Source: Escherichia coli
GTDB taxonomy: Bacteria > Pseudomonadota > Gammaproteobacteria > Enterobacterales > Enterobacteriaceae
Direction: 5' to 3' (one strand)
Length of the DNA: 64,000 bases
Assembly (NCBI RefSeq): GCF_045037415.1
Contig: NZ_CP173438.1
In this document: piece after piece, positions 1-64,000 of the stretch
Layout: every line of letters starts with the position of its first letter
How positions within the stretch are numbered: position 1 is the stretch's first letter
Position numbers and translations under genes: made by a program
Notes under the pieces: generated by a model
The model's database searches: none
The model's input: the letters and a program-made list of their open reading frames with translations, nothing else
Told to the model about the DNA's origin: nothing

Positions 1-296
1 GACTGGAGATAAGCATCAAAATAGAGCGGATCGTCGGTCAGTTGCAGAAAATTACCGAGATTAAGAGTGATAGAAAGTTGCCCGTCAGCCCACTCCATCA
101 ATTCGGTATAAGGTGGAATAGCGCGCGCCATCTCCGCCAGGCTTATTTTAAAGACGATCAGAAATGGCAGCAGAAACAGCAAGATCAACCAGATATACGG
201 CAACGCAATAACCAGTTTGCGCCCATGTTTCATTTGCAGCTGCGACAACCACAGCTTAAAGGGTTTTGGCTGGGCAGCAGGTTCAAGTGTACTCAT
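1..296 (-). CDS. potH: Putrescine ABC transporter permease PotH, N-terminal part only (gene runs off the window start)
   Basis: ATG at 294-296 on minus strand, 10 bp downstream of potG stop; translation MSTLEPAAQPKPFKLW... with hydrophobic segment; operon position after potF-potG. Confidence 0.88.
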   Translation of the reverse strand, partial: MSTLEPAAQPKPFKLWLSQLQMKHGRKLVIALPYIWLILLFLLPFLIVFKISLAEMARAIPPYTELMEWADGQLSITLNLGNFLQLTDDPLYFDAYLQ

Positions 297-305
297 CTTT
301 GCTCC

Positions 306-1439
306 TTAAACCGTCAGCACCACACAGCTGTCCACTTCCCAGCACAAACGCACTTCGTCGCCCCAGGTCGGTAACCCTTTACGATGACGATGGGCGTTTT
401 GTAGCTGGGCGCTAATCATCTGCCCACTTTTCAGACGAACGTGATACACCGAAAGATCGCCGAGATAGGCAATGTGTATCACCTCCCCCACCGCGAAGTT
501 ACAACCATTGGCGGGCGGTTCCTCGCAAAGCATGATTTTTTCCGGGCGAAGCGCCACATGCACCGGCACGTTATCGACCACTGAAGCATCCGCATCGACT
601 TTCAGTGGATGCACCAGCCCCGGCGAATAAAGCACCAGACCATCTTCCTGACGCTCTTTGAGTACACCTTCAAAGACATTAACCGAACCGATAAATTCAG
701 CACTGTAGCGAGTGGTCGGATGCTCGTAGATCTCTTCCGGCTCGCCAATCTGGACAAATTTCCCACGATTCATAATGGCGATGCGCCCCGCCATAGTCAT
801 CGCCTCTTCCTGATCGTGAGTAACCATTACGCAGGTCACACCGACGCGCTCCAGAATATCCACCACTTCAAGCTGCATCCGGTCACGCAGCTTTTTATCC
901 AGCGCGCCCATCGGCTCATCGAGCAGTAATAGTTTCGGGCGCTTGGCAAGGCTTCTGGCCAGGGCCACACGCTGACGCTGACCACCAGAAAGCTGATGCG
1001 GTTTGCGTTTGGCGAACTCCTGCATATGCACCAGCCCAAGCATCTCATTGACCCGGCTGGCAATTTCCGCTTTCGGTAGTTTGTCCTGTTTCAGGCCAAA
1101 AGCGATGTTCTGTTCCACGGTCATATGCGGAAACAGCGCGTAAGACTGAAACATCATATTGATGGGGCGCAGGTAAGGCGGCACCTGTGACAAATCGACG
1201 CCATCGAGCATAATCTGCCCGGCCGAAGGTTGTTCAAAACCTGCCAGCATACGCAGCAGCGTGGACTTGCCACAGCCGGATGCGCCCAGCAGCGCGAAGA
1301 TTTCACCTTTGTAGATGGTCAGGCTGACATCATCCACCGCATGTTGACCATCGTAGGATTTGGTCAGGTTACGGATTTCTAATAGCGGCGTCAGCGCCTT
1401 ACGGGTTTTCGCCTGCGGGCGAGGGATAGCGTCATTCAC
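306..1439 (-). CDS. potG: Putrescine ABC transporter ATP-binding protein PotG
   Basis: ORF track 306..1520(-); Walker A GASGCGKST, ABC signature LSGGQRQR, Walker B LLLLDEP; start placed at GTG 1437-1439 (VNDAIPRPQ...) giving 377 aa as in E. coli PotG. Confidence 0.9.
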   Translation of the reverse strand: MNDAIPRPQAKTRKALTPLLEIRNLTKSYDGQHAVDDVSLTIYKGEIFALLGASGCGKSTLLRMLAGFEQPSAGQIMLDGVDLSQVPPYLRPINMMFQSYALFPHMTVEQNIAFGLKQDKLPKAEIASRVNEMLGLVHMQEFAKRKPHQLSGGQRQRVALARSLAKRPKLLLLDEPMGALDKKLRDRMQLEVVDILERVGVTCVMVTHDQEEAMTMAGRIAIMNRGKFVQIGEPEEIYEHPTTRYSAEFIGSVNVFEGVLKERQEDGLVLYSPGLVHPLKVDADASVVDNVPVHVALRPEKIMLCEEPPANGCNFAVGEVIHIAYLGDLSVYHVRLKSGQMISAQLQNAHRHRKGLPTWGDEVRLCWEVDSCVVLTV

Positions 1440-1533
1440 GGCTGCTCTCCGGCATTGAATGTGTGCAAGCGCACCATGATGGTGCGAATTGCCGGCGGGT
1501 GTGGTGCGCCCCTCCGGCATCTACGGCTGCGGA

Positions 1534-2646
1534 TTATTTTCCGCTCTTCACTTTGGTCCAGGCGCGGGTGCGCACACGGTCGATTTTCGGGTCCTGCACT
1601 TTCAGAGTGAACAGCTTCGCACGAACATCCGCAGGCGGATAAATACCCGGGTTATCACGGACTTCCGCACTCACCAGCGGCGTGGCTGCTTTATTGGCGT
1701 TAGCATAGAACACATGGTCAGAGATATGTGCCACCACATCAGGACGCAGCAGGTAATTCAGGAACTGATAGGCTTCGTCTTTGTTTTTGGCATCCGCAGG
1801 CATGGCGAATACATCAAAGAACGCCATCGCCCCTTCTTTTGGAATCGAGAACGAGACATTCACGCCATTCTTCGCTTCCTTCGCGCGGTTTGACGCCTGC
1901 CAGACATCGCCCGCCCAGCCAATAGCGACACAGATGTCACCATTCGCCAGATCATTGATGTATTGGGATGAATGGAAATAACGAATGTTCGGGCGCAGCT
2001 TTAACAGCAGATCGGTAGCCGGTCCGGTGTAATCATCCGCTTTAGTGCTGTTAGGATCTTTGCCGAGATAATTCAGCACGGTAGCAAACACTTCTTCTGG
2101 CGCATCCAGGAAAGAGACACCGCAGCTTTTCAGTTTTTCCAGATTTTCAGGTTTGAGGATCAAGTCCCAGCTATCGACGGGCGCGTTTTCGCCCAGCACC
2201 GCTTTAACTTTATCGACGTTATAGCCAATCCCGGTCGTCGCCCACATATAGGGCATAGCAAATTTATTGTCGGGATCGTGTTTGGCGACCAACTTCAGCA
2301 GCTCCGGATCGAGATTCTTCCACTCCGGCAATTTGCTTTTATCCAGCGGCTGGAAAACTCCCGCTGTCAGCTGGCGCTCAAGAAAGCTTGCTGACGGCAC
2401 CACCAGATCAAAGCCGGTGCTCCCCGCCATTAATTTGCCTTCCAGTACTTCGTTAGAATCGAAAACATCATAGACGACTTTAATACCGGTTTCTTTTTCA
2501 AAGTTGGCCACCGTGTCCGGGGCGATATAATCAGACCAGTTATAAATGTGGAGTGTTTTTTGTTCAGCCGCGAGCGTGCTGACAGAAACGGCCATCAGAG
2601 CACCCGCAACCAGACCCGATAGCCATTTTTTATTTAAGGCGATCAT
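1534..2646 (-). CDS. potF: Putrescine-binding periplasmic protein PotF
   Basis: ORF track 1534..2790(-); internal ATG at 2644-2646 gives 370 aa M(I)ALNKKWLSGLVAGALMAVS... with signal peptide; matches PotF. Confidence 0.93.
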   Translation of the reverse strand: MIALNKKWLSGLVAGALMAVSVSTLAAEQKTLHIYNWSDYIAPDTVANFEKETGIKVVYDVFDSNEVLEGKLMAGSTGFDLVVPSASFLERQLTAGVFQPLDKSKLPEWKNLDPELLKLVAKHDPDNKFAMPYMWATTGIGYNVDKVKAVLGENAPVDSWDLILKPENLEKLKSCGVSFLDAPEEVFATVLNYLGKDPNSTKADDYTGPATDLLLKLRPNIRYFHSSQYINDLANGDICVAIGWAGDVWQASNRAKEAKNGVNVSFSIPKEGAMAFFDVFAMPADAKNKDEAYQFLNYLLRPDVVAHISDHVFYANANKAATPLVSAEVRDNPGIYPPADVRAKLFTLKVQDPKIDRVRTRAWTKVKSGK

Positions 2647-2995
2647 ATCTCTTTCCTTCTGAAAATTCGTTAACAAACGAACAAAAGTTGTCACACTGAA
2701 AGATATGCAATAAACGTGCATATTTTTATCGGCGCGGTGTAAGAAAAGAGAACTCTCTCCCGGCCTGCACTGCTCACTATATAAAAGCATCGCAAGAATA
2801 ACTTTAGCCAGGGTTTGAGACTATAGCTCGGATTAAAAAACGGTATTTAACAAATTTTTATGCGTATTTGCTCTATGTGATAAAGCCAAATCGGCACAAG
2901 AGAAGTGAATTAATCTTTAATAAAAGGTTAAAATCAGCGGATAATTTTGCGGCACGCAGTCACTGCGGCAGCGACTGCGTGCTCGAAAGAAGTTA

Positions 2996-3472
2996 TCAGT
3001 GGAGGAAATAGTTTTCGGTAACGTTATTTTGCCCTTCATCGTCAGTCGGTAACAGCAGTTGATGGGCATTAGCTTCAAGAATGACCATCGAAATCTGCTC
3101 TTCGCTCTGACGCACGAACCATGCAAACTGCTCATAGGTTACGCCCTGCATAACGGATAAAGACTGGCAAACCACCAGCTTTGGCAGATTATCATCCTGC
3201 ATATCAAGAAATGCTTTCACGGTCAGCGAACTGGCATTGATGGCTGATAAATCCGCCGCCAGCGGCAATACGGCTGAAGGTCGGACTTCCGCCATGGCAG
3301 AAAACAGGATCGTGTTATCGATCAGATCGATTTTAGCATCAAAGACACCGTCGAAATTCTGCATATGGGGCAGATGCAGAGCCTGACAGTTATCACATTC
3401 AAAAAAACTCATCCCCAGGTCATCGAGCCATTGACGCAACGTATCCAGACCAGGAACGACCAGCGATGTCAT
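2996..3472 (-). CDS. ybjN: YbjN family protein (putative sensory transduction regulator)
   Basis: ORF track 2996..3520(-); internal start gives 158 aa MTSLVVPGLDTLRQWLDD... matching E. coli YbjN. Confidence 0.9.
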   Translation of the reverse strand: MTSLVVPGLDTLRQWLDDLGMSFFECDNCQALHLPHMQNFDGVFDAKIDLIDNTILFSAMAEVRPSAVLPLAADLSAINASSLTVKAFLDMQDDNLPKLVVCQSLSVMQGVTYEQFAWFVRQSEEQISMVILEANAHQLLLPTDDEGQNNVTENYFLH

Positions 3473-3559
3473 AATTTTGTACAACCTCTTCCGATAAAAA
3501 GACCGGCACAGCTTACGCAAAAAGCGCAGGCAAAACCATGATCAGTAATGTGATTGCGA

Positions 3560-4462
3560 CTAACCACCCGTTTTCAGGCAATATTCTGTCGTAGCGTGGC
3601 GTTCGATCCAGCGGATCATTTTACCCGCGATGTCGATACCGGTGGTTTTTTCTATTCCTTCCAGCCCTGGCGACGCATTCACTTCCATCACCAACGGCCC
3701 GCGATTAGCACGCAGAATATCCACACCAGCAACGTCCAGCGCCATCGTTCGCGCGGCTTTTATCGCGATTTCACGCTCCTGTGGTGTGATACTGGCGACG
3801 CTTGCCGCGCCGCCACGATGCAAATTGGAACGAAAATCGCCCTCTTTCGCCCGCCGTTCAATCGCAGCGACTACTTCATCGCCAACAACCAGACAGCGGA
3901 TATCGCACCCTTGCGCCTCTTTGATATATTCCTGCACCAGAATATGCGCGTTCAGACCGCGGAAAGCGTCAATCACGCTTTCCGCCGCCTGACGCGTCTC
4001 CGCCAGCACGACGCCAATTCCCTGCGTGCCTTCAACCAGCTTGACCACCAGCGGCGCACCACCGACCATGTCGATTAAATCGCTGGTATCATCCGGCGAA
4101 TGCGCAATGCCCGTGACAGGCAGGTCGATGCCCTGACGCGCCAGCAGTTGCATGGAACGCAATTTGTCACGCGCCCGGGCAATGGCGACCGACTCATTGA
4201 GCGGATAGCTCCCCAGCATCTCGAACTGGCGCAGTGCCGCCGTCCCATAAAAGGTAATGGCGGTGCCAATACGCGGGATCACTGCGTCAAAATGGGGTAA
4301 CTTGCGGCCTTTGTAGTGAATAGAAGACGCCGCAGGATTTATGTTCATATAGCAAGAAAGCGGATCAAGAATTTCAACCAGGTGACCGCGCTGTATAGCG
4401 GCTTCACGCAGCCGCTTACACGAATAGAGCGTTCCATCCCGGGACAATATGGCAATTTTCAC
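3560..4462 (-). CDS. rimK: Ribosomal protein S6 L-glutamate ligase RimK (ATP-grasp)
   Basis: ORF track 300 aa [10 protein letters not shown]...; ATP-grasp family; first codon reads GTG in the sequence. Confidence 0.94.
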
Positions 4463-4522
4463 CCTGCACCTCTCTGTCAGACCTGGTCAAAAGCCCGCGT
4501 ATCATACATCGACGTGGCAGTT

Positions 4523-5245
4523 TTAGCGCGTCGCCCAACCCTGTTTGTGCAAATAATCCAGAATAAATGGGCGGCTTTCTTTAATGATTGTTCGGCGGAT
4601 ATGATCGCTCCAGGTATCCCGGCGATTATTGCTGCCACGGGTGAGGTAATATTCCGCCAGTTGCTCGTCATACTGCGCCAGTGCGTCTTTATCCAGCGGT
4701 TGATAGCTGTTTTCATGCACCAAAATGGAGGCCGGTAAACGCGGCTTAAGATCCGGATTATCCGCAGGCCAGCCAAGGCACAGCCCAAACAGCGGCAGAA
4801 CATGCTGCGGTAATTTCAGCAGTTCCGTCACCGCTTCAATATTATTGCGCAGGCCGCCGATATATACCCCGCCCAATCCCAGCGATTCCGCTGCGGTTAA
4901 TGCATTCTGCGCCATCATTGCCGTATCAACGACACCGAGCAACAGTTGTTCCGCCAGGCCGAGCTGAGCATCCGGACAGATCTGTAAATGGCGGTTAAAG
5001 TCGGCACAGAACACCCAAAACTCTGCCGCTTGCGCTACGTGTTTTTGCCCGCCGGTCAGCGTCACCAGTTCTTCACGTAACGCTTTGTCGGTAATGCGGA
5101 TAATGCTACTGCACTGCAAAAAACTGGAACTGGACGTCGCACGGGCGCTGTTAATAATCGCCTCACGCTGCGCTTCGGAAATGGGTTCATCAGTGAAATG
5201 GCGAATGGAGCGATGGCCACAAATAAGTTCAATGGTTGGCGTCAT
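4523..5245 (-). CDS. nfsA: Oxygen-insensitive NADPH nitroreductase NfsA
   Basis: ORF track 240 aa MTPTIELICGHRSIRHFTDEPI...; nitroreductase family. Confidence 0.95.
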   Translation of the reverse strand: MTPTIELICGHRSIRHFTDEPISEAQREAIINSARATSSSSFLQCSSIIRITDKALREELVTLTGGQKHVAQAAEFWVFCADFNRHLQICPDAQLGLAEQLLLGVVDTAMMAQNALTAAESLGLGGVYIGGLRNNIEAVTELLKLPQHVLPLFGLCLGWPADNPDLKPRLPASILVHENSYQPLDKDALAQYDEQLAEYYLTRGSNNRRDTWSDHIRRTIIKESRPFILDYLHKQGWATR

Positions 5246-5516
5246 TATCTTTTTCTCTTTCTGAACGTGAATATTGCGGTGGATGGTTCATCAGCTGTGG
5301 GGCAAGACGTTTTGCCACCTGAAGAATAACCACCACCGCAGCGGGAAGCATGAGCAAAACACCGAGAAAAATCATCAGAATCTGCACTTCTGGCCGAGAA
5401 AATGGCTCAGGTAGCGACAGGGAGTCGCTTACCGACAGCAGCGCCACCGCCAGCAACATCATTCCGATAAATTCCAGTATCAACACGCTTTTAGGCAATT
5501 TACCGATCGCGCGCAT
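5229..5516 (-). CDS. ybjC: Small membrane protein YbjC (DUF1418)
   Basis: ORF track 95 aa with two hydrophobic helices; overlaps nfsA start by 17 bp. Confidence 0.9.
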   Translation of the reverse strand: MRAIGKLPKSVLILEFIGMMLLAVALLSVSDSLSLPEPFSRPEVQILMIFLGVLLMLPAAVVVILQVAKRLAPQLMNHPPQYSRSEREKDNDANH

Positions 5517-5675
5517 ACGCTTCCCTCTGCAAAGTGAGCCTTCAGTCTAAAACTTTTCACTGTATTGTGTTTAACAGTTATAGCTTTTAGCAATTAATGC
5601 AACAGGTTAAACCTACTTTCAGCGAATACATTTTAGCGTGATCATTACAGGCATAAATCTATGAGGAGAGAAATA

Positions 5676-5933
5676 ATGCAAACCGTTATTTTTGGTCGTC
5701 CGGGTTGCCCTTACTGTGTGCGTGCAAAAGATCTGGCTGAGAAATTGAGCAATGAACGCGATGATTTCCAGTATCAGTATGTAGATATTCGTGCGGAAGG
5801 GATCACTAAAGAAGATCTACAACAAAAGGCAGGTAAACCCGTAGAAACCGTGCCGCAGATTTTTGTCGATCAGCAACATATCGGCGGCTATACCGATTTT
5901 GCTGCATGGGTGAAAGAGAATCTGGACGCCTGA
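5676..5933 (+). CDS. grxA: Glutaredoxin 1
   Basis: ORF track 5661..5933; ATG at 5676 gives 85 aa MQTVIFGRPGCPYCVRAK... with CPYC active site. Confidence 0.93.
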   Translation: MQTVIFGRPGCPYCVRAKDLAEKLSNERDDFQYQYVDIRAEGITKEDLQQKAGKPVETVPQIFVDQQHIGGYTDFAAWVKENLDA

Positions 5934-5941
5934 TCGTCTGA

Positions 5942-5976
5942 CAAGCCCTCGCATTGAGGGCTTTATTGATTTTTTC
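5942..5976. terminator. Bidirectional rho-independent terminator between convergent grxA and ybjM
   Basis: Hairpin AAGCCCTCGCATTGAGGGCTT followed by TATTGATTTTTT on plus strand. Confidence 0.6.
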
Positions 5977-6340
5977 TGTGCTGTGGTTTAAACAAACTAC
6001 TGATAAATAAGAAACACAATGCCCCCAGCGCACACCAGAACACCGCACTTAATAACCATGCCAGCTCTTGCCAGAATGAGCGCGTCGGTGAAAAAAACAG
6101 CCGCATAATGAGCATCGAGCAGGGTGCCGCCAGCATTGCGCCAAACAGAGGTTTCAGGACTTCTCTACGATGTGAAAAGAAGCTGGCAACTGCACCAGGA
6201 AGAATGAAAAATAGCAAACCGATTTCAGGATGCCCGGCAGCCCGAAAAGCGCCTTTCATGTGCGTCGCCAGAAAAAGACACACCACAATGAAGAGGACAA
6301 AACAGCAGATTGCCCCCGCCCAACGTTGTTTATGTTTCAC
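5963..6340 (-). CDS. ybjM: Inner membrane protein YbjM
   Basis: ORF track 125 aa MKHKQRWAGAICCFVLFIVV..., four hydrophobic segments; first codon reads GTG. Confidence 0.9.
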   Translation of the reverse strand: MKHKQRWAGAICCFVLFIVVCLFLATHMKGAFRAAGHPEIGLLFFILPGAVASFFSHRREVLKPLFGAMLAAPCSMLIMRLFFSPTRSFWQELAWLLSAVFWCALGALCFLFISSLFKPQHRKNQ

Positions 6341-6608
6341 TCGTTCCTCCTGACACTGCGTCTATCGAACACATTTTTCGCCAGTGTGGCGTTCAGTAAG
6401 ATAAAGCCGCTTCGCATTCCATGCTAATATAGGCCAACGCAATTCATATAGCCGTTGATACCTAATGTGATTACACTAGTAAAATATATTGTTACTTTAC
6501 TATCGTTTAGGTGCGCTGAATGAATCTGCGCCCTGAATTCTGGTAAAAACATTATCGTAAATTACCATTTCTTTCAACAGCTTACTAGTAAACAAGAAGT
6601 TAGCCTCC

Positions 6609-8294
6609 GTGAATATAAACGTCGCCGAATTGTTAAATGGGAATTACATTCTGTTATTATTTGTGGTCCTCGCGCTTGGGCTATGTCTCGGGAAATTACG
6701 ACTTGGTTCGATCCAACTGGGTAATTCCATTGGCGTTTTAGTCGTATCGCTGTTATTAGGCCAACAACATTTCAGCATTAACACCGACGCGCTTAATCTT
6801 GGCTTTATGCTGTTTATTTTCTGCGTCGGGGTCGAAGCCGGACCGAACTTTTTTTCCATTTTTTTTCGCGATGGGAAAAATTACCTAATGTTAGCACTGG
6901 TGATGGTTGGCAGTGCGCTGGTGATCGCCTTAGGGTTAGGTAAGCTGTTTGGCTGGGATATTGGCCTGACGGCCGGTATGTTAGCTGGCTCTATGACGTC
7001 GACACCGGTTCTGGTCGGTGCTGGCGATACACTGCGTCATTCCGGCATGGAAAGCAGGCAGCTCTCACTGGCACTGGATAATCTGAGCCTCGGGTATGCC
7101 TTAACCTATTTAATCGGTCTGGTGAGTTTGATTGTTGGTGCGCGTTACTTGCCGAAATTGCAGCATCAGGACTTACAGACCAGCGCCCAGCAAATCGCCC
7201 GCGAACGTGGCCTGGACACTGATGCCAACCGTAAGGTTTATTTACCGGTGATCCGCGCCTACCGCGTCGGCCCGGAGCTGGTGGCCTGGACCGACGGCAA
7301 AAATCTGCGTGAACTGGGTATTTATCGACAAACTGGCTGCTACATTGAACGTATTCGACGTAACGGGATTCTGGCAAATCCAGACGGTGATGCGGTGCTA
7401 CAAATGGGCGATGAAATAGCGTTGGTAGGCTATCCCGACGCCCACGCCCGACTCGATCCCAGCTTCCGTAACGGCAAAGAAGTTTTCGATCGTGACCTTC
7501 TCGACATGCGTATCGTCACTGAAGAAGTGGTCGTTAAAAACCATAACGCCGTTGGCAAACGTCTCGCACAACTGAAGTTGACCGATCACGGTTGCTTCCT
7601 TAACCGCGTCATTCGTAGCCAGATTGAGATGCCGATAGATGACAACGTCGTGCTTAACAAAGGTGACGTTTTACAAGTCAGCGGCGATGCCCGTCGCGTA
7701 AAAACCATCGCCGATCGCATCGGCTTTATCTCGATTCATAGCCAGGTCACTGACTTGCTGGCATTCTGCGCCTTCTTTGTTATTGGGCTGATGATCGGGA
7801 TGATCACCTTCCAGTTCAGCACATTCAGTTTCGGCATGGGAAACGCTGCCGGGTTGTTATTCGCCGGAATTATGCTGGGATTTATGCGCGCTAACCACCC
7901 GACCTTCGGTTACATTCCGCAGGGTGCATTAAGCATGGTGAAAGAGTTCGGCTTAATGGTGTTTATGGCAGGCGTTGGTCTGAGCGCCGGTAGCGGTATT
8001 AATAACGGCCTGGGCGCGATTGGCGGTCAGATGTTGATTGCCGGATTGATTGTCAGTCTTGTGCCAGTGGTTATCTGTTTCTTGTTCGGTGCTTATGTAT
8101 TGCGAATGAACCGCGCACTGTTGTTCGGCGCAATGATGGGCGCACGCACCTGCGCGCCGGCAATGGAGATCATCAGTGATACAGCTCGCAGTAACATCCC
8201 GGCGCTGGGCTATGCGGGCACCTATGCAATCGCCAACGTCCTGCTGACGCTGGCAGGGACAATCATCGTCATGGTATGGCCAGGATTAGGATAA
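6609..8294 (+). CDS. ybjL: Putative AAE-family transporter YbjL (two TrkA-C domains)
   Basis: ORF track 561 aa [20 protein letters not shown]...; first codon GTG at 6609; stop TAA 8292-8294 confirmed. Confidence 0.93.
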
Positions 8295-8335
8295 AACTGA
8301 AGTTGCCCTGAAAATGAAATTTTTTTTGCACAACC

Positions 8336-8367
8336 GCAGAACTTTTCCGCAGGGCATCAGTCTTAAT
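8336..8367 (+). promoter_or_regulatory. Sigma-E type promoter of rybB (-35 GAACTT, -10 TCTTAA)
   Basis: GAACTT at about 8339-8344 and TCTTAA at about 8361-8366 with 16 bp spacing, immediately upstream of the RybB 5-prime end. Confidence 0.55.
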
Positions 8368-8371
8368 TAGT

Positions 8372-8450
8372 GCCACTGCTTTTCTTTGATGTCCCCATTT
8401 TGTGGAGCCCATCAACCCCGCCATTTCGGTTCAAGGTTGATGGGTTTTTT
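8372..8450 (+). ncRNA. rybB: RybB small regulatory RNA (Hfq-dependent, sigma-E regulon)
   Basis: GCCACTGCTTTTCTTTGATGTCCCCATTTTGTGGAGCCCATCAACCCCGCCATTTCGGTTCAAGGTTGATGGGTTTTTT matches RybB as I recall it; ends in a GC-rich hairpin plus U-tract; lies in the ybjL-rcdA spacer. Confidence 0.85.
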
Positions 8451-8469
8451 GTTGCCTGAAATTTATCTA

Positions 8470-9006
8470 CTACCCAGCAATCCTCTCAACCATCCTCAAA
8501 ATCTCCTCGCGTGATAGCGGCTTACGGTCGGTGACAAAATGCAGCGTCATTCCCTCAATAAACGCATCAAGCGCGCGGGCGGTTCCGGGTTCAAACCATT
8601 GTTCGAGCGTTTGTTGACTGCGCTGCATCCAGTTTTGCATTACCGTTTTTAAGAGCGGTTTTCGGCTAGCCAGCGCGTAGAGCTGGTACATCAGCTCCAT
8701 ATTATCCGGCGTTGCGACCTGTGAGCTGTAGATCATATCGGTGATAGCCTGGCATGCGCCTGGAGCATCACTAACATCGCTAAAAAATGCCTGATATTGC
8801 CGGGACATGATCTCAGTAAAACGGCTGAACGCCTCCAGCAACAACTCATCAATTCCTGAAAAATAGTAGGTCATCGATCCCAACGGCACCCCGGCAAGGG
8901 TAGCAATTTTGCGGTGTGTAACAGCATGTATTCCGTAAAGTTTCACCGCCTCCAGCGTGGCCTGGATAATTTTTTCTCGTCGTTGCGGATCGTTAGCGCG
9001 ACGCAT
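8470..9006 (-). CDS. rcdA: TetR-family transcriptional regulator RcdA (YbjK)
   Basis: ORF track 8470..9036(-); ATG at 9004-9006 gives 178 aa [21 protein letters not shown]... with TetR HTH. Confidence 0.92.
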
Positions 9007-9089
9007 GTCATTTCCTCTCTCTGCAATTGTGTACAAATGTACACAGTCTTGCTAATGTTGTCTTCCCTCTTCTTATTTTGACGTGGTCT

Positions 9090-10298
9090 ATGACCGTAAA
9101 TTCTTCACGTAATGCATTGAAACGCCGAACCTGGGCGCTGTTTATGTTCTTCTTTTTGCCAGGCCTGTTAATGGCGTCCTGGGCAACCCGTACGCCTGCT
9201 ATCCGCGATATTCTCTCTGTCTCGATCGCTGAAATGGGCGGTGTTCTCTTTGGTCTGTCGATCGGTTCGATGAGCGGTATTCTCTGCTCGGCGTGGTTAG
9301 TGAAACGCTTTGGGACGCGTAATGTCATCCTTGTCACGATGTCCTGCGCATTGATCGGGATGATGGTATTAAGTCTGGCACTCTGGCTGACATCGCCCTT
9401 GCTCTTTGCCGTTGGTCTCGGCGTCTTTGGGGCTAGTTTTGGTTCTGCGGAAGTGGCGATAAACGTTGAAGGTGCCGCCGTTGAGAGAGAAATGAATAAG
9501 ACGGTTTTACCGATGATGCACGGTTTTTATAGCCTGGGCACGCTGGCAGGCGCTGGTGTCGGGATGGCACTGACGGCCTTTGGCGTTCCGGCAACGATGC
9601 ACATTTTATTGGCGGCGCTGGTAGGCATCGCGCCTATTTATATCGCCATTCAGGCAATCCCTGATGGTACGGGCAAAAATGCTGCCGATGGCACCCAGCA
9701 TGGCGAAAAAGGCGTTCCTTTTTATCGCGATATCCAGTTGCTGTTGATTGGTGTTGTAGTGCTGGCGATGGCCTTTGCCGAAGGTTCTGCCAACGACTGG
9801 TTACCCTTATTAATGGTTGATGGTCACGGTTTTAGCCCTACTTCCGGCTCGCTGATTTATGCCGGTTTTACTCTGGGGATGACCGTTGGACGCTTTACCG
9901 GCGGTTGGTTCATTGACCGTTACAGTCGCGTTGCCGTGGTTCGGGCCAGTGCACTAATGGGGGCGTTGGGTATTGGGCTGATTATTTTTGTCGATAGCGC
10001 CTGGGTCGCTGGGGTGTCTGTTGTACTTTGGGGACTGGGTGCCTCGCTGGGCTTCCCGCTGACCATTTCTGCCGCCAGCGATACCGGCCCCGATGCACCA
10101 ACCCGCGTCAGCGTGGTAGCTACGACCGGTTATCTGGCTTTCCTCGTCGGGCCGCCGCTGCTGGGCTATCTCGGCGAACATTATGGATTACGTAGTGCAA
10201 TGATGGTTGTACTGGCGCTGGTTATTCTCGCGGCTATTGTCGCGAAAGCCGTCGCCAAACCCGATACCAAAACGCAGACGGCGATGGAGAATAGTTGA
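9090..10298 (+). CDS. ybjJ: MFS transporter YbjJ
   Basis: ORF track 9027..10298; ATG at 9090 gives 402 aa [22 protein letters not shown]...; 12-TM MFS topology. Confidence 0.9.
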
Positions 10299-11113
10299 TG
10301 AGCATTAAATTAATTGCGGTAGACATGGATGGTACTTTCTTAAGCGATCAAAAAACCTATAACCGTGAGCGGTTTATGGCTCAGTATCAGCAAATGAAAG
10401 CACAAGGCATTCGCTTTGTGGTCGCCAGCGGGAATCAATATTATCAGTTGATCTCTTTCTTTCCTGAAATTGCTAATGAAATTGCCTTTGTGGCTGAAAA
10501 CGGCGGCTGGGTAGTGAGCGAAGGCAAAGATGTTTTTAATGGCGAGCTGTCGAAGGATGCGTTTACTACTGTCGTGGAACATTTGCTGACGCGCCCGGAA
10601 GTGGAAATTATTGCCTGCGGAAAAAATAGCGCCTATACCCTCAAAAAATATGACGATGCCATGAAAACGGTGGCGGAAATGTATTATCACCGTCTGGAAT
10701 ACGTCGATAACTTTGACAACTTAGAAGATATCTTCTTTAAATTTGGCCTTAATCTCTCTGACGAACTGATCCCACAAGTGCAAAAAGCATTACATGAGGC
10801 CATCGGCGATATCATGGTACCGGTCCATACCGGCAACGGCAGCATCGATCTGATTATCCCCGGTGTACATAAAGCCAATGGCCTTCGCCAACTGCAGAAA
10901 TTATGGGGAATAGACGACAGCGAAGTGGTGGTCTTTGGCGATGGCGGTAACGATATTGAGATGCTGCGTCAGGCAGGGTTTAGCTTTGCAATGGAAAATG
11001 CCGGCAGCGCGGTCGTCGCAGCGGCAAAATACCGGGCAGGCTCCAATAACCGTGAAGGCGTACTGGATGTGATCGATAAAGTGCTTAAACACGAAGCGCC
11101 ATTTAAGCAATAA
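10298..11113 (+). CDS. ybjI: HAD-superfamily Cof-type sugar phosphatase YbjI
   Basis: ORF track 10295..11113; ATG at 10298 overlaps ybjJ stop; DMDGTF motif; paralogous to ybiV in this window. Confidence 0.92.
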   Translation: MSIKLIAVDMDGTFLSDQKTYNRERFMAQYQQMKAQGIRFVVASGNQYYQLISFFPEIANEIAFVAENGGWVVSEGKDVFNGELSKDAFTTVVEHLLTRPEVEIIACGKNSAYTLKKYDDAMKTVAEMYYHRLEYVDNFDNLEDIFFKFGLNLSDELIPQVQKALHEAIGDIMVPVHTGNGSIDLIIPGVHKANGLRQLQKLWGIDDSEVVVFGDGGNDIEMLRQAGFSFAMENAGSAVVAAAKYRAGSNNREGVLDVIDKVLKHEAPFKQ

Positions 11114-11198
11114 AAAAGGCAGCACGCCCGGCAACACAATACCTGAATGAAGGCTGCATAATTCGCGGAAATTAACCCGCTGCATTATTTCAGGCGAA

Positions 11199-11483
11199 AT
11201 GATTATGAAAAATTGTCTACTGTTGGGCGCGCTTTTAATGGGCTTTACTGGTGTGGCGATGGCGCAAAGTGTCACCGTCGATGTGCCGAGTGGATACAAA
11301 GTGGTTGTGGTTCCTGATTCAGTCAGCGTTCCACAAGCGGTCAGCGTCGCGACTGTGCCGCAAACCGTCTATGTGGCTCCTGCGCCAGCTCCGGCTTACC
11401 GCCCGCATCCTTATGTTCGCCATCTTGCCAGCGTAGGTGAAGGGATGGTTATCGAACACCAGATTGACGACCATCACCATTAA
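11199..11483 (+). CDS. ybjH: Small secreted protein YbjH
   Basis: ORF track 94 aa MIMKNCLLLGALLMGFTGVAMA... with signal peptide and C-terminal HHH. Confidence 0.88.
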   Translation: MIMKNCLLLGALLMGFTGVAMAQSVTVDVPSGYKVVVVPDSVSVPQAVSVATVPQTVYVAPAPAPAYRPHPYVRHLASVGEGMVIEHQIDDHHH

Positions 11484-11488
11484 TTCGA

Positions 11489-11526
11489 CAATGCCTGATC
11501 GCACAAAGCAATCAGGCATTTTTTTA
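11489..11526. terminator. Bidirectional terminator between ybjH and mdfA
   Basis: Hairpin AATGCCTGATCGCACAAAGCAATCAGGCATT followed by TTTTTT. Confidence 0.6.
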
Positions 11527-12756
11527 CCCTTCGTGCGAATTTCCCATCTGTTTATCTTTTAAAAAGATAACCATCAGCGACAGCCACAAAATGCCGTTGA
11601 CAAGGTTGAAGAGATTAAACAGTCCGTTGCCCCCGTTCAGCCAGGCATGTTTGCTGATTTCAATACCGACGGTAAAGATCAGCATTTGCAGCATCCCCAT
11701 CGCCGCAGAAACCGTACCTTTACTCATATCGCTGGCAAACAGGGTTAATCGCACCAGTCCCGCATTCGCCAGACCAATACCGAAAGCATAAATACTTAAC
11801 CCGGCGGTCATCCATAAATACGCGTGCGATGAGATAACCGTTGCCGCAGCAGCGACCAACAGACCAATCATAATCGGCCAGCCGCCCATAATAATCAGCG
11901 AACGTACGGTGCGGCGCGAGGTCAGACGCGCTAACAGCAAGTTACCCGCAATTAACGCCCCAAAAATAGGCACTTGCAGCAGGCCATATTCATAGCTGCT
12001 CAACTGCTCACCGGTAATAATGATAATCGGCGACTGGGCGATCCACGCCAGCAACGGCAGGCTAACGAATCCCAGCGCCAGCGCCCCCGCCACAAAGCGA
12101 CCGTTCTTCAGCACCAGCTTATAGTCACGACCGAGTTCTTTCAGCGACAGTTTCTCGCCTATACGCGTGGCGGTTTCAGGCATAGCTCGTTGCAGACCGA
12201 AAAAGGAGATCGCTGCCAATGCGGCAAACAAGACAAACATCCCTTCCCAGGGCAGCACATGGATCCACGCCGCGCCCACCAGCGGACCAAGTAGTGGAGC
12301 AATCAGCGCCACGTTCGCCATTAGCGCGGTGATCTTGATACAAACCGCCTCTTCGAAGGATTCCTGAATTGCGGCGTATCCCACAGCGCCAATGAAACAG
12401 AGGCTTATACCCTGCAAGAAGCGCAACAGGGTGAATTGTTCAATGTTTTGTGCCAGTAATATTGCCAGACAGGTGACGATAAACCACACCACTCCCGCCA
12501 GCATCACCGGACGGCGGCCAATACGATCCGACAACGGCCCCAGGAGCCATTGTAAAAACATCCCGCCCGCCAGATACGCAGTCATCGAAGTAGGAACCCA
12601 ATCAATGCCCGCCTGATATTGTTCCACCACGGCCAACATACCGGGTTGAATCATATCGTTGCCGATATAGGTTGAAAATTCGTAAAGCACCAGACAGAGA
12701 GGGAAAAGTAACGCCTGACGTCCAAGCCTGGCACCGGAAGCTAATTTATTTTGCAT
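11524..12756 (-). CDS. mdfA: Multidrug efflux MFS transporter MdfA (Cmr)
   Basis: ORF track 11524..12786(-); ATG at 12754-12756 gives 410 aa [27 protein letters not shown]... Confidence 0.94.
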
Positions 12757-13040
12757 GCAATTTCTTCGCCAATAATAATCGCGCAAAGTTTAATAAAAGC
12801 GCAGCTAACGAGAAAGCGAATTTTGTAGCTGAAACCACGGTTAAGCACATTCTTACATTATTGCGAGTATAGCTACGCTTTCTTTAAGTTTTATTTAACC
12901 TTTGCCCGTTACAATCACCTACCGTAAACAGGCCGCTTGAGGGAAATAAGACGATGCCGCTTTACCCAGTTTAACCTGCACTTTATTCTCAACGACTTGC
13001 CTGTATTGGCTCCCTTTTAATCACTTTGCGTCGGGAAGTT

Positions 13041-13637
13041 ATGCTGGAAAATTTGAATCTCTCTCTATTCTCTCTTATTAACGCAACGCCAGACTCTGCG
13101 CCGTGGATGATCTCGTTGGCGATTTTTATTGCTAAAGATTTGATTACCGTGGTGCCGTTGCTGGCCGCAGTACTTTGGTTGTGGGGGCTTACAGCACAAC
13201 GGCAACTGGTGATAAAAATCGCTATCGCGCTGGCGGTCAGCCTGTTTGTGTCCTGGACGATGGGACATCTTTTTCCGCACGACCGACCCTTTGTCGAAAA
13301 TATCGGCTATAACTTCCTGCATCATGCGGCGGATGACTCATTCCCGAGCGATCACGGTACGGTGATTTTCACCTTTGCACTGGCATTTTTATGCTGGCAT
13401 CGCCTGTGGTCCGGCTCACTTTTAATGGTGCTGGCCGTCGTCATTGCCTGGTCGCGCGTTTATCTTGGCGTCCACTGGCCGCTGGATATGCTCGGTGGAT
13501 TGCTGGCAGGTATGATTGGCTGCCTTAGCGCCCAGATTATCTGGCAAGCGATGGGGCATAAACTCTATCAACGTCTGCAATCGTGGTATCGCTTCTGTTT
13601 TGCATTACCGATCCGCAAAGGCTGGGTGCGTGACTGA
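13041..13637 (+). CDS. ybjG: Undecaprenyl-pyrophosphate phosphatase YbjG (PAP2 family)
   Basis: ORF track 13026..13637; ATG at 13041 gives 198 aa MLENLNLSLFSLINATPDS...; PAP2 motif SFPSDHG. Confidence 0.92.
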   Translation: MLENLNLSLFSLINATPDSAPWMISLAIFIAKDLITVVPLLAAVLWLWGLTAQRQLVIKIAIALAVSLFVSWTMGHLFPHDRPFVENIGYNFLHHAADDSFPSDHGTVIFTFALAFLCWHRLWSGSLLMVLAVVIAWSRVYLGVHWPLDMLGGLLAGMIGCLSAQIIWQAMGHKLYQRLQSWYRFCFALPIRKGWVRD

Positions 13638-13694
13638 TCTCTGCTAAAAAGTGTAGTATTGAGCGGCTCGCTTCAATAACTATTCAGAGGGATT

Positions 13695-14453
13695 ATGGAA
13701 ACACGTCGCGAAGAGCGTATCGGGCAGCTGCTGCAAGAATTAAAACGCAGCGATAAGTTACATCTTAAAGACGCCGCCGCCCTGCTTGGGGTTTCGGAGA
13801 TGACGATTCGTCGCGATCTGAACAACCACAGTGCGCCCGTCGTTTTGCTCGGCGGCTATATTGTTCTGGAACCACGCAGCGCCAGCCATTACCTGTTAAG
13901 CGATCAAAAATCCCGCCTGGTGGAAGAAAAACGCCGGGCGGCAAAACTGGCTGCGACGCTGGTAGAACCCGATCAGACCCTCTTTTTTGACTGTGGCACC
14001 ACCACGCCGTGGATTATTGAAGCAATTGATAATGAAATCCCTTTTACCGCCGTTTGTTATTCGCTAAATACTTTTCTGGCGCTGAAAGAGAAACCCCATT
14101 GCCGCGCGTTTCTTTGCGGTGGTGAATTTCACGCCAGCAACGCCATTTTCAAACCCATCGATTTTCAGCAAACACTGAATAATTTTTGCCCGGATATCGC
14201 TTTTTATTCCGCTGCGGGCGTGCATATCAGTAAAGGCGCTACCTGTTTTAATCTTGAAGAGTTGCCGGTAAAACACTGGGCCATGTCGATGGCGCAAAAG
14301 CATGTGCTGGTTGTCGACCACAGTAAATTTGGCAAGGTGCGTCCGGCGCGCATGGGTGACCTGAAACGCTTTGATATTGTTGTGAGCGATTGTTGCCCGG
14401 AAGATGAGTATGTGAAGTACGCGCAGACGCAGCGTATTAAGTTGATGTATTAA
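13695..14453 (+). CDS. deoR: Deoxyribose operon repressor DeoR
   Basis: ORF track 252 aa METRREERIGQLLQELKRSDKLHLKDAAALLGVSEMTIRRDL... (DeoR HTH). Confidence 0.95.
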   Translation: METRREERIGQLLQELKRSDKLHLKDAAALLGVSEMTIRRDLNNHSAPVVLLGGYIVLEPRSASHYLLSDQKSRLVEEKRRAAKLAATLVEPDQTLFFDCGTTTPWIIEAIDNEIPFTAVCYSLNTFLALKEKPHCRAFLCGGEFHASNAIFKPIDFQQTLNNFCPDIAFYSAAGVHISKGATCFNLEELPVKHWAMSMAQKHVLVVDHSKFGKVRPARMGDLKRFDIVVSDCCPEDEYVKYAQTQRIKLMY

Positions 14454-14461
14454 TGACGTAT

Positions 14462-14490
14462 AACCGGATGACGTTTCGCGCCATCCGGTT
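14462..14490. terminator. Bidirectional terminator hairpin between deoR and dacC
   Basis: AACCGGATGACGTTTCGCGCCATCCGGTT inverted repeat in a 46 bp convergent spacer. Confidence 0.5.
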
Positions 14491-14499
14491 ATCAGAAGA

Positions 14500-15702
14500 T
14501 TAAGAGAACCAGCTGCCGAACCACTGATGGAATTTCATCATCACGAAATCCCACATCCGACCAAAGAATCCGCCCTCTTCCACATTTTCCATCACGATCA
14601 GCGGACGCTGCTCAATGGATTTACCGTTAAGCTGGAAATCAATGGTGCCGACAACCTGACCTTTTTTCAGCGGTGCGGTAAGCTGCGGTTCCGTTAACGT
14701 ATAACTCGCCTTCAGGTTTTTCAGCTGCCCACGCGGTATGGTCACTGAGCCCGCTTCGCCTGCCCCGAGATTCACTTCGCTCTTATCACCAAACCAGACG
14801 CGCTGAGTCACAAATGTGGCATCAGGTTTAATTGGCGTCACGGTTTCAAAGAAGCGGAAACCCCAGGTCAATAATTTCTCAGACTCATTAAAACGGATAC
14901 GGTCAGTTTTCGCCCCCAGCACTACGGAGATTAAACGCATATCGCCCTGGGTAGCCGAAGCAACCAGATTATATCCCGCGCCTGCCGTGGTTCCTGTCTT
15001 CATGCCATCAACATTCAGATTGCTGCTCCACAGCAGACGATTACGGTTAGGCTGACGAATTTTGTTGAAGGTGAACTCTTTCTCTTTATGAATGGCGTAC
15101 TCTTCCGGCACATCGTGGATCAATGCTTTACCCAGCAATGCCATATCGCGCGCGGTACTGAACTGCCCCGGCGCATCCAGGCCGTGCACCGTCTGGAAGG
15201 TAGTGTTGGTCAGACCCAGTTTTTTGGCATAACCATTCATCAAACCAATAAATGACTCCTGGCTCCCGGCAACGTAATCAGCCAGCGCAATACAGGCGTC
15301 ATTACCGGACTGGATAATCACACCTTTGTTCAAGTCTGCCACCGAAACCTGATCGCCCGGTTTGAGGAACATTACCGATGAACCACGCAGTGCCGGATTT
15401 CCCGTCGCCCAGGCATCTTTACCGACCGTCACCATATCGGTGAGTTTAATTTTATCGGCCTTAAGCGCCTGCCCAACCACATAGCTGGTCATAATTTTAG
15501 TCAGGCTCGCGGGATCCAGTTTCTCATCCGCATTGCCTTCTGCCAGCACTTTACCGCTGGCGTAATCCATTAAAATCCATGCACGGGCATCCACGCTCGG
15601 CGCTTCAACGGTTTGTTCCGCCGCGAATGCCGTTGGGGCAAAAAGGAATAAAAATGCAGAACCCGCTGCAAGACCACGAAGGAGAGAGGAGTATTGCGTC
15701 AT
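14500..15702 (-). CDS. dacC: D-alanyl-D-alanine carboxypeptidase DacC (PBP6)
   Basis: ORF track 14500..15723(-); ATG at 15700-15702 gives 400 aa [27 protein letters not shown]...; SxxK (SLTK), SGN and KTG motifs. Confidence 0.95.
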
Positions 15703-15948
15703 AAATGCCACCCGAGTATCCATTCAAAAAAAATACGTTATATCGCCGTATGATAAGTTCGGTGATTAATAACGCACACACAAACTTAAAGAAACCGTAA
15801 GTTGGTAAAGTTTTTAAAGTTTATGCAATATCCTGCCGCTTCGCTGCTTCTGGTGTCATTTTTTTGCCAGCTGTTGCTTAAAAGTTAACTTTACTTCACC
15901 ATCGGAGTCCTGTTTAGCCTGTGGCTGCCTGTCGGAAAAGGGGTGAGT

Positions 15949-16575
15949 ATGATTACGCTGTGGGGTCGGAATAATTCAACCAACGTAAAAAAAGTATTGC
16001 TGACGCTCGAAGAACTGGAACTACCTTATGAGCAAATTCTCGCGGGCCGTGAGTTTGGGATAAATCACGATACTGATTTTCTGGCGATGAACCCTAACGG
16101 GCTGGTGCCGTTGTTGCGTGACGACGAAAGTGATCTCATTCTTTGGGAATCAAACGCCATTGTCCGCTATCTGGCGGCACAGTACGGGCAAAAACGCCTG
16201 TGGATCGACTCACCGGCACGTCGTGCGGAAGCAGAAAAATGGATGGACTGGGCAAACCAGACGCTCAGTAATGCTCATCGCGGGATCCTGATGGGATTAG
16301 TCAGAACACCACCGGAAGAGCGCGATCAGGCCGCCATTGATGCCAGTTGCAAAGAGTGCGACGCCCTGTTTGCCCTGCTCGATGCGGAATTGGCAAAAGT
16401 AAAATGGTTCTCAGGCGACGAGTTTGGTGTGGGCGATATCGCTATCGCACCGTTCATCTACAATTTGTTTAACGTTGGCCTGACCTGGACACCGCGTCCA
16501 AATCTGCAACGCTGGTATCAGCAACTCACTGAACGCCCCGCAGTGCGCAAAGTGGTGATGATTCCCGTTAGCTAA
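15949..16575 (+). CDS. gstB: Glutathione S-transferase GstB (YliJ)
   Basis: ORF track 15943..16575; ATG at 15949 gives 208 aa [23 protein letters not shown]... Confidence 0.93.
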
Positions 16576-17687
16576 TTGCGTGGGCTAACTTTAAGTAATT
16601 CCCCACTGGACTCGTCGGTGAGAACGTATAAATAACCGTCGGGTCCAGTGCGAACATCACGAATTCGTTGCCCTCTGTCCGTTAAAATACGGCCATCTTC
16701 TGTCACTTTGTCGCCGTTGACGCTCATCACAATGACATCTTTATCTTTCAGCGCGCCAATAAATAATTTTTGCTGCCACTGGGGGAATTTGTCGCTGTTA
16801 TAGAAAGCCATGCCGCTCACGGCGGGCGAATCTTTCCAGTAAAAAACAGGTTGCTCGGTCCCGGCGACGATCTCCCCTTTCGCTTCCGGTATCTTAAAGC
16901 CCGAATAGTTGATTCCCCAGGTTGCCAGCGGCCAGCCGTAGTTTTTGCCTTTTTGCGGAATATTAATTTCATCACCACCGCGCGGGCCATGTTCATTCAG
17001 CCATAGTGCATTACTCCACGGATTCATCGCCATTCCTTGCGGATTACGAATGCCATAAGACCAGATCTCGGCGCGCACACCGGATTCCTTTATAAAAGGA
17101 TTATCATCCGGGATTTCTCCCAGGTCGGTCAGACGCACCAGTTTGCCCTGTAATTTATCCAGATCCTGCGCCGTCGGGCGCTGATTGTTTTCGCCCAGAG
17201 CAATAAAAAGATAACCTTTACCGTCAAATACCATCCGCCCGCCAAAATGGTTGCCGGTAGACAGTTTTGGCATCTGACGAAAGACGGTGCGGAAGTCGGT
17301 CACTTTTGAGAGATCATCACTTAAGCGACCATAACCCACAGCAGTTCCGGCTTTGCCATCATCGCCAACTTCGGAATAACTTAACCAGATGCGGCGCGAC
17401 TGAGCAAAATCGGGCGCTAAAACCACGTCCAGCAGGCCGCCCTGCCCGTGCGCCCAAACGTCCGGCACTCCGGAAAGCGGCGCAGATAATCCTTTTCCTG
17501 CTTGCCAGTGACGCAACTCGCCGCCGCGCAGAGTGATTAACATACCGTGATTATCGGGTAAAAAGGCCAGCGCCCAGGGATGGTCGAGTTTGTCTTGCAG
17601 TACTTCGACATTTACCGTTGCAGGAGCCGCCCAGAGAGCGGAAGAAAGACAAATAAGGGGCACAAGGAAAAAGGATTGTCGATGCAT
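16572..17687 (-). CDS. yliI: PQQ-dependent soluble aldose sugar dehydrogenase YliI
   Basis: ORF track 371 aa with signal peptide [20 protein letters not shown]; beta-propeller dehydrogenase family; stop overlaps gstB stop (convergent). Confidence 0.93.
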
Positions 17688-17767
17688 AACGCCTCCGGAT
17701 TGACTCTGGCTTAAAGCGTAGTCAGTGGAGGAGAGAACAAATTCATTTTTACAAAAACTTAAACATG

Positions 17768-17792
17768 AAGGGGGAGACGCTTTCTCCCCCTT
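17768..17792 (-). terminator. Terminator hairpin downstream of bssR
   Basis: AAGGGGGAGACGCTTTCTCCCCCTT inverted repeat; T-rich tract follows on the minus strand. Confidence 0.5.
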
Positions 17793-17797
17793 AGTTT

Positions 17798-18181
17798 TCA
17801 GGCCTTCTCAAGCATGGCGTGCTTCTGCAGGCTCTGGATACTCAGCGTTAAGCTCATCAGACAATTTTCAAGCTTATCGGCGTTGACGGTAATAACAGTC
17901 GGGCAATCATGGTGCCCACTCATCAAACATACTGCGGCTGTCGCTAATGCTTCTTCAGCATGATGAAGAGCACTCCACTCTTCCTGATCCAGATGAAGAT
18001 TCAACCGCAGCGATTTATCGTGCAGTTCGCGATTCAGTTTAAAAAAGTTATCTCGTAGATGATTGCTTTCGCTGACGGACATGTATCCTTTTGCCTTCCT
18101 CAGTTGCACGTATGCGGCGAGGTCAACGCGTGCGTCGATCAACCGGTTCAGCAGGTCGATTCGCTGTCTGTCAACGAACAT
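17798..18181 (-). CDS. bssR: Biofilm regulator BssR (YliH)
   Basis: ORF track 17798..18214(-); ATG at 18179-18181 gives 127 aa MFVDRQRIDLLNRLIDARVDLAAYVQLRK... Confidence 0.9.
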   Translation of the reverse strand: MFVDRQRIDLLNRLIDARVDLAAYVQLRKAKGYMSVSESNHLRDNFFKLNRELHDKSLRLNLHLDQEEWSALHHAEEALATAAVCLMSGHHDCPTVITVNADKLENCLMSLTLSIQSLQKHAMLEKA

Positions 18182-18393
18182 ACTTCGATCCTCCTCTTTC
18201 CAGCCTTGTTGCAATTAAATAGTATGGCTGTTTTTTGAGCAAAATGCTGTCCAGGATCAATTCTTCACGCCGAATTAACAAAATTTACATTTCCTTCAAC
18301 TCCGCCAGCGAATGAGATTGCGATACAAATTTTATCCAGAACTCTGTAGAATCCCTGCCCTGACCTTTCCTGTAACTGAATATTTTTTAAGCT

Positions 18394-19719
18394 ATGAGCA
18401 AAGTAACTCCCCAGCCGAAAATCGGCTTTGTTTCCCTTGGCTGCCCGAAAAACCTTGTCGATTCAGAGCGTATTCTCACCGAACTACGCACTGAAGGTTA
18501 TGACGTGGTACCGAGCTATGACGATGCGGACATGGTGATCGTCAACACCTGCGGCTTTATTGACAGCGCGGTACAAGAATCACTGGAAGCCATTGGTGAA
18601 GCGTTGAATGAAAACGGCAAGGTAATTGTGACCGGTTGTCTGGGGGCAAAAGAAGATCAGATCCGCGAAGTCCACCCGAAAGTGCTGGAAATCACCGGGC
18701 CTCATAGCTATGAGCAGGTTCTGGAGCACGTTCATCACTACGTGCCAAAACCGAAACACAACCCGTTCCTGAGCCTGGTGCCAGAACAAGGTGTGAAACT
18801 GACGCCGCGTCATTATGCTTATCTGAAAATTTCTGAAGGCTGTAATCACCGCTGCACCTTCTGCATTATTCCGTCTATGCGCGGCGATCTGGTGAGCCGT
18901 CCGATTGGCGAAGTGTTAAGTGAAGCGAAACGTCTGGTTGATGCGGGCGTTAAAGAAATTCTGGTGATCTCGCAGGATACTTCCGCGTATGGCGTCGATG
19001 TTAAACATCGTACTGGCTTCCACAACGGCGAGCCGGTAAAAACCAGCATGGTCAGCCTGTGCGAACAGTTATCGAAACTGGGGATCTGGACACGTCTGCA
19101 CTACGTTTACCCTTATCCGCATGTGGACGACGTCATCCCACTGATGGCAGAGGGCAAAATCCTGCCGTATCTGGACATTCCGTTGCAGCACGCCAGCCCG
19201 CGCATTCTCAAACTGATGAAGCGTCCGGGTTCTGTAGATCGCCAACTGGCGCGCATCAAACAGTGGCGCGAAATCTGCCCGGAACTGACCCTACGCTCAA
19301 CCTTTATTGTTGGCTTCCCTGGCGAGACGGAAGAAGATTTCCAGATGCTACTCGACTTCCTGAAAGAAGCACGTCTGGATCGCGTTGGCTGCTTTAAATA
19401 CAGCCCGGTTGAAGGTGCAGACGCCAATGCCCTGCCTGACCAGGTTCCGGAAGAAGTGAAAGAAGAACGCTGGAACCGTTTCATGCAGCTGCAGCAGCAG
19501 ATTTCCGCCGAGCGCCTGCAAGAGAAAGTGGGTCGTGAAATTCTGGTGATTATCGACGAAGTGGACGAAGAAGGCGCGATTGGTCGCAGCATGGCAGATG
19601 CACCGGAAATCGACGGCGCGGTTTATCTCAATGGTGAAACCAACGTTAAGCCGGGTGATATCCTGCGAGTGAAAGTCGAGCACGCCGATGAGTACGATTT
19701 GTGGGGTAGCCGGGTTTAA
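18394..19719 (+). CDS. rimO: Ribosomal protein S12 methylthiotransferase RimO (radical SAM MTTase)
   Basis: ORF track 441 aa; N-terminal MTTase cysteines (GCPKN, NTCGF), radical [12 protein letters not shown]-terminal TRAM domain. Confidence 0.96.
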
Positions 19720-19725
19720 TTAATT

Positions 19726-19756
19726 CAGGCCGGGCAAAATCATTTGTCCGGCCTGC
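19726..19756. terminator. Bidirectional terminator between rimO and dgcI
   Basis: CAGGCCGGGCAAAATCATTTGTCCGGCCTG hairpin in a 46 bp convergent spacer. Confidence 0.5.
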
Positions 19757-19765
19757 GAATAATGA

Positions 19766-21094
19766 TTACTGCCAGCTAATCTGCGCCCTGCCGTTTTTCT
19801 TACTCTTATACAGCCGCTCATCCGCCAGCATTTTCAATCGTTCGACGGTAGTACATTCATTTGAATGCGCTACACCGATACTGGTGCTTAAATTAATGCT
19901 TCCCACCTGGAAATGAACGATTTCTTTTAGAATCGATAGCAACTCTTCCAGCGTGCCGCCAGTATAAATCACCGCAAATTCGTCACCTCCGAAGCGGTAG
20001 ACTTTACCTTTATCTACCGGGATCTGTGATTTAAGGATTTTCACCACTTTCATCAACACTTCATCGCCCAGCAAATGACCGAAGGTGTCGTTAATGTTTT
20101 TGAATTTATCGACGTCAAACAGGCACAAATAACCGCCTTTTTCCGGCAGCGCTTTTAAATCTTCGTCAAAGGATTTTCTGCCCATCGCTTTGGTCAGGTC
20201 GTCCAGGAATGCCGAGTTATACATACTGTAGAGTTTTTTGACATCGGCAGCCGAAAAGAAAAGCCCGCCATCCAGTACGCGTTCAAAATGGTTATTAATA
20301 ATGGCTTCTTTCTCCACAATACCACGATTAATCACTCTGCGTACCAGATAGAGGCAACTGGCACCCGATATCACTGCCACCAATGCGGCAAAGAAAATAA
20401 TCAATGTACATACCTGAAAATAAACGTCTTTTTTATAAGCAAATACGTACAATCCGGTCGGCAAATAGGAGAAGTGCTCCATTGCTTCCGAAACGGTGAA
20501 GATGGCGTTTTTAGCGTTATATTCATCACCGGTCACCGATTTACCGTTCTTGAACAGGGAGAACATCAGGTTCTCGCTATCCATCGCCAGCGATTTTGAC
20601 AGTAAAGAAAAACGTTCCAGACCAAGCAAAAATATCAGACTACGATTGTGAGTTACCGGATAGAGGTAATAGACGAAGGTTTTACCATCAAAAGAGATAA
20701 ACCCTGTATTTTTGACATGTCGATACTTAACAACCTGCATAATATCTGCACAATAATTTTTCTCAAACTCCTTTACCTGAATACATTCGTCACTGGAAAT
20801 CAGATAAGGACCGACATCGTACAAATAAGAGGGTGAAACCGAGTCGGCGTAAGCTGTGCGTAAGCCAACCAACAGCTGTTCCTCCGTAGGATTTAGCGTG
20901 TTGATCAGATCAATTGCCACACTCCGCCGATATTCAGCAATATTTGCCACCGCAAAAGCAGTATCAATAACGGACTGTTTCAGGCCATACACCCGTTCCT
21001 TTACCATTTGAGTGTAGATCCCGCAGGCAACTGCTGAAATCATGATAAAAATCAGCAGACTGACTGTAAGTACGAATTTATTGATTCTGGACAT
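19766..21094 (-). CDS. dgcI: Membrane diguanylate cyclase DgcI (YliF), GGDEF domain
   Basis: ORF track 442 aa; N-terminal TM/periplasmic region then RFGGDEF motif. Confidence 0.94.
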
Positions 21095-21101
21095 ACGTAA
21101 A

Positions 21102-23450
21102 CTACTCTTTTACTAATTTTCCACTTTTATCCCAGGCGGAGAATGGCATGGGTTTCTGGTACAGATACCCCTGAGCCTGAACACATCCTAATTTGATTAA
21201 TTCACGCGCAACGTCTTCGCTCTCTACGCCTTCCGCAATCACCGGGATCCGGTTATAGCGTGCCAGATCGAAAATAATGCGCACAATTTTTCCCGCAGTA
21301 CCGAAAATATCGCCGGTAAATTGCGAATCCACCTTTATACTGTCTGGATTAATTTCATAAAAACGTTTCAGGTTTGACAAACCGGTGCCAAAGTCATCAA
21401 TCGATACCCGTACCCCTTGTTTACGCAGTTGTTCAATATTGAGATAGAAATGTTCATTAATTCGCTCGATCACGGTTTCGGTGATCTCAACACAAAGGCT
21501 GTTCGCCTTCAGGCCATTTTCTTTCATGATGGTAGTAAAACGCTCATGAAAGTGTGGTTCGTTTAACTGCCAGGGCGAAACATTAATATGCAGTAAGAAA
21601 TCATCCTTCAGCGACGCACGCTGACTAAAATGTCTGAATTCACCCATCGCGGTTTTAATAATTTGATAGCCCAGCTCATTGATAAACCCGATATCTTCAG
21701 CAATGGTAATGAACTTCAGCGGTGAAATAATCCCCCGCTCCGCAGACACCCAACGGCACAACGCCTCCGCGCCCAAAATGGTGCGGGTGTTAATATCAAC
21801 AATCGGTTGATAGACCAGGAATAGTTCGCCAATTTCCATTGCATGGCGAATATTACGCGCAATCCAGATATTCTCTTCTATTTCGTTGAGTTTCGCATCA
21901 TCACAGAAAATAAACTCTGAGAACATATGGTTGCGGATACTGGAAATCGCCAGTTTCAGCTTTTCTGCGTAACTCCAGGCGTTTTCCCCCTGCAAAGGTT
22001 CACAAATAGCAGACTTATGGATGCGCAGATTGCGGTAGCCAAAACTGCTGTCAAAATCGTTTACCGTCGCTATCTTACGGGTAAACGTCTGTACATTTTC
22101 CCGGCACAGGAGTAAATAGAGATCGGCATTAAATGTCACGATATCGCAGCATTGCGCATATTTCTCGGCAATTCGCTGACACAATTTCCTGACGATTTTA
22201 TTGCGTTCATCAACACCAAACACCGCTTCCACAGCTTCCAGACCACACAGTTTGATGATCCCCACAGCCAGATACTGATTATTGTTGGACTCAATAATCG
22301 CCATATTTTTAATAAAACCGCTTTCCTGATCGTAAGAGATCAGCGAGAGCAATTTATTTGCCCGTTCAATTTCAGCATCTTTCATTTCCGCGATCGAATT
22401 TTTGATGCTGATAATCTCTTTCGCATCGCCTTCACGAATCTTCAGGGCCTCGATTTGATCCGTAGAGTCAGGCAAAAACGCCAGCGTATTGACCAAATCT
22501 GTCATTTCAGAAAATTGACGACGGAAAACTCGAGTGGTCATTAAATAAACCACCAGCAATACGATAATAATGAAAGCAAACGGCAGATAAAAAAGTTTAT
22601 CTGATGCGTTCAATAAATTACCACCAGGATAATAAAAATAGATTTCGAATAATGCGTTGTTTGGCACCGCTGATGTTTTTTCAATATATTCCGTATCGAC
22701 AGAATCAATAATATTATAATTACCTTCGCTATTATAAATAATCAATTTTTCACGAGCGAGTTGATTCTTAGCAATGATCTCATGACCTTGCTTTAAAAAT
22801 AGAACTTCATCATTAGCGCTGATGTGATCAAGATACTCGTTCAGATATCGCCAGTTTAAATCGACATGAATTTTATCTACCGCTAACAAATCATGATCTT
22901 TGCCGTTGATGTGTAGCGTAAAAGAGATACATTTTTTACCCGGACGATCAAAGCAATTGTATGCCGGGTTCCAGCTGTTGTTAGAGTCATCTGAAGCCAT
23001 CGACCACGGTCGTTTCGATGGGTTAAAATCGGCAAAAATAACCCGCCCTGACTCGTCGACAAGCGGTCCATTTACTTGTTCCTGATGATAAACAACGATT
23101 TTATCATTCGCCCTCCGCGAAAAGAGATAATATTTATTATCATCAAGTACCAGTCCCACCGAGTCTAAAAATGGCATCATTTCCATTTTCAGAATCACGG
23201 CACGTTGAATCTCCTCTGTATTTTTTAATAAATACAGTGAGTCCTTTAATGTCAGGGCCGAACGTTCAATATCTTTAAAGAAATAGCCAACGTTTTTCTG
23301 AATAAGTTCAAAGCGGCTATCGGCACGTTTTACCGCGCGTTCCGATACCAGTTGATAGTTAATGATGAAAAAAAGACCAATAAATGACAATGCTGCCAAT
23401 AAAAATAAAATTATCAGCCTTATCTTTATCTTTTCGTATAAACTCAGCAT
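21102..23450 (-). CDS. pdeI: Membrane c-di-GMP phosphodiesterase PdeI (YliE), EAL domain
   Basis: ORF track 782 aa; TM helices flank a periplasmic region; EAL motif (GAEALCRW); 7 bp upstream of dgcI on the same strand. Confidence 0.94.
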
Positions 23451-23626
23451 GTTAATACATTTAAAAAAATAACTGTCTGAACGCTGTGCCGCTGCAAAAT
23501 AGTCCCTTGCTGCGGCTTTTTAACCAAATTACCCGATTCTACAAAATCAGCAGAAAGTTACAACACTTGCTTAGGGCAATAATTTCCTGTGAGGTGATTA
23601 CCCTTTCAAGCAATATTCAAACGTAA

Positions 23627-24538
23627 CTATCCTTTAATTTTCGGATCCAGCGCATCGCGTAAACCATCGCCCAACAAATTGAACGCCAGTACGGTCAGAA
23701 AAATAGCCAGGGCCGGAAATACAGCGACATGCGGCGCGATAACCATATCCGCTCGTGCCTCATTGAGCATTGCACCCCACTCTGGTGTCGGCGGCTGCGC
23801 ACCGAGGCCGAGAAATGACAGGCTGGCGGCAGAGATAATCGAGGTGCCAATGCGCATGGTGAAAAACACCACGATAGAAGAGACGGTCCCAGGCAAGATA
23901 TGACGCAACAAAATGGTCATATCGCTGGCACCAATACTGCGTGCTGACTCGATAAAGGTTTGCTGTTTCAACACCAGCGTGTTGCCGCGCACCAGCCGGG
24001 CAAACGCGGGGATGGAAAAAATGGCGACTGCGATAATCACGTTAGCAATGCCGCTTCCCAACACCGCAACAACAGCGATCGCCAGTAAAATACCCGGGAA
24101 GGCAAACAGCACATCGCAAATGCGCATGATCAGCCGATCCCACCAGCCTTCATAATATCCAGCCAGCAAGCCCAGCAACGTCCCGATCGCCGCACCGATA
24201 AACACGGCAAACACGCCCGCCGCCAGCGAGATTTGCGCACCAACCAGGACACGGCTGAAAATGTCGCGCCCCAGTGAATCGACACCAAACCAGTGCTGCA
24301 AAGAAGGTCCGTTATTCAGATTGTCATAATCAAAATAATTTTCGGCGTCATAGGGAGCGATCCAGCGTGCAAAAATGGCCACCACAATCAATAAAATAAC
24401 GAACAATGCGGCGGTCATCGCCATATGCTGACGGCGAAATCGTCGCCAGAATTCATGCCACGGTGTACGTACCTGGTCAGGTTTGACCAGTGGCATGGCG
24501 TTTAACACCGCCTGACGTCGCCAGTTAAATAGTCGCAT
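23627..24538 (-). CDS. gsiD: Glutathione ABC transporter permease GsiD
   Basis: ORF track 303 aa; Opp/Dpp-type permease. Confidence 0.94.
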
Positions 24539-24540
24539 CC

Positions 24541-25461
24541 TTACTTGTACCTGATAGCCGGGTTAATGGCGGCGTAAAGCACATCCACCACTAAGTTGAT
24601 AAGAATAAATTCCAGCGAGAAAAGCAGAATTTCCGCCTGAATCACTGGGTAATCGCGCATTTCTACGGAGTCAACGAGTAAGCGTCCAAGTCCGGGCCAG
24701 TTGAAAACTTTCTCCACCACGATGGAACCACCGAGCAAGAAGCCAAACTGTAAGCCCATCATGGTCACTACCGGGATCATCGCGTTGCGTAGCCCGTGTT
24801 TGAGGACAACCCAGGTTTCGCTCACCCCTTTCGCCCTCGCGGTACGCATATAATCTTCGCTTAAAACGTCGACAAACGACGCGCGGGTAAAGCGCGCCAT
24901 CACGGCGGCCACTGCCGCGCCGAGCGTCAGGGAGGGTAAAATGTAGTGCTGCCAACTGTCTGCTCCCACGGTAGGCAGCCAGCCCAGTTCAACGGAGAAT
25001 ACCTGAATTAAAAGTATCCCCAGAGCAAATGCCGGAAACGAGATCCCCGACACCGCAATGGTCATACTCAATCGATCCGGCCAACGGTTACGCCAGACGG
25101 CGGCGATAATTCCCGCCGCCATACCAAATATCACCGCCCAGACCATACTGGTTATGGTCAGCCAGAGCGTTGGCATAAAGCGGCTGGCAATCTCATCGGC
25201 AACCGGACGACGCGACACCATCGACAGGCCAAAATCCCCCTGCACAGCATTGCTGATATAGTGCCAGAACTGGTGATACAGCGGCTGATCCAACCCCAAC
25301 TGCTGACGCACCAGTTCTATAACCTGCGCATCAGCTTCGGGCCCGGCAATCAATCGCGCCGGATCGCCGGGCAGCATATGGACAAATAAAAACACCAGCA
25401 CCGAGACGATAAACAGCGTCGGAATCAACCCCAGTAAGCGTTTGATAACGTAATTAAGCAT
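24541..25461 (-). CDS. gsiC: Glutathione ABC transporter permease GsiC
   Basis: ORF track 306 aa [24 protein letters not shown]...; Opp/Dpp-type permease. Confidence 0.94.
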
Positions 25462-25478
25462 TCCACTCCCTGCGTTGC

Positions 25479-27017
25479 TTATTGCAAATCCGCGTCTTCA
25501 AAGCTGAAGCCGGTGTCTGGCATGATCCAAAAACCGGTCAGGTTTTTACTGTGTGCCGACACCAGTTTTTCTACCACCAGCGGGATCCACGGCGACTCTT
25601 GCCAGATGATATCCTGCGCCGCCTTATACAAGCGGGTCTTTTCCGCCGGATCATTAGTTTTCAGTGCCTGAGCCAGGAAGTCATCCACCTGTTTATTGCT
25701 GTAAAACGCGGTATTAAACAGCGTTGGTGGCCAGTTCTGCGAGGCAAACAGCGGCGATAGAGCCCAGTCGGCTTCGCCGGTTGAAGCCGACCAGCCAGTG
25801 TAGAACATCCGCACGCAGCTCTCTTTTTGCCCTTTACCTTCAACTTCTGCCGCCCGCTGTCCGGCATCCATCGCAGTCACCTGGGCTTTAATCCCAACCT
25901 GCGCTAACTGCTGCTGGGTAAATTGCAGCACTTTCTGCGCGGTGCTGTGGTTATGTGACGACCACAGCGTGGTACTGAAACCGTTGGGATATCCCGCCTC
26001 TTTCAGTAATTCGCGCGCTTTCACTGGATCGTAAGGCCACGGTTTATAACTTTGCGCGTAGGCGATACTCGGCGGTACCACACCAGTAGCTGGCGTTGCA
26101 TAGCCCGCGAAGGCCACTTTCACCAGCGCCGGGCGGTTAATGGCGTAATTCAGCGCCTCACGGACCTTCGGGTTATCGAACGGCTTTTGCGTCACGTTCA
26201 TACTGATATAACGCTGCATAATTGACGGACTGGCCATCAACTCGATATTTTTGTTTTTCTCCAGCAGTGCGGCCTGCTCGTAGGGAATGGGGAAAGCAAA
26301 CTGCGCTTCACCGGTTTGCAGCATTGCCGCGCGGGTGTTGTTATCCGCCACCGGACGCCAGGTTATGCTGTCCAGTTTGGGCAATCCTGGCTGCCAGTAA
26401 CCCGCGAATTTTTTCACCTTCACAAAATCGGTCTGATTCCAGGTATCCAGTTCATACGGCCCGGTTCCCACCGGATGAAAACCAATCTCCTTGCCATATT
26501 TTTCCAGCGCTGCCGGTGATATCATCGCGGTCGCCGGATGGGCAAGAATATTAATAAACGCTGAGAATGGCTGTTTGAGGGTAATCTTTACCGTTGTCGG
26601 ATCGATCGCTTCCGTTTTGGCGATATTCTTATACAGGTTATAGCGTTTAAGATGATTCGCCGGATCGCTGGCCCGGTCCAGATTCGCTTTCACCGCCGCT
26701 GCGTTGAAATCGGTGCCATCCTGGAATTTAATGCCTTCCCGCAATTTCACGGTGTAAGTAAGGCCGTCATCGGAAACGGTGTAACTCTCCGCCAGCACGT
26801 TTTTCAGTTTCATCTCTTTATCCAGACCGAACAGCCCCTGGTAAAACGATTTCGCTACGGCCTGAGATAACGTGTCATTTGCGTCATACGGATCGAGCGT
26901 GGTGAAGTTCGATCCCACCGCCACCACCACCTCTTTGGCAGCGAATGCACAAGATGCCATCAACGCTGTCGCAATGCCCAGCGCCACTAACCCACTACGG
27001 TGTACAGCTCTTGCCAT
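25479..27017 (-). CDS. gsiB: Glutathione-binding periplasmic protein GsiB
   Basis: ORF track 25479..27284(-); internal ATG gives 512 aa [26 protein letters not shown]... with signal peptide; family 5 solute-binding protein. Confidence 0.92.
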
Positions 27018-27036
27018 TTTATTCTCCGCCTGAATG

Positions 27037-28908
27037 TTATCTACGCATGAATGCGTATTCTGATTGTGGTTGTGCGACGTAATGCCCCGGCCCGACGCAT
27101 TGCAACGAGACGGCTGCAACCTCTTCGCCACGCAGATGAATATTGCTGGGAAGATCGTCCGACAGCAGTACACGCTGCGGTCGTTGTCGGGACGGTTCAG
27201 CGACCGGAACTGCCGCCAGTAATTTACGCGTATAAGGATGCTGCGGATTTTCAAAGACCGCGCGCCGTGGACCAATTTCAACAATTTGCCCGAGATACAT
27301 CACCGCCACACGATGACTAATCCGCTCAACCACGGCCATATCGTGGGAGATAAACAGATACGCAATGCCGAAATCACGCTGGAGATCGAGCAACAAGTTG
27401 ATAATCTGCCCGCGAATAGAAACATCCAGCGCCGAGACGGCTTCGTCGGCAATGATCACTTTTGGATTCAATGCCAACGCGCGAGCAATGCAGATGCGCT
27501 GGCGCTGACCGCCGGAAAACTCATGTGGGTAACGCCAGGCATGTTCCGGTAACAGGCCCACGCGCTCCAGCAACCACGCAACGCGTGCAGCCGCTTCTTT
27601 ACCTGGCAATAAACCGTGTACGCGCAGCGGTTCGAGAATCGAATCACCGATAGTCTGACGTGGGTCCAGCGAAGCGTAAGGGTCCTGAAAAATAAACTGA
27701 ATATCGCGGCGCAATGCCTGAAGTTTACCGGGTGACAAGGTATCGATTCGCTGACCGTTAAAGATAATTTCGCCGCCCTGCGATTCGACCAGGCGCAACA
27801 ACGCCCGCCCGGTAGTGGATTTACCGCTGCCAGACTCGCCCACCAGCGATAGCGTTTCGCCAGGCCAGAGATCAAAACTGACTTTCTCAACGGCATGCAC
27901 TTCCCGCGTTACGCGATTCAACAAACCGCTGCGCAAAGGGAAACGGGTGACCAGATTACGCACCCGTAAAACAGGTTCGCCATCCACCACCGTTTTCTGC
28001 TCGATGGATGACTCCTGTTTCGCTGGATGTTCAAGCGATATCAATGGGAAACGTCGGGGATAATCTAACCCTTTCATCGCACCAAGTTGCGGAACAGCAG
28101 CTAACAGCGCACGGGTATAAGGATGTTGCGGTGCATGAAAAATCTGTTCGACGCTACCCGTTTCCACCGCCTCGCCCTGATACATCACCAGTACCCGATC
28201 GGCAATCTCTGCCACCACACCCATATCGTGAGTGATAAAGATAACGCCCATCGACATCTCTTTTTGCAATACTTTGATTAATTGCAGGATCTGCGCCTGA
28301 ATAGTGACATCCAGCGCGGTGGTTGGCTCATCGGCAATCAGCACCGCCGGGCGGCATGACAGCGCCATCGCAATCATCACTCGCTGGCGCATCCCGCCAG
28401 AGAGTTGATGCGGATAACGTGAAAGAATGGTTTGTGCCTCCGGAATGCGTACCTGATCCAGCATCCGCTTCGCCTCGACCATCGCTTCTTCACGACTGGC
28501 GTTCTGATGCAGACGAATAGATTCAGCAATCTGTTCACCCACAGTAAATACCGGGTTCAGCGATGTCATCGGCTCCTGAAATATCATCGCCATATCCGCA
28601 CCGCGCACATGGCGCATTTGTGCAGCGCTCTGCTCGCTAAGTTCAATTACTTCGCGACTGCGCCGCTGCAACAGCATTTTATCGCACTGCACTAAACCGC
28701 CCGCCTGTTCCAACAGGCGCATCAATGCCAGCGCAGTCACTGACTTACCGGAGCCGGATTCGCCAACAATTGCCAGCGTCTCACCACGTTGCAGGCTAAA
28801 AGAGAGATTGCGGACCGCAGCTATTTTCTGCTGCTCCTGCATAAAGGCAATATTCAGATTTTCAACCGCCAGCACATCACCGGCATCAAGTTCATCACTG
28901 TGTGGCAA
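27037..28908 (-). CDS. gsiA: Glutathione ABC transporter ATP-binding protein GsiA (tandem ABC domains)
   Basis: ORF track 27037..29016(-); two Walker A motifs (GESGSGKS twice) and two LSGG signatures; no in-frame ATG before PHSDELD, so start inferred at TTG 28906-28908 (623 aa); start uncertain. Confidence 0.88.
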
Positions 28909-29860
28909 CGGTGTCCCCTTTTTCACGGTAGATACCGGTGGTTGGCGTATCGCCTGCGTAGCCCCAGGCGCGATACATTCCTTCGGTGTTAAACGGTAGC
29001 GCGACATTCCCTTCATGGTCGATAGCGATTAAGCCACCGCTACCGCCAAGCGCAGGGAGTTTTTCCATTACTACCCGCTCGCAGGCTTCCGCGAGACTTA
29101 ATCCGCCGTAATCCATTAACGCGGCGATATCATATGCCGCCAGCGCGCGGATGAAGACTTCGCCCGTACCGGTACAGGAAACCGCCACACTGGCGTTATT
29201 GGCATAGCATCCGGCCCCCACTAAGGGACTATCGCCAACTCGTCCGGGTAATTTATTGGTCATTCCGCCCGTGGACGTGGCTGCCGCCAGATTGCCGTCT
29301 AAATCCAACGCCACGGCCCCTACGGTGCCCATTTTCTGTTTTTCATCCAGTGGCGCACCGCTATGGTCGAGGACTGTTGCCCCTTCCTCGCGCGCTGCCA
29401 TTAGTTGTTCATAACGCAAAGGTGTGGAGAAAATCTCCGGCGAGACGCGCTCCATGCCATGAGCAAACGCAAAATTTTCTGCCCCTTCGCCAATCATCAT
29501 CACATGCGGGCTTTGCTCCATCACCAGCCGGGCGGCAAGAACCGGATTACGCAGATGACTAACGCCCGCCACCGCACCGGCTTTCAGGGTGTTACCATCC
29601 ATCAGACAGGCGTCCAGTTCATGGGTTTCATCACGCGTAAAGACAGCGCCAATTCCGGCGTTAAACAGTGGACACTCTTCCAGCAGACGCACCGCTTCCG
29701 TCACCACATCCAGCGCACTTTCGCCCGCTACCAGCATTTTCTGCCCGGTTTCAACAATGGCAGACAACGCCTCGATGTAGCGTAATTCCTGTTGCAGACT
29801 CATCTGCGCGCGGCTAATTGCACCTGCGCCACCATGAATTGCAATGACTGCTTTGCCCAT
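28895..29860 (-). CDS. iaaA: Isoaspartyl peptidase / L-asparaginase IaaA (Ntn hydrolase)
   Basis: ORF track 321 aa [19 protein letters not shown]...; GTVGAVALD autoproteolysis site; 3-prime end overlaps gsiA start. Confidence 0.94.
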
Positions 29861-30063
29861 AGTATTCGTCCATTAAGAGTGGCTCGCCACTTTTGCTATA
29901 AATATCAGAATTTTTATGAATGACTCATTCAATTTTTGAATATAGAAAGATGGATATGGCATGTAAAGGCAGGAGCCAGCGCTACGCCCGAGGTGGCATA
30001 CAGTCTGTGGCGTTTTTCTGACATAATAGGCAAATTCGATTTTGCCTCCGCAGGAGTGTTTTC

Positions 30064-31299
30064 ATGGAATTTACCACCGGATTGATGTCGCTCGACACCG
30101 CGCTTAATGAGATGCTTTCTCGCGTTACCCCACTGACCGCCCAGGAAACGCTGCCACTGGTTCAGTGTTTTGGCCGTATTCTGGCGAGCGATGTCGTTTC
30201 GCCACTGGATGTCCCGGGGTTTGATAACTCCGCTATGGACGGCTACGCGGTGCGTTTAGCCGATATTGCCTCCGGGCAACCGCTGCCCGTTGCTGGTAAA
30301 TCCTTTGCCGGTCAGCCGTACCATGGTGAATGGCCTGCGGGTACCTGCATTCGTATTATGACCGGTGCGCCGGTGCCGGAAGGCTGCGAAGCGGTGGTGA
30401 TGCAGGAGCAGACTGAACAAACGGACAATGGCGTGCGTTTTACTGCTGAAGCGCGTAGCGGGCAAAATATTCGCCGTCGCGGTGAAGATATCTCTGCAGG
30501 TGCGGTTGTTTTCCCGGCGGGGACTCGCCTGACTACCGCTGAACTGCCAGTGATTGCTTCGCTAGGGATTGCCGAAGTTCCGGTGATTCGTAAAGTGCGT
30601 GTAGCGCTTTTTTCTACCGGTGATGAACTCCAGTTGCCCGGTCAGCCGCTGGGCGACGGCCAAATCTACGATACCAACCGTCTCGCCGTACACCTGATGT
30701 TAGAACAGTTGGGATGCGAGGTAATCAACTTAGGGATTATCCGCGACGATCCCCATGCCCTGCGCGCCGCATTTATTGAAGCCGACAGCCAGGCGGATGT
30801 GGTGATCAGTTCCGGCGGTGTTTCAGTGGGTGAAGCGGATTACACCAAAACGATTCTTGAAGAGCTGGGGGAGATCGCCTTCTGGAAACTGGCGATTAAA
30901 CCGGGTAAACCGTTCGCGTTCGGTAAACTTTCTAATAGTTGGTTCTGCGGCCTGCCGGGCAACCCGGTTTCAGCGACGCTGACCTTCTATCAACTGGTAC
31001 AGCCTTTGCTGGCAAAACTAAGCGGCAATACCGCCAGCGGCCTGCCCGCGCGCCAGCGTGTACGCACGGCATCGCCTCTGAAGAAATCGCCAGGACGCCT
31101 TGATTTCCAGCGCGGCGTGCTGCAACGCAACGCCGATGGCGAACTGGAAGTGACGACCACCGGACATCAGGGTTCACATATATTTAGCTCCTTTAGCCTC
31201 GGCAACTGCTTTATCGTGCTGGAACGCGATCGCGGCAATGTGGAAGTGGGCGAATGGGTGGAAGTAGAACCGTTTAACGCGTTGTTCGGAGGCCTGTAA
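30064..31299 (+). CDS. moeA: Molybdopterin molybdenumtransferase MoeA
   Basis: ORF track 411 aa [24 protein letters not shown]... Confidence 0.96.
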
Positions 31300-32048
31300 T
31301 GGCGGAACTCAGCGATCAGGAGATGCTGCGCTACAACCGGCAAATCATTCTGCGCGGTTTTGATTTTGACGGTCAGGAAGCATTGAAAGATTCTCGCGTG
31401 CTGGTCGTCGGCCTTGGTGGACTCGGCTGCGCAGCTTCGCAGTATCTGGCAAGCGCCGGTGTCGGCAACCTGACGCTGCTCGACTTCGACACGGTTTCGC
31501 TCTCCAATCTGCAACGCCAGACGCTGCACAGTGATGCCACGGTCGGGCAACCAAAGGTGGAATCCGCCCGTGACGCCCTGACGCGGATCAACCCACATAT
31601 CGCGATTACGCCAGTCAATGCGCTGCTTGATGACGCTGAACTTGCTGCGATGATTGCAAAACACGATCTGGTGCTCGACTGTACGGATAACGTTGCAGTA
31701 CGTAATCAACTGAACGCAGGCTGTTTTGCCGCGAAGGTGCCGCTGGTTTCCGGCGCGGCAATTCGTATGGAAGGGCAAATCACGGTCTTCACTTATCAGG
31801 ACGGCGAACCGTGCTATCGCTGCCTTAGCCGTTTGTTTGGCGAGAACGCGTTAACCTGCGTAGAAGCAGGCGTGATGGCACCGTTAATCGGCGTAATTGG
31901 TTCGTTGCAGGCAATGGAAGCGATCAAACTGCTGGCAGGTTATGGCAAACCAGCCAGCGGGAAAATCGTGATGTACGATGCGATGACCTGTCAGTTTCGC
32001 GAAATGAAACTGATGCGCAATCCGGGGTGTGAGGTGTGCGGGCAGTAA
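31299..32048 (+). CDS. moeB: Molybdopterin-synthase adenylyltransferase MoeB (ThiF family)
   Basis: ORF track 249 aa; GLGGLG nucleotide-binding motif; C-terminal CxxC pairs (CYRC, CEVCG); start overlaps moeA stop. Confidence 0.96.
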   Translation: MAELSDQEMLRYNRQIILRGFDFDGQEALKDSRVLVVGLGGLGCAASQYLASAGVGNLTLLDFDTVSLSNLQRQTLHSDATVGQPKVESARDALTRINPHIAITPVNALLDDAELAAMIAKHDLVLDCTDNVAVRNQLNAGCFAAKVPLVSGAAIRMEGQITVFTYQDGEPCYRCLSRLFGENALTCVEAGVMAPLIGVIGSLQAMEAIKLLAGYGKPASGKIVMYDAMTCQFREMKLMRNPGCEVCGQ

Positions 32049-32123
32049 CTGCCACCTCCAGGCCAGATAAGACGCGGCACTCCGCCACGTCATCAGCAAT
32101 TTATGAGGATGCAGAACGTCCGG

Positions 32124-32786
32124 TTAAATCGACGTTCTGCCAAACGCTCCCTGCCAGTCCTGCTCAAACTTCGCCACAGCGGCATCAACCGCCGGATAGC
32201 TAATCATCTGTTGTGCCACATCCAGTGGCAGAGTAATTGATTCACACCCTGCCAGTAAGCAGTCCAGCGCCTGACGCGGGGTTTTGAAACTCGCGGCTAA
32301 CACTTTCGCCTGCGGCGCATGCATTTTCAATAACTGGTGTAAGTCGGTCACAGTCTGAATACCGCTACCGCCCTGAGCATCAATACGATTAACGTAAGGC
32401 GCAACATATTCCGCACCTGCCAGCGCCGACAGTAGCCCTTGTGCTGCGCCATATACCGCGGTTCCCAGCGTCGGAATCCCTTCCGCTTTTAACATCTTAA
32501 TAGCTGCCAGCCCCTCTGCGGTCACCGGAACTTTCACCACGATATCCGCAATAATAGAACGCAATTTACGTGCGTCATTCACCATCCCTTCAGCAGTGGT
32601 AGCCATTACCTGGGCAAACAGACGCCCCTGACCGCCCATCGCCTCGTGAAGTTGCGGAAGCACAACCTCCAGCGGTTTTTTACCCACTGCGATAATGCTT
32701 GGGTTAGTGGTTACACCCGCCAGCGGAAAAATACGTGACAGCGCCTTCACCGCAACAACGTCTGAAGTATCCAGATACAGTTCCAT
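32124..32786 (-). CDS. fsaA: Fructose-6-phosphate aldolase 1 (FsaA / MipB)
   Basis: ORF track 32124..32927(-); internal ATG gives 220 aa [32 protein letters not shown]... (transaldolase-like fold). Confidence 0.93.
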
Positions 32787-32916
32787 AACCATCCTCAAAA
32801 TGTACTTTTTGTCTGAATGTAGACTATCACGGGAAAACTCTCTGAACAGTTGACGCACATCAATCCAACTTTCATTCGAAAGTATTTTAATGTTTGAACG
32901 AAACAGAGAGGCAACT

Positions 32917-33816
32917 ATGATTTTCAATATTCAACGCTACTCGACCCATGATGGCCCCGGTATCCGCACGGTCGTATTTCTTAAAGGCTGTTCGCTGGGC
33001 TGCCGCTGGTGTCAGAACCCGGAAAGCCGCGCCCGCACGCAGGATCTGCTGTATGACCCACGACTCTGTCTGGAAGGCTGTGAGCTGTGCGCTAAGACCG
33101 CACCGGAAGTGATTGAGCGCGCGTTGAATGGTTTGCTTATTCATCGGGAAAAGTTAACCCCGGAGCATTTTACGGCGCTAACCGACTGCTGCCCGACACA
33201 GGCGTTAACCGTGTGTGGTGAAGTGAAAAGCGTTGAGGAGATCATGGCAACCGTTTTGCGCGATAAACCGTTTTACGATCGCAGCGGCGGCGGCTTAACA
33301 CTTTCTGGCGGAGAACCCTTTATGCAGCCGGAAATGGCGACAGCGCTACTGCAAGCCAGCCACGAAGCCGGTATTCATACTGCGGTAGAAACCTGTCTGC
33401 ATGTGCCGTGGAAATATATCGCCCCTTCTCTGTCCTATATTGATCTGTTTCTTGCCGATTTAAAACACGTTGCCGACGCGCCGTTTAAACAGTGGACCGA
33501 CGGTAACGCCGCCAGGGTGCTGGATAATCTGAAAAAACTCGCCGCAGCGGGCAAAAAAATCATTATCCGCGTGCCACTGATTCAGGGCTTTAATGCCGAC
33601 GAAACCTCTGTGAAAGCCATTACCGATTTTGCCGCCGACGAGCTGCACGTTAGCGAAATTCATTTCCTGCCCTACCACACGCTGGGCATCAACAAATATC
33701 ACTTACTTAATCTGCCCTATGACGCCCCGGAAAAACCGCTTGATGCGCCAGAACTGCTCGACTTTGCCCAGCAGTATGCCTGCCAGAAAGGGTTAACCGC
33801 GACCTTACGAGGATAA
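32917..33816 (+). CDS. ybiY: Glycyl-radical enzyme activating protein YbiY (PflE), radical SAM
   Basis: ORF track 32890..33816; ATG at 32917 has an AGAGAGG Shine-Dalgarno 6 nt upstream (299 aa [35 protein letters not shown]); the alternative ATG at 32890 lacks an SD. Confidence 0.88.
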
Positions 33817-33821
33817 CAACC

Positions 33822-36254
33822 ATGACCACACTGAAACTGGACACGCTCAGCGATCGCATTAAAGCGCACAAAAATGCGCTGGTGCATATTGTGAAACCGC
33901 CGGTCTGTACCGAGCGCGCGCAGCACTATACCGAGATGTATCAACAACATCTCGATAAGCCGATCCCGGTACGTCGCGCGCTGGCACTGGCGCATCACCT
34001 GGCGAATCGCACCATCTGGATCAAACATGATGAATTGATCATTGGCAACCAGGCAAGCGAAGTTCGCGCCGCGCCGATCTTCCCGGAATATACCGTCTCC
34101 TGGATCGAAAAAGAGATTGATGATCTGGCAGATCGTCCCGGTGCTGGTTTTGCGGTGAGTGAAGAGAACAAACGCGTTCTGCATGAAGTGTGCCCGTGGT
34201 GGCGCGGTCAGACCGTACAGGATCGCTGCTACGGCATGTTTACCGATGAGCAAAAAGGTCTGCTGGCGACCGGCATCATTAAAGCGGAGGGCAATATGAC
34301 CTCCGGCGATGCGCACCTGGCGGTCAATTTCCCGCTACTGCTGGAAAAAGGTCTTGATGGTCTGCGTGAGAAAGTGGCGGAACGTCGCTCGCGCATCAAT
34401 CTGACGGTTCTGGAAGATCTGCACGGCGAGCAATTCCTGAAAGCGATTGATATCGTGCTGGTGGCAGTCAGTGAACACATTGAACGTTTCGCTGCCCTGG
34501 CGCGTGAAATGGCCGCGACCGAAACCCGCGAAAGCCGTCGCGATGAACTGCTGACGATAGCAGAAAACTGCGATCTTATCGCCCACCAGCCGCCGCAGAC
34601 TTTCTGGCAGGCGCTGCAACTGTGTTACTTCATCCAGTTGATTTTGCAGATTGAATCTAACGGTCACTCGGTATCGTTTGGTCGTATGGACCAGTATCTC
34701 TATCCATACTATCGCCGTGACGTTGAACTGAACCAGACACTGGATCGCGAACACGCCATCGAGATGCTGCATAGCTGCTGGTTGAAATTGCTGGAAGTGA
34801 ACAAAATCCGCTCCGGCTCACACTCAAAAGCCTCTGCGGGAAGTCCGCTGTATCAGAACGTCACCATTGGCGGGCAAAATCTGGTTGATGGTCAACCGAT
34901 GGACGCGGTAAATCCACTCTCTTATGCGATCCTCGAATCTTGCGGTCGCCTGCGTTCGACTCAGCCTAACCTCAGCGTGCGTTACCATGCGGGTATGAGT
35001 AACGATTTCCTCGACGCCTGTGTTCAGGTGATCCGCTGCGGCTTCGGGATGCCGGCGTTCAACAACGACGAAATCGTCATCCCGGAATTTATTAAACTCG
35101 GTATTGAACCGCAGGACGCTTACGACTACGCAGCAATTGGTTGTATCGAAACCGCCGTCGGTGGCAAATGGGGCTATCGCTGTACCGGCATGAGCTTTAT
35201 CAACTTCGCCCGCGTGATGCTGGCGGCGCTGGAAGGCGGTCGTGATGCCACCAGCGGCAAAGTGTTCCTGCCACAAGAAAAAGCGTTGTCAGCGGGTAAC
35301 TTCAACAACTTCGATGAAGTAATGGACGCATGGGATACGCAAATCCGTTACTACACGCGTAAATCAATCGAAATCGAATATGTCGTCGACACCATGCTGG
35401 AAGAGAACGTACACGATATTCTCTGCTCGGCGCTGGTCGATGACTGTATTGAGCGAGCGAAAAGTATTAAGCAAGGCGGCGCGAAATATGACTGGGTTTC
35501 TGGCCTGCAGGTCGGCATTGCTAACCTCGGCAACAGCCTGGCGGCAGTGAAGAAACTGGTATTTGAACAGGGCGCGATTGGTCAGCAACAGCTGGCTGCC
35601 GCACTGGCGGATGACTTCGACGGTCTGACTCACGAGCAGCTGCGTCAGCGGCTGATTAACGGTGCGCCTAAGTACGGCAACGACGATGATACTGTCGATA
35701 CGCTGCTGGCTCGCGCTTATCAGACCTATATCGACGAACTAAAACAGTACCATAACCCACGCTACGGTCGTGGTCCGGTTGGCGGCAACTATTACGCGGG
35801 TACGTCGTCTATCTCCGCTAACGTACCCTTTGGCGCGCAGACTATGGCAACACCGGACGGGCGTAAAGCGCATACCCCGCTGGCAGAAGGCGCTAGTCCG
35901 GCCTCCGGTACTGACCATCTCGGCCCAACGGCGGTCATTGGCTCAGTAGGTAAACTGCCTACGGCCGCGATTCTCGGCGGCGTGCTGCTCAACCAGAAAC
36001 TGAATCCAGCAACGCTGGAGAACGAATCTGACAAGCAGAAACTGATGATCCTGCTGCGCACCTTCTTTGAAGTGCATAAAGGCTGGCATATTCAGTACAA
36101 CATCGTTTCCCGCGAGACGCTGCTGGAGGCGAAAAAACATCCGGATCAGTATCGCGATCTGGTAGTGCGCGTCGCGGGCTATTCCGCCTTCTTCACCGCG
36201 CTCTCTCCAGACGCTCAGGACGATATCATCGCCCGTACTGAACATATGCTGTAA
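33822..36254 (+). CDS. ybiW: Glycyl radical enzyme YbiW (PflF), pyruvate formate-lyase-like, substrate not inferable from sequence
   Basis: ORF track 810 aa; C-terminal glycyl radical signature VRVAGYSAFF; immediately downstream of its activase ybiY. Confidence 0.94.
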   Translation: MTTLKLDTLSDRIKAHKNALVHIVKPPVCTERAQHYTEMYQQHLDKPIPVRRALALAHHLANRTIWIKHDELIIGNQASEVRAAPIFPEYTVSWIEKEIDDLADRPGAGFAVSEENKRVLHEVCPWWRGQTVQDRCYGMFTDEQKGLLATGIIKAEGNMTSGDAHLAVNFPLLLEKGLDGLREKVAERRSRINLTVLEDLHGEQFLKAIDIVLVAVSEHIERFAALAREMAATETRESRRDELLTIAENCDLIAHQPPQTFWQALQLCYFIQLILQIESNGHSVSFGRMDQYLYPYYRRDVELNQTLDREHAIEMLHSCWLKLLEVNKIRSGSHSKASAGSPLYQNVTIGGQNLVDGQPMDAVNPLSYAILESCGRLRSTQPNLSVRYHAGMSNDFLDACVQVIRCGFGMPAFNNDEIVIPEFIKLGIEPQDAYDYAAIGCIETAVGGKWGYRCTGMSFINFARVMLAALEGGRDATSGKVFLPQEKALSAGNFNNFDEVMDAWDTQIRYYTRKSIEIEYVVDTMLEENVHDILCSALVDDCIERAKSIKQGGAKYDWVSGLQVGIANLGNSLAAVKKLVFEQGAIGQQQLAAALADDFDGLTHEQLRQRLINGAPKYGNDDDTVDTLLARAYQTYIDELKQYHNPRYGRGPVGGNYYAGTSSISANVPFGAQTMATPDGRKAHTPLAEGASPASGTDHLGPTAVIGSVGKLPTAAILGGVLLNQKLNPATLENESDKQKLMILLRTFFEVHKGWHIQYNIVSRETLLEAKKHPDQYRDLVVRVAGYSAFFTALSPDAQDDIIARTEHML

Positions 36255-36399
36255 TCTTCTCAGCCCGGCGGCGGCGTCGCCGGGCTAAATCATTCACATC
36301 ATCAATTTCAGCCTCGCTTTCATTCGAAATATAATTTGTGCTCTGCGTCACATTGTTATTACACTGTTACGGTTTCATTTTCGAGCCAGGAGCACACCT

Positions 36400-37215
36400 A
36401 TGAGCGTAAAAGTTATCGTCACAGACATGGACGGTACTTTTCTTAACGACGCCAAAACGTACAACCAACCACGTTTTATGGCGCAATATCAGGAACTGAA
36501 AAAGCGCGGCATTGAGTTCGTTGTCGCCAGCGGTAATCAGTATTACCAGCTTATTTCGTTCTTTCCTGAGCTAAAGGATGAGATCTCTTTTGTCGCGGAA
36601 AACGGCGCACTGGTTTACGAACATGGCAAGCAGTTGTTCCACGGCGAACTGACCCGACATGAATCGCGGATTGTTATTGGCGAGTTGCTAAAAGATAAGC
36701 AACTCAATTTTGTCGCCTGCGGTCTGCAAAGTGCATATGTCAGCGAAAATGCCCCCGAAGCATTCGTCGCACTGATGGCAAAACACTACCATCGCCTGAA
36801 ACCTGTAAAAGATTATCAGGAGATTGACGACGTACTGTTCAAGTTTTCGCTCAACCTGCCGGATGAACAAATCCCGTTAGTGATCGACAAACTGCACATA
36901 ACGCTGGATGGCATTATGAAACCCGTCACCAGTGGTTTTGGCTTTATCGACTTGATTATTCCCGGTCTACATAAAGCAAACGGTATTTCGCGGTTACTGA
37001 AACGCTGGGATCTGTCACCGCAAAATGTGGTAGCGATTGGCGACAGCGGTAACGATGCGGAGATGCTGAAAATGGCGCGTTATTCCTTTGCGATGAGCAA
37101 TGCTGCGGAAAACATTAAACAAATCGCCCGTTACGCTACCGATGATAATAATCATGAAGGCGCGCTGAATGTGATTCAGGCGGTGCTGGAAAATAAACCG
37201 CCGTTTAATCTTTGA
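36400..37215 (+). CDS. ybiV: HAD-superfamily Cof-type sugar phosphatase YbiV (SupH)
   Basis: ORF track 271 aa [26 protein letters not shown]...; paralogous to ybjI. Confidence 0.94.
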
Positions 37216-37256
37216 TTATCACCAATTCAGTTTATTGAGAAAGTGCATGTCATTAT

Positions 37257-37355
37257 ACCGGATACGGCGTGACCGCCTTATTTGGCATACAAAATCATGA
37301 AAATTCAATATATTGCGATACACTACCAGGCCTGATAAGCGTAGCGCACCAGGCA
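37257..37355. repeat. Composite REP/BIME-type extragenic repeat (two REP-like palindromic units flanking an IHF-like ATTCAATATATTG motif)
   Basis: CCGGATACGGCGTGACCGCCTTAT ... ATTCAATATATTG ... AGGCCTGATAAGCGTAGCGCACCAGGCA; a near-identical module recurs at 62052-62150. Confidence 0.75.
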
Positions 37356-37378
37356 ATCTTGCGTTTGTCATCAGTTTC

Positions 37379-37405
37379 AGTAGCCCTGACCATATCAGGG
37401 CTACT
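37379..37405 (-). terminator. Stem-loop downstream of ybiT (probable terminator)
   Basis: AGTAGCCCTGACCATATCAGGGCTACT inverted repeat 10 bp past the ybiT stop. Confidence 0.45.
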
Positions 37406-37414
37406 GATAATAAC

Positions 37415-39007
37415 TTACTCGATCCCTTTACTACGCAGGTAATCTTCGTAATTACCGCTAAAGTCGATCACGCGTTCCGGGGTGATTTCCAGAATACGGG
37501 TCGCCAGGGAGCTTACAAACTCACGGTCGTGAGAAACAAAGATCAGCGTGCCCTGATACAGTTCCAGCGCCATGTTCAGCGACTCAATGGATTCCATATC
37601 CAGGTGGTTGGTCGGTTCGTCCATGATCAGAATGTTCGGCTTCTGCATCATTAACTTACCAAACAGCATCCGCCCTTTTTCCCCACCGGAAAGCACTTTA
37701 GCTGGCTTTTTGATGTCGTCCTGGCTGAACAGCAAACGACCGAGAATACTGCGCACCGCCTGCTCGTCATCGCCTTCCTGCTTCCACTGACTCATCCATT
37801 CGAACACGGTCAGATCATTTTCAAACTCATATTCGTGGTCCTGAGCGTAGTAACCAATGCGCGCGTTTTCAGACCATTTTACGGTGCCGCTGTCCGGTTG
37901 CAGATCGCCCACCAGCGTTTTCAGCAGCGTTGATTTACCGACGCCGTTGGTACCCAGTACCGCCAGTTTTTCACCCACTTCCAGCAGCAGGTTGAGATTT
38001 TTAAACAGTGGACCGTTATCAAACCCTTTAGTCAGACCTTCCACTTCTAGCGCGTTACGGAACAGTTTCTTATCCTGTTCAAAACGGATGAACGGGTTCT
38101 GACGGCTGGAAGCTTTCACCTCTTCCAGTTTGATTTTATCAATCTGGCGCGCGCGCGAAGTTGCCTGGCGAGATTTCGAGGCGTTGGCGCTAAAGCGGCT
38201 AACGAAAGATTGCAACTCAGCAATCTGCGCTTTCTTCTTCGCGTTATCAGCCAGCAGACGTTCACGCGCCTGAGTCGCCGCCGTCATGTACTCATCGTAG
38301 TTGCCCGGATAAACGCGCAGCTCGCCGTAATCCAGATCCGCCATGTGGGTACAAACCATGTTAAGGAAGTGACGGTCGTGCGAGATGATGATCATGGTGC
38401 TGTCACGCTCGTTCAGCACCTGTTCCAGCCAGCGAATGGTGTCGATATCGAGGTTGTTGGTCGGTTCGTCGAGCAGGAGAATGTCGGGATCAGCAAACAG
38501 CGCCTGAGCCAGCAGCACACGCAGCTTCCAGCCAGGAGCAACTTCACTCATCGGGCCGTAGTGCTGTTCCACTGGAATTCCCACGCCAAGCAACAGTTCA
38601 CCAGCGCGAGCTTCCGCAGAGTAACCGTCCATTTCGCCGTATTTCACTTCCAGATCGGCCACTTTATAGCCGTCTTCTTCACTCATTTCCGGCAAAGCAT
38701 AGATGCGGTCACGCTCCTGCTTCACTTCCCACAACTCTTTATGCCCCATGATCACCGTATCCAGCACAGTGAACTCTTCAAAGGCAAACTGATCCTGACG
38801 CAGCTTACCAATGCGTTCGTTGGGATCGAGGGAAACGTTACCCAACGTCGGCTCTAAGTCGCCGCCGAGGATCTTCATAAAGGTGGATTTACCACTACCG
38901 TTCGCGCCAATCAGGCCGTAACGGTTGCCGCCGCCGAATTTGACGGAAATGTTTTCAAACAACGGCTTACTGCCGAACTGCATGGTGACGTTACTGGAAA
39001 CTAACAC
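37415..39007 (-). CDS. ybiT: ABC-F family ATPase YbiT (two ABC domains, no permease domain)
   Basis: ORF track 530 aa; Walker [10 protein letters not shown] and GTNGVGKST; two signature motifs; characteristic ABC-F linker. Confidence 0.94.
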
Positions 39008-39225
39008 AGGCGTATCCTGAAAAGAGATATGACAAACCGCGCATTATGCCATAAGTCTGAAAGAAGATCCTGCTCCTCGCTTAAGGTCTACACTCAAGCC
39101 AAAGGCAAAAAATGTGATTTCGTACACATCTGATTTCACTGTGAGCTGGAATGAACTTATAATGCGCTTCCAGTACTCTAATATTCTCAACCCAATGGCC
39201 TGCCAGGCACAAAATCTCGCTTAAC

Positions 39226-40146
39226 ATGAATATGAAATTGAAAACATTATTCGCAGCGGCCTTCGCTGTTGTCGGCTTTTGCAGTACCGCCTCTGCGGTA
39301 ACTTATCCTCTGCCAACCGACGGGAGTCGCCTGGTTGGTCAGAATCAGGTGATCACCATTCCTGAAGGTAACACTCAGCCGCTGGAGTATTTTGCCGCCG
39401 AGTACCAGATGGGACTTTCCAATATGATGGAAGCGAACCCGGGTGTGGATACCTTCCTGCCGAAAGGCGGTACTGTACTGAACATTCCGCAGCAGCTGAT
39501 CCTGCCGGATACCGTTCATGAAGGCATCGTCATTAACAGTGCAGAGATGCGTCTGTATTACTATCCGAAAGGGACCAACACCGTTATCGTGCTGCCGATC
39601 GGCATTGGTCAGTTAGGCAAAGACACGCCTATCAACTGGACCACCAAAGTTGAGCGTAAAAAAGCAGGCCCGACCTGGACGCCGACCGCTAAAATGCACG
39701 CAGAGTACCGCGCTGCGGGCGAACCGCTTCCGGCGGTCGTTCCGGCTGGTCCGGATAACCCGATGGGGCTGTATGCACTCTACATCGGTCGCCTGTACGC
39801 TATCCATGGCACCAACGCCAACTTCGGTATCGGCCTGCGTGTAAGTCATGGTTGTGTGCGTCTGCGTAACGAAGACATCAAATTCCTGTTCGAGAAAGTA
39901 CCGGTCGGTACCCGCGTACAGTTTATTGATGAGCCGGTAAAAGCGACCACCGAGCCAGACGGCAGCCGTTATATTGAAGTCCATAACCCGCTGTCTACCA
40001 CCGAAGCCCAGTTTGAAGGTCAGGAAATTGTGCCAATTACCCTGACGAAGAGCGTGCAGACAGTGACCGGTCAGCCAGATGTTGACCAGGTTGTTCTGGA
40101 TGAAGCGATCAAAAATCGTTCCGGGATGCCGGTTCGTCTGAATTAA
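39226..40146 (+). CDS. ldtB: L,D-transpeptidase LdtB (YbiS)
   Basis: ORF track 306 aa with signal peptide; YkuD catalytic motif SHGCVRL. Confidence 0.94.
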
Positions 40147-40163
40147 TCTTCAAAACGTAAAGC

Positions 40164-40190
40164 AAAGGCGGACTCATAATCCGCCTTTTT
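40164..40190. terminator. Bidirectional terminator between ldtB and ybiR
   Basis: AAAGGCGGACTCATAATCCGCCTTTTT. Confidence 0.6.
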
Positions 40191-40203
40191 AATTTGACAG
40201 ACC

Positions 40204-41322
40204 TTATCCCGCCGGGATCATAACCAACAAAACATATCCCACCAGCGCCGCCCACAACAGCATCGGTATCGAATAAAGATGAAAACGCCACCAGATACGG
40301 CGATCGTTCGCCATCCGTAACGCAATCAAATTTGCCAGCGATCCGGGTAATAAACCAAAGCCACCTACGTTTACCGCCCATGCCAGTAATAAAGACGGTG
40401 GCACATAATTGAGCAGCAAAATGGTACTCGGCACGTTACTGATCACCTGCGATAAACCGATCGCCGTTAGCCATAATCCGGGTTCGGATAAATGACTCAC
40501 GTTACTTAACACCCCCTGCAAAACTGGCAGTTGGGTTAGTAAATGGACGTCGATAAACATCGCCATAAACACCAGCAGCAGCGTCCAGTCCACACTGAGC
40601 ACCACGCGACGCGCCAGCAGCGCAAAGCCCGCCGCCACAATCACCAGTCCCCACAGCTCTTGTTTTAACTCCAGCGCCGTCAGAAAGACGATATACAGCC
40701 CCAGACAACTCCACACCAGCCGCGGTTTCCACTCCGGCGTTTGCCCTCCTGTATGGTACTGCAGCGCCTTTCCAGGGAAACAACACCAGCACAACAGCAG
40801 GAGTGTCAGCATCATTGCGCCAGCCAGCGGTGCCATTTGGGCAATAAATCCGGCAAACGAAAGACCAGAACGTCCCCAGATAAGAATATTTTGCGGGTTG
40901 CCAATTGGCGTCAGTAGCGAACCAGCATTGACTGCCAGCGCCTCAAAAATAATCAGCCGATTAACCGGGATCTCACACAGTCTTTTTAGCGTGATAGTCA
41001 GCGGAACAACTATAAACAGCGCGACATCGTTGGTCAGAAAGGTAGAAAGCAGCGCCGCCGCCAGTACCATAAACATCGCCAGCCGACGCTCCGTAGCAAA
41101 ACGGCGCACCATTTTGCGCCCCAGCACATCAAAATAACCGCTTAACTCGACACCTTTAGTCAGCAGCATCAGGCCGCTTAAGGTGATGATGGTGTGCCAG
41201 TCGATAGCAGCAGGCCAGGATTTCGGTGCAAAGGGAACGAAAAAACTTAATCCGATGCCAACAAGAATTAATAACTGAAAAAAACGATCGCCTTGCAGCG
41301 TGCGTAAAAAAGGCAGGCTCAT
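40204..41322 (-). CDS. ybiR: Putative anion transporter YbiR (ArsB/NhaD permease superfamily)
   Basis: ORF track 372 aa polytopic membrane protein; start overlaps mntR stop by 4 bp. Confidence 0.9.
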
Positions 41323-41786
41323 TTGGCACCGTGTTTCTGGGTAAACAAACGAAAGGCATCCAGCGTCTCTTCACTAACATGGTGCTCCATACCTTCCGCG
41401 TCGCGACGGGCGATTTCCGGACTGACGCCCAACACCAACAAGAAATTTTCGACTATCTGATGTCGCTCGCGGCTTTCCTGCGCCAGCTTCTCTCCTTCTG
41501 CCGTTAAAAACACGCCACGCCAGGGGATCATTTCAATCAGCCCCATGGTTGCCAGTCGCTTAAGCATTTTAGCCACCGTCGGTTGCGAAACCCCCAGACG
41601 AGCAGCCATGTCTACCTGACGAGCTTCCCCCACTTCCCTGATCAAGTCAGAAATCAGCTCAACATAATCATCAATAAGCTCGCGCCGATGCGCCTCTCTG
41701 ACCTGGCGGAACCCTTCAACGTGCTCTTCCACGTTCACTAACTGCGTCACTTTTTTTGCTGTTGGCGTACCTGCGCGACGACTCAT
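41319..41786 (-). CDS. mntR: Manganese-responsive transcriptional regulator MntR (DtxR family)
   Basis: ORF track 155 aa [28 protein letters not shown]...; ATG confirmed at 41784-41786. Confidence 0.95.
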
Positions 41787-41879
41787 TATGCTTCCTCATT
41801 ATGGTGACGCATACATAGCGTTCTCATTTCGTGCGCACATTGTAAACCAGAGTTGCGAAGGTACAAAAAATTAACGTTT

Positions 41880-41918
41880 TAGCAATAGCTATATAATATA
41901 GCCTGTGCTATATCTGTA
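41880..41918. promoter_or_regulatory. Probable MntR operator(s) in the mntS promoter
   Basis: Overlapping palindromes ATAGCTAT and ATATAGC-CTGT-GCTATAT, resembling the ATAGC-N4-GCTAT core of MntR boxes; about 55-90 bp upstream of the mntS ATG. Confidence 0.6.
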
Positions 41919-41971
41919 TGTAATGCAATCATCCCTCAAGGATCGATGGGATTAGCAAGTCAGGAGGTCTT

Positions 41972-42100
41972 ATGAATGAGTTCAAGAGGTGTATGCGCGT
42001 GTTTAGTCATTCTCCCTTTAAAGTACGGTTAATGCTGCTCTCTATGTTGTGCGATATGGTCAACAACAAACCGCAGCAGGATAAACCTTCCGATAAATAG
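41972..42100 (+). CDS. mntS: Small protein MntS (42 aa), manganese homeostasis; below the ORF-track size cut-off
   Basis: ATG 41972 preceded by AGGAGG; translation MNEFKRCMRVFSHSPFKVRLMLLSMLCDMVNNKPQQDKPSDK; stop TAG 42098-42100. Confidence 0.85.
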   Translation: MNEFKRCMRVFSHSPFKVRLMLLSMLCDMVNNKPQQDKPSDK

Positions 42101-42136
42101 CGGCGTCGCGGTACGCCGCTTCACTCCTGCTTTTAT
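42098..42136 (+). terminator. Possible mntS terminator hairpin
   Basis: AGCGGCGTCGCGGTACGCCGCT stem-loop followed by a T-rich stretch. Confidence 0.35.
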
Positions 42137-42371
42137 GCAGGCACAACGCGTTTTGGTCTGAAAAACCCCACTTTTTGTCGGATTTGCAATCCCCTTCGCA
42201 AAAGATTTGTTCGTCGGTAGTTGACCTGAACAGCAGCTCGCTCTATCTTCTTGCAGCCCTGCGTATATTGCGGCTCGCGGATGCGGACCCCTTTCCCCTC
42301 TTCACGCACTCTTGCAGGTATTGACCCTTGACGCCAGGGTAAGCACATGGCGTTTGTTACGATAGTGGCAT

Positions 42372-43955
42372 ATGAATTTAACCCTCAAAGAATCGCTTGT
42401 TACCCGTAGCCGGGTATTTAGCCCGTGGACTGCGTTCTACTTTTTACAGTCGCTATTAATTAACCTCGGCTTAGGTTACCCCTTCAGTTTGCTCTACACC
42501 GCTGCGTTTACGGCTATTTTGCTTTTGCTATGGCGAACATTGCCTCGCGTACAAAAAGTTCTGGTCGGTATCAGTTCGCTGGTGGCGGCTTGTTATTTCC
42601 CTTTTGCTCAGGCCTACGGCGCGCCTAACTTCAATACATTGCTGGCATTGCACTCCACCAATATGGAAGAGTCGACCGAAATCCTGACGATTTTTCCGTG
42701 GTACAGCTACCTGGTCGGCATATTTATTTTTGCGCTCGGCGTAATAGCAATCAGGCGAAAAAAAGAGAGTGAAAAAGCGCGCTGGAATACCTTCGACAGC
42801 CTGTGCCTGGTATTCAGTGTGGCGACATTTTTTGTTGCTCCCGTGCAAAACCTGGCCTGGGGCGGCGTATTTAAACTGAAAGATACTGGCTATCCGGTAT
42901 TTCGTTTTGCTAAGGATGTCATCGTCAATAATAACGAGGTGATTGAAGAGCAAGAACGGATGGCAAAACTTTCCGGAATGAAAGATACCTGGACGGTCAC
43001 TGCCGTTAAGCCGAAGTATCAGACCTATGTGGTGGTGATCGGAGAAAGCGCGCGTCGCGATGCCCTCGGTGCCTTTGGCGGTCACTGGGACAATACCCCG
43101 TTTGCCAGCAGCGTTAACGGTTTGATATTTGCTGACTACATTGCCGCCAGTGGCTCCACGCAGAAATCGCTTGGCTTAACGCTCAATCGCGTTGTCGATG
43201 GCAAACCACAGTTTCAGGATAACTTTGTCACCCTGGCAAATCGCGCGGGCTTCCAGACCTGGTGGTTTTCCAACCAGGGTCAAATCGGCGAATACGATAC
43301 CGCCATCGCCAGCATCGCCAAACGAGCAGATGAAGTGTACTTCCTGAAAGAAGGTAATTTTGAAGCAGATAAAAACACGAAAGACGAAGCGTTACTGGAT
43401 ATGACCGCTCAAGTGCTGGCGCAAGAGCACTCGCAACCGCAGCTGATTGTTCTACATCTGATGGGCTCGCATCCGCAGGCCTGCGACCGGACACAAGGAA
43501 AATACGAAACCTTTGTGCAATCGAAAGAAACGTCGTGCTATCTCTATACCATGACGCAAACAGACGATTTACTGCGCAAGCTGTACGATCAGTTACGCAA
43601 CAGCGGCAGCAGCTTCTCGCTGGTTTACTTTTCTGACCACGGTCTGGCCTTTAAAGAGCGCGGCAAAGACGTGCAATACCTTGCTCATGATGATAAGTAT
43701 CAGCAAAATTTCCAGGTGCCTTTTATGGTCATTTCCAGCGACGATAAAGCGCATCGGGTGATTAAAGCCCGCCGCTCGGCCAATGACTTCTTAGGCTTTT
43801 TCTCGCAGTGGACGGGAATTAAAGCGAAGGAAATAAATATCAAATACCCGTTTATATCTGAAAAGAAAGCCGGGCCGATATACATCACCAACTTCCAGTT
43901 ACAGAAGGTGGATTACAACCATCTCGGAACCGATATTTTCGACCCGAAACCTTAA
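42372..43955 (+). CDS. opgE: Phosphoethanolamine transferase OpgE (YbiP)
   Basis: ORF track 527 aa; N-terminal TM helices plus periplasmic sulfatase-like domain. Confidence 0.93.
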   Translation: MNLTLKESLVTRSRVFSPWTAFYFLQSLLINLGLGYPFSLLYTAAFTAILLLLWRTLPRVQKVLVGISSLVAACYFPFAQAYGAPNFNTLLALHSTNMEESTEILTIFPWYSYLVGIFIFALGVIAIRRKKESEKARWNTFDSLCLVFSVATFFVAPVQNLAWGGVFKLKDTGYPVFRFAKDVIVNNNEVIEEQERMAKLSGMKDTWTVTAVKPKYQTYVVVIGESARRDALGAFGGHWDNTPFASSVNGLIFADYIAASGSTQKSLGLTLNRVVDGKPQFQDNFVTLANRAGFQTWWFSNQGQIGEYDTAIASIAKRADEVYFLKEGNFEADKNTKDEALLDMTAQVLAQEHSQPQLIVLHLMGSHPQACDRTQGKYETFVQSKETSCYLYTMTQTDDLLRKLYDQLRNSGSSFSLVYFSDHGLAFKERGKDVQYLAHDDKYQQNFQVPFMVISSDDKAHRVIKARRSANDFLGFFSQWTGIKAKEINIKYPFISEKKAGPIYITNFQLQKVDYNHLGTDIFDPKP

Positions 43956-43957
43956 AA

Positions 43958-43990
43958 CAAAAAAATCCGCCCCGAGAGGCGGATTTTTAT
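43958..43990. terminator. Bidirectional terminator between opgE and ompX
   Basis: AAAAAAATCCGCCCCGAGAGGCGGATTTTTAT. Confidence 0.65.
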
Positions 43991-44003
43991 ATCACCGAAG
44001 TGA

Positions 44004-44519
44004 TTAGAAGCGGTAACCAACACCGGCAATCCAGGTGCCTACGTCAACGCTACGAATACGGCTCTGCTCGTAAGAGAAGTCCAGAGCAACGTTTTCCATC
44101 GGGTTGAACTGCAGACCAGCACCGTAGGAGAAACCGTAGTCGCTGGTGTCGTGTTTGTAGGTCGGGTATTCAGTGGTCTGGAATTTACCATAACCCACAC
44201 CCACTACACCGTAGATGCTTGCCCAGTCGTTAATGCGGTAAGCCGGACCAGCAGTGATGCCGTAGTACTGGTTTTTGTTGTAGTCACCAGAGCTTGCAGT
44301 ACGGCTTTTCTCGGTGTAAGTGAAAGAACCGATCACACCCAGCGGGCTGTTGTCTTCTTCATAGCGGTATTTCAGGTTGAAACCGCCCATTTTGTTCATT
44401 TGGCCCTGAGCGTCGCTCTGTGCGTAACCGCCAGTTACAGTAGAAGTCGCAGCTACGGAAGTACCTGCGGTGAAAGCCAGAACTGCGGCCAGTGCTGAAA
44501 CACATGCAATTTTTTTCAT
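44004..44519 (-). CDS. ompX: Outer membrane protein OmpX
   Basis: ORF track 44004..44525(-); 171 aa MKKIACVSALAAVLAFTAGTSVA... ending in the beta-barrel signature GVGYRF. Confidence 0.95.
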   Translation of the reverse strand: MKKIACVSALAAVLAFTAGTSVAATSTVTGGYAQSDAQGQMNKMGGFNLKYRYEEDNSPLGVIGSFTYTEKSRTASSGDYNKNQYYGITAGPAYRINDWASIYGVVGVGYGKFQTTEYPTYKHDTSDYGFSYGAGLQFNPMENVALDFSYEQSRIRSVDVGTWIAGVGYRF

Positions 44520-44871
44520 AACCACCTCAAATGTGATTCAAATAAGTCCTAAGTTTTAAATATATCAAAAATTAATGGGAAACTCTTCGCGATTTATGAT
44601 GTCTAACGGGCCATTTCATGTAACAGAACGTTTCCATACACCGCTATCCATCTAAATTTAAATCACTTTTTCAGAGAACTGCGTAAGTATTACGCATATT
44701 TTCCCTGTCATTCATCCAGATTATTCCTAATCACCAGACTAATGATTCCATCAATCCTGGCGCATTTTAGTCAAAACGGGGGAAAATTTTTTCAACAAAT
44801 GCTCAACCAGCATTGGGTATATCCAGTACACTCCACGCTTTACTTAGGTTTAGATATTTGTGGGAGAAAGG

Positions 44872-45759
44872 ATGCCTGGTTCATTACGTAAAATGCCGGT
44901 CTGGTTACCAATAGTCATATTGCTCGTTGCCATGGCGTCTATTCAGGGTGGAGCCTCGTTAGCTAAGTCACTTTTTCCTCTGGTGGGCGCACCGGGTGTC
45001 ACTGCGCTGCGTCTGGCATTAGGCACGCTGATCCTCATCGCGTTCTTTAAGCCATGGCGACTGCGCTTTGCCAAAGAGCAACGATTACCGCTGTTGTTTT
45101 ACGGCGTTTCGCTGGGTGGAATGAATTATCTTTTTTATCTTTCTATTCAGACGGTACCGCTGGGTATTGCGGTGGCGCTGGAGTTCACCGGACCACTGGC
45201 GGTGGCACTGTTCTCTTCTCGTCGCCCGGTAGATTTCGTCTGGGTTGTGCTGGCGGTTCTTGGTCTGTGGTTCCTGCTACCGCTGGGGCAAGACGTTTCC
45301 CATGTCGATTTAACCGGCTGTGCGCTGGCACTGGGGGCCGGGGCTTGTTGGGCTATTTACATTTTAAGTGGGCAACGCGCAGGAGCGGAACATGGCCCTG
45401 CGACGGTGGCAATTGGTTCGTTGATTGCAGCGTTAATTTTCGTCCCAATTGGAGCGCTTCAGGCTGGTGAAGCACTCTGGCACTGGTCGGTTATTCCATT
45501 GGGGCTGGCTGTCGCTATTCTCTCGACCGCTCTGCCTTATTCGCTGGAAATGATTGCCCTCACCCGTTTGCCAACACGCACATTTGGTACGCTAATGAGC
45601 ATGGAACCGGCTCTGGCTGCCGTTTCCGGGATGATTTTCCTCGGAGAAACACTGACCCCCATACAGCTGCTGGCGCTCGGCGCTATCATCGCCGCTTCAA
45701 TGGGTTCTACGCTGACAGTACGCAAAGAGAGCAAAATAAAAGAATTAGACATAAATTAA
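44872..45759 (+). CDS. rhtA: Threonine/homoserine exporter RhtA (EamA/DMT family)
   Basis: ORF track 44860..45759; ATG at 44872 gives 295 aa MPGSLRKMPVWLPIVILLVAMASIQG... Confidence 0.92.
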   Translation: MPGSLRKMPVWLPIVILLVAMASIQGGASLAKSLFPLVGAPGVTALRLALGTLILIAFFKPWRLRFAKEQRLPLLFYGVSLGGMNYLFYLSIQTVPLGIAVALEFTGPLAVALFSSRRPVDFVWVVLAVLGLWFLLPLGQDVSHVDLTGCALALGAGACWAIYILSGQRAGAEHGPATVAIGSLIAALIFVPIGALQAGEALWHWSVIPLGLAVAILSTALPYSLEMIALTRLPTRTFGTLMSMEPALAAVSGMIFLGETLTPIQLLALGAIIAASMGSTLTVRKESKIKELDIN

Positions 45760-45768
45760 ATTTACATT

Positions 45769-45803
45769 TCTGCATGGTTATGCATAACCATGCAGATTTT
45801 CTC
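45769..45803 (+). terminator. rhtA rho-independent terminator
   Basis: Perfect palindrome TCTGCATGGTTATGCATAACCATGCAGA followed by TTTTCT. Confidence 0.6.
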
Positions 45804-45884
45804 GCTACTTTTCCTCTACACCGTCTTTATATATCGAATTATGCAAAAGCATATTTATTCCGAAAATTCCTGGCGAGCAAATAA

Positions 45885-46562
<678 letters not shown>

Positions 46563-46786
46563 ATCCATCGCTGATGGTGCAGAACTTTAGTACACGATAA
46601 AAGCGGCTTCCTGACAGGAGGCCGTTTTGTTTTGTAGCCCGCCTCAACGCACTTATTTAGTGCATCCATCTGCTATCCCCAGCTGGTTAAGTAAATTTTT
46701 TGTATCCACATCATCACACAATCGTTACATAAAGATTGTTTTTTCATCAGGTTTTACGCTAAATAATCACTGTGTTGAGTGCACAA

Positions 46787-46912
46787 TTTTAGCGCACCAG
46801 TTTGGTGCCCCAGAATGGTGCATCTTCAGGGTATTGCCCTATAAATCGTGCATCACGTTTTTGCCGCATCTCGAAAAATCAATGAGTTGCAAAACTGGCA
46901 CGATTTTTTCAT
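46787..46912 (+). promoter_or_regulatory. glnH nitrogen-regulated promoter region: tandem NtrC-type sites, IHF-like site, sigma-54 -24/-12 element
   Basis: GTGCACaattttaGCGCAC and GCACCAgtttGGTGC (TGCACC-N-GGTGCA-like) at about 46787-46833; AATCAATGAGTTG at about 46874-46890; TGGCACGATTTTTTCAT at about 46896-46912. Confidence 0.65.
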
Positions 46913-46950
46913 ATATGTGAATGTCACGCAGGGGATCGTCCCGTGGATAG

Positions 46951-47712
<762 letters not shown>

Positions 47713-47850
47713 TAACGCTGCGCCTGTAAAGCGCACTGGCAGTTCCCTCTCCCCGCCGGGGAGAGGATTAGGGTGAAGGGCGCAAACCCGCTCCGGGGCC
47801 ATTAATTACCCTGAATTTGATTATTTACACCACGGTAACAGGAACAACAT

Positions 47851-48510
47851 ATGCAGTTTGACTGGAGTGCCATCTGGCCTGCCATTCCGCTTCTGATTGA
47901 AGGTGCCAAAATGACCCTGTGGATTTCGGTCCTCGGTCTGGCTGGCGGTCTGGTGATCGGATTGTTGGCAGGTTTTGCACGCACCTTCGGTGGTTGGATA
48001 GCCAACCACGTCGCGCTGGTCTTTATTGAAGTGATCCGCGGCACACCTATCGTCGTCCAGGTGATGTTTATCTATTTCGCCCTGCCGATGGCGTTTAACG
48101 ATTTACGCATCGACCCGTTTACTGCGGCGGTGGTCACCATCATGATCAACTCCGGCGCGTACATTGCGGAAATCACGCGTGGTGCGGTGCTGTCTATTCA
48201 CAAAGGTTTTCGTGAAGCAGGACTGGCGCTCGGTCTTTCACGTTGGGAAACCATTCGCTACGTCATTTTACCGCTGGCACTGCGTCGTATGCTGCCGCCG
48301 CTGGGTAACCAGTGGATCATCAGCATTAAAGACACTTCGCTGTTTATTGTTATCGGCGTGGCGGAACTGACCCGTCAGGGGCAAGAAATTATTGCCGGTA
48401 ACTTCCGCGCCCTTGAGATCTGGAGCGCCGTGGCGGTGTTCTATCTGATTATTACCCTGGTGCTGAGCTTTATTCTGCGTCGTCTGGAAAGAAGGATGAA
48501 AATCCTGTGA
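47851..48510 (+). CDS. glnP: Glutamine ABC transporter permease GlnP
   Basis: ORF track 219 aa; polar amino-acid ABC permease. Confidence 0.95.
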
Positions 48511-49229
48511 TTGAATTTAAAAACGTCTCCAAGCATTTTGGTCCAACCCAGGTGCTGCACAATATCGATTTGAACATTGCTCAGGGCGAAGTCGTGGTGA
48601 TTATCGGGCCGTCCGGTTCCGGTAAATCGACCCTGCTGCGCTGCATCAACAAACTGGAAGAAATCACCTCCGGCGATCTGATTGTCGATGGCCTGAAGGT
48701 TAACGATCCGAAAGTTGATGAGCGCCTGATTCGCCAGGAAGCGGGTATGGTGTTCCAGCAGTTTTACCTCTTCCCGCATCTGACGGCGCTGGAAAACGTC
48801 ATGTTTGGCCCGCTACGCGTGCGTGGCGCGAATAAAGAAGAGGCGGAAAAACTGGCGCGTGAGCTGCTGGCGAAAGTCGGTCTGGCAGAGCGTGCACATC
48901 ACTACCCTTCCGAACTTTCTGGTGGTCAACAGCAGCGTGTGGCGATTGCCCGCGCGCTGGCGGTGAAGCCGAAAATGATGCTGTTTGATGAACCGACTTC
49001 CGCTCTTGACCCGGAACTGCGCCATGAAGTGCTGAAGGTTATGCAGGATCTGGCTGAAGAAGGGATGACGATGGTGATCGTGACCCACGAAATCGGTTTT
49101 GCCGAGAAAGTAGCTTCGCGCCTGATCTTTATCGACAAAGGCCGGATTGCAGAAGATGGCGATCCGCAGGTGTTGATCAAGAACCCGCCGAGCCAGCGCT
49201 TGCAGGAATTTTTGCAGCACGTCTCTTAA
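48507..49229 (+). CDS. glnQ: Glutamine ABC transporter ATP-binding protein GlnQ
   Basis: ORF track 240 aa; Walker [10 protein letters not shown], signature LSGGQQQRV; start overlaps glnP stop. Confidence 0.96.
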
Positions 49230-49345
49230 CTTCTCTGCCTCCCTTTCCCCCGAAAGGGAGGCACACCAGATTCCTCTCATTTAAAATTGCCTCTCCCCCA
49301 GCATCTATACTTATCTTTTTGCTCTGTTTTCTCACTGGAGGAGTC

Positions 49346-51571
49346 ATGCGGTGGATCCTGTTCATCCTCTTCTGCCTGCTGGGCGCACCTGCCCACGCGG
49401 TATCCATACCCGGCGTTACAACCACAACGACAACGGACTCAACGACTGAACCGGCCCCGGAACCGGATATCGAACAAAAAAAAGCGGCCTATGGCGCACT
49501 GGCGGATGTGCTGGATAATGACACCTCGCGTAAAGAGTTGATCGACCAGTTGCGCACCGTCGCCGCGACGCCCCCTGCGGAACCGGTACCGAAGATCGTG
49601 CCGCCGACGCTGGTTGAAGAGCAAACCGTGCTGCAAAAGGTCACCGAAGTCAGCCGCCATTATGGTGAAGCCCTTTCCGCCCGCTTCGGGCAACTTTATC
49701 GCAATATCACCGGCTCCCCGCATAAGCCGTTTAATCCACAAACCTTCAGCAATGCGCTGACCCACTTTTCAATGTTAGCGGTATTAGTGTTTGGTTTTTA
49801 CTGGCTGATTCGTCTGTGCGCACTGCCGCTGTATTGCAAAATGGGCCAGTGGGCGCGGCAAAAAAATCGTGAGCGCAGTAACTGGTTGCAGCTTCCGGCG
49901 ATGATCATCGGGGCGTTTATTATCGACCTGCTGTTACTGGCACTGACATTATTTGTCGGCCAGGTATTAAGCGACAACCTGAATGCGGGCAGTCGCACCA
50001 TCGCTTTCCAACAAAGTTTGTTTCTCAACGCCTTTGCCCTGATTGAATTTTTCAAAACCGTACTACGCCTGATTTTTTGCCCAAACGTAGCTGAACTGCG
50101 CCCGTTCACGATTCATGACGAGACCGCCCGTTACTGGAGTCGTCGCCTGAGCTGGTTAAGCAGCCTGATTGGCTATGGTCTGATTGTGGCTGTGCCGATT
50201 ATCTCTAATCAGGTGAATGTACAGATAGGTGCGCTGGCGAACGTCATCATTATGCTGTGCATGACCGTCTGGGCGTTGTACCTGATTTTTCGTAATAAAA
50301 AAGAGATCACCCAGCATTTGCTCAACTTTGCGGAGCATTCGCTGGCCTTTTTCAGCCTGTTTATCCGCGCCTTTGCACTGGTGTGGCACTGGCTGGCAAG
50401 CGCCTATTTTATCGTGCTGTTTTTCTTTTCGTTGTTCGATCCGGGCAACAGCCTGAAATTTATGATGGGTGCAACGGTGCGCAGCCTGGCGATTATTGGT
50501 ATCGCAGCATTTGTTTCCGGTATGTTTTCCCGCTGGCTGGCGAAAACCATCACCCTCTCGCCACATACTCAGCGAAATTATCCGGAGCTGCAAAAACGGC
50601 TGAATGGATGGCTTTCGGCGGCACTGAAAACAGCGCGTATTCTGACAGTCTGCGTGGCGGTAATGCTGCTGTTGAGCGCATGGGGATTGTTCGATTTCTG
50701 GAACTGGCTGCAAAACGGTGCGGGGCAGAAAACCGTAGATATCCTGATCCGTATCGCACTCATTCTTTTCTTCTCGGCGGTTGGCTGGACGGTGCTCGCC
50801 AGTTTGATAGAAAACCGGCTGGCTTCGGATATTCATGGCCGCCCGCTACCCAGCGCCCGTACGCGTACCCTGCTAACGCTGTTCCGTAACGCGCTGGCGG
50901 TGATTATCAGTACCATCACCATCATGATTGTGTTGTCGGAAATCGGCGTCAATATCGCGCCATTGCTGGCAGGTGCCGGTGCATTGGGACTGGCTATCTC
51001 TTTTGGTTCGCAAACGCTGGTGAAAGATATTATCACCGGGGTATTTATTCAGTTTGAAAACGGCATGAACACTGGAGATTTGGTGACTATCGGGCCGTTG
51101 ACCGGCACTGTGGAACGGATGTCAATTCGCTCCGTGGGCGTGCGCCAGGATACCGGGGCGTATCACATCATTCCGTGGTCTTCGATAACCACCTTTGCTA
51201 ACTTCGTCCGCGGTATTGGTTCGGTAGTGGCAAACTACGATGTTGATCGCCATGAAGATGCTGATAAAGCCAATCAGGCACTGAAAGATGCGGTAGCAGA
51301 ATTGATGGAAAACGAAGAAATTCGCGGGCTGGTTATTGGTGAACCGAATTTTGCCGGGATTGTCGGCTTAAGCAATACCGCGTTTACACTGCGTGTTTCG
51401 TTCACCACGCTGCCACTCAAACAGTGGACGGTACGCTTTGCCCTCGACAGCCAGGTGAAAAAACATTTCGACCTGGCGGGTGTTCGCGCGCCGGTGCAGA
51501 CTTATCAGGTGCTGCCAGCTCCGGGCGCGGCCCCGGCTGAACCGTTGCCGCCGGGGGAGCCAACGCTTTAA
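49346..51571 (+). CDS. ybiO: MscS-family mechanosensitive channel YbiO
   Basis: ORF track 49319..51571; ATG at 49346 gives 741 aa [18 protein letters not shown]...; poly-Thr linker, multiple TM helices, C-terminal MscS domain. Confidence 0.92.
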
Positions 51572-52494
51572 CGCTGGCGATTGACAAAACGGCGGCGCTG
51601 CTCGTCGTTCATAAAGGTCCAGGCTATAAAGCGGCTCTGCTTTTGCCCCTGGGCCATCTCTTTTTTTACCACCTTCACCGCACCTACGTCCGTCAAAGCA
51701 CGATACAACGGCGGTAAGTTTTCACCACGAGATACCAGCGAGGTAAACCACATCACCTGCTTCGCGAAGCCTTTGCTCTCTTCAATCATCTTTTTGATAA
51801 AAGCGACCTCACCGCCTTCACACCACAACTCCTGTTGCTGACCACCAAAGTTCAGTGCATCGTCTTTGTTCAGCCCCAGGTTACGGCGTTTACGTTCACT
51901 ACCTGCCCGTGCCGCAGCGGCGGAATCGTGGAATGGCGGGTTACACAAGGTCGCATCGTATTGCTCGTTTTTATGGATGATGCCGTTAAAAATCGCCCCA
52001 CTCTCTTTTTGCCGACGCAGACGAATGGCGCGGTTAAGCCCCGGATTAGCACTGATGATCGCCTGCGCACTGCTTAACGCCTGGCTGCTGGTTTCACTAC
52101 CGGTAAAACGCCAGCCATATTCATGTACGCCAATCAGCGGATAAATACAGTTCGCACCAACGCCGATATCCAGAATGCTGGCATTAGCTGGAATTGTTCC
52201 GCTTGCTTCGGCCAGTAAATCGGCAAGGTGATGAATATAATCCGCCCGGCCCGGTACTGGTGGGCAGAGAAAACCGTCCGGGATATCCCAGTTCGCTACG
52301 GCGTAAAAATGGGCCAGCAACGCCTTATTGAGCGCCTTCACCGCCAGCGGATTGGCAAAGTCTACGCTTTGCTCCCCGGCGGGTGTAAGCGTGAGGAATT
52401 GCCTGAGTTCAGGATTGACCTGACAAAGCGTGGCGAGATCGTAGCGGCTGTGATGACGGTTGCGCGGATGCAACCCCGGTTTCTGGGCGGACAT
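51568..52494 (-). CDS. rlmF: 23S rRNA m6A1618 methyltransferase RlmF (YbiN)
   Basis: ORF track 51568..52584(-); internal ATG gives 308 aa [20 protein letters not shown]...; SAM motif [11 protein letters not shown] and NPPF. Confidence 0.92.
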
Positions 52495-52769
52495 AGCATT
52501 CTCCTTTAAGCAGCGGCGTAAGATACCCGCATAACGCGACAGGGTAAATATCTGGCTGCGTTTATCATTTCTAAAAACCTTCACATGGCTATGGTTTATG
52601 GCAATTCACCATAAAAAACATCATCATGCATGTCATTGATTTGTCTTATTTTGTAAAAACACATCGTTCAAAAAATAAGCGCATCTCTGTCAATTTTTTG
52701 CGTCATTTTCATCGCGCAGGCGACCTACACTTATCTGGCACTACCCGTTGTATTTATGAGGATGTCATT

Positions 52770-53030
52770 ATGAAAAAGTGCCTCACACTACTGATTGCCA
52801 CCGTCCTGAGCGGAATCTCTCTCACGGCTTATGCCGCGCAACCGATGAGTAACCTGGACAGTGGTCAACTACGGCCCGCCGGTACCGTTTCGGCAACTGG
52901 CGCATCAAACCTAAGCGATCTGGAGGATAAACTGGCAGAAAAAGCGCGCGAACAAGGCGCGAAAGGTTATGTCATTAATTCCGCAGGCGGAAATGACCAG
53001 ATGTTCGGTACTGCAATCATCTACAAATAA
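52770..53030 (+). CDS. mcbA: Small periplasmic protein McbA (YbiM), DUF1471 family
   Basis: ORF track 52626..53030; internal ATG gives 86 aa MKKCLTLLIATVLSGISLTAYA...; C-terminal half about 60 percent identical to YbiJ in this window. Confidence 0.88.
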   Translation: MKKCLTLLIATVLSGISLTAYAAQPMSNLDSGQLRPAGTVSATGASNLSDLEDKLAEKAREQGAKGYVINSAGGNDQMFGTAIIYK

Positions 53031-53165
53031 CCCCACCAACGTAACTGCATTCGCCTCTGGATGCAGTTTTCGTCCAATTTGTAAGCAAAAAACATCAAAT
53101 ATGAACGCAATGTAAATAAATGTATTTCTTTTTCGCGCAATGGGTGATAGAAAATCGCGCCAAGT

Positions 53166-53190
53166 GATAATGCTTATCAATATTATTATC
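53166..53190. promoter_or_regulatory. Fur box upstream of fiu
   Basis: GATAATGCTTATCAATATTATTATC, resembling the GATAATGATAATCATTATC consensus, about 105 bp upstream of the fiu ATG. Confidence 0.6.
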
Positions 53191-53294
53191 ACTTGCACGT
53201 ACGCTATCACGGGATTAACAGTGGCATCGCATCCGCAGAGATGCTTTCTCGTGACAGTGAAAATTTCACCATATAAGAAAAAGTCACCTGCAAA

Positions 53295-55577
53295 ATGGAA
53301 AACAATCGCAATTTCCCTGCCAGACAATTTCATTCGCTCACGTTCTTTGCCGGTCTTTGTATTGGTATTACGCCTGTGGCACAGGCACTCGCTGCCGAAG
53401 GGCAAGCTAACGCGGATGACACGCTGGTTGTCGAAGCATCAACGCCTTCGCTTTATGCGCCACAAAAATCTGCCGATCCGAAATTCTCGCGTCCGGTAGC
53501 GGATACTACCCGCACGATGACAGTGATTTCTGAACAAGTGATTAAAGATCAGGGTGCAACCAACCTTACCGACGCGCTCAAAAACGTCCCCGGCGTGGGT
53601 GCGTTTTTTGCGGGTGAGAACGGTAACTCCACCACTGGCGACGCCATTTATATGCGCGGTGCCGATACCTCTAACAGTATTTATATCGATGGCATTCGCG
53701 ATATCGGCAGCGTCTCGCGCGACACCTTCAATACCGAGCAGGTCGAAGTAATTAAAGGGCCGTCCGGCACCGACTACGGGCGCAGCGCACCGACAGGCTC
53801 GATCAATATGATCAGCAAACAGCCGCGCAATGATTCCGGCATTGACGCCTCCGCCAGTATTGGCAGCGCCTGGTTCCGCCGCGGCACGCTGGACGTCAAT
53901 CAGGTCATTGGTGATACCACTGCGGTGCGCCTGAATGTAATGGGCGAAAAAACGCACGATGCCGGACGCGACAAAGTCAAAAATGAGCGTTACGGCGTCG
54001 CCCCTTCTGTCGCTTTTGGCCTTGGTACAGCGAATCGTTTGTATCTTAATTATCTGCATGTCACCCAGCACAACACGCCAGACGGCGGCATTCCGACCAT
54101 CGGTTTACCGGGTTTTTCTGCCCCATCTGCGGGAACAGCGGCCCTGAATCATTCCGGAAAAGTTGATACGCATAACTTTTACGGCACGGATTCCGATTAC
54201 GACGATTCGACCACCGACACCGCTACCATGCGTTTTGAGCACGACATCAACGATAACACCACCATTCGCAACACTACGCGTTGGTCGCGCGTAAAGCAGG
54301 ATTACCTGATGACGGCGATTATGGGTGGAGCGTCGAATATTACCCAGCCCACCAGCGATGTGAATAGCTGGACGTGGTCACGCACGGCGAATACCAAAGA
54401 TGTGAGTAACAAAATTCTCACCAACCAGACCAACCTGACCTCGACGTTCTATACCGGCGCTATCGGTCATGATGTCAGTACCGGCGTGGAATTTACCCGC
54501 GAAACACAGACTAACTATGGCGTTAATCCGGTGACGTTACCGACGGTAAATATTTATCATCCTGACAGCAGCATTCATCCCGGCGGCCTGACGCGCAACG
54601 GCGCAAACGCCAATGGTCAGACGGATACCTTCGCAATTTATGCCTTCGATACGCTGCAAATCACCCGTGATTTTGAGCTGAACGGTGGGATCCGTCTGGA
54701 TAATTATCATACTGAATATGACAGTGCCACCGCCTGCGGCGGCAGCGGGCGCGGTGCCATCACCTGCCCTGCTGGCGTGGCAAAAGGTTCTCCGGTAACC
54801 ACCGTCGACACCGCCAAGTCGGGCAATCTGGTGAACTGGAAAGCCGGGGCGCTGTATCACCTGACGGAAAACGGCAATGTTTATATTAACTATGCCGTTT
54901 CCCAGCAGCCGCCGGGCGGCAACAACTTCGCCCTTGCGCAGTCTGGCAGCGGTAACAGTGCCAACCGCACCGATTTTAAACCGCAAAAAGCCAACACCAG
55001 CGAGATTGGCACCAAATGGCAGGTTCTGGATAAACGCCTGCTACTTACCGCCGCGCTGTTCCGTACTGATATTGAAAATGAAGTTGAGCAAAATGATGAT
55101 GGGACTTATTCGCAATATGGTAAGAAACGTGTCGAAGGCTATGAGATATCCGTGGCCGGGAATATCACCCCCGCGTGGCAGATGATTGGCGGCTATACCC
55201 AGCAAAAAGCAACTATCAAAAACGGCAAAGATGTTGCCCAGGATGGTTCCTCATCGCTGCCGTATACCCCGGAACACGCCTTCACCTTATGGAGCCAGTA
55301 TCAGGCAACCGATGATATTTCTGTTGGTGCGGGCGCACGGTATATCGGCAGTATGCATAAAGGTTCAGACGGCGCGGTGGGAACGCCAGCATTTACCGAA
55401 GGTTATTGGGTCGCCGACGCCAAACTGGGGTATCGGGTTAATCGCAATCTCGACTTCCAGCTAAACGTCTACAACCTGTTTGATACCGATTACGTCGCCT
55501 CAATCAATAAGAGCGGCTACCGTTATCACCCGGGCGAGCCAAGAACCTTCTTGCTCACAGCCAATATGCATTTCTGA
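53295..55577 (+). CDS. fiu: TonB-dependent catecholate siderophore receptor Fiu
   Basis: ORF track 760 aa; signal peptide, TonB-box region, C-terminal barrel ending ...LTANMHF. Confidence 0.96.
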
Positions 55578-55618
55578 TTCAGATGTGGGGCGCAGGCCCC
55601 ACTTTTTGGAGAACTTGT

Positions 55619-56296
55619 ATGATGTACCACATTCCCGGCGTGTTATCGCCACAGGACGTCGCCCGTTTTCGCGAACACCTGGAACAAGCCGAATGGGTGG
55701 ATGGACGCGTCACCACCGGCGCACAAGGTGCGCAAGTTAAGAACAATCAACAAGTAGACACCCGCAGCGCCCTGTACGCCGCCCTGCAAAATGAGGTGCT
55801 GAACGCGGTTAACCAACATGCTTTGTTCTTTGCCGCGGCCTTGCCGCGTACCCTTTCCACGCCGCTGTTTAATCGCTATCAGAACAATGAAACCTATGGT
55901 TTTCATGTGGATGGCGCAGTACGCAGCCATCCACAAAACGGCTGGATGCGCACTGACCTTTCTGCCACGCTGTTTTTAAGCGATCCAGAAAGCTACGACG
56001 GCGGCGAACTGGTCGTTAATGACACCTTCGGGCAACATCGGGTAAAACTCCCGGCAGGCGATCTGGTGTTGTATCCCTCCAGCAGCCTGCATTGCGTGAC
56101 ACCCGTAACCCGCGGCGTGCGAGTGGCATCATTTATGTGGATCCAGTCGATGATCCGCGATGATAAAAAGCGCGCCATGCTGTTTGAACTGGACAACAAT
56201 ATTCAGTCGCTGAAAAGCCACTACGGCGAAAGTGAAGAGATCCTGTCGCTGCTCAATCTTTATCATAATCTGCTGCGGGAATGGTCGGAGATCTGA
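55619..56296 (+). CDS. ybiX: Fe(II)/2-oxoglutarate-dependent PKHD-type hydroxylase YbiX
   Basis: ORF track 55583..56296; ATG at 55619 gives 225 aa [17 protein letters not shown]...; HxD...H iron-binding motif (FHVDGAV). Confidence 0.9.
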
Positions 56297-56369
56297 CGCT
56301 TGAACTGCCCGAGTTCGTCCCTATATTAGCTACACTTAACTGTACAAGCATTGATATGGGGAGGACGAT

Positions 56370-56636
56370 ATGGCATCCGGTTGGGCTAATGATGACGCCG
56401 TCAACGAACAGATCAACAGTACAATTGAAGATGCGATTGCCCGCGCTCGGGGTGAAATTCCGCGTGGCGAAAGCCTGTATGAATGTGAAGAGTGCGGTGC
56501 CCCTATCCCGCAGGCCCGTCGGGAAGCCATTCCTGGCGTGCGCTTATGCATTCATTGTCAGCAGGAGAAAGATTTACAAAAACCAGCTTATACAGGATAT
56601 AATCGCAGAGGTTCGAAAGACAGCCAGTTACGTTAA
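56370..56636 (+). CDS. ybiI: DksA/TraR-type C4 zinc-finger protein YbiI
   Basis: ORF track 88 aa; CEECGAPIP...LCIHCQ four-cysteine finger. Confidence 0.9.
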   Translation: MASGWANDDAVNEQINSTIEDAIARARGEIPRGESLYECEECGAPIPQARREAIPGVRLCIHCQQEKDLQKPAYTGYNRRGSKDSQLR

Positions 56637-56900
56637 CTACAACTGGCGGGATGTATAGCGAATATAATTTGTATTTTGCGTGGCATTCCGTGCCTTTAAC
56701 GCTACCGTGACTGCCACGCGGTATAAAACAAGTCCATAAGTACAACAAATAAATGGTTTATCAGTATGTTAGATATCAATCAATTTATTTGAACAAGGTG
56801 GTCAATTCTCTTCGATTTTATCTCTCGTAAAAAAACGTGATACTCATCACATCGACGAAACAACGTCACTTATACAAAAATCACCTGCGAGAGATTAATT

Positions 56901-57161
56901 ATGAAAACTATCAATACTGTTGTTGCTGCTATGGCTCTTTCAACTCTGTCATTTGGCGTGTTCGCGGCGGAACCGGTAACGGCATCCCAGGCACAGAACA
57001 TGAATAAAATCGGCGTGGTTTCTGCCGATGGCGCATCCACCCTCGATGCCCTGGAAGCGAAACTGGCTGAGAAAGCCGCGGCGGCCGGTGCCAGTGGATA
57101 CAGCATCACTTCTGCCACCAACAACAATAAATTAAGCGGTACTGCGGTAATTTATAAGTAA
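56901..57161 (+). CDS. ybiJ: Small periplasmic protein YbiJ, DUF1471 family
   Basis: ORF track 86 aa MKTINTVVAAMALSTLSFGVFAAEP...; paralogue of McbA. Confidence 0.9.
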   Translation: MKTINTVVAAMALSTLSFGVFAAEPVTASQAQNMNKIGVVSADGASTLDALEAKLAEKAAAAGASGYSITSATNNNKLSGTAVIYK

Positions 57162-57271
57162 TTCGTAAGCTGGATCAGGCGTTTACGCTACGTTCAGCAC
57201 AAGTATTTCCCTGTCTGTTTGCCGACAGACGCATATGCTCTAACCCTCATGATCCTATGTTACCCTTGTTT

Positions 57272-57298
57272 GCCCGTCCGCCACTGGACGGGCTTTTT

Positions 57299-57300
<2 letters not shown>
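57272..57300. terminator. Terminator between ybiJ and ybiC
   Basis: GCCCGTCCGCCACTGGACGGGC followed by TTTTTTT. Confidence 0.65.
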
Positions 57301-58384
<1,084 letters not shown>

Positions 58385-58416
58385 GGTTAACTCCTGTTTA
58401 TGTTATGTGTTTGTTG

Positions 58417-59486
<1,070 letters not shown>

Positions 59487-59513
59487 TTACGACTCCTTAC
59501 CTGACTCACATCA

Positions 59514-61664
59514 TTAACGCCGCCGACGGCGTGGGGATTTCGTTTTTTCTTTCTTTTTAACTATACCTTCAGGGACTTCCGGTTGCTCTATCGGAAATAC
59601 CGGTAATGCATCCAGTAGTCGCTTGCCATAATTTTTTGTCAGCAAGCGTTTGTCGTAGATAACCACTTCCCCCCAGCAACCGTGGCTTCGAATCAGTCGC
59701 CCAACCTGCTGAATCAGGTTAAACGAAGCGCTCGGCAGGCTTTGCACCTCAAACGGATAGCGGTTAAGGCTTTTCAGCCATTCACCTTCGGTGATCACCA
59801 CCGGACTGTCGATGGGCGGAAAAGCGATTTTGTGGATATGCACCTGGCTGAGCAGAGCGCCTTTCAGATCAAGACCTTCGGCAAAGGACTGTAAGCCCAC
59901 CAGCACGCTACGCTCACCGTTGGCAACGCGTTTGCGGTGCAGTTCAACTAAGCGATAACGTGGCTGATCGCCCTGCACCAGCAACATCAGGCGTAAATCC
60001 GTCACATAGTCGAGAAAGCGCTGCATCGCACGCCCGCTGGCAAACAGCACCAACATACCGAGATGTTTTTTGCTCTCCACCTGCTCACGGAAAAAGGCCG
60101 CCATTTCAGCAATGTGCTGTTCTTCGTTGTCGATGGAAGGCTCAACGCGCATCCGGGGAATAACAATTTTGCCCTGTTCGCAGTGGTTAAAGGGCGAATC
60201 CAGCGCCACAAAGCGGTCACCCGCTTTCTCTTTCAGCCCACTCATCTCCTGCAAACGCGAAAAACTGTTCAGCGAACGCAAGGTTGCGGAGGTAACAATA
60301 ATGTGCGGAATACTGCGCCACAGCAGCCTTTCCAGTTGGTCGCTAACACGAATACCCACACAGTGAAACCACAGATGTAGCTGCCCTTCGCGCTCTTCCC
60401 GCGTCGCCCATTTGGTCACCGGCGCACCGGAAGATTGCGCCAGAGACGCCAGCCGCCAGAGTTTGCTTTGCGCCTCGAACATCCCCAACGCGCGGTTCAT
60501 CTGCAAAATCAACCGATGCAGGCGTACAATGTCATGGCTGCCGGTTTTCTCACTTAAATCGTTAAGAAATAACTCCGCCAGACCACGCAGCATCTCGGTG
60601 AGTTTTGCCAGCCGCTGGCAGATCTCCAGCACTTCATCAGGCAGTTCGCCCATCGCAAAACGGTGCTCTGCCTCCTGCCCGGCAGGCATGTAGAGATTGA
60701 GAATGTTGTTTAACGAGGCGATAAGCTCATACAGCTCTTCACAATGCGCATTCAAACGTTCAGGGATCGCCAGCGGTGGGATGGTCTTCGGGCGAAACTG
60801 CTCCATGCAGGTGGCGACCAGTTTGGTGAACAGGTCCAGTTGGAGCCGGTACCAGGGCGCAGTGATTTCGGCGCTCATCTCCAGCGCATCCCGCGCCACA
60901 TCCGGCAGGTGATGACCTTCGTCCAGCACCAGCAGTAAATTTTTCGGGTCAGGCAATACCGCTTCGCTTTCCATTGCCGCCATCACCAGCGCATGGTTTG
61001 CCACCACCACTTCCGCTTCCTGAATTTCCCGACGAGCGACAAAAAACGGGCATTCGCGATAGTAGTAACAGTTGCGGTTGAGGCAGCTGGCTTTGTCGGT
61101 ACTCAAACGACGCCAGAGATCATCATCTATAGCGATATCAGTATGATCGCGCAGGCCATCCCATTTATAAGTGTCGAGATCGCCCTTCAGCTTCGCACAA
61201 CGTTTTTGCTCTTCCTGATTGTTCGGCGTCAGTTCGTCGTCAAGAAACGCCAGCAGATCCTGTTGCGTGGGCTCAGTGCTGGCGAGCGCTGTCAGATTAC
61301 GCGGGCAAACGTAGCGCCCACGCCCAAAAGCGGCAGTGAATTTAAGATCGGGAATGATCTTTTTCAGCAGCGGTAAATCTTTGCTGTAGATCTGATCCTG
61401 CAATGCCACGTTGGCGGTACTTACCACCAGCGTTTTTTGCTCTTCGCGGGCAATGGCGATGCCGGGGATCAAATAGGAGAGCGTTTTCCCAACGCCGGTA
61501 GGAGCTTCAATCGCCAGATGCCGCCCTTCTTCTCCGGCCAGCGTTTTGGCGACGTCCGCAATCATCTGCCGCTGCGGCGCACGGGGAATAAAGTCGGGGA
61601 TCTGTTCCTGAAGCGCCTTATACCAGGCGGCAATTTGCGCTTTAAGCGCGGCGGTTAATGCCAT
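59514..61664 (-). CDS. dinG: ATP-dependent DNA helicase DinG
   Basis: ORF track 716 aa; Walker A APTGVGKT, DEAH box (LDEGHH), Fe-S cysteines, basic C-terminal tail. Confidence 0.97.
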   Translation of the reverse strand: MALTAALKAQIAAWYKALQEQIPDFIPRAPQRQMIADVAKTLAGEEGRHLAIEAPTGVGKTLSYLIPGIAIAREEQKTLVVSTANVALQDQIYSKDLPLLKKIIPDLKFTAAFGRGRYVCPRNLTALASTEPTQQDLLAFLDDELTPNNQEEQKRCAKLKGDLDTYKWDGLRDHTDIAIDDDLWRRLSTDKASCLNRNCYYYRECPFFVARREIQEAEVVVANHALVMAAMESEAVLPDPKNLLLVLDEGHHLPDVARDALEMSAEITAPWYRLQLDLFTKLVATCMEQFRPKTIPPLAIPERLNAHCEELYELIASLNNILNLYMPAGQEAEHRFAMGELPDEVLEICQRLAKLTEMLRGLAELFLNDLSEKTGSHDIVRLHRLILQMNRALGMFEAQSKLWRLASLAQSSGAPVTKWATREEREGQLHLWFHCVGIRVSDQLERLLWRSIPHIIVTSATLRSLNSFSRLQEMSGLKEKAGDRFVALDSPFNHCEQGKIVIPRMRVEPSIDNEEQHIAEMAAFFREQVESKKHLGMLVLFASGRAMQRFLDYVTDLRLMLLVQGDQPRYRLVELHRKRVANGERSVLVGLQSFAEGLDLKGALLSQVHIHKIAFPPIDSPVVITEGEWLKSLNRYPFEVQSLPSASFNLIQQVGRLIRSHGCWGEVVIYDKRLLTKNYGKRLLDALPVFPIEQPEVPEGIVKKKEKTKSPRRRRR

Positions 61665-61678
61665 GAGAAAACCTGAAA

Positions 61679-61698
61679 TACTGTATAAACAGCCAATA
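61679..61698. promoter_or_regulatory. LexA box (SOS operator) of dinG
   Basis: Plus strand TACTGTATAAACAGCCAATA; reverse complement TATTGGCTGTTTATACAGTA is the asymmetric dinG operator as I recall it; 15-34 bp upstream of the dinG ATG. Confidence 0.8.
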
Positions 61699-61770
61699 TT
61701 GTGGCATTTTTCGGTTTTCAGGGGTAATGGTTTTTCTGTTTCTGGAAAGCGGCTCGCAATAACCAGCAGG

Positions 61771-61968
61771 ATGATGCGTAAAGCGCTTCGCGCTAAATTC
61801 GAACAACATGCAGAACTGCGTACACTCTTGCTGGCAACCGCGTCCGCAAAACTGGTTGAGCATACGCAAAATGATGCTTACTGGGGAGATGGCGGTAATG
61901 GTCAGGGCAAGAATCGCCTGGGGTACCTTTTAATGGCGTTGCGCGGACAATTGGCTGCGGAGAAGTAA
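61771..61968 (+). pseudogene. ybiA: ybiA (NADAR/DUF1768 N-glycosidase) C-terminal remnant; N-terminal ~95 codons absent
   Basis: Frame encodes MMRKALRAKFEQHAELRTLLLATASAKLVEHTQNDAYWGDGGNGQGKNRLGYLLMALRGQLAAEK, which looks like the C-terminal third of a NADAR domain; no N-terminal NADAR sequence in any frame between dinG and this point; the 101-aa ORF from 61663 would span the dinG start and LexA box; could alternatively be annotated as a short CDS. Confidence 0.6.
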
Positions 61969-62051
61969 CGCATCGGGTGGCTTGTGGGCGTTAAAACAGA
62001 GAAATCTTTTTGCCGCGCTCGCAAATGGCTGACAAGTGCTTGTTGTGAAAT

Positions 62052-62150
62052 GCCGGATGCGGCGCGAGCGCCTTATCCGGCCTACAAAAACATGCACATT
62101 CAATATATTGCAGAGTTCACGTAGGCCTGATAAGCGTAGCGTATCAGGCA
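62052..62150. repeat. Composite REP/BIME-type extragenic repeat (second copy)
   Basis: GCCGGATGCGGCGCGAGCGCCTTATCCGGCCTAC ... ATTCAATATATTG ... AGGCCTGATAAGCGTAGCGTATCAGGCA; same architecture and orientation as the 37257-37355 copy. Confidence 0.8.
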
Positions 62151-62173
62151 GTTTTGTGTTTGTCATCAGTCTC

Positions 62174-62194
62174 ATGCCGGGCATAGCCCGGCAT
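62174..62194 (-). terminator. Stem-loop downstream of rhlE (probable terminator)
   Basis: ATGCCGGGCATAGCCCGGCAT palindrome 7 bp past the rhlE stop. Confidence 0.45.
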
Positions 62195-62200
62195 AAAAGA

Positions 62201-63562
62201 TTACTGCGCAGCGGCAGGTTTACGCGGACGGCGGCGACGTTGTTGTTCGCCTGCCGGTTTGGCATCGCCGAGACGACGAGACGGTTTTTCTGCGGGCTTC
62301 GCGTTACCAGACTTCGCACCACTTTCCGCACGGCGTGGTTGCTGTTGACCGCGACCACCGCCCTGTCCACGACCGCCGCCACGTTGCTGGCGACCGTTTT
62401 GGATCGGTTCGGCTTTGATTGACGGGTCCGGCTCATAGCCCAGAATCGCAATGCGCGGGATCTCTTTTTTCAGCAGTTTTTCGATATCACGCAGCAGTTT
62501 GTGTTCATCAACACACACCAGCGACAATGCTTCGCCAGTTGCCGCCGCACGGCCAGTACGCCCGATACGGTGAACATAATCTTCCGGTACGTTTGGTAAC
62601 TCATAGTTGACGACGTGCGGCAACTCTTCGATATCCAGACCACGCGCAGCGATGTCAGTTGCCACCAGTACACGAATATCGCCCGATTTAAAATCGGCCA
62701 GCGCACGAGTACGCGCACCTTGCGATTTATTACCGTGGATCGCCGCACTACGGATGCCATCTTTATTAAGCTGTTCAGCCAGATGGTTAGCGCCATGTTT
62801 GGTACGGGTAAACACCAGCACCTGCTGCCAGTTCCCTTTCCCAATCATATGCGACAGCAATTCGCGTTTGCGTTTCTTATCGACAAAGTGAACGTGCTGG
62901 GTCACCTGATCAGACGCAGTATTGCGGCGTGCCACTTCGATTTCCAGCGGGTTGTGCAACAGTTTTTCCGCCAGGGCTTTAATATCGTCAGAGAAGGTCG
63001 CGGAGAACAACAGGTTCTGGCGCTTCGCTGGCAGTTTTGTTAACACGCGACGGATATCGTGGATAAAGCCCATGTCGAGCATGCGGTCAGCTTCATCAAG
63101 GACGAGGATTTCAACCTGATCCAGCTTCACTGCATTTTGATGTTCCAGGTCCAGCAGACGTCCCGGCGTTGCCACCAGCACATCAACGCCGCCGCGCAGC
63201 TTCATCATCTGCGGGTTAATGCTGACACCGCCAAACACCACCAGCGAACGAATGTTCAGGTATTTGCTGTAATCACGGACGTTTTCGCCAATCTGCGCCG
63301 CCAGTTCACGGGTCGGGGTAAGAATGAGCGCACGCACCGGACGACGCCCTTTGGCGTGCGGCTGGCGAGTGATCAGGTGTTGCAACAGCGGCAGCGTAAA
63401 GCCCGCTGTTTTACCTGTACCGGTCTGGGCGCTGGCCATCAGGTCGCGGCCTTCCAGCACCGCAGGGATCGCCTGCTGCTGAATAGGGGTGGGTTCACGG
63501 TAACCCTGCTCGGCAACGGCGCGCAGGATATCAGGGCTTAAACCCAAAGAATCGAAAGACAT
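62201..63562 (-). CDS. rhlE: ATP-dependent RNA helicase RhlE (DEAD-box)
   Basis: ORF track 453 aa; Q-motif PTPIQ, Walker [24 protein letters not shown]; Arg/Gly-rich basic C-terminal tail. Confidence 0.96.
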
Positions 63563-63754
63563 AACTACTCCGAACCGCCCCGACCGTTACCGGTGTAGTT
63601 TTCAGGGAGATACTGAAAAGGAAAATGACAAAAACCACAATGTCATGAGGGAGCGGAGTGTAGCAGTTTTTGTGACGCAGCGCATAAATTATCCCTGTGA
63701 CTGGCGTAGCTAAAATTCTTAGCCATACTGGACAACTCCCCTATGGAGTCATAA

Positions 63755-63778
63755 TCTTAATCAATCATTTGATTAAGA
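63755..63778. promoter_or_regulatory. Candidate TetR-type operator (perfect 10 bp inverted repeat) in the rhlE-cecR divergent region
   Basis: TCTTAATCAA-TCAT-TTGATTAAGA, 13 bp upstream of the cecR ATG. Confidence 0.45.
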
Positions 63779-63790
63779 ATGGACTGTGCG

Positions 63791-64000
63791 ATGAATAATC
63801 CTGCCATGACAATCAAGGGTGAACAGGCGAAAAAACAGCTGATTGCTGCGGCACTGGCACAGTTTGGTGAATATGGAATGAACGCCACCACCCGCGAGAT
63901 AGCCGCCCAGGCCGGGCAGAATATCGCTGCCATCACCTACTACTTCGGTTCGAAAGAAGATTTGTACCTCGCCTGCGCCCAGTGGATTGCTGATTTTATT
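63791..64000 (+). CDS. cecR: TetR-family regulator CecR (YbiH), N-terminal part (continues beyond window end)
   Basis: ATG at 63791; [61 protein letters not shown]... is a TetR HTH domain; divergent from rhlE. Confidence 0.85.

What the first reader, a model, noticed from the sequence alone, without database searches (positions are those of the whole stretch)
306..28908. Several genes appear to use non-ATG starts (potG GTG, rimK GTG, ybjM GTG, ybjL GTG, gsiA TTG)
Reading the sequence at the ORF-track start positions shows GTG or TTG first codons for these genes, and gsiA has no in-frame ATG before its conserved N-terminus. Automated callers that favour ATG may mis-set these starts.
Basis: seen in the sequence. 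Interest (0 to 1): 0.15.

Follow-up and report, generated by a model that had tools for sequence, protein, structure and literature searches.

The report
Five ordinary GTG/TTG gene starts
Five E. coli genes in this stretch really do begin with GTG or TTG instead of ATG, which is the normal rate for this bacterium and is already in the curated reference annotation, so the finding is correct but ordinary.

Summary
The window is E. coli chromosome (potH to iaaA, reversed relative to K-12). The five first codons are as stated: potG GTG (1439, -), rimK GTG (4462, -), ybjM GTG (6340, -), ybjL GTG (6609, +), gsiA TTG (28908, -). PGAP and the curated K-12 record use the same starts.

Five of 28 genes (18%) matches the E. 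coli background of about 17%.

- **Conservation:** across 66-80 Enterobacteriaceae the aligned codon stays GTG or TTG. It is ATG only for rimK in Trabulsiella. Codon periodicity begins exactly at it.
- **Experiment:** rimK has an N-terminal peptide, Ribo-RET and INRI-seq support. ybjM has Ribo-RET and INRI-seq. potG has a weak INRI-seq signal. ybjL and gsiA have none.
- **Error in the finding:** gsiA does have in-frame upstream ATGs (29016, 29007, inside iaaA). They lack ribosome-binding sites and are not conserved.
- **Mis-set starts:** the warning holds. ATG-shifted versions are deposited for four genes (for example rimK 262 aa on 224 contigs, ybjL 495 aa on 62); gsiA's first downstream ATG version is not.

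Already known; low interest. The one oddity is ybjL: no Shine-Dalgarno, and a start region nearly invariant even at wobble positions.

The parts
1437..1439 (-). potG GTG start codon (377-aa product)
   Evidence: The aligned codon is GTG in 55 and TTG in 11 of 66 Enterobacteriaceae, never ATG, and 18 of 66 have a stop codon immediately upstream. Weak INRI-seq signal. Colinear with PotA, residue 12 to residue 10.
1445..1450 (-). potG Shine-Dalgarno GGAGAG, 5 nt before the GTG
   Evidence: duplex -6.6 kcal/mol. ccGGAGAg is conserved across genera.
1518..1520 (-). Rejected alternative: upstream in-frame ATG of potG (404-aa version)
   Evidence: No Shine-Dalgarno (+0.5 kcal/mol). An upstream in-frame ATG exists in only 12 of 66 genera. 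No codon periodicity upstream. Still deposited on 10 contigs.
4460..4462 (-). rimK GTG start codon (300-aa product)
   Evidence: GTG in 71, ATG in 3 and TTG in 2 of 76 genera. N-terminal peptide MKIAILSR plus Ribo-RET and INRI-seq. Solved structures 5ZCT and 4IWX cover residues 1-300.
4467..4474 (-). rimK Shine-Dalgarno GAGAGGTG, 4 nt before the GTG
   Evidence: -10.1 kcal/mol. Conserved across genera.
6338..6340 (-). ybjM GTG start codon (125-aa product)
   Evidence: TTG in 60 and GTG in 16 of 79 genera, never ATG. INRI-seq 133-184 in 5 of 5 replicates and Ribo-RET 27.4.
6346..6351 (-). ybjM Shine-Dalgarno AGGAGG, 5 nt before the GTG
   Evidence: -10.3 kcal/mol. Conserved across genera.
6609..6611 (+). 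ybjL GTG start codon (561-aa product), no Shine-Dalgarno
   Evidence: GTG in 80 of 80 genera. N-terminus colinear with homologues down to about 35% identity and with solved AspT. No signal in INRI-seq or Ribo-RET.
6546..6665 (+). Nearly invariant block spanning the ybjL leader and codons 1-19 (side observation)
   Evidence: Twelve of the first 19 wobble positions are invariant, against 13% gene-wide. Less structured than 198 of 200 shuffles. No Rfam match.
28906..28908 (-). gsiA TTG start codon (623-aa product)
   Evidence: TTG or GTG at the aligned position in all 9 taxa read. In-frame stops lie 4-5 codons upstream in 3 taxa. The native 51-mer is present in 5,422 of 5,426 E. coli genomes and the ATG variant in none.
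28915..28920 (-). gsiA Shine-Dalgarno AAGGGG, 6 nt before the TTG, inside the iaaA coding sequence
   Evidence: -7.8 kcal/mol. AAGGAG, AAGGGG or AAGAGGA in the other genera.
28895..28908 (-). 14-nt overlap of the iaaA 3' end (stop TGA at 28895-28897) with the gsiA 5' end
   Evidence: This is the layout expected for translational coupling, which is inferred and not tested.
29005..29016 (-). Rejected alternatives: in-frame ATGs 36 and 33 codons upstream of the gsiA TTG, inside iaaA
   Evidence: weak or no Shine-Dalgarno. Not available in taxa with an in-frame stop 4-5 codons upstream. Used in a few deposited annotations, 659 aa and 656 aa.

Best explanation
All five are genuine near-cognate start codons, placed exactly where the curated E. 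coli annotation puts them.

**General mechanism.** GUG and UUG are read by the normal initiator fMet-tRNA, so the proteins still begin with Met. Initiation is less efficient than from AUG. This is established knowledge.

**potG, rimK, ybjM and gsiA.** The weak codon is paired with a well-placed Shine-Dalgarno sequence 4-6 nt upstream.

**gsiA.** Both the TTG and its Shine-Dalgarno lie inside the end of iaaA, with a 14-nt overlap. Initiation is therefore probably coupled to ribosomes finishing iaaA. This step is inferred.

**ybjL.** It has no Shine-Dalgarno. It most likely initiates weakly or conditionally from an A/U-rich, unstructured region. This step is also inferred.

**Selection.** The codon stays non-ATG across genera, and there are no ATG variants in 5,426 E. 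coli genomes. This suggests the low initiation rate is tolerated or maintained rather than being a recent accident.
For: **Annotation.** PGAP and curated K-12 use identical starts and lengths.

**Conservation of the codon position.**
- potG: GTG 55, TTG 11, ATG 0.
- rimK: GTG 71, ATG 3, TTG 2.
- ybjM: TTG 60, GTG 16, ATG 0.
- ybjL: GTG 80 of 80.
- gsiA: TTG or GTG in 9 of 9 taxa, with in-frame stops 4-5 codons upstream in 3 of them. It keeps TTG plus TAAGGAG even in E. fergusonii, which lacks iaaA.

**Coding signature.** It starts at the annotated codon. For potG codons 2-63, variability at codon positions 1, 2 and 3 is 0.022, 0.028 and 0.322, against a flat 0.59 upstream. rimK, ybjM and ybjL behave the same way.

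**Ribosome-binding sites.** Duplex energies are rimK -10.1, ybjM -10.3, gsiA -7.8 and potG -6.6 kcal/mol. The median for the 23 ATG genes is -6.3.

**Experiment.**
- rimK: N-terminal peptide MKIAILSR from the GTG (PMC13245402 Table S1).
- INRI-seq and Ribo-RET are positive for ybjM and rimK. INRI-seq is weakly positive for potG (PMC9825163 Table S2).

**Structure and homology.**
- RimK crystal structures cover residues 1-300.
- PotG residue 12 aligns with PotA residue 10.
- YbjL residue 6 aligns with AspT residue 5. YbjL residue 1 aligns with residue 1 of homologues down to 36% identity.
- The GsiA ABC domain begins at residue 9-13, so an ATG 22 codons downstream of the TTG would truncate it.

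**Population.** ATG variants of all five 51-mers are found in 0 of 5,426 complete E. coli genomes. The native gsiA and potG 51-mers are found in 5,422 and 4,989 genomes.
Against: - ybjL and gsiA have no direct initiation-site evidence. Both gave zero reads at the annotated start in vitro (INRI-seq) and in vivo (Ribo-RET).
- For ybjL, the in-vitro assay placed a peak at an in-frame ATT 39 nt downstream, in 4 of 5 replicates.
- The potG signal is at the detection threshold: 5.2 and 7.3 in 2 of 5 replicates, with Ribo-RET 0.
- For gsiA, structural homology alone cannot separate the TTG from the GTG 11 codons downstream. Solved homologues have only 3-4 residues before the domain.
- Only 9 taxa were read for gsiA.
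- Translational coupling of gsiA, and selection for weak initiation in general, are inferences from layout and conservation.
Confidence: 0.92

Rival explanations
1. potG and gsiA really start at the upstream in-frame ATGs (potG 1520, 404 aa; gsiA 29016 or 29007, 659 or 656 aa), and the GTG/TTG calls are annotation artefacts.
For: The frames are open back to these ATGs. Some deposited annotations use them: potG 404 aa on 10 contigs, gsiA 659 aa on 2 and 656 aa on 5.
Against: - These ATGs have no Shine-Dalgarno: +0.5 kcal/mol for potG, -1.5 and -4.8 for gsiA.
- In 18 of 66 genera a stop codon sits immediately before the potG start, and only 12 of 66 have any upstream in-frame ATG.
- There is no codon periodicity upstream of potG.
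- Three gsiA orthologues have an in-frame stop 4-5 codons upstream with no start codon in between.
- PotG at 377 aa is colinear with PotA at 378 aa.
- The K-12 protein records are later versions (NP_415376.4 and NP_415350.2). I take these to be start revisions, which is an inference.
Confidence: 0.02
2. The true starts are the first downstream ATGs (potG +63 codons, rimK +38, ybjM +27, ybjL +66, gsiA +22), as an ATG-favouring caller would choose.
For: Such truncated versions are deposited: rimK 262 aa on 224 contigs, ybjM 98 aa on 38, ybjL 495 aa on 62.
Against: - The skipped segments are under strong protein-coding constraint. Variability at codon positions 1 and 2 is 0.00-0.05 against 0.26-0.32 at position 3 for potG, rimK and ybjL.
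- Orthologue alignments reach residue 1.
- These ATGs have no Shine-Dalgarno.
- They would delete parts of solved domains.
- rimK has an N-terminal peptide from the GTG.
- The 601-aa gsiA version is not in the protein collection at all.
Confidence: 0.01
3. gsiA initiates, wholly or partly, at a neighbouring near-cognate codon (GTG at 28926, -6 codons, or GTG at 28875, +11 codons) rather than at the TTG.
For: - Both codons exist in E. coli. GTG+11 has a moderate Shine-Dalgarno-like match of -6.0 kcal/mol.
- A start at +11 would still leave the ABC domain intact.
- Both versions have been annotated: 629 aa and 612 aa, 3 contigs each.
- There is no experimental signal at the TTG.
Against: - GTG-6 is absent in Salmonella, C. 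farmeri, [E.] lignolyticus and E. fergusonii. It is excluded by in-frame stops in three other taxa.
- GTG+11 is absent in Salmonella, Lelliottia and the two metagenome taxa.
- The peptide PHS-x-(E/D)-(L/I)-(D/E) after the TTG is conserved, with synonymous changes, in genera where it does not overlap iaaA.
- The Shine-Dalgarno is always 6-9 nt before the aligned TTG/GTG.
Confidence: 0.06
4. ybjL is not initiated at the GTG but at a downstream site (in-frame ATT at +39 nt, TTG at codon 8 or GTG at codon 19). On this view the upstream conservation reflects a regulatory element, not coding sequence.
For: - The GTG has no Shine-Dalgarno (-1.1 kcal/mol).
- INRI-seq gave zero reads at the GTG despite the highest template abundance of the neighbourhood. 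It gave a peak at the ATT in 4 of 5 replicates.
- Nucleotide-level invariance of codons 1-19 could mimic protein conservation.
Against: - Codon 14 is ATT, ATC or ATA across genera, which is ordinary Ile wobble.
- Homologues at 36-60% identity have unrelated DNA but start at the aligned residue 1 with the pattern M-x-I-(D/N)-x-x-x-L.
- Solved AspT aligns from its residue 5 to YbjL residue 6.
- The GTG is invariant in 80 of 80 genera.
Confidence: 0.06

Closest known systems
Curated E. coli K-12 MG1655 annotation of potG (b0855), rimK (b0852), ybjM (b0848), ybjL (b0847) and gsiA (b0829)
   Same: Identical start codons (GTG, GTG, GTG, GTG, TTG), identical product lengths (377, 300, 125, 561, 623 aa) and essentially identical upstream sequence.
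   Different: Nothing relevant. The window is a different strain, 100% identical to ST131-type genomes, with a few substitutions elsewhere.
Standard bacterial initiation at near-cognate GUG/UUG codons by fMet-tRNA with a Shine-Dalgarno sequence
   Same: - The codon differs from AUG only at the first base.
- A Shine-Dalgarno sequence lies 4-6 nt upstream for potG, rimK, ybjM and gsiA.
- Met is the first residue of the rimK product.
- The frequency matches the genome norm of 14% GTG and 3% TTG.
   Different: ybjL lacks the Shine-Dalgarno element. Belinky et al. (PMC5622118) report weak selection favouring AUG overall, whereas four of these five positions were never ATG in any genus read. That is notable but was not tested against a neutral model here.
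Translational coupling through overlapping stop and start codons in operons
   Same: The gsiA TTG and its Shine-Dalgarno lie inside the 3' end of iaaA on the same strand, with a 14-nt overlap. The gsiA initiation region is the most structured of the 28 examined (-18.5 kcal/mol). It is silent when offered alone in vitro.
   Different: Coupling was not tested. In Salmonella, Lelliottia and Leclercia the genes do not overlap (10-11 nt gap). E. fergusonii has no iaaA upstream at all. Coupling therefore cannot be obligatory for the family.
Shine-Dalgarno-independent initiation on unstructured, A/U-rich leaders (see PMC7043885, title and abstract)
   Same: The ybjL initiation region has no anti-Shine-Dalgarno complementarity. 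It is 60% A+T in a 49% A+T window, and it folds less well than 198 of 200 shuffles.
   Different: - It combines a weak GTG codon with the absence of a Shine-Dalgarno.
- It is not shown to be leaderless.
- Its exact sequence, not just its lack of structure, is conserved.
- It was not used by ribosomes in vitro.

Membership tests
Genuine near-cognate (GUG/UUG) bacterial start codon | First codon is GTG or TTG at the 5' end of the conserved coding region, in frame, with no better-supported start upstream | tested here: met
   All five codons were confirmed. Codon periodicity begins at them. Upstream candidates are absent (rimK, ybjM, ybjL) or neither conserved nor preceded by a Shine-Dalgarno (potG, gsiA).
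Genuine near-cognate (GUG/UUG) bacterial start codon | Shine-Dalgarno complementarity at about 4-9 nt upstream | tested here: inconclusive
   Met for potG, rimK, ybjM and gsiA (-6.6 to -10.3 kcal/mol, spacers 4-6 nt). Not met for ybjL (-1.1 kcal/mol). A Shine-Dalgarno is common but not obligatory in E. coli.
Genuine near-cognate (GUG/UUG) bacterial start codon | Start position conserved in orthologues | tested here: met
   66-80 Enterobacteriaceae loci for four genes; 9 taxa for gsiA; distant YbjL homologues.
Genuine near-cognate (GUG/UUG) bacterial start codon | Direct evidence of initiation: an initiating-ribosome footprint or an N-terminal peptide beginning with Met at that codon | tested here: inconclusive
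   From published tables. Met for rimK (peptide, Ribo-RET, INRI-seq) and ybjM (Ribo-RET, INRI-seq). Marginal for potG. Absent for ybjL and gsiA, which gave no signal anywhere in vivo and so were probably not expressed.
Translationally coupled gene pair (iaaA-gsiA) | Downstream start codon and its Shine-Dalgarno lie within or next to the end of the upstream gene on the same strand | tested here: met
   14-nt overlap, with the Shine-Dalgarno AAGGGG inside iaaA.
Translationally coupled gene pair (iaaA-gsiA) | Downstream translation depends on translation of the upstream gene | not testable with these tools
   Only indirect hints: a structured initiation region (-18.5 kcal/mol) and no initiation on the isolated fragment in vitro.
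Shine-Dalgarno-independent initiation region (ybjL) | No anti-Shine-Dalgarno pairing, low secondary structure and A/U richness around the start | tested here: met
   z = +2.05; -1.1 kcal/mol; 60% A+T.
Shine-Dalgarno-independent initiation region (ybjL) | Demonstrated ribosome loading at the start codon | tested here: not met
   Zero reads at the GTG in INRI-seq (5 replicates) and in Ribo-RET. The start therefore rests on homology and conservation, not on observed initiation.
Known RNA family over the ybjL leader (riboswitch, leader or sRNA) | Match to an Rfam covariance model | tested here: not met
   The only match in the first 30 kb of the window is RybB at 8375-8453. Nothing matches in 6300-6760 even at E<=1.

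The most novel reading that the evidence does not exclude
The roughly 120-nt block around the ybjL start (window 6546-6665) may be an undescribed cis-regulatory element acting on translation initiation, rather than only a set of repressor sites on DNA. Candidate forms are an operator for a protein or small RNA, or a standby or enhancer site that lets ribosomes use a GTG with no Shine-Dalgarno.

The block is invariant across Enterobacteriaceae, including 12 of the first 19 wobble positions. This would explain why the isolated fragment is not initiated at the GTG in vitro.
Probability: 0.2. Interest if true: 0.4.

Novelty: already known. Interest (0 to 1): 0.08.

Why it matters
It matters little biologically. 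About one E. coli gene in six starts with GTG or TTG, and these five are already set that way in the curated reference.

The practical value is for annotation quality. Truncated or extended ATG-start versions of these same proteins sit in public databases on tens to hundreds of contigs. Those versions lose the first strands of the RimK fold, part of the first transmembrane region of YbjL and YbjM, or add spurious extensions to PotG and GsiA.

The cross-genus tables here give a simple rule for fixing such calls. They also show that four of the five positions were never ATG in any genus read (rimK is ATG only in Trabulsiella), which fits tuned low expression of transporter subunits.

The only lead worth a bench experiment is the unusually constrained ybjL start region, which has no Shine-Dalgarno.

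Tried and rejected
- **Upstream ATG starts for potG and gsiA.** Rejected on conservation, missing Shine-Dalgarno and absent periodicity.
- **Downstream ATG starts for all five.** Rejected on coding constraint, domain truncation and, for rimK, a peptide.
- **The INRI-seq ATT(+39) site as the real ybjL start.** Rejected because the codon drifts between ATT, ATC and ATA, and because the family N-terminus aligns at residue 1.
- **A small overlapping ORF as the cause of ybjL wobble conservation.** Only a 34-aa +1-frame ORF from ATG 6637 exists, with a one-replicate INRI-seq signal. Not pursued.
- **A known RNA family or a stable RNA structure over the ybjL leader.** None was found, and the region is less structured than shuffles.
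- **A sigma-70 promoter or terminator in 6300-6720.** None was found by the simple scan.
- **TrpR- or TyrR-like operators.** I compared the TTAC-NN-GTAA palindrome with these from memory. I rejected the idea because the central CTAG is not conserved, and no motif search was run.
- **Retrieval failures.** The Meydan et al. preprint has no supplementary files held. The published version of the 64-codon paper is not held, so the preprint was used. One paper search failed on term length.

Full report
**What the window is.** The first 20 kb match E. coli chromosomes at 100% identity in ST131-type strains. The region runs from potH to iaaA and is reversed relative to K-12. I took gene coordinates from the PGAP annotation of strain AR_0089. 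I compared them with the curated K-12 MG1655 record.

**Check of the observation.** I read the first codon of all 28 complete genes between 306 and 29860.

| Gene | Start codon | Window position | Strand |
|---|---|---|---|
| potG | GTG | 1439 | - |
| rimK | GTG | 4462 | - |
| ybjM | GTG | 6340 | - |
| ybjL | GTG | 6609 | + |
| gsiA | TTG | 28908 | - |

- The other 23 genes start with ATG.
- K-12 has the same five codons and the same product lengths.
- Five of 28 is 18%. E. coli genes use AUG, GUG and UUG at 83%, 14% and 3% (bioRxiv 10.1101/063800).
- The binomial chance of five or more is about 0.53.
- The remaining 32 genes of the window have two GTG starts, ybiT and glnQ.

**One statement is wrong.** The gsiA frame is open for 40 codons upstream. 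It contains ATGs at 29016 and 29007, inside iaaA.

**Alternative starts and ribosome-binding sites.** I listed every in-frame ATG, GTG and TTG from the upstream stop to 80 codons downstream, with the anti-Shine-Dalgarno duplex energy.
- rimK and ybjM have no upstream candidate. Their sites are strong: GAGAGGTG at -10.1 kcal/mol and AGGAGG at -10.3 kcal/mol.
- potG has GGAGAG (-6.6) five nucleotides before the GTG. Its upstream ATG at 1520 has none (+0.5).
- gsiA has AAGGGG (-7.8) six nucleotides before the TTG. Its upstream ATGs score -1.5 and -4.8.
- ybjL has no Shine-Dalgarno (-1.1).
- Among all 28 genes, four of the five score at or above the ATG-gene median of -6.3, and ybjL is near the bottom. 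Coordinates were verified.

**Conservation in other genera (potG, rimK, ybjM, ybjL).** One scan with YbjL returned 80 Enterobacteriaceae loci with 10-kb flanks, which also carry ybjM, rimK and potG. Orthologue alignments reach residue 1 in nearly all of them.

| Gene | GTG | TTG | ATG | Other | Loci |
|---|---|---|---|---|---|
| potG | 55 | 11 | 0 | 0 | 66 |
| rimK | 71 | 2 | 3 | 0 | 76 |
| ybjM | 16 | 60 | 0 | 3 | 79 |
| ybjL | 80 | 0 | 0 | 0 | 80 |

- These counts are the codon aligned with the E. coli start.
- In 18 potG loci a stop codon sits directly before the start. Only 12 have any upstream in-frame ATG.
- The three rimK ATG loci are all Trabulsiella.
- The potG TTG switches occur in Citrobacter, Trabulsiella, Cedecea, Kosakonia, Pseudocitrobacter and Buttiauxella.
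- Codon periodicity begins at the annotated codon and is absent upstream. For potG codons 2-63, variability at positions 1, 2 and 3 is 0.022, 0.028 and 0.322, against a flat 0.59 upstream. The other three genes behave alike.

**Conservation in other genera (gsiA).** I took eight orthologues from a protein search and fetched their DNA.
- The aligned codon is TTG in E. coli, C. farmeri, E. fergusonii and one metagenome contig.
- It is GTG in Salmonella, Lelliottia, Leclercia, [E.] lignolyticus and another contig.
- A Shine-Dalgarno always lies 6-9 nt upstream.
- Three taxa have an in-frame stop 4-5 codons upstream with no start codon in between.
- E. fergusonii lacks iaaA altogether and still has TAAGGAG followed by TTG.
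- The peptide PHS-x-(E/D)-(L/I)-(D/E) after the start is conserved, with synonymous differences, where it does not overlap iaaA.

**E. coli population.** For each gene I searched a 51-nt query with the start changed to ATG. No match was found in 5,426 complete genomes for any of the five. The native gsiA and potG queries matched 5,422 and 4,989 genomes.

**Published experimental evidence.**
- TRAINSPOTTER N-terminomics lists the peptide MKIAILSR at rimK position 1-8 from the GTG at K-12 891967. It is flagged as also seen by Ribo-RET and INRI-seq (PMC13245402 Table S1).
- INRI-seq Table S2 also tabulates the Ribo-RET values of Meydan et al. (PMC9825163):

| Gene | INRI-seq at annotated start | Ribo-RET |
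|---|---|---|
| ybjM | 133-184 in 5 of 5 replicates | 27.4 |
| rimK | 5.4-7.1 in 3 of 5 replicates | 26.2 |
| potG | 5.2 and 7.3 in 2 of 5 replicates | 0 |
| ybjL | 0 | 0 |
| gsiA | 0 | 0 |

- Table S3 lists non-annotated sites only for ybjL. These are an in-frame ATT at +39 nt (51.9, 4 of 5 replicates) and an out-of-frame ATG at +28 nt (one replicate).
- Two genes are therefore well verified, one marginally, and two not at all.

**Structure and family colinearity.**
- RimK crystal structures contain residues 1-300 from MKIAILS. Pseudomonas RimK aligns from residue 1.
- PotG residue 12 aligns with PotA residue 10. The 377-aa form therefore matches the 378-aa paralogue, and the 27-aa extension has no counterpart.
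- The GsiA ABC domain starts at residue 9-13 relative to solved DppD, OppD and Rv1281c chains. This rules out the ATG 22 codons downstream of the TTG, but not on its own the GTG 11 codons downstream.
- YbjL residue 6 aligns with residue 5 of solved AspT.
- An exhaustive search found full-length YbjL homologues at 36-60% identity whose residue 1 aligns with YbjL residue 1. They share the pattern M-x-I-(D/N)-x-x-x-L.
- Three of those homologues have unrelated DNA and use ATG, GTG and ATG.
- The ybjL GTG start therefore stands on protein evidence.

**Are callers fooled?** I looked up exact sequences of the alternative products of this strain's alleles.

| Gene | Alternative form | Contigs |
|---|---|---|
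| potG | 404 aa (upstream ATG) | 10 |
| rimK | 262 aa (downstream ATG) | 224 |
| rimK | 295 aa | 2 |
| ybjM | 98 aa (downstream ATG) | 38 |
| ybjM | 107 aa | 2 |
| ybjL | 495 aa (downstream ATG) | 62 |
| ybjL | 554 aa | 32 |
| ybjL | 543 aa | 24 |
| gsiA | 659 aa | 2 |
| gsiA | 656 aa | 5 |
| gsiA | 629 aa | 3 |
| gsiA | 612 aa | 3 |
| gsiA | 601 aa | 0 |

**How it works.**
- Established knowledge: GUG and UUG pair with the initiator tRNA and give Met at position 1, with lower efficiency than AUG. This is summarised in PMC5622118 and in the 64-codon study.
- Shown here: the positions, the Shine-Dalgarno partners and their conservation.
- Inferred, point 1: the weak codons help keep these transporter subunits and enzymes at low levels. 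Four of the five positions were never ATG in any genus, although GTG to ATG is a single transition.
- Inferred, point 2: gsiA is coupled to iaaA. The two overlap by 14 nt. The gsiA initiation region is the most structured of the 28 (-18.5 kcal/mol), and it is silent in isolation in vitro.
- Inferred, point 3: ybjL uses an unstructured, A/U-rich region instead of a Shine-Dalgarno.

**Side observation on ybjL.**
- Positions 6546-6665 are almost invariant in 80 genomes whose ybjL genes are otherwise 79-91% identical.
- Twelve of the first 19 wobble positions are invariant, against 13% across the gene. No other 19-codon window away from the 5' end exceeds 7.
- potG and rimK show only 4 and 6 invariant wobble positions in their first 19 codons.
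- The block holds a TTAC-NN-GTAA palindrome whose centre varies between genera. That pattern suggests a protein-binding site.
- Reg-Seq lists three unidentified repressor sites for ybjL (PMC7567609).
- No Rfam family matches.
- Whether the constraint acts on DNA or on the mRNA is open.

**Verdict.** The phenomenon is ordinary and is already in the reference annotation.

Noticed in passing
window 6546-6665 (+), ybjL leader and codons 1-19: This roughly 120-nt block is nearly invariant across 80 Enterobacteriaceae. Twelve of the first 19 wobble positions are invariant, against 13% gene-wide. It is A/U-rich, has no Shine-Dalgarno and is less structured than 198 of 200 shuffles. It holds a TTAC-NN-GTAA palindrome at 6582-6591, with a related ATTACACTAGTAAAA at 6470-6484. 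There is no Rfam match. Reg-Seq reports three unidentified repressor sites for this promoter.
   Followed up: partly
window 6648-6650 (ybjL codon 14, ATT) and 6637-6639 (out-of-frame ATG): Published in-vitro INRI-seq shows no initiation at the ybjL GTG. It shows a peak assigned to the in-frame ATT 39 nt downstream (4 of 5 replicates) and a one-replicate signal at an out-of-frame ATG that opens a 34-aa ORF. The ATT drifts to ATC or ATA in other genera, so it is unlikely to be a conserved start.
   Followed up: partly
window 28909-28925 (A5G4 run, which is the gsiA Shine-Dalgarno); proteins P0004-P0006, P0008, P0018: Some deposited E. coli assemblies encode 900-940-aa IaaA-GsiA fusion proteins. 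In the 940-aa forms the junction reads ...[16 protein letters not shown] infer a 1-nt frame change in the homopolymer run at the gene overlap, but no DNA was read. I did not determine whether these are sequencing errors or real variants.
   Followed up: no
L088 (E. fergusonii), gsiA at 1501: E. fergusonii has no iaaA upstream of gsiA. The gene follows a 233-nt intergenic region after the divergent moeA. It still keeps a TTG start with TAAGGAG, and it has an extra in-frame ATG 7 codons upstream with no Shine-Dalgarno.
   Followed up: partly
window 8375-8453 (+): The RybB small RNA gene (Rfam RF00110, 105 bits) lies between ybjL and rcdA, as in K-12. A paper reports a prophage integration site between these two genes in strain NC101.
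   Followed up: no
window 21102-23450 (-), pdeI: pdeI is an intact 782-codon ORF in the window. It is annotated as a frameshifted pseudogene in the otherwise near-identical strain AR_0089, because of a 1-nt length difference.
   Followed up: no
window 1440-1533 (-), potF-potG intergenic region: The 9-mer ATGCCGGAG occurs twice. One copy is at the rejected upstream ATG (1520). The other overlaps the real potG Shine-Dalgarno. The potG initiation region is fairly structured (-15.3 kcal/mol).
   Followed up: no
L003-L082, start codons of ybjM, potG and rimK: ybjM and potG switch repeatedly between GTG and TTG across genera without ever showing ATG, although GTG to ATG is a single transition. rimK is ATG only in Trabulsiella. 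This suggests ATG is avoided, but it was not tested against a neutral substitution model.
   Followed up: partly

Follow-up and report, generated by a model that had tools for sequence, protein, structure and literature searches.

What occupies the spacer between ybjL and rcdA in the E. coli DNA analysed here, a stretch of 64,000 nucleotides called the window below, and can the RNA gene proposed for it be taken as real, complete and functional? The earlier note on this DNA had placed the envelope-stress sRNA RybB in the spacer, behind a sigma-E-type promoter and with a strong terminator hairpin at its 3' end, and had named ompX, also carried by the window, as one of its targets. The evidence presented below identified the feature almost certainly as rybB, in its chromosomal E. 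coli copy, none of the data pointing the other way, and the target assignment had to be changed. Direct reading of the sequence found every element listed in the earlier note where it had been placed. The starting point given there, 8336, precedes the -35 hexamer by 3 nt, and the promoter also includes a conserved A/T tract still further upstream, at about 8318-8327. The proposed location was borne out by the flanking genes, which were ybjL (6609-8294, + strand) upstream in the same orientation and rcdA (8470-9006, - strand) downstream in the convergent orientation, in the same order as in K-12. The coordinates of the individual features are collected in Table 1.

Table 1. Features of the rybB locus and the candidate target site, in window coordinates
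Feature	Position	Strand	Basis and remarks
UP-like A/T-rich tract AATTTTTTTT	8318..8327	+	at -54 to -45; conservation in 110 species genomes
-35 element GAACTT	8339..8344	+	direct reading
Spacer of 16 nt, TTCCGCAGGGCATCAG	8345..8360	+	preferred sigma-E spacing
-10 element TCTTAA	8361..8366	+	gTCTTAA with G8360; sigma-E consensus GTCAAA / TCAAA
RybB sRNA, 79 nt	8372..8450	+	from +1 G8372 to U8450; Rfam RF00110; K-12 b4417 mapped by spacer alignment
Seed (5' target-recognition) region GCCACUGCUUUUCUUU, predicted single-stranded	8372..8387	+	identical to K-12; seed role from PMC5736990
Intrinsic terminator hairpin	8406..8446	+	12-bp stem, RybB nt 35-46 with 64-75; MFE, centroid and Rfam consensus structures
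U6 tail, RybB 3' end	8445..8450	+	direct reading; first two U can pair at the stem base
Candidate RybB pairing site CAGUGGC	53219..53225	+	fully complementary to RybB nt 1-7; 70-76 nt before the fiu start codon (ATG at 53295)

The 79-nt stretch at 8372-8450 begins with GCCACTGCTTTTCTTT and finishes with a hairpin and TTTTTT, and its full sequence on direct reading was GCCACTGCTTTTCTTTGATGTCCCCATTTTGTGGAGCCCATCAACCCCGCCATTTCGGTTCAAGGTTGATGGGTTTTTT. The whole 64-kb window was scanned against 4227 Rfam families at their gathering thresholds, and RF00110 (RybB) was the sole family matched. The match, located at 8375-8453 on the + strand, covered model positions 1-79 of 79, corresponding to the full length, with a score of 105.3 bits (gathering score 40) and an E value of 1.3e-20. 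The 3-nt offset of these coordinates arose because the model begins at nt 4 of the RNA and extends 3 nt beyond its 3' end. The alignment of the spacer with that of K-12 MG1655 mapped the curated ncRNA rybB (b4417, 887979..888057) exactly onto 8372-8450, and the two sequences were 100% identical from approximately -44 to +82, a range covering the -35 and -10 elements, the transcript and the terminator. Together, the covariance-model score and the perfect match with K-12 rybB confirmed that the 79 nt claimed as RybB are indeed RybB.

A decayed non-functional relic, or a mere chance likeness to RybB, was considered as another origin of the locus, for which the only support was the lack of annotation in the automated RefSeq records. 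Such an origin was excluded by the Rfam score, with its E value to the covariance model, and by the identity of the transcript and core promoter to those of the experimentally studied K-12 gene; the retention of the spacer (window 8295-8469) in 5418 of 5426 complete E. coli genomes also spoke against it, and we regard it as exceedingly improbable. The lack of annotation itself was common to all automated records inspected. The window is collinear with the chromosome of E. coli SK1144 (NZ_AP018784.2, 3222198-3286197), with 3 mismatches in 64,000 bases, and automated RefSeq annotation marked no feature in the rybB spacer either in SK1144 or in 25 genomes sampled down the ranking, which included a K-12 MG1655 resequencing record. 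Among the records compared, the ncRNA rybB was annotated only in the curated NC_000913.3. The missing mark reflects the annotation pipeline and not biology; as automated RefSeq leaves the spacer blank, missing track support is to be expected and does not count against rybB.

The fold of the RNA gave further information on its 3' end. The RybB 79-mer was predicted to form an open 5' region and the 12-bp terminator stem with a free energy of -25.2 kcal/mol, compared with a mean of -16.5 for shuffled sequences (z = -3.48), and none of 200 shuffles was as stable. The terminator loop is 17 nt long and contains a 3-bp inner stem. Covariation was assessed on a MAFFT alignment of 90 sequences, 89 of which were distinct. 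In these 89, 98.6% of the cells of the 12-bp stem were paired and six of the 12 pairs had changed on both sides, for example from A-U to G-C (36 sequences), from U-A to A-U (27) and from C-G to U-A (29-30). When the 3' partner was slid by 1-3 columns as a control, pairing went down to 20-47% and the covariation was nearly abolished. The T run of the terminator was nearly invariant in the cross-species alignment, and the literature would lead one to expect the U6 tail to be the Hfq-binding 3' end. The strong hairpin claimed for the 3' end of RybB was thereby confirmed as a covarying 12-bp stem with U6. A generic terminator scan of 8200-8600, which accepted loops of 3-8 nt, returned no sites; this limit on the loop, which is 17 nt in RybB, was the reason that the terminator was missed, and the null result was rejected as evidence against it, as folding and covariation show the hairpin. 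Another predicted element did not hold up. The 5' helix of the MFE structure, formed by CCAC (nt 2-5) and GUGG (nt 31-34), was without covariation and was broken by U32A in 28 of the 89 distinct sequences. The broken, non-covarying helix is consistent with a seed presented as a free 5' end.

The same alignments bore on the coding potential of the spacer. The mechanical list of open reading frames contains two that overlap the locus, 8386-8514 (+ strand, 42 aa, TTG start) and 8269-8424 (- strand, 51 aa, ATG start), and if either encoded a small protein, the RNA features would be incidental. Across species, however, both frames were broken by indels of one or two nucleotides, located in the loop of the hairpin and behind CCCC, and the variation in the stem was compensatory at the RNA level, findings that ruled out both frames as coding. 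Moreover, the + strand frame would cross the terminator and enter the convergent rcdA, and no CDS is annotated here in K-12 or RefSeq. The chance that the spacer is a protein gene is accordingly judged to be negligible, and the locus is treated as an RNA gene in the following.

The GAACTT-N16-TCTTAA motif claimed as a sigma-E-type promoter was present as described upstream of the RNA. According to Rhodius et al. (PMC1312014), the sigma-E promoter consists of a -35 element GGAACTTTT and a -10 element (T/C)GGTCAAAA, with a strongly preferred 16-nt spacer, a discriminator of 5-6 nt, a distance of 25-28 nt from -35 to +1, a purine at the start and A/T-rich UP sequence peaking near -48/-49 and -57/-58 (PMC1312014). 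The rybB promoter fits this published geometry, with a spacer of 16 nt, a discriminator of 6 nt when counted from TCTTA (five bases, TTAGT at 8367-8371, lie between TCTTAA and the +1 G8372), 27 nt from -35 to +1, a G at +1 and an upstream A/T tract. The extended -35 element aGAACTTTT (8338-8346) matched GGAACTTTT at eight of nine positions (consensus from PMC1312014 and PMC1804206). The -10 element gTCTTA matched GTCAAA at four of six positions, keeping G, T, C and the final A; counted as TCTTA against TCAAA, the agreement was three of five only, the matching T, C and final A being those that are invariant across species. GAACTT-N16-TCWWA occurred once on the two strands of the 64 kb, compared with 0.07 expected from shuffles, and the relaxed motif [GA]AACTT-N15-17-TC[ATG][ATG]A detected no second sigma-E site in the whole window. 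A sigma-70 promoter for RybB was rejected, as no sigma-70-like site was found on the + strand of 8200-8600. On the - strand, a sigma-70-like site (8489..8460, TTGAGA-18-TAAATT, 9/12 matches) was located in the 3' end of rcdA and directed antisense into rybB; sites of this kind were not above the shuffle expectation (one found, mean 0.3).

A phylogenetic footprint was then derived from related loci, retrieved from one genome per species by an exact 20-nt match to RybB nt 2-21, which yielded at least 120 loci. Two loci were left out as chance matches to the 20-mer CCACTGCTTTTCTTTGATGT in the 298-Gb scan, without RybB sequence or a sigma-E motif. Because the retrieval required the 20-mer, seed conservation in this set is circular, and only the upstream region and the terminator provide independent information. 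The 75 nt upstream of +1 were stacked without gaps for 110 enterobacterial species genomes, spanning Escherichia, Salmonella, Citrobacter, Enterobacter, Serratia, Yersinia, Hafnia, Proteus, Providencia, Xenorhabdus and others. Positions -33 to -27 (GAACTTT) were 97-100% invariant and positions -13 to -10 (AGTC) 95-100%, while A at -7 and T at -1 were conserved in 100% and T at -4 in 98% of the genomes; the -35 and -10 elements carried approximately 2 bits per position. The -10 element varied across species as GTCATAA, GTCTTAA and GTCTGAA. The A/T tract at -54 to -45 carried 0.6-1.55 bits per position with flanks near 0, its T tract at -50 to -45 being 62-92% conserved (87-92% at -48 to -45). 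Most positions of the spacer, the length of which was fixed, and all positions upstream of -55 were below 0.7 bits. Read from this stack of genomes, the conservation pattern marks a promoter whose distance to the 5' end has been kept constant, in agreement with Fig. 1C of Papenfort et al. 2006 (PMC1804206).

Motif, geometry and conservation supported the assignment of the upstream motif as a sigma-E-type promoter, and its dependence on sigma-E in this strain would follow from the literature on K-12 and Salmonella. In Salmonella, deletion of rpoE lowers a rybB promoter fusion (rybB-gfp) to background, and RybB accumulates within minutes after RpoE induction (PMC1804206). The rybB promoter is among the strongest of the sigma-E regulon (PMC4102768; PMC12249550) and serves as a sigma-E reporter in E. 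coli K-12 (PMC12249550), in which the core promoter is identical to that of the window according to the spacer alignment.

The position of ybjL raised a different account of how RybB is made. The gene stops at 8294 on the same strand, 77 nt upstream of the RybB start, and the generic scan with loops of 3-8 nt found no terminator-like site between the two, so that ybjL transcripts probably reach the RybB terminator. RybB might on this basis be generated mainly by ybjL read-through and processing, as an sRNA derived from a 3'-UTR and not as an independent sigma-E unit. This account is hard to square with the sigma-E-type promoter, whose distance to the mature 5' end is constant and whose sequence has hardly changed in 110 species despite drift in its surroundings; moreover, rybB fusions containing only the promoter are active and strictly sigma-E-dependent (PMC1804206; PMC12249550). 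We thus consider read-through as the main source of RybB very unlikely, and transcription from its own sigma-E-type promoter is the preferred reading.

At the other end of the gene, rcdA runs towards rybB, its stop codon lying 19 nt away from the 3' end of RybB, and a terminator belonging to rcdA itself was not detected. Read on the rcdA strand, the RybB hairpin likewise forms, but there CUCCACAAAAUGG follows it, with no U tract. Without a terminator of its own and with a hairpin lacking the U tract on its strand, rcdA may therefore be read through. RcdA is an activator of csgD (PMC3535384), and the sRNAs listed as repressors of csgD include RybB (PMC6061853); if true, rcdA read-through would couple the activator and the repressor of csgD in cis. 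That transcripts from rcdA pass the RybB hairpin and give rise to antisense RNA or transcriptional collision is a speculation to which we assign a small chance. On a smaller scale, the lineage-specific T8 tract, found in the UP-like element here in place of T7, might shift the strength of the rybB promoter in an ST131-like background. As a separate observation on rcdA, an IS1 insertion splits this gene beside rybB in NZ_CP103508.1 (ST131 strain 5506), an otherwise identical ST131 genome.

The claim that ompX is a target of RybB was not borne out. Papenfort et al. 2006 used ompX as a RybB-independent control mRNA in Salmonella, which 'remained stable or increased' on RybB pulse expression (PMC1804206). 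Two compiled target lists of E. coli place ompX under MicA and CyaR and not under RybB (PMC4086111; PMC8534726), and a review assigns it to MicA (PMC5736990). For a duplex test, the 16-nt RybB seed was hybridised in silico with the region from -150 to +60 of 14 window genes, with shuffled seeds as the control. The best seed duplex of ompX (44004-44519, - strand) reached -12.7 kcal/mol, included G-U pairs and was located 131 nt upstream of the ATG; it was matched by 8% of the shuffled seeds and was thus non-significant. Given the literature and this weak duplex, ompX was rejected as a RybB target. The best duplex of the 14 genes was that of fiu (53295-55577, + strand), with -15.9 kcal/mol, a value equalled by 0.3% of the shuffled seeds. 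Of the genes in this window, it is fiu that the compilations list under RybB (PMC4086111; PMC8534726), not ompX. The heptamer upstream of fiu given in Table 1 is predicted to be the pairing site, although CAGUGGC alone occurs 13 times on the two strands of the window.

Taken together with the literature, the locus would operate as follows. Envelope stress would free sigma-E from the anti-sigma factor RseA, and the sigma-E RNA polymerase would then recognise aGAACTT (8338-8344) and TCTTA (8361-8365), 16 nt apart, aided by the upstream A/T tract. Transcription would proceed from G8372 to the intrinsic terminator (hairpin 8406-8446 and U6), giving the 79-nt RybB RNA. With Hfq, the single-stranded 5' end GCCACUGCUUUUCUUU would pair with short complementary stretches in many mRNAs, leading to a translational block and decay of the targets, and the resulting fall in outer-membrane protein synthesis would exert negative feedback on sigma-E. 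RybB is described as an Hfq-bound RNA with a short 5' seed that sends many omp and some non-omp mRNAs to decay (PMC1804206, PMC4102768, PMC5736990), and the targets listed in the literature include ompC, ompW, ompA, ompF, tsx, fadL, lamB, nmpC, fiu and rluD. Hfq-dependent stability and action, as well as accumulation in envelope stress and stationary phase, are known for RybB of K-12 and Salmonella (PMC1804206, PMC4102768). The dependence on sigma-E and Hfq, the target set and the feedback loop would be expected to hold for this copy by transfer from the identical K-12 gene and the near-identical Salmonella gene.

RybB has been characterised since 2001-2006, and the copy in the window, being identical to the reference rybB, has little value as a discovery. 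Its value is practical. A true non-coding gene was recovered from the sequence where automated RefSeq is blank, its promoter, +1, seed and terminator are now fixed in window coordinates, and the target assignment was corrected to fiu within the window, with ompX belonging to the MicA and CyaR regulons.

Several observations were made on the surrounding DNA. All three differences between the window and SK1144 are non-synonymous, located at positions 44501 (ompX), 5145 (nfsA) and 25817 (gsiB), and from SK1144 to the window they change L7V in the OmpX signal peptide, V34A in NfsA and G401C in GsiB. The ompX allele of the window had an exact 61-bp match in just 62 of 5404 E. coli records. The rybB spacer was also found at seven places on plasmid records. 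Between dinG and rhlE, the segment 61771-61968 (+ strand) is a partial pseudogene fragment of the NADAR family without the N-terminus, according to the SK1144 annotation.

Among known systems, the closest is K-12 rybB, which occupies the same place between ybjL and rcdA (ybjK). The differences from K-12 were confined to the flanks of the identical core. Upstream, the T run at -52 to -45 (8320-8327) is T7 in K-12 and T8 here, and the exact 82 nt preceding the transcript in the window (8290-8371) were common to 633 of 5420 complete E. coli records, approximately 12%. Downstream, four substitutions were located at 8456-8463, past the terminator and +82. Judged by this alignment, the rybB of the window is an already known gene that reproduces the reference allele exactly, the flanks showing no more than trivial polymorphism.

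RybB of Salmonella enterica, encoded in the STM0869-STM0870 spacer, shares with the window the family, the synteny, the sigma-E promoter and the 5' seed. It is in Salmonella that sigma-E dependence and the targeting of multiple omp mRNAs were demonstrated (PMC1804206), and the same paper states that rybB lies at the same genomic position, between ybjL and ybjK (rcdA). In the representative of S. enterica subsp. arizonae, the transcript sequence was the same as that of the window through the terminator, whereas its -10 element is GTCATAC in place of GTCTTAA and its spacer sequence also differs. The other Hfq-binding sRNAs under sigma-E control in E. coli, MicA and MicL, follow the same logic as RybB, in which a sigma-E promoter drives a short Hfq-dependent RNA that represses mRNAs of abundant envelope proteins (PMC4102768). 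They are unrelated to RybB in sequence, are encoded at luxS-gshA (MicA) and within cutC (MicL), and act on targets different from those of RybB, ompX being a target of MicA (and CyaR).

Follow-up and report, generated by a model that had tools for sequence, protein, structure and literature searches.

pdeI-dgcI of Escherichia coli: a conserved, likely co-transcribed gene pair for predicted membrane-bound enzymes of c-di-GMP turnover

Introduction

Two neighbouring genes on the minus strand of the 64,000-nucleotide stretch of E. coli DNA analysed here (the window) encode membrane proteins with opposing predicted activities on c-di-GMP, raising the question of whether the pair works as one sensor-coupled unit. 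Both genes, pdeI and dgcI, are already catalogued E. coli core genes and named members of the GGDEF/EAL set. The observation of the pair is correct and ordinary; it adds nothing new, and the locus is still among the least understood of that set. It is nevertheless more approachable now. The ordered cassette is conserved down to about 33-41% identity and often lies beside plasmid cellulose synthase operons. In addition, both periplasmic sensors are predicted to adopt a double-Cache fold, and that of PdeI has a candidate motif for a ligand pocket along with an invariant pair of cysteines.

Results

The pair corresponds to two long minus-strand open reading frames at exactly the coordinates given in an earlier note on this DNA: pdeI (yliE, b0833) at 21102..23450, encoding 782 amino acids, and dgcI (yliF, b0834) at 19766..21094, encoding 442 amino acids. 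Both are supported by Pfam matches and by 99% identity to the K-12 proteins (774/782 residues for PdeI and 436/442 for DgcI). The DNA matches E. coli chromosomes at 100% and RefSeq labels the identical DNA pdeI and dgcI, which, together with the protein identity, confirms the gene names used in that note. Relative to K-12, PdeI carries eight substitutions (V151M, Q209H, E318D, S363A, M462T, D507N, A557T and I682V) and DgcI six (S37G, P186S, A209S, L226F, R227Q and P415T); these differences are allelic and none falls in a catalytic motif. K-12 has the identical synteny gsiD-pdeI-dgcI-rimO and the identical 7-nt spacer, and this genome differs from it by a G-to-T substitution 16 nt before the start of pdeI.

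The pair is flanked by gsiD and by the convergent rimO, and its GC content (41-43%) is below that of the flanking genes (51-54%). Of 5426 complete E. coli genomes, 5425 have the locus, and in 5380 of these at least 80% of the region is in one piece. Some strains, otherwise identical, have one of the two genes, pdeI or dgcI, interrupted by IS1. Where dgcI and rimO converge, an inverted repeat between their stop codons at 19726..19755 (no strand assigned) forms a GC-rich hairpin with 13-nt arms and a 4-nt loop (RNA fold -20.3 kcal/mol, z -2.9) that is likely a terminator common to both genes. No RNA families were found in or near the locus by an Rfam scan.

Hydropathy gives two transmembrane segments in each protein, and the periplasmic region that they bracket measures about 255 aa for PdeI and some 200 aa for DgcI, in agreement with the earlier description of both as membrane proteins with periplasmic sensor regions. 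PdeI is arranged in the order TM1, periplasmic CHASE9/dCache domain, TM2, linker, degenerate GGDEF-like domain and EAL domain, and DgcI in the order TM1, periplasmic GAPES2 domain, TM2, linker and GGDEF domain.

The EAL domain of PdeI (aa 532-767, 21150..21857, minus strand) scores far beyond chance against Pfam EAL PF00563 (E 2.6e-69, 233.7 bits, cut-off 31.3) and matches EAL domains in the PDB down to E 2.9e-44. Its catalytic set is complete (EALCR562, N623, EITE655, DDFGTG685, KVD706, EGVE740 and QGY760), and all of these residues are kept in the paralogues across the four lineages compared. The EAL motifs of PdeI (YliE) are likewise judged intact in the motif table of PMC3484386. Pfam score and motif set thus place PdeI in the predicted catalytically competent class of EAL phosphodiesterases. 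The CSS-domain phosphodiesterases PdeB, PdeC, PdeD, PdeG and PdeN are likewise two-TM membrane EAL proteins whose periplasmic domain has conserved cysteines; in contrast to them, PdeI has no Pfam CSS-motif domain, its periplasmic fold is predicted to be dCache-like and it carries an extra degenerate GGDEF-like domain.

The GGDEF domain of DgcI (aa 295-437, 19784..20212, minus strand), which is also listed in PMC3484386, is equally far beyond chance (Pfam GGDEF PF00990, E 2.9e-25, 89.4 bits, cut-off 23.8). A motif check found the cyclase residues intact (DVDKFK327 with D327/D329, N335, D344 and GGDEF369), and the active-site residues are invariant across six family members. By score and active site, DgcI is predicted to be a GGDEF diguanylate cyclase. 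The RxxD allosteric inhibitory site is common in GGDEF cyclases and is not defining for them; none is present 5 residues upstream of GGDEF in DgcI, where the sequence reads VDKGKVYRF. In the table of PMC3484386, the I-site of DgcI (YliF) is given as 'GE'. Degenerate catalytic motifs, which the earlier note had named as evidence that would count against it, were found neither in the PdeI EAL nor in the DgcI GGDEF domain, in keeping with the opposing c-di-GMP activities that it had proposed.

One domain had been overlooked in that note: a putative degenerate GGDEF-like domain between TM2 and the EAL domain of PdeI (aa 378-520, 21891..22319, minus strand), whose register was set from hhalign and manual alignment. 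Here GGDEF is replaced by NADLY and the metal-binding Asp by I. These replacements make canonical c-di-GMP synthesis by PdeI itself very unlikely. The position reads NADLY, LSSDLY, INKNKY and LSPYKY across the four lineages, with the metal-binding Asp replaced, and both the degenerate domain and G412 are kept in all four. Residues 378-520 gave no Pfam match even at E 10. Comparison with the DgcI GGDEF domain returned the expected register at a non-significant E of 0.11 (hhalign), and a PDB profile search returned the degenerate GGDEF structure 3mtk at a non-significant E of 0.28. The NCBIfam GepA and DosP alignments extend through this region. CC3396/PdeA of Caulobacter and PdeR of E. coli are composite GGDEF-EAL phosphodiesterases in which a degenerate GGDEF domain is regulatory. 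Like this class, PdeI appears to have a catalytically dead GGDEF-like domain immediately upstream of an intact EAL domain, and a point mutation in that domain, G412S, alters its output; unlike in the class, the GGDEF-like domain of PdeI is too divergent for Pfam detection. It is termed a divergent GGDEF in PMC11651652, which describes G412S, and in a preprint (10.1101/2025.05.09.653004), and the literature treats it as regulatory.

The PdeI sensor (aa 32-286, 22593..23357, minus strand) comprises a CHASE9 part and a predicted double-Cache fold. Pfam CHASE9 PF17153 matches aa 35-150 (nt 23001-23348; E 5.9e-63, 210.6 bits, cut-off 27), lies between the two TM segments and is found in the PdeI-like proteins of all four lineages. 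The DgcI sensor (aa 29-228, 20411..21010, minus strand) matches Pfam GAPES2 PF17156 over residues 26-229, again between two TM segments (E 6.8e-140, 464 bits, cut-off 27). The earlier suggestion of CSS/CHASE-like periplasmic domains therefore stands for CHASE9 in PdeI, with GAPES2 in DgcI, but not for CSS, as no Pfam CSS-motif domain was found in either protein at E up to 0.1. A search of 1.84 billion representative proteins with the GAPES2 sensor returned only 35 matches, mostly fragments, and the family is confined almost entirely to Escherichia; the contigs of the most distant GAPES2-GGDEF relatives (P0059 and P0067) are too short to show neighbours.

Structure prediction gives the PdeI sensor a double-Cache fold, with a long N-terminal helix and two tandem PAS-like alpha/beta modules, and the DgcI sensor a tandem-PAS, double-Cache-like fold. 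No sequence kinship between the two sensors is detectable (hhalign E 0.6). The PdeI sensor has an invariant cysteine pair, C166/C174, and conserved R147, W149, Y164 and D197; the DgcI sensor has invariant C104/C115 and the motif N51-x2-E54-x-R56-R57. Known dCache_1 domains (McpU, PctA, PctD, CqsR, KinD and DctB) are about 10% identical in sequence to these sensors. In contrast to the dCache_1 receptors, whose output is chemotaxis or phosphorylation, PdeI and DgcI are predicted to act on c-di-GMP turnover, the chromosomal proteins fall short of Pfam dCache_1, and each has an extra conserved cysteine pair. Profile and single-sequence searches of the PDB with the two periplasmic domains gave no dCache matches to align. 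The amino-acid-binding AA_motif of PctA consists of Y121, R126, W128, Y144 and D173 (PMC8915833). Residues F142, R147, W149, Y164 and D197 of PdeI match it by spacing, and all but position 142 are conserved; the first Tyr of the motif is Phe in chromosomal PdeI and Tyr in the plasmid PdeI-like proteins. We agree with the earlier note that the input signal is not evident from sequence.

At the junction of the two genes, the pdeI stop codon and the dgcI start codon are separated by the spacer TTTACGT (21095..21101, minus strand); the sequence reads AAA GAG TAG, TTTACGT, ATG TCC, as expected from the reported 7 bp spacing. Instead of a strong Shine-Dalgarno sequence, the dgcI start has just AAGAG, located 11 nt upstream. 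We found no terminator or promoter above chance at the junction and no sigma-70-like site on the minus strand between 21100 and 21700. Upstream of the pair, the 176-bp gsiD-pdeI intergenic region holds a candidate sigma-70 promoter of pdeI (TTGTAA, 16 nt, TAGAAT; 23536..23563, minus strand; 9/12 matches in a consensus scan). The block CTGATTTTGTAGAATC at this site is kept in an Escherichia orthologue of 69% identity, amid intergenic sequence that has diverged. In published data, both genes are higher at 37 C in CFT073 (PMC12890032) and both increase with BolA (PMC5605933). A literature search for direct evidence of a yliEF (pdeI-dgcI) operon found nothing relevant. The genes share a strand across a short gap, with no intervening terminator or promoter, and their ordered adjacency is kept in divergent relatives; together with the shared 37 C and BolA response, these features make co-transcription likely. 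The earlier 'almost certainly co-transcribed' is supported by the spacing, the bare junction and the conserved adjacency, but is lowered to 'likely' by an RpoN peak, published from gSELEX, that falls within pdeI and upstream of dgcI (PMC8743547).

The ordered, tightly spaced PdeI-DgcI pair recurs in four divergent lineages. For example, an Escherichia orthologue pair (69% identity for PdeI and 78% for DgcI) has the same synteny and a 9-nt gap; the genes of a plasmid pair (36% and 41%) overlap by 11 nt and adjoin bcsA-bcsB; and a Salmonella plasmid pair (33% and 39%) has a 9-nt gap. Overall, the paralogue junctions corresponding to the pdeI-dgcI spacer measure +9, -11 (overlap), +9 and +2 nt. 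Next to bcsA on plasmid S56 lie remnants of a PdeI/DgcI-like pair. On all 37 plasmids present in both match lists, the two genes share a strand and the PdeI-like one lies upstream, and the catalytic residues of both proteins are kept in every lineage compared. Cluster sizes were considered as a sign of frequent dgcI or pdeI truncation and dropped, since the truncated representatives came from a contig end or an error-rich assembly.

The plasmid-borne copies often adjoin accessory cellulose-synthase (bcs) operons, as also described in a preprint from the Roemling laboratory, in which YliE/YliF-like pairs adjoin accessory bcsA2-4 clusters (10.1101/2025.05.09.653004). In these pairs, domain architecture and gene order are those of the chromosomal pair, and the two genes are again tightly coupled; the catalytic residues are intact, the EAL protein has a degenerate GGDEF and the paired periplasmic cysteines are conserved, but the proteins are only 33-41% identical to their chromosomal counterparts. 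The pairs sit on IncHI1B/IncF plasmids, flanked by IS1/IS26 and bcsA-bcsB, whereas the chromosomal pair has no adjacent c-di-GMP effector.

Discussion

The explanation that we favour, and hold to be probable, is that the known core genes pdeI and dgcI make up one AT-rich two-gene cassette, inserted between gsiD and rimO, that would act as a controller of c-di-GMP. For it we propose the following mechanism. The pair would be transcribed from a promoter upstream of pdeI, mainly at 37 C, with dgcI translated at a low level from the 7-nt junction, which offers no good ribosome-binding site. PdeI and DgcI would each be gated by their own periplasmic ligand, and the degenerate GGDEF domain of PdeI would hold the EAL domain off until signalled, which would account for the activating effect of the G412S mutation. 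Acting together, PdeI and DgcI would be a push-pull controller, placed in the plasmid paralogues beside cellulose synthase operons that depend on c-di-GMP.

Published reports disagree on the net activity of PdeI in vivo. Overexpression of pdeI blocks c-di-GMP-dependent infection by phage N4, as does that of five other phosphodiesterases (PMC7553319; PMC8669469), and a pdeH mutant regains motility through suppressor mutations in pdeI (PMC12890032). An eLife study of 2024, however, reported that PdeI overexpression raised c-di-GMP about 11-fold by LC-MS, that G412S, which maps to the degenerate GGDEF-like domain, abolished the rise, that the sensor signal was positively correlated with PdeI level and that PdeI-high cells were enriched in persisters (PMC11651652). 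PdeI might thus in practice be a positive regulator or producer of c-di-GMP, either because its divergent GGDEF synthesizes the molecule or, more plausibly, because PdeI in the signal-off state activates a cyclase, for which DgcI is a candidate. The retention of the degenerate domain and G412 in all four lineages favours such a role, and a partnership between PdeI and DgcI would fit with how strictly the cassette is conserved. Nonetheless, the loss of the GGDEF motif and metal-binding Asp in those same lineages, the intact and conserved EAL residues, the N4 resistance and the restored motility all speak against a positive role, which we regard as unlikely.

A further rival reading is that the adjacent genes are transcribed independently, dgcI from a separate promoter (a sigma-54 one, for instance) within the 3' portion of pdeI. 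The RpoN holoenzyme peak, at K-12 position 874,568 and assigned to yliF, points that way; by coordinate conversion it lies at about 21861 in the window, some 770 nt upstream of the dgcI start. A search with the sigma-54 pattern TGGCAC-N5-TTGCW gave nothing convincing near that position, however, and the window as a whole has no more matches than chance would give; the nearest on the minus strand (21375-21390) has two mismatches in the -12 element. The lack of a sigma-70-like site upstream of dgcI and the parallel shifts of both genes at 37 C and with BolA also speak against it, and the 7-nt gap and the near-touching or overlapping paralogue junctions argue for coupling; separate transcription seems distinctly unlikely. 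Alternatively, the pair could be a largely silent, horizontally acquired remnant with little role in most conditions, its adjacency reflecting common acquisition. The low GC content, the near confinement of GAPES2 to Escherichia and the IS1 interruptions fit this reading. DgcI protein is undetectable under standard conditions, its overexpression is toxic and dgcI reporter activity is very low (PMC5635695); the module may therefore be mostly silent except at 37 C or in the host, and there may be no balanced push-pull pair in laboratory cultures. Neither the yliE nor the yliF deletion changed CFT073 motility (PMC3484386). Against a remnant stand the near-universal retention of the locus, the intact frames and catalytic residues here and in the 69-78%-identical orthologue, and the induction of both genes at 37 C. 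Phenotypes point the same way: deletion of yliF in CFT073 alters adherence, a phenotype that WspR, a cyclase, complements (PMC3484386); expression of type 1 fimbriae is affected by a yliE insertion; and persisters are enriched among PdeI-high cells. We give the remnant reading a low probability.

A bolder version of the controller that we favour is improbable, though it would bring several of these observations together. Here the cassette would be a mobile, obligate two-sensor switch that reads two ligands through its two different double-Cache domains, with the GGDEF-like domain of PdeI pairing physically with the GGDEF domain of DgcI, so that signal-off PdeI boosts the output of DgcI and signal-on PdeI degrades the product; the PdeI pocket would retain an amino-acid- or amine-type R-x-W...Y...D motif. 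If true, it would reconcile the reports of PdeI raising c-di-GMP and acting as a phosphodiesterase, and would account for the cassette moving together with accessory cellulose synthase operons, as their dedicated local controller. As a separate observation, the degenerate GGDEF-like domain of PdeI is what lies behind the dispute in the literature about the in vivo effect of this protein, a fall or a rise in c-di-GMP.

The pdeI-dgcI pair and its relatives

The window is E. coli chromosome: of 5426 complete E. coli genomes, 5425 have a match to the segment 19600-23700, and in several strains (one labelled O25b:H4-ST131) the match is 100% identical. RefSeq annotation of the matching DNA gives gsiD, pdeI, dgcI and rimO. 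Both genes of interest lie on the minus strand: pdeI (yliE, b0833) is a 782-aa ORF at 21102..23450 and dgcI (yliF, b0834) a 442-aa ORF at 19766..21094, with 774/782 and 436/442 residues identical to K-12, respectively. The junction reads GAG TAG TTTACGT ATG, so that the tandem with 7 bp spacing described in the earlier note is exact. Upstream of pdeI, a 176-bp intergenic region separates it from gsiD; downstream, rimO converges on dgcI, with a GC-rich hairpin between the two stop codons (19726-19755, -20.3 kcal/mol, z -2.9).

pdeI and dgcI already have names as E. coli core-genome genes and are known as a pair, and the earlier interpretation of them was largely right. What we add are predicted double-Cache folds for both sensor domains, conserved sensor residues that could guide a ligand search, independent confirmation that the cassette is conserved, and an argument from sequence on the published dispute over PdeI function.

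Judged by sequence comparison, pdeI and dgcI are a conserved ordered cassette. A divergent Escherichia orthologue pair (69% identity for PdeI, 78% for DgcI) keeps the same synteny with a 9-nt gap. Pairs on IncHI1B/IncF plasmids (36% and 41%) overlap by 11 nt and adjoin IS elements and bcsA-bcsB, a Salmonella Saintpaul IncFII plasmid carries a pair (33% and 39%) with a 9-nt gap and without bcs genes, and on plasmid S56 remnants of the pair adjoin bcsA. The two hit lists have 37 plasmids in common; in every one of these, both matches share a strand and the PdeI-like one is upstream, spaced as two directly adjoining genes would be. Such cassettes from E. coli and Salmonella, for example in the plasmid loci L003 (6385-10054), L008 (5631-9305), L010 (6357-8298) and L009 (6980-8206), are usually flanked by IS1/IS26 and adjoin bcsA-bcsB; some copies are truncated by IS1 and lack the PdeI-like gene as well as the DgcI-like 5′ end. 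These findings independently confirm an association reported in a preprint (10.1101/2025.05.09.653004). Since the plasmid copies are placed beside c-di-GMP-activated cellulose synthases, local signalling is a reasonable hypothesis for them, rather than for the chromosomal pair, for which the earlier note proposed it.

Elsewhere in the window, a 601-aa gsiB ORF with a TTG start (25479-27284, minus strand) came from a mechanical ORF list. In K-12, gsiB is annotated at 1,539 nt (about 512 aa), and this length, measured from the stop of the window ORF, places the start at the Met of MARAVHRSG...; the 5′ extension is therefore an ORF-calling artefact. The RybB sRNA (8375-8453, plus strand) is found at full length with 105.3 bits against an Rfam gathering score of 40, and is the sole Rfam family at threshold within the 64-kb window.

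Catalytic domains and the PdeI middle region

By Pfam, PdeI contains CHASE9 (aa 35-150) and EAL (aa 532-767), whereas DgcI contains GAPES2 (aa 26-229) and GGDEF (aa 295-437); each domain scores far over its gathering threshold. Hydropathy gives two transmembrane segments per protein, enclosing a periplasmic region of ~255 aa in PdeI and ~200 aa in DgcI, in agreement with the earlier description of membrane-bound proteins with periplasmic sensors. The opposing activities also proposed there are backed by intact catalytic motifs in both proteins. The PdeI EAL set is complete (EALCR562, N623, EITE655, DDFGTG685, KVD706, EGVE740, QGY760), and DgcI has DVDKFK327, [10 protein letters not shown]335 and GGDEF369; motif inspection finds no RxxD inhibitory site in DgcI. 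Degeneracy of either catalytic site was looked for and not found. The motif table of Spurbeck et al. 2012 for strain CFT073 has the same outcome (PMC3484386), and none of the allelic differences from K-12 touches a catalytic motif.

The earlier note overlooked a stretch of ~140 aa (PdeI 378-520) between TM2 and the EAL domain, which has been termed a divergent GGDEF domain (PMC11651652; preprint 10.1101/2025.05.09.653004). It has no Pfam match, scores below significance against GGDEF by hhalign (E 0.11), and its best relevant PDB match, the degenerate GGDEF structure 3mtk, is non-significant (E 0.28). It is spanned by NCBIfam alignments to GepA and DosP, both of them GGDEF-EAL proteins, and a register alignment to DgcI places NADLY at the GGDEF position and Ile at the first metal-binding Asp. 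The region is likely a degenerate GGDEF domain. Irrespective of its fold, the region is conserved: G412, which the published G412S mutation alters, does not vary across four lineages.

Predicted double-Cache sensors

The earlier note suggested CSS/CHASE-like periplasmic domains; Pfam finds CHASE9 in PdeI and CSS in neither protein. Sequence searches match neither periplasmic region to a solved structure; both regions were predicted with AlphaFold2 from small family alignments. The DgcI model (mean pLDDT 80.5, pTM 0.70) resembles tandem-PAS/double-Cache sensors (KinD 13.2, Tlp1 12.3, AHK4 11.5), and two of four PdeI-family sensors match Pfam dCache_1 directly (E 1.8e-7). Each protein is predicted to carry its own double-Cache-type sensor. 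The two sensors have no detectable sequence similarity and therefore probably read different signals.

Two cysteines in each sensor are invariant in all lineages examined: C166/C174 in PdeI (YNCFxxxxxKC, window ~22929-22955) and C104/C115 in DgcI (C-x10-C, ~20750-20785). Such pairs point to a disulfide, which may be structural or may respond to redox state. PdeI also has the motif [F/Y]142-x4-R147-x-W149...Y164...D197 (~22860-23027), with Phe at position 142 in chromosomal PdeI and Tyr in the plasmid paralogues. By its spacing, it resembles the dCache_1AA amino-acid-binding motif of PctA (Y121/R126/W128/Y144/D173; PMC8915833). We take both features, the cysteine pairs and this motif, as leads only.

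Probable co-transcription

The 7-nt gap and the recurrence of the ordered pair in divergent lineages speak for a co-transcribed, functionally coupled pair; co-transcription, which the earlier note called almost certain, is probable. Over the final ~600 nt of pdeI the coding strand shows no promoter-like site, and the junction scan gave fewer terminator-like sites than chance would. A candidate pdeI promoter, TTGTAA-16-TAGAAT (23563-23536), is kept in the 69%-identical orthologue while the intergenic sequence around it has diverged. Published data agree with one unit: both genes are up at 37 °C in CFT073 (PMC12890032) and with BolA (PMC5605933). Evidence against it is an RpoN gSELEX peak inside yliE at K-12 position 874,568, assigned to yliF (PMC8743547), which corresponds to window ~21861 within pdeI. 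No credible sigma-54 element (TGGCAC-N5-TTGC) is found near ~21861; the nearest minus-strand candidate, TGGCACCGGTTTGTCA at 21375-21390, has a poor -12 element.

The dgcI start is preceded by no more than a weak AAGAG. The AT-rich leader before the pdeI ATG (23451-23475, minus strand) has no Shine-Dalgarno-like sequence; at -16 the window has T versus G in K-12. A two-codon mini-ORF (ATG TAT TAA) ends 1 nt upstream of the pdeI start.

Proposed working of the pair

We propose that the pair is transcribed from a start upstream of pdeI, with induction at 37 °C, and that DgcI would be translated poorly; DgcI has been reported as undetectable, and toxic on overexpression (PMC5635695). The linker and putative degenerate GGDEF may hold the PdeI EAL domain inactive until a periplasmic signal arrives; in line with this, suppressor mutations in pdeI are reported to make a pdeH mutant motile again (PMC12890032).

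When overexpressed, PdeI would act as a net phosphodiesterase, since it then blocks c-di-GMP-dependent phage N4 infection (PMC7553319; PMC8669469). This conflicts with a 2024 eLife study, in which PdeI overexpression raised c-di-GMP 11-fold in a G412-dependent manner (PMC11651652). Direct synthesis by PdeI is argued against by its sequence: the middle region has a GGDEF motif in none of the four lineages, making canonical synthesis very unlikely. The rise could instead be indirect, through a cyclase, with the co-encoded DgcI as a candidate, a reading to which we give low probability.

Origin and distribution

pdeI has a GC content of 41% and dgcI one of 43%, with a drop to 25-38% where TM1 and the periplasmic domain are encoded, versus 51-54% in the flanking gsiBCD, rimO and yliI. 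This composition would fit an ancient horizontal insertion between gsiD and rimO and, together with the 37 °C induction, hints at possible H-NS-type silencing. GAPES2 has an extremely narrow distribution: when 1.84 billion representative proteins were searched in full with HMMER, 35 matched, mostly short fragments >80% identical to the query, with only two distinct full-length relatives. Word-indexed searches gave an equally narrow distribution for both sensors. Finally, IS1 splits pdeI or dgcI in several otherwise 100% identical strains (for example THO-015, Ecol_AZ146 and an ST131 pig isolate), indicating that the pair is dispensable in some lineages.

Follow-up and report, generated by a model that had tools for sequence, protein, structure and literature searches.

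The fsaA-ybiY-ybiW-ybiV locus very probably allows E. coli to catabolise 1,5-anhydroglucitol anaerobically by the route published as 'radical-mediated glycolysis'; it is repressed by YciT and probably activated by FNR. Both the locus and its pathway are previously known and ordinary, and the literature already explains by this locus how 1,5-anhydroglucitol, a polyol of the diet and a clinical marker, supports the anaerobic growth of E. coli and further gut bacteria. What we add is modest, i.e. a candidate YciT operator, a conserved FNR-type site, the synteny of regulator and operon, and YbiV and YbiU as members of the regulon.

Gene content of the locus

Within the window, i.e. the whole stretch of 64,000 nucleotides that was analysed, positions 32124-37215 hold fsaA on the minus strand and ybiY, ybiW and ybiV on the plus strand. 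An earlier note on this DNA had claimed a glycyl radical enzyme (GRE) and activase pair ybiY-ybiW with a divergent fsaA and a downstream ybiV, and we find all four genes in the orientations it gave:

32124-32786, minus strand: fsaA, 220 aa, true start ATG at 32786, FSA aldolase divergent from ybiY (RefSeq annotation)
32917-33816, plus strand: ybiY, 299 aa, radical-SAM glycyl-radical-enzyme activase (NCBI start)
33822-36254, plus strand: ybiW, 810 aa, glycyl radical enzyme, published as 1,5-anhydroglucitol-6-phosphate (AG6P) C-O lyase ('dehydratase')
36400-37215, plus strand: ybiV (supH), 271 aa, Cof-type HAD-IIB sugar phosphatase, member of the YciT regulon

The intergenic distances are 130 bp between fsaA and ybiY, 5 bp between ybiY and ybiW and 145 bp between ybiW and ybiV. 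Several E. coli chromosomes match this 5.1-kb stretch with 100% identity, and 5425 of 5426 complete E. coli genomes carry it, annotated as fsa/ybiY/ybiW/ybiV. YbiW and YbiY are the same genes as b0823/b0824 of E. coli K-12, YbiW being about 99% identical over 810 residues with a handful of natural substitutions, and the neighbours fsaA, ybiV and moeB are shared, whereas ybiU and its operator copy, located between ybiV and ybiT in K-12, are missing in the present strain. No PTS or kinase gene is found in the fsaA-ybiY-ybiW-ybiV locus, and an Rfam search of positions 31000-38500 gave no matches.

The fsaA product scores above the cut-offs of both FSA profiles (NF009296, 452 bits vs 306; TIGR00875, 282 bits vs 246) and matches Pfam TAL_FSA with E = 4.4e-49; a mechanical open reading frame extends to 32927 from a TTG, the real start being the ATG at 32786. 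The ybiY start at 32917 is preceded by the Shine-Dalgarno sequence AGAGAGG, which the alternative 308-aa reading frame (ATG at 32890) lacks. YbiY reaches 368 bits on the GRE activase profile TIGR02494 (cut-off 174), has the Pfam domains Radical_SAM and Fer4_12, and contains a CX3CX2C motif (CSLGCRWC) as well as a second CX3CX2C. YbiV scores 220 bits on the Cof-type HAD-IIB profile TIGR00099 (cut-off 137), matches Pfam Hydrolase_3 (PF08282, E = 3.9e-53) and the PDB entries 1rlm/2hf2 (YbiV/SupH; E = 6.5e-176 and 2.3e-175), and carries the N-terminal DxDGT nucleophile motif at residues 7-14 (VTDMDGTF).

Substrate and proposed pathway

The reaction of YbiW is known from the literature: as stated in a review (PMC12441222), which cites Ma et al. 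2024 (JACS 146:26187), YbiW converts AG6P to 1-deoxyfructose-6-phosphate and PflD forms the same product from 1,5-AM6P. In the review, PTS phosphorylation precedes the cleavage by YbiW/PflD and 1-deoxyfructose-6-phosphate is 'further metabolized'. The published substrate AG6P (PMC12441222) agrees with the earlier proposal of an anaerobic radical reaction on a sugar or sugar phosphate. The functional tie to the aldolase suggested at that time is likewise upheld, as is the statement that the substrate cannot be read from the sequence. Two elements of YbiW are central to the proposed chemistry, the second of which, RVAGYSA, had already been claimed for ybiW and is located at residues 783-789:

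35139-35150, plus strand: thiyl-radical loop Gly440-Cys441-Ile442-Glu443, the GCxE of GRE 1,2-eliminases, from alignments with glycerol dehydratase (GDH), PflD and PflB
36168-36188, plus strand: glycyl radical motif RVAGYSA with Gly786 (residues 783-789; Pfam Gly_radical, 1.6e-32)

This leads to a model according to which 1,5-anhydroglucitol would be imported and phosphorylated to AG6P by the PTS, as described in the literature, and YbiY with its [4Fe-4S] cluster and SAM would generate the radical at Gly786 of YbiW, as is general for the family. The Gly786 radical would then be passed to Cys441, the thiyl radical of which would take a hydrogen from a hydroxyl-bearing substrate carbon with Glu443 acting as the base; the neighbouring C1-O5 ring ether would be eliminated and the hydrogen given back, resulting in open-chain 1-deoxyfructose-6-phosphate. 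We infer these radical steps by analogy with glycyl-radical 1,2-eliminases, the product being taken from the literature. FsaA would finally cleave 1-deoxyfructose-6-phosphate into glyceraldehyde-3-phosphate and hydroxyacetone; in Ma et al. 2024, 1-deoxyfructose-6-phosphate is reportedly handled by FsaA/FsaB, and a GldA step is said to belong to the route as well. Hydroxyacetone is accepted as a donor by FSA (PMC8062046).

Regulation by YciT and a predicted FNR-type site

All four genes are co-regulated by the DeoR-type repressor YciT, for which ChIP-exo showed binding upstream of ybiY, fsaA and ybiV and deletion of which de-represses all of them (PMC8464067); the possibility that the four genes are never co-regulated, raised in the earlier note as evidence against its own reading, is thereby removed. 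In RNA-seq of the yciT deletion, the log2 changes are +7.7 for ybiY, +7.0 for ybiU, +2.2 for ybiV and +1.8 for fsaA, ybiU being the strongest YciT-repressed gene after ybiY (PMC8464067). YciT was also pulled down on the ybiY promoter, the ChIP-exo peak and the Reg-Seq site being given there as about 100 bp apart (10.1101/2025.05.13.653802). The following regulatory features were located in the spacers:

32850-32863, no strand assigned: FNR-type site TTGACGCACATCAA, 9/10 to TTGAT-N4-ATCAA, from which the ybiYW promoter is predicted to be activated anaerobically
32870-32881, plus strand: first copy of the operator-like 12-mer TTTCATTCGAAA, between fsaA and ybiY, predicted to bind the repressor YciT
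32886-32891, plus strand: candidate -10 hexamer TTTAAT, 5/6 to TATAAT
36264-36288, plus strand: G+C-rich hairpin AGCCCGGCG-N7-CGCCGGGCT, just after the ybiW stop, without a T tract
36318-36329, plus strand: second copy of the operator-like 12-mer TTTCATTCGAAA, about 70 bp ahead of the ATG of ybiV, likewise predicted to bind YciT

We predict the 12-mer to be the YciT operator; binding and de-repression are published, and the assignment to this sequence is ours. YciT, encoded at an unlinked position, would repress via the operators before ybiY/fsaA and before ybiV. In a comparison set of 80 Enterobacterales loci, nearly all have TTTCATTCGAAA, with no more than one mismatch, about 36-38 bp ahead of the ATG of ybiY, and most of those bearing ybiV have an exact copy in the ybiW-ybiV spacer, where it occurs in both orientations and its distance varies. 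K-12 has three exact copies. No copy with at most one mismatch occurs close to yciT or to the pflD/fsaB cluster, so there is no sign of an operator shared with the PflD branch or of autoregulation.

The FNR-type site (TTGA-N6-TCAA) lies 6 bp upstream of the operator-like copy at ybiY and is the single occurrence of this pattern within the 64-kb window. Its half-sites recur at the same relative position in 69 of 76 distinct promoters, the interior being variable, and ATTTAAT is conserved in the promoter profile across the loci. The candidate -10 hexamer would place the transcription start near 32898 and the FNR-type site at about -41.5, the centre expected for a class II FNR-activated promoter. 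The ybiYW promoter was reported to be active only anaerobically, with the footprint of an unnamed activator upstream of the YciT site (10.1101/2025.05.13.653802), and the conserved FNR-type site could be that of the anaerobic activator which this Reg-Seq study left unnamed. FNR acting at 32850-32863 would probably activate ybiYW anaerobically; no paper in the literature searched links ybiY to FNR. A generic promoter and terminator scan, which returned no more sites than on shuffled sequence, missed the candidate -10 hexamer and the ybiY promoter region, and did not call the hairpin at 36264-36288 as an intrinsic terminator. This hairpin may act as a weak terminator or as an RNA-stabilising element.

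Conservation of the module in Enterobacterales

Among the 80 Enterobacterales loci, ybiY adjoins ybiW in all, and fsaA stands divergently beside ybiY in 62, including 14 of the 18 loci located away from moeAB. The presence of fsaA is independent of the chromosomal position (42/53 at moeAB vs 10/14 elsewhere, p = 0.5). Klebsiella and Raoultella keep ybiYW-ybiV with no adjacent fsaA. Orthologues of yciT, with 58-78% identity, are next to ybiW in 11 of the 18 relocated loci; such an orthologue scores 415 bits on NF040887, just under the cut-off of 450. In Serratia and Buttiauxella fsaA-ybiYW is found directly beside yciT, and in these two genera and Franconibacter yciT lies directly downstream of ybiW at pdeR-yciZ...osmB-yciH-pyrF, the same locus at which yciT resides in E. 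coli. We regard this as evidence, drawn from gene order, that yciT and the ybiYW operon were once contiguous. In the Yersinia locus, SgrS was not detected at the Rfam gathering score.

More distant relatives of YbiW, with 40-54% identity, have sugar kinases, sugar ABC transporters and SorC/DeoR sugar-binding regulators as neighbours. On their contigs, which are mostly short, we looked for a conserved aldolase or phosphatase partner and found no FSA. They probably act on other sugar phosphates and are unusable for testing the link to fsaA or ybiV.

Place of ybiV and ybiU

Whether ybiV belongs to the pathway is less clear, its tie to ybiYW being regulatory and positional, with a pathway step only proposed. 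The chances are about even that the functional unit comprises only fsaA-ybiY-ybiW together with YciT, and that ybiV is a neighbouring gene for a generic sugar-phosphate phosphatase, which acquired the same operator without taking a specific part in anhydroglucitol metabolism. This would fit the distribution of ybiV, which is next to ybiW in 53 of 53 loci in the moeAB context and in 0 of 14 elsewhere (p = 1e-14), whereas in modules elsewhere yciT follows ybiW instead. The Cof-type HAD gene near a YbiW homologue of 54% identity was considered as a recurrent YbiV partner and rejected, the product being 26% identical to YbiV. In addition, 145 bp and the hairpin separate ybiV from ybiW, and the de-repression of ybiV is modest (2.2 log2 vs 7.7 for ybiY; PMC8464067). 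Against this, an exact copy of TTTCATTCGAAA is retained upstream of ybiV across many genera and YciT binds at ybiV in vivo (PMC8464067). The retention of the 12-mer before ybiV despite the drift in its position and orientation argues for selection for co-regulation.

A wider reading, which we put forward tentatively and consider rather unlikely, sees the locus as the core of a regulon for AG6P, controlled by YciT and FNR, that also acts when the oxygen-sensitive radical enzyme fails. YbiV would then be a relief-valve phosphatase for AG6P or 1-deoxyfructose-6-phosphate, i.e. the counterpart of human G6PC3, and YbiU an O2-dependent enzyme catalysing, for example, the C1 hydroxylation of AG6P to glucose-6-phosphate. 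YbiU is a DUF1479 protein of cupin-like type with an H-x-D motif. In G6PC3/GSD-Ib deficiency, AG6P has a toxic effect on human neutrophils (PMC12441222), and as regulon members with no assigned reaction YbiV and YbiU bear on the question raised in the same review of whether there is any aerobic 1,5-anhydroglucitol enzyme. If this reading were true, the present strain, together with about 22% of complete E. coli genomes, would have lost the aerobic arm.

Family and active site of YbiW

Judged from profiles and alignments, YbiW is a member of the GRE superfamily with an adjacent cognate activase and a loop of the 1,2-eliminase type. It scores 1409 bits on the profile of PFL2-3 glycyl radical enzymes (TIGR01774, cut-off 678), matches the Pfam families PFL-like (PF02901, E = 2.7e-209) and Gly_radical (PF01228, E = 1.6e-32), with RVAGYSA conforming to the RVxG[FWY] of the C-terminal glycine-radical domain, and over its full 810 residues shares about 99% identity with PDB 8id7/8yjn, 'Probable dehydratase YbiW'. 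The labels of NCBIfam (June 2026) and RefSeq are only 'glycyl radical protein' or 'putative pyruvate formate lyase'.

The active-site comparison suggested in the earlier note places YbiW beside GDH: G440-C441-I442-E443 aligns with G432-C433-V434-E435 of GDH, the G-C-x-E loop thus matching C433/E435 and differing from the Cys-Cys of PflB, and Gly786 aligns with G763 of GDH and G735 of PflB. YbiW Gly786, Cys441, Glu443, His165, His282, Ser283 and Tyr344 all align with catalytic residues of B12-independent glycerol dehydratase. YbiW shares the fold, the glycyl motif, the Cys-x-Glu and the His/Ser/Tyr residues with Clostridium butyricum GDH (1r8w) and with propanediol dehydratase, HypD and CutC. 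The mechanism common to YbiW and these GRE 1,2-eliminases is presumably an elimination next to a ketyl-type radical, the difference being that the substrate of YbiW is a cyclic hexitol phosphate, the ring oxygen of which leaves in a net isomerisation, vs the loss of water in GDH.

It is very improbable that YbiW itself functions as a B12-independent dehydratase of glycerol or 1,2-propanediol. Glycerol dehydratase 1r8w (E = 6e-164, 37% identity) and diol dehydratase 5i2a are its best non-orthologous PDB matches, and the catalytic Cys, Glu, His and Ser of GDH are kept, but where GDH has the substrate-contacting residues D447 and Y640, YbiW has Gly456 and Ser662, and a GYRCTG loop is inserted, which is consistent with a larger pocket in YbiW. 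Moreover, neither 1,3-propanediol nor propanediol-utilisation genes are found near ybiW, the conserved partner being a hexose-6-phosphate aldolase, and AG6P is the substrate assigned in the literature (PMC12441222). Still less probable, and effectively refuted already, is the reading of YbiW as a third pyruvate formate-lyase (formate C-acetyltransferase) with YbiY as its activase. PDB 6xs4 and many protein records do carry the name 'formate C-acetyltransferase', and YbiW/YbiY resemble PflB/PflA in superfamily, fold, glycyl radical motif and type of activase. However, PflB, which cleaves the C-C bond of pyruvate, has the Cys419-Cys420 dyad followed by Val-Ser where YbiW has Gly440-Cys441-Ile-Glu443, and the identity is 24%. 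On the PFL equivalog TIGR01255 YbiW stays below the cut-off of 994 with 161 bits, its PDB matches score 151 bits for PflB vs 550 bits for glycerol dehydratase, and the published substrate is AG6P (PMC12441222).

The paralogous PflD branch

A parallel to the 1,5-anhydroglucitol module is a paralogous set in E. coli, gldA-fsaB-ptsA beside frwCB-pflD-pflC-frwD. PflD/PflC resemble YbiW/YbiY in being a GRE and its activase, in the link to an FSA-type aldolase, in the GCxE loop and in the same reported product 1-deoxyfructose-6-phosphate, whereas the PflD branch uses 1,5-anhydromannitol-6-phosphate and PflD is 39% identical to YbiW. The pflD cluster encodes its own PTS components and gldA, both of which the ybiW locus lacks, and unlike the ybiW locus it has no TTTCATTCGAAA nearby. 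PflD keeps the His-Asp of the GDH loop, where YbiW has Thr-Gly and an insertion. As a minor observation, one lone sequence encodes a 1047-aa YbiW-HAD fusion protein (P0007), most likely the result of a frameshift or an error of assembly.

Genes and active site of YbiW

The 5,092-bp feature (32124-37215) is E. coli chromosome. Several complete genomes match it at 100% identity, and of the 5426 complete genomes of E. coli 5425 contain it, annotated as fsa, ybiY, ybiW and ybiV; moeA-moeB lie upstream and ybiT downstream. The open reading frames, family profiles and motifs bear out every detail of gene content and order described in the earlier note for this glycyl radical enzyme (GRE) locus, with RVAGYSA at residues 783-789 of YbiW and a radical-SAM CX3CX2C motif in YbiY.

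Genes of the locus, all scoring above the curated family cut-off
32124-32786, minus strand: fsaA, FSA aldolase
32917-33816, plus strand: ybiY, GRE activase (TIGR02494), NCBI start
33822-36254, plus strand: ybiW, PFL2-3 glycyl radical enzyme (TIGR01774)
36400-37215, plus strand: ybiV, Cof-type HAD-IIB protein

A Shine-Dalgarno sequence precedes the NCBI start of ybiY at 32917, none being present before the longer ORF from 32890. Directly 3' of the ybiW stop lies a perfect 9-bp G+C-rich inverted repeat (36264-36288), which has a T tract on neither strand and was not called by the intrinsic-terminator scan. A single 1047-aa record (P0007), 99% identical to YbiW and containing PFL/Gly_radical and HAD (Hydrolase_3) domains, resembles a YbiW-YbiV fusion; a frameshift or an assembly error probably accounts for it.

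The active-site comparison called for in the earlier note, an alignment of YbiW with B12-independent glycerol dehydratase (GDH), PflD, PflB and eight relatives, places YbiW with the radical 1,2-eliminases and not with pyruvate formate-lyase.

Active-site residues of YbiW and their counterparts
Radical glycine: YbiW Gly786; GDH G763; PflB G735
Thiyl loop: YbiW Gly440-Cys441-Ile-Glu443; GDH G432-C433-V-E435; PflB Cys419-Cys420-Val-Ser
Other conserved residues: YbiW His165, His282, Ser283, Tyr344; GDH H164, H281, S282, Y339
Pocket changes: YbiW Gly456, Ser662 and an inserted GYRCTG loop; GDH D447, Y640 and no insertion

YbiW shares 24% identity with PflB, and its assignment as pyruvate formate-lyase is rejected by a PFL equivalog score of 161 bits against a cut-off of 994 and by a Gly-Cys-Ile-Glu instead of a Cys-Cys loop. 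The predicted pocket departs from that of small-diol dehydratases, consistent with a bulkier substrate.

Probable role in 1,5-anhydroglucitol catabolism

The locus is very probably the E. coli module for anaerobic catabolism of 1,5-anhydroglucitol (1,5-AG). According to a review (PMC12441222), a PTS phosphorylates 1,5-AG and 1,5-anhydromannitol, YbiW converts 1,5-AG6P and PflD converts 1,5-AM6P to the same product, 1-deoxyfructose-6-phosphate, and this cleavage enables anaerobic growth of E. coli and many gut bacteria on 1,5-AG. The published YbiW substrate supports the interpretation, made in the earlier note, of an anaerobic radical reaction related to a sugar or sugar phosphate. By analogy, the thiyl radical would abstract a hydrogen from the hydroxyl-bearing C2 of 1,5-AG6P, the C1-O5 ring ether would then be eliminated and the hydrogen would be returned to C1, yielding a 1-deoxy-2-ketose. 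Work from 2024 by Ma et al. reportedly has FsaA/FsaB splitting 1-deoxyfructose-6-phosphate into glyceraldehyde-3-phosphate and hydroxyacetone, the latter being reduced by GldA to 1,2-propanediol. FSA accepts hydroxyacetone as donor (PMC8062046), and before 2024 FsaA was regarded as having no known physiological role (PMC6643234).

YbiW matches PDB entries 8id7 and 8yjn, titled 'Probable dehydratase YbiW', at ~99% identity, and the structure of its paralogue PflD is also solved (8yjo). As gene pair, substrate, structure and regulator are all published, the finding is already known; the locus looked open because database annotation lags behind the literature, RefSeq and NCBIfam still labelling YbiW as 'glycyl radical protein' or 'putative pyruvate formate lyase'.

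Conservation of the module and its relation to yciT

We surveyed 80 loci, drawn from different species of Enterobacterales, in which YbiW identity is at least 85%. ybiY adjoins ybiW in all 80, fsaA is divergent beside ybiY in 62 and ybiV follows ybiW in 59. In the 67 loci whose flanking sequence suffices for the comparison, ybiV accompanies ybiYW in 53/53 cases beside moeAB versus 0/14 elsewhere (Fisher p 1e-14), while fsaA does so in 42/53 and 10/14, respectively (p 0.5). These counts show fsaA-ybiY-ybiW being the unit that stays together and the link to ybiV being positional. In seven Klebsiella and Raoultella loci (L026, L028, L031, L035, L037-L039) moeB is followed by ybiY-ybiW-ybiV with no adjacent fsaA.

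Away from moeAB, a DeoR-family regulator follows ybiW in 11 of 18 loci, scoring 415 bits on the NCBIfam model for the DeoR-type repressor YciT, slightly below the cut-off of 450. Serratia, Buttiauxella and Franconibacter (L072-L075, L077) have the order pdeR-yciZ-[fsaA/ybiY-ybiW]-yciT-osmB-yciH-pyrF, and E. coli K-12 (L093) has pdeR-yciZ-yciT-osmB-yciH-pyrF without the inserted module. Because of this shared order, the regulators beside relocated ybiW are positional orthologues of YciT (58-78% identity). Module and regulator became separated in the Escherichia lineage: fsaA-ybiYW and yciT are ~480 kb apart in E. coli and adjacent in the three genera.

In Yersinia alsatica and Y. frederiksenii (L080, L082; ~5300-12150), ybiY-ybiW lies between sgrR (NF010149, 1051 bits) and a Set-type (SetA/SetB) sugar efflux gene; neither fsaA nor yciT is adjacent, and no SgrS match reached the Rfam gathering score in these loci. 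In E. coli the sgrR/Set-type efflux locus is a sugar-phosphate-stress locus. The Yersinia placement fits the speculative theme of AG6P handling set out below but proves nothing. In a distant genome (L084; GCA_002841395.1, 5258-15652), a 54%-identical YbiW homologue without adjacent activase is flanked by a ROK kinase (sugar kinase family) and, immediately downstream, a DeoR regulator (39% identical); a second GRE with its own activase lies 2 kb downstream, and on the divergent side of the homologue are genes for a lyxose-isomerase-like protein, a Cof-type HAD and a lactonase.

Regulation by YciT and a candidate FNR site

The operator-like 12-mer TTTCATTCGAAA, a predicted YciT site, occurs exactly twice in the window.

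Predicted regulatory elements
32850-32863: FNR-type site TTGACGCACATCAA, six bp upstream of operator copy 1
32870-32881: TTTCATTCGAAA copy 1, exact, before ybiY
32886-32891: conserved TTTAAT, candidate -10 of the ybiY promoter
36318-36329: TTTCATTCGAAA copy 2, exact, before ybiV

Across the 80 loci TTTCATTCGAAA lies, with 0-1 mismatch, ~36-38 bp before the ybiY start, and most ybiV-bearing loci have a second exact copy in the ybiW-ybiV interval, its orientation and distance varying; K-12 has a third just before ybiU. Copies are also kept in the Klebsiella and Raoultella loci without adjacent fsaA. The distribution of this predicted site agrees with published YciT ChIP-exo peaks at ybiY/fsaA and ybiV and with de-repression upon yciT deletion (log2: ybiY +7.7, ybiU +7.0, ybiV +2.2, fsaA +1.8; PMC8464067). 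YbiV is a YciT-co-regulated phosphatase, and the possibility that the four genes are never co-regulated, which the earlier note held against its reading, fails on the peaks and de-repression of ybiY, fsaA and ybiV.

A Reg-Seq preprint found the ybiYW promoter active only anaerobically, pulled down YciT on it and left unnamed an activator with a footprint just upstream. We propose FNR as a candidate for this activator. The 64-kb window has no TTGA-N6-TCAA other than TTGACGCACATCAA. The half-sites of this element are kept in 69 of 76 distinct promoters with a variable interior, and its centre would lie at ~-41.5 if TTTAAT is the -10, a class II FNR geometry. Our literature search did not find ybiY mentioned together with FNR.

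ybiU and a possible aerobic arm

YbiU is a DUF1479/Gig2-like protein (structures 2dbi/2csg), the gene of which is strongly repressed by YciT. K-12 has ybiU and its TTTCATTCGAAA copy between ybiV and ybiT (L083, 7797-9062); neither is present in the ybiV-ybiT spacer of this strain (37216-37414), and of the 5426 complete genomes of E. coli 4249 carry ybiU, whereas ~22% lack it. No aerobic enzyme metabolising 1,5-AG is known according to the review (PMC12441222); speculatively, YbiV and YbiU might handle AG6P once oxygen inactivates YbiW. Rouxiella aceris (L068, 3101-6970) and Mangrovibacter (L079, 12043-14200) have ybiU homologues (66-71% identical to K-12 YbiU) and yciT homologues beside fsaA-ybiYW without ybiV, suggesting that ybiU is tied more tightly to the module than ybiV.

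What the first reader, a model, noticed from the sequence alone, without database searches (positions are those of the whole stretch)
37216..37414. ybiU is absent: ybiV and ybiT stop codons are separated by only 199 bp occupied by a BIME repeat
In the K-12 gene order as I recall it, a ~1.27 kb gene (ybiU, a DUF1479 protein) sits between ybiT and ybiV. Here the two convergent stops are 199 bp apart and the spacer holds only a composite REP/BIME element plus a stem-loop. This is either a strain-specific deletion or indicates that ybiU was inserted in the K-12 lineage; the flanking REP sequence is a plausible recombination substrate.
Basis: partly seen in the sequence, partly recalled or inferred. 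Interest (0 to 1): 0.4.

Follow-up and report, generated by a model that had tools for sequence, protein, structure and literature searches.

The report
Old ybiU deletion, phylogroup B2 allele
This E. coli window lacks the gene ybiU because it carries an old deletion allele, seen in about a fifth of sequenced E. coli (all the recognisable strains are phylogroup B2) and in Escherichia albertii; this is ordinary gene-content variation.

Summary
ybiV (36400-37215, +) and ybiT (37415-39007, -) converge on a 199-bp spacer. It holds one BIME-1/RIB-type repeat and a 13-bp hairpin, and no ybiU sequence. K-12 has the 1266-bp ybiU here.

ybiU lies next to ybiV in Citrobacter, Salmonella, Klebsiella, Enterobacter and others. 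K-12 ybiU is as far from Citrobacter ybiU as the flanking genes are. So ybiU is ancestral, not an insertion in the K-12 lineage.

The loss is not strain-specific. 1041 of 5426 complete E. coli genomes carry this exact junction, including ST131, Nissle 1917, ABU 83972, ATCC 25922 and O127:H6, all phylogroup B2. 1095 genomes have no ybiU-like DNA anywhere.

The E. albertii type strain has the same junction, the same altered YbiV C-terminus (ENKPPF) and the same hairpin. Its spacer is 89% identical to the window, like the flanks. Against K-12 the spacer is 74% identical while the flanks are 97-99%. The null allele is therefore old.

The right end of the deletion lies at the left margin of the BIME. 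No second REP is seen, so REP-REP recombination is unsupported. This is ordinary and already visible in public annotation.

The parts
36400..37215 (+). ybiV (sugar phosphatase, 271 aa), intact
   Evidence: ORF. Annotated as ybiV in the 100%-identical record. 97-98% identical to K-12 ybiV except at the 3' end.
37189..37215 (+). Allele-specific 3' end of ybiV: last 8 codons plus stop, ENKPPFNL* against DNTSPFNS* in K-12 and Citrobacter. It marks the left edge of the diverged ybiU-less haplotype.
   Evidence: The ENKPPF tail is seen only in the window/SK1144, E. albertii L007 and E. whittamii L039. The DNTSPFN tail is shared by K-12 and most Citrobacter.
37216..37255 (.). Junction segment. It follows the ybiV stop directly and aligns weakly with the K-12 sequence that starts about 43 nt after the ybiU stop (left margin of the BIME unit). 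The ybiV terminator, the ybiU promoter and ybiU (K-12-like L001 about 3504-4962, roughly 1.46 kb) are missing.
   Evidence: blastn breakpoints (L001 3497-5000 replaced by window 37209-37254). MAFFT alignment. Same junction in E. albertii.
37256..37289 (+). REP y-type palindrome, degenerate (ACCGGATACGG...CCTTATTTGGCAT). The E. albertii copy is intact.
   Evidence: Alignment. It still folds as a hairpin in the RNA fold.
37290..37328 (.). Long (L) linker of the BIME-1/RIB element, with an IHF-like core ATTCAATATATTG at 37303-37315
   Evidence: Conserved with the second window copy (62022-62169) and with the K-12 copy. BIME-1 L linkers frequently carry an IHF site (PMC3333891). IHF binding was not tested.
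37329..37354 (+). REP z-type palindrome, inverted relative to REP y (GGCCTGATAAGCGTAGCGCACCAGGC)
   Evidence: Pattern search (2 matches, 0 expected). Alignment.
37355..37374 (.). Conserved right flank of the BIME unit (AATCTTGCGTTTGTCATCAG)
   Evidence: Shared by all four aligned copies.
37377..37407 (-). 13-bp perfect hairpin, 7 nt downstream of the ybiT stop on the ybiT strand. Probably the 3'-end hairpin of the ybiT mRNA. It has no U-tract.
   Evidence: Inverted repeat. Folds (-29.7 kcal/mol for the 55 nt after the stop). Four pairs changed on both sides relative to the K-12 hairpin, all still pairing. Not scored as an intrinsic terminator.
37415..39007 (-). ybiT (ABC-F ATPase, 530 aa), intact
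   Evidence: The protein accession WP_000961458.1 is the same in SK1144 and in the K-12-like strain.

Best explanation
The 199-bp ybiV-ybiT spacer is the ybiU-null allele of a multi-allelic chromosomal locus. ybiU (a DUF1479 protein of unknown function) was ancestrally the gene downstream of ybiV. A single old deletion of about 1.46 kb removed the ybiV terminator hairpin, the ybiU promoter and all of ybiU. Its right end lies at the left margin of a BIME-1/RIB repeat that already sat beside the ybiT 3' hairpin. This allele is carried by about a fifth of complete E. coli genomes, and all recognisable ones are phylogroup B2. The E. albertii type strain carries the same allele at species-level divergence. 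The allele therefore predates B2 diversification. It is either about as old as the E. coli / E. albertii split or it crossed between those lineages long ago. Later recombination made the flanks E. coli-like up to the edges of the indel. No ybiU copy exists elsewhere in such genomes. Shown: the absence, the junction, the distribution, the ancestral presence and the shared haplotype. Inferred: a single origin, the age, and that the BIME hairpins plus the 13-bp hairpin now act as the shared 3'-end region (RNA stabilisers or attenuators) of the convergent ybiV and ybiT transcripts.
For: The K-12-like locus has ybiU between ybiV and ybiT. The breakpoints are mapped. There is no YbiU-like coding sequence in the window. 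1085 of 5426 genomes have ybiV and ybiT contiguous, and 1041 have this junction, among them O25b:H4-ST131 at 100%, Nissle 1917, ABU 83972, ATCC 25922 and O127:H6. 4331 of 5426 genomes have ybiU-like DNA down to about 65-70% identity, so 1095 have none. ybiV-ybiU adjacency holds in Citrobacter, Salmonella, Klebsiella, Raoultella, Enterobacter, Lelliottia, Trabulsiella, Pluralibacter and others. K-12 ybiU is 80-86% identical in nucleotides to Citrobacter ybiU, against ybiW 84-86%, ybiV 78-81% and ybiT 86-88%. The ybiU remnant in Escherichia sp. MOD1-EC7003 is 93.8% identical to K-12 ybiU, against 94.6-95.0% for its flanks. E. albertii has the same junction, the same ENKPPF tail and the same hairpin. 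Window against E. albertii is 88.9% in 37190-37414 and about 90-92% in the flanks. Window against K-12 is 74% in the spacer and 97-99% in the flanks.
Against: Only one E. albertii genome and one genome per outgroup species were seen, so fixation in E. albertii is unknown. Phylogroups were not typed. The B2 assignment rests on recognising strain names among 60 of the 1041 listed rows. REP/BIME DNA can evolve fast or be converted by other copies, so the 74% spacer identity to K-12 may overstate the allele's age. The first 15 nt or so of the junction align poorly, so the exact right breakpoint is approximate. No transcript data were available for the 3'-end role of the hairpins, and the scan found no canonical intrinsic terminator in the spacer.
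Confidence: 0.85

Rival explanations
1. ybiU is a gene gained by insertion in the lineage leading to K-12 (non-B2 E. coli), and the window shows the empty ancestral site.
For: E. albertii and E. whittamii also lack ybiU. On its own that could suggest absence at the base of Escherichia.
Against: ybiU sits immediately downstream of ybiV in more than 35 species of at least 10 genera. K-12 ybiU is as divergent from Citrobacter ybiU as the flanking genes are, so there is no sign of recent import. A cryptic-clade Escherichia keeps a K-12-type ybiU remnant at flank-like divergence. The ybiU-less alleles carry a derived YbiV tail, while K-12 shares its tail with Citrobacter.
Confidence: 0.03
2. A recent, strain-specific deletion produced by homologous recombination between two REP/BIME copies flanking ybiU.
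For: A BIME lies exactly at the right edge of the missing segment. REPs are known targets of rearrangement and of IS insertion (PMC3333891; PMC1525189, listed).
Against: The junction is in 1041 genomes and in E. albertii at 89% identity, so it is neither recent nor strain-specific. No ybiU-bearing Escherichia or Citrobacter allele examined has a REP between ybiV and ybiU. They have a terminator hairpin there. The spacer holds a single BIME-1, not a hybrid of two.
Confidence: 0.05
3. A sub-question of the best explanation. The null allele entered the B2 ancestor (or E. albertii) by ancient inter-species homologous recombination, rather than being retained as an ancestral polymorphism since the species split.
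For: At the spacer the window groups with E. albertii (89%) and not with K-12 (74%), against the species tree. The two other allele classes at this locus are also shared across Escherichia species, as expected at a recombination hotspot.
Against: No imported flanks are visible. Window against K-12 is 97-99% right up to 37189 and from about 37410 onward. Window against E. albertii shows no raised identity near the junction. A transfer would therefore have to be old enough for its arms to have been overwritten. The data cannot separate this from long-retained polymorphism.
Confidence: 0.4
4. Assembly artefact: ybiU was lost through collapse or misjoining at the repeat.
For: Repeats can break assemblies.
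Against: The identical junction occurs in 1041 independently sequenced complete genomes, always once and always chromosomal. Both flanking genes are intact.
Confidence: 0.01

Closest known systems
E. coli K-12 ybiY-ybiW-ybiV-ybiU / ybiT locus (b0820-b0824)
   Same: Same gene order and orientation on both sides (fsa, ybiY, ybiW, ybiV ... ybiT, ldtB, ybiR, mntR). Flanks are 97-99% identical and the YbiT protein is identical. A BIME-1 and a hairpin lie next to the ybiT stop in both.
   Different: ybiU, the ybiV terminator and the ybiU promoter are missing (about 1.46 kb). The last 8 ybiV codons, the BIME and the hairpin are strongly diverged, and the hairpin has 4 compensated pair changes.
ybiV-ybiT junction of Escherichia albertii NBRC 107761 (L007) and of annotated B2 E. 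coli genomes such as SK1144, ST131, Nissle 1917 and ABU 83972
   Same: Same breakpoints, same ENKPPF YbiV tail, same BIME-1 and same hairpin. Identity is 100% in ST131-type genomes and 96-98% in other B2 strains.
   Different: E. albertii differs at about 11% of positions, as its flanking genes do, and its REP y is intact where the window copy is degenerate.
BIME-1 / RIB (RIP) elements: y REP, long L linker with an IHF site, z1 REP, present as single copies at 3' ends of transcription units (Bachellier 1994 and Boccard & Prentki 1993, as summarised in PMC3333891)
   Same: Two inverted REPs, a 39-nt conserved linker with an IHF-like core, single copy, placed between convergent gene ends. A second copy in the window (62022-62169) aligns along the whole unit.
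   Different: REP y has lost several consensus G/C positions. IHF binding is not shown. The z1 versus z2 subtype was not formally assigned.
Loss of tnpA(REP) by precise deletion with the flanking BIMEs retained in some E. coli lineages (PMC3333891)
   Same: A lineage-specific gene loss in E. coli whose scar is bordered by a BIME.
   Different: In that case BIMEs flank the lost gene on both sides. Here a BIME is seen on one side only, and the lost gene is an ordinary chromosomal gene, not a REP-associated transposase.

Membership tests
BIME-1 / RIB repeat element | Two REP palindromes (y and z type) in inverted orientation | tested here: met
   REP y at 37256-37289 and REP z at 37329-37354. They align with the K-12 copy and with the copy at 62022-62169. 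The REP z pattern occurs 2 times against 0 expected. Both fold as hairpins.
BIME-1 / RIB repeat element | Long, conserved L linker that carries an IHF-binding site | tested here: inconclusive
   The 39-nt linker is conserved among the four aligned copies, and the core ATTCAATATATTG is invariant except at one position in E. albertii. Its resemblance to the IHF consensus WATCAANNNNTTR (12 of 13) comes from memory of that consensus. Binding cannot be tested with these tools.
BIME-1 / RIB repeat element | [quoted passage not shown] | tested here: met
   One unit lies between the convergent stops of ybiV and ybiT.
ybiU / DUF1479 gene | DUF1479-like coding sequence between ybiV and ybiT or elsewhere in the window | tested here: not met
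   tblastn of K-12 YbiU against the window gives a best E of 1.6. The spacer ORFs are unrelated. 1095 of 5426 E. coli genomes have no ybiU-like DNA, which closely matches the number with this junction.
Rho-independent (intrinsic) terminator | G+C-rich hairpin followed by a U-tract | tested here: not met
   No terminator-like site was scored in 37216-37414 on either strand. The 13-bp hairpin is followed by AAACUGAUGAC on the ybiT strand. The ybiV terminator hairpin of K-12 and Citrobacter is deleted.
E. coli phylogroup B2 (origin of the window) | Clermont markers or core-genome placement | not testable with these tools
   The markers are not in the window. Indirect evidence: 100% identity of 36700-37900 to SK1144, TUM2367 and Ec-U4, and of the junction to an O25b:H4-ST131 strain. 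96-98% identity to Nissle 1917, ABU 83972, ATCC 25922 and O127:H6. That those strains are B2 is established knowledge.
ES036 (CssrF) sRNA, Rfam RF02751 | Score at or above the gathering threshold | tested here: not met
   21.8 bits against a gathering score of 37.6, E = 0.54, at 37291-37333, which lies in the BIME linker.

The most novel reading that the evidence does not exclude
The ybiV-ybiT interval carries three deep allele classes: K-12-type ybiU, a ybiU only about 75% identical in nucleotides, and the ybiU-null allele. Each class is shared between E. coli and other Escherichia species at roughly species-level divergence. This could be a long-lived trans-species polymorphism kept by selection on the YciT-regulated fsaA/ybiY-W-V-U sugar pathway, with loss of ybiU being adaptive in B2 and E. 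albertii, rather than neutral hotspot turnover.
Probability: 0.1. Interest if true: 0.5.

Novelty: already known. Interest (0 to 1): 0.15.

Why it matters
It matters little by itself. The absence of ybiU is a lineage marker, and more than a thousand public, annotated genomes already show ybiV directly followed by ybiT. It has minor practical uses. The junction is a clean presence/absence marker that, among the strains I could recognise, separates B2 from other E. coli. It also shows that ybiU, a gene of unknown function with solved structures, is dispensable in a very successful extraintestinal lineage, while the rest of the YciT-regulated cluster (fsaA, ybiY, ybiW, ybiV) is kept. Anyone working on the function of that cluster should know this. 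The shared allele with E. albertii is a small, tidy example of a locus genealogy that disagrees with the species tree.

Tried and rejected
1. Rfam on 36000-39500 at E up to 1 gave only a sub-threshold ES036 hit inside the BIME linker. I treat it as chance or repeat-derived.

2. I looked for ybiU remnants in the spacer or elsewhere in the window by tblastn and by listing small ORFs. None were found.

3. I asked whether K-12 ybiU was a recent import from Citrobacter, because the protein is 96% identical to that of Citrobacter sp. MGH106. Nucleotide identity (80-86%) equals that of the flanks, so I rejected this.

4. I looked for recently introgressed flanks around the indel, in sliding windows against K-12 and against E. 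albertii. No elevated or depressed patch adjoins the junction. The 93% figure in the first BLAST came from the diverged spacer, not from ybiT.

5. I looked for a canonical terminator in the spacer and found none.

6. I looked for a second REP on the ybiV side in ybiU-bearing alleles of Escherichia and Citrobacter, which would support REP-REP recombination. None was seen.

7. A literature search for ybiU returned 13 papers, and none of the titles or abstracts concerned its distribution among phylogroups. I read only two of them for ybiU mentions.

Full report
**Observation**

The window has ybiV at 36400-37215 (+, 271 aa) and ybiT at 37415-39007 (-, 530 aa). The spacer 37216-37414 is exactly 199 bp. 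Megablast of 36700-37900 against 5426 complete E. coli genomes gave 100% full-length matches, for example SK1144, TUM2367 and Ec-U4. RefSeq annotates ybiV and ybiT there with nothing between them.

In a K-12-like chromosome the same flanks enclose ybiU, a 1266-bp gene for a DUF1479 protein on the ybiV strand. That ybiU is 100% identical to K-12 MG1655 ybiU.

**Breakpoints**

blastn of the K-12-like locus (L001) against the window aligns L001 1-3496 with window 33713-37208. It aligns L001 5001-10646 with window 37255-42899. A MAFFT alignment extends weak homology leftward, so that window 37216 corresponds to about L001 4963, some 43 nt after the ybiU stop.

The missing segment is thus about 1.46 kb. 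It comprises the ybiV terminator hairpin (ccggagccgtgcgctccgg followed by T's), the ybiU promoter region and all of ybiU. tblastn of YbiU against the whole 64-kb window finds nothing (best E = 1.6). The short ORFs in the spacer are mechanical.

**What the spacer contains**

- REP y at 37256-37289. It is degenerate here and intact in E. albertii.
- A 39-nt linker at 37290-37328, with the core ATTCAATATATTG at 37303-37315.
- REP z at 37329-37354.
- A conserved right flank at 37355-37374.
- A perfect 13-bp hairpin at 37377-37407.

The whole repeat unit aligns with the K-12 copy and with a second copy in the window at 62022-62169. This architecture is that of BIME-1/RIB elements: y and z REPs, a long conserved L linker that often carries an IHF site, and a single copy (PMC3333891).

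The 205-nt ybiT-strand RNA folds well below shuffled controls (z = -4.9). No canonical intrinsic terminator is scored in the spacer. Rfam gives only a sub-threshold hit.

The hairpin next to the ybiT stop is kept in position across Escherichia alleles. Between the window/E. albertii form and the K-12 form, four base pairs are changed on both sides and still pair. This argues that the hairpin is functional, most likely as the 3' end of the ybiT mRNA. The compensated changes amount to a single contrast between two allele groups.

**Direction of change**

A scan of one genome per species with YbiV returned 46 loci. ybiU lies immediately downstream of ybiV in Citrobacter (many species), Salmonella, Klebsiella, Raoultella, Enterobacter, Lelliottia, Trabulsiella, Pluralibacter, Huaxiibacter, Intestinirhabdus and others.

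K-12 ybiU is 80-86% identical in nucleotides to Citrobacter ybiU. The corresponding values for the flanks are ybiW 84-86%, ybiV 78-81% and ybiT 86-88%. Escherichia sp. MOD1-EC7003 retains a K-12-type remnant of ybiU (codons 275-420) that is 93.8% identical, against 94.6-95.0% for its flanks.

ybiU is therefore ancestral and vertically inherited, and the window shows a loss. The idea that ybiU was inserted in the K-12 lineage is rejected.

**Distribution in E. coli**

- 1085 of 5426 genomes have ybiV and ybiT joined within one match.
- A 116-nt probe across the junction (37185-37300) matches 1041 genomes, once each and always on the chromosome.
- Recognisable strains among the listed rows are O25b:H4-ST131 (100%), ABU 83972, ATCC 25922 and Nissle 1917 (98.3%), and O127:H6 (96.6%). 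All are phylogroup B2 by established knowledge. No recognisable non-B2 strain appears.
- ybiU at 99-100% identity is found in K-12, O157:H7, O26:H11 and O104:H4, and at 97.6% in SMS-3-5.
- Sensitive blastn finds ybiU-like DNA in 4331 genomes, so 1095 have none. This almost equals the number with the null junction, so these genomes hold no displaced copy.

The deletion is lineage-wide, not strain-specific.

**Age of the allele**

The E. albertii type strain (L007) has the same junction and the same derived YbiV tail (ENKPPFTL* against the window's ENKPPFNL*). K-12 and Citrobacter have DNTSPFN-. E. albertii also has the same BIME-1 and the same hairpin sequence. E. whittamii shares the ENKPPF tail, but carries a 1.08-kb AT-rich insert instead of the BIME.

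Window against E. albertii is 88.9% identical over 37190-37414 and about 90-92% in the flanking genes. No patch of raised identity adjoins the junction. Window against K-12 is 97-99% in the flanks but 74% in the spacer, and the last eight ybiV codons are strongly diverged.

At this short segment the window therefore groups with E. albertii and not with K-12. The null allele is old. Either it has been retained since about the E. coli / E. albertii split, or it moved between the lineages long ago and recombination later overwrote its arms. I cannot separate these two. Fast evolution or conversion of REP DNA may inflate the apparent age.

**Mechanism of the deletion**

The right end lies at the left margin of the BIME unit, so the repeat is positionally implicated. 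None of the ybiU-bearing Escherichia or Citrobacter alleles examined has a REP on the ybiV side. A cryptic-clade allele (L006) shows the pre-BIME state, with ybiU followed directly by the hairpin.

REP-REP homologous recombination therefore has no visible second partner. Illegitimate recombination at or near the BIME is the more economical reading, but it is an inference.

**Context**

The interval is multi-allelic. Besides the null allele and K-12-type ybiU, the following alleles occur:

- A ybiU only 75-76% identical in nucleotides, in 242 E. coli genomes (L003). The same class occurs in Escherichia sp. E1V33 (95.8% to L003) and in strain SCPM-O-B-8794 (89.4%).
- ybiU followed by LacI-family, MFS and TIM-barrel genes (L005).
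- Broken forms (L004 and L045).

**Function of ybiU**

YbiU has solved structures (2dbi, 2dbn, 2csg) but no assigned function. A ChIP-exo study places it in a YciT-regulated cluster with fsaA, ybiY, ybiW and ybiV (PMC8464067).

**Verdict**

This is ordinary gene-content polymorphism, already visible in public annotation. The one mildly interesting feature is an allele genealogy that crosses species boundaries.

Noticed in passing
window 62022-62169: A second BIME-1/RIB-type element (REP y, L linker with the same ATTCAATATATTG core, REP z, and the TTTGTCATCAG flank). It is 83% identical to the K-12 ybiU-ybiT BIME.
   Followed up: partly
L003 5965-7224; L006 about 6960-8225; L008 about 6962-8227: A second ybiU allele class, only 75-76% identical in nucleotides (82-84% in amino acids) to K-12 ybiU, sits at the same locus in 242 E. 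coli genomes and in two other Escherichia lineages. It is as far from K-12 ybiU as the Klebsiella and Enterobacter genes are, and farther than Citrobacter. Its origin is unexplained.
   Followed up: partly
L005 10233-15310 (E. coli RIVM_C037134); also L045 from 7385 onward: Some E. coli and a cryptic-clade Escherichia carry a LacI-family regulator, an MFS transporter and a TIM-barrel protein between ybiU and ybiT. In this allele the sequence just downstream of ybiT resembles the Citrobacter one and there is no BIME.
   Followed up: partly
L039 6814-7891 (E. whittamii): This locus shares the ENKPPF YbiV tail but retains a ybiV terminator. It carries a 1.08-kb insert of 35% G+C with two small ORFs in place of ybiU and the BIME, and a different ybiT hairpin.
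   Followed up: no
L045 6952-7384 (Escherichia sp. MOD1-EC7003): An independent internal deletion leaves only codons 275-420 of a K-12-type ybiU, with a frameshift. This is a second, separate route to ybiU loss in the genus.
   Followed up: partly
L004 5850-8470 (E. coli HH97): ybiU is broken. The 5' 140 nt and the 3' 56 nt remain around about 800 nt of unrelated DNA. A further 1.24-kb segment is inserted inside the BIME, between K-12-like positions 5074 and 5075. Nothing is annotated there.
   Followed up: partly
L025 4477-9322 (Salmonella enterica subsp. diarizonae): ybiV lies on the opposite strand from ybiU and ybiW, as an in-place inversion relative to E. coli and Citrobacter.
   Followed up: no
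L031 and L033 (Enterobacteriaceae UBA5654; Superficieibacter): ybiV and ybiT are adjacent, with neither ybiU nor ybiW detected. These look like independent losses outside Escherichia. L031 has a compact hairpin between them, flanked by an A-run and a T-run.
   Followed up: no
window 40105-40628 (ldtB-ybiR spacer and 3' part of ybiR): A local patch of 88-93% identity to K-12, against 97-100% around it. This may be a recombination patch or a divergent ybiR allele.
   Followed up: no
window 10298-10505: 72% nucleotide similarity to the 5' part of ybiV, presumably a paralogous Cof/HAD-type phosphatase gene.
   Followed up: no
window 37291-37333: A sub-threshold Rfam hit to the ES036 (CssrF) sRNA (21.8 bits against a gathering score of 37.6). 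It lies in the BIME linker and the start of REP z, so it is probably repeat-derived similarity.
   Followed up: partly
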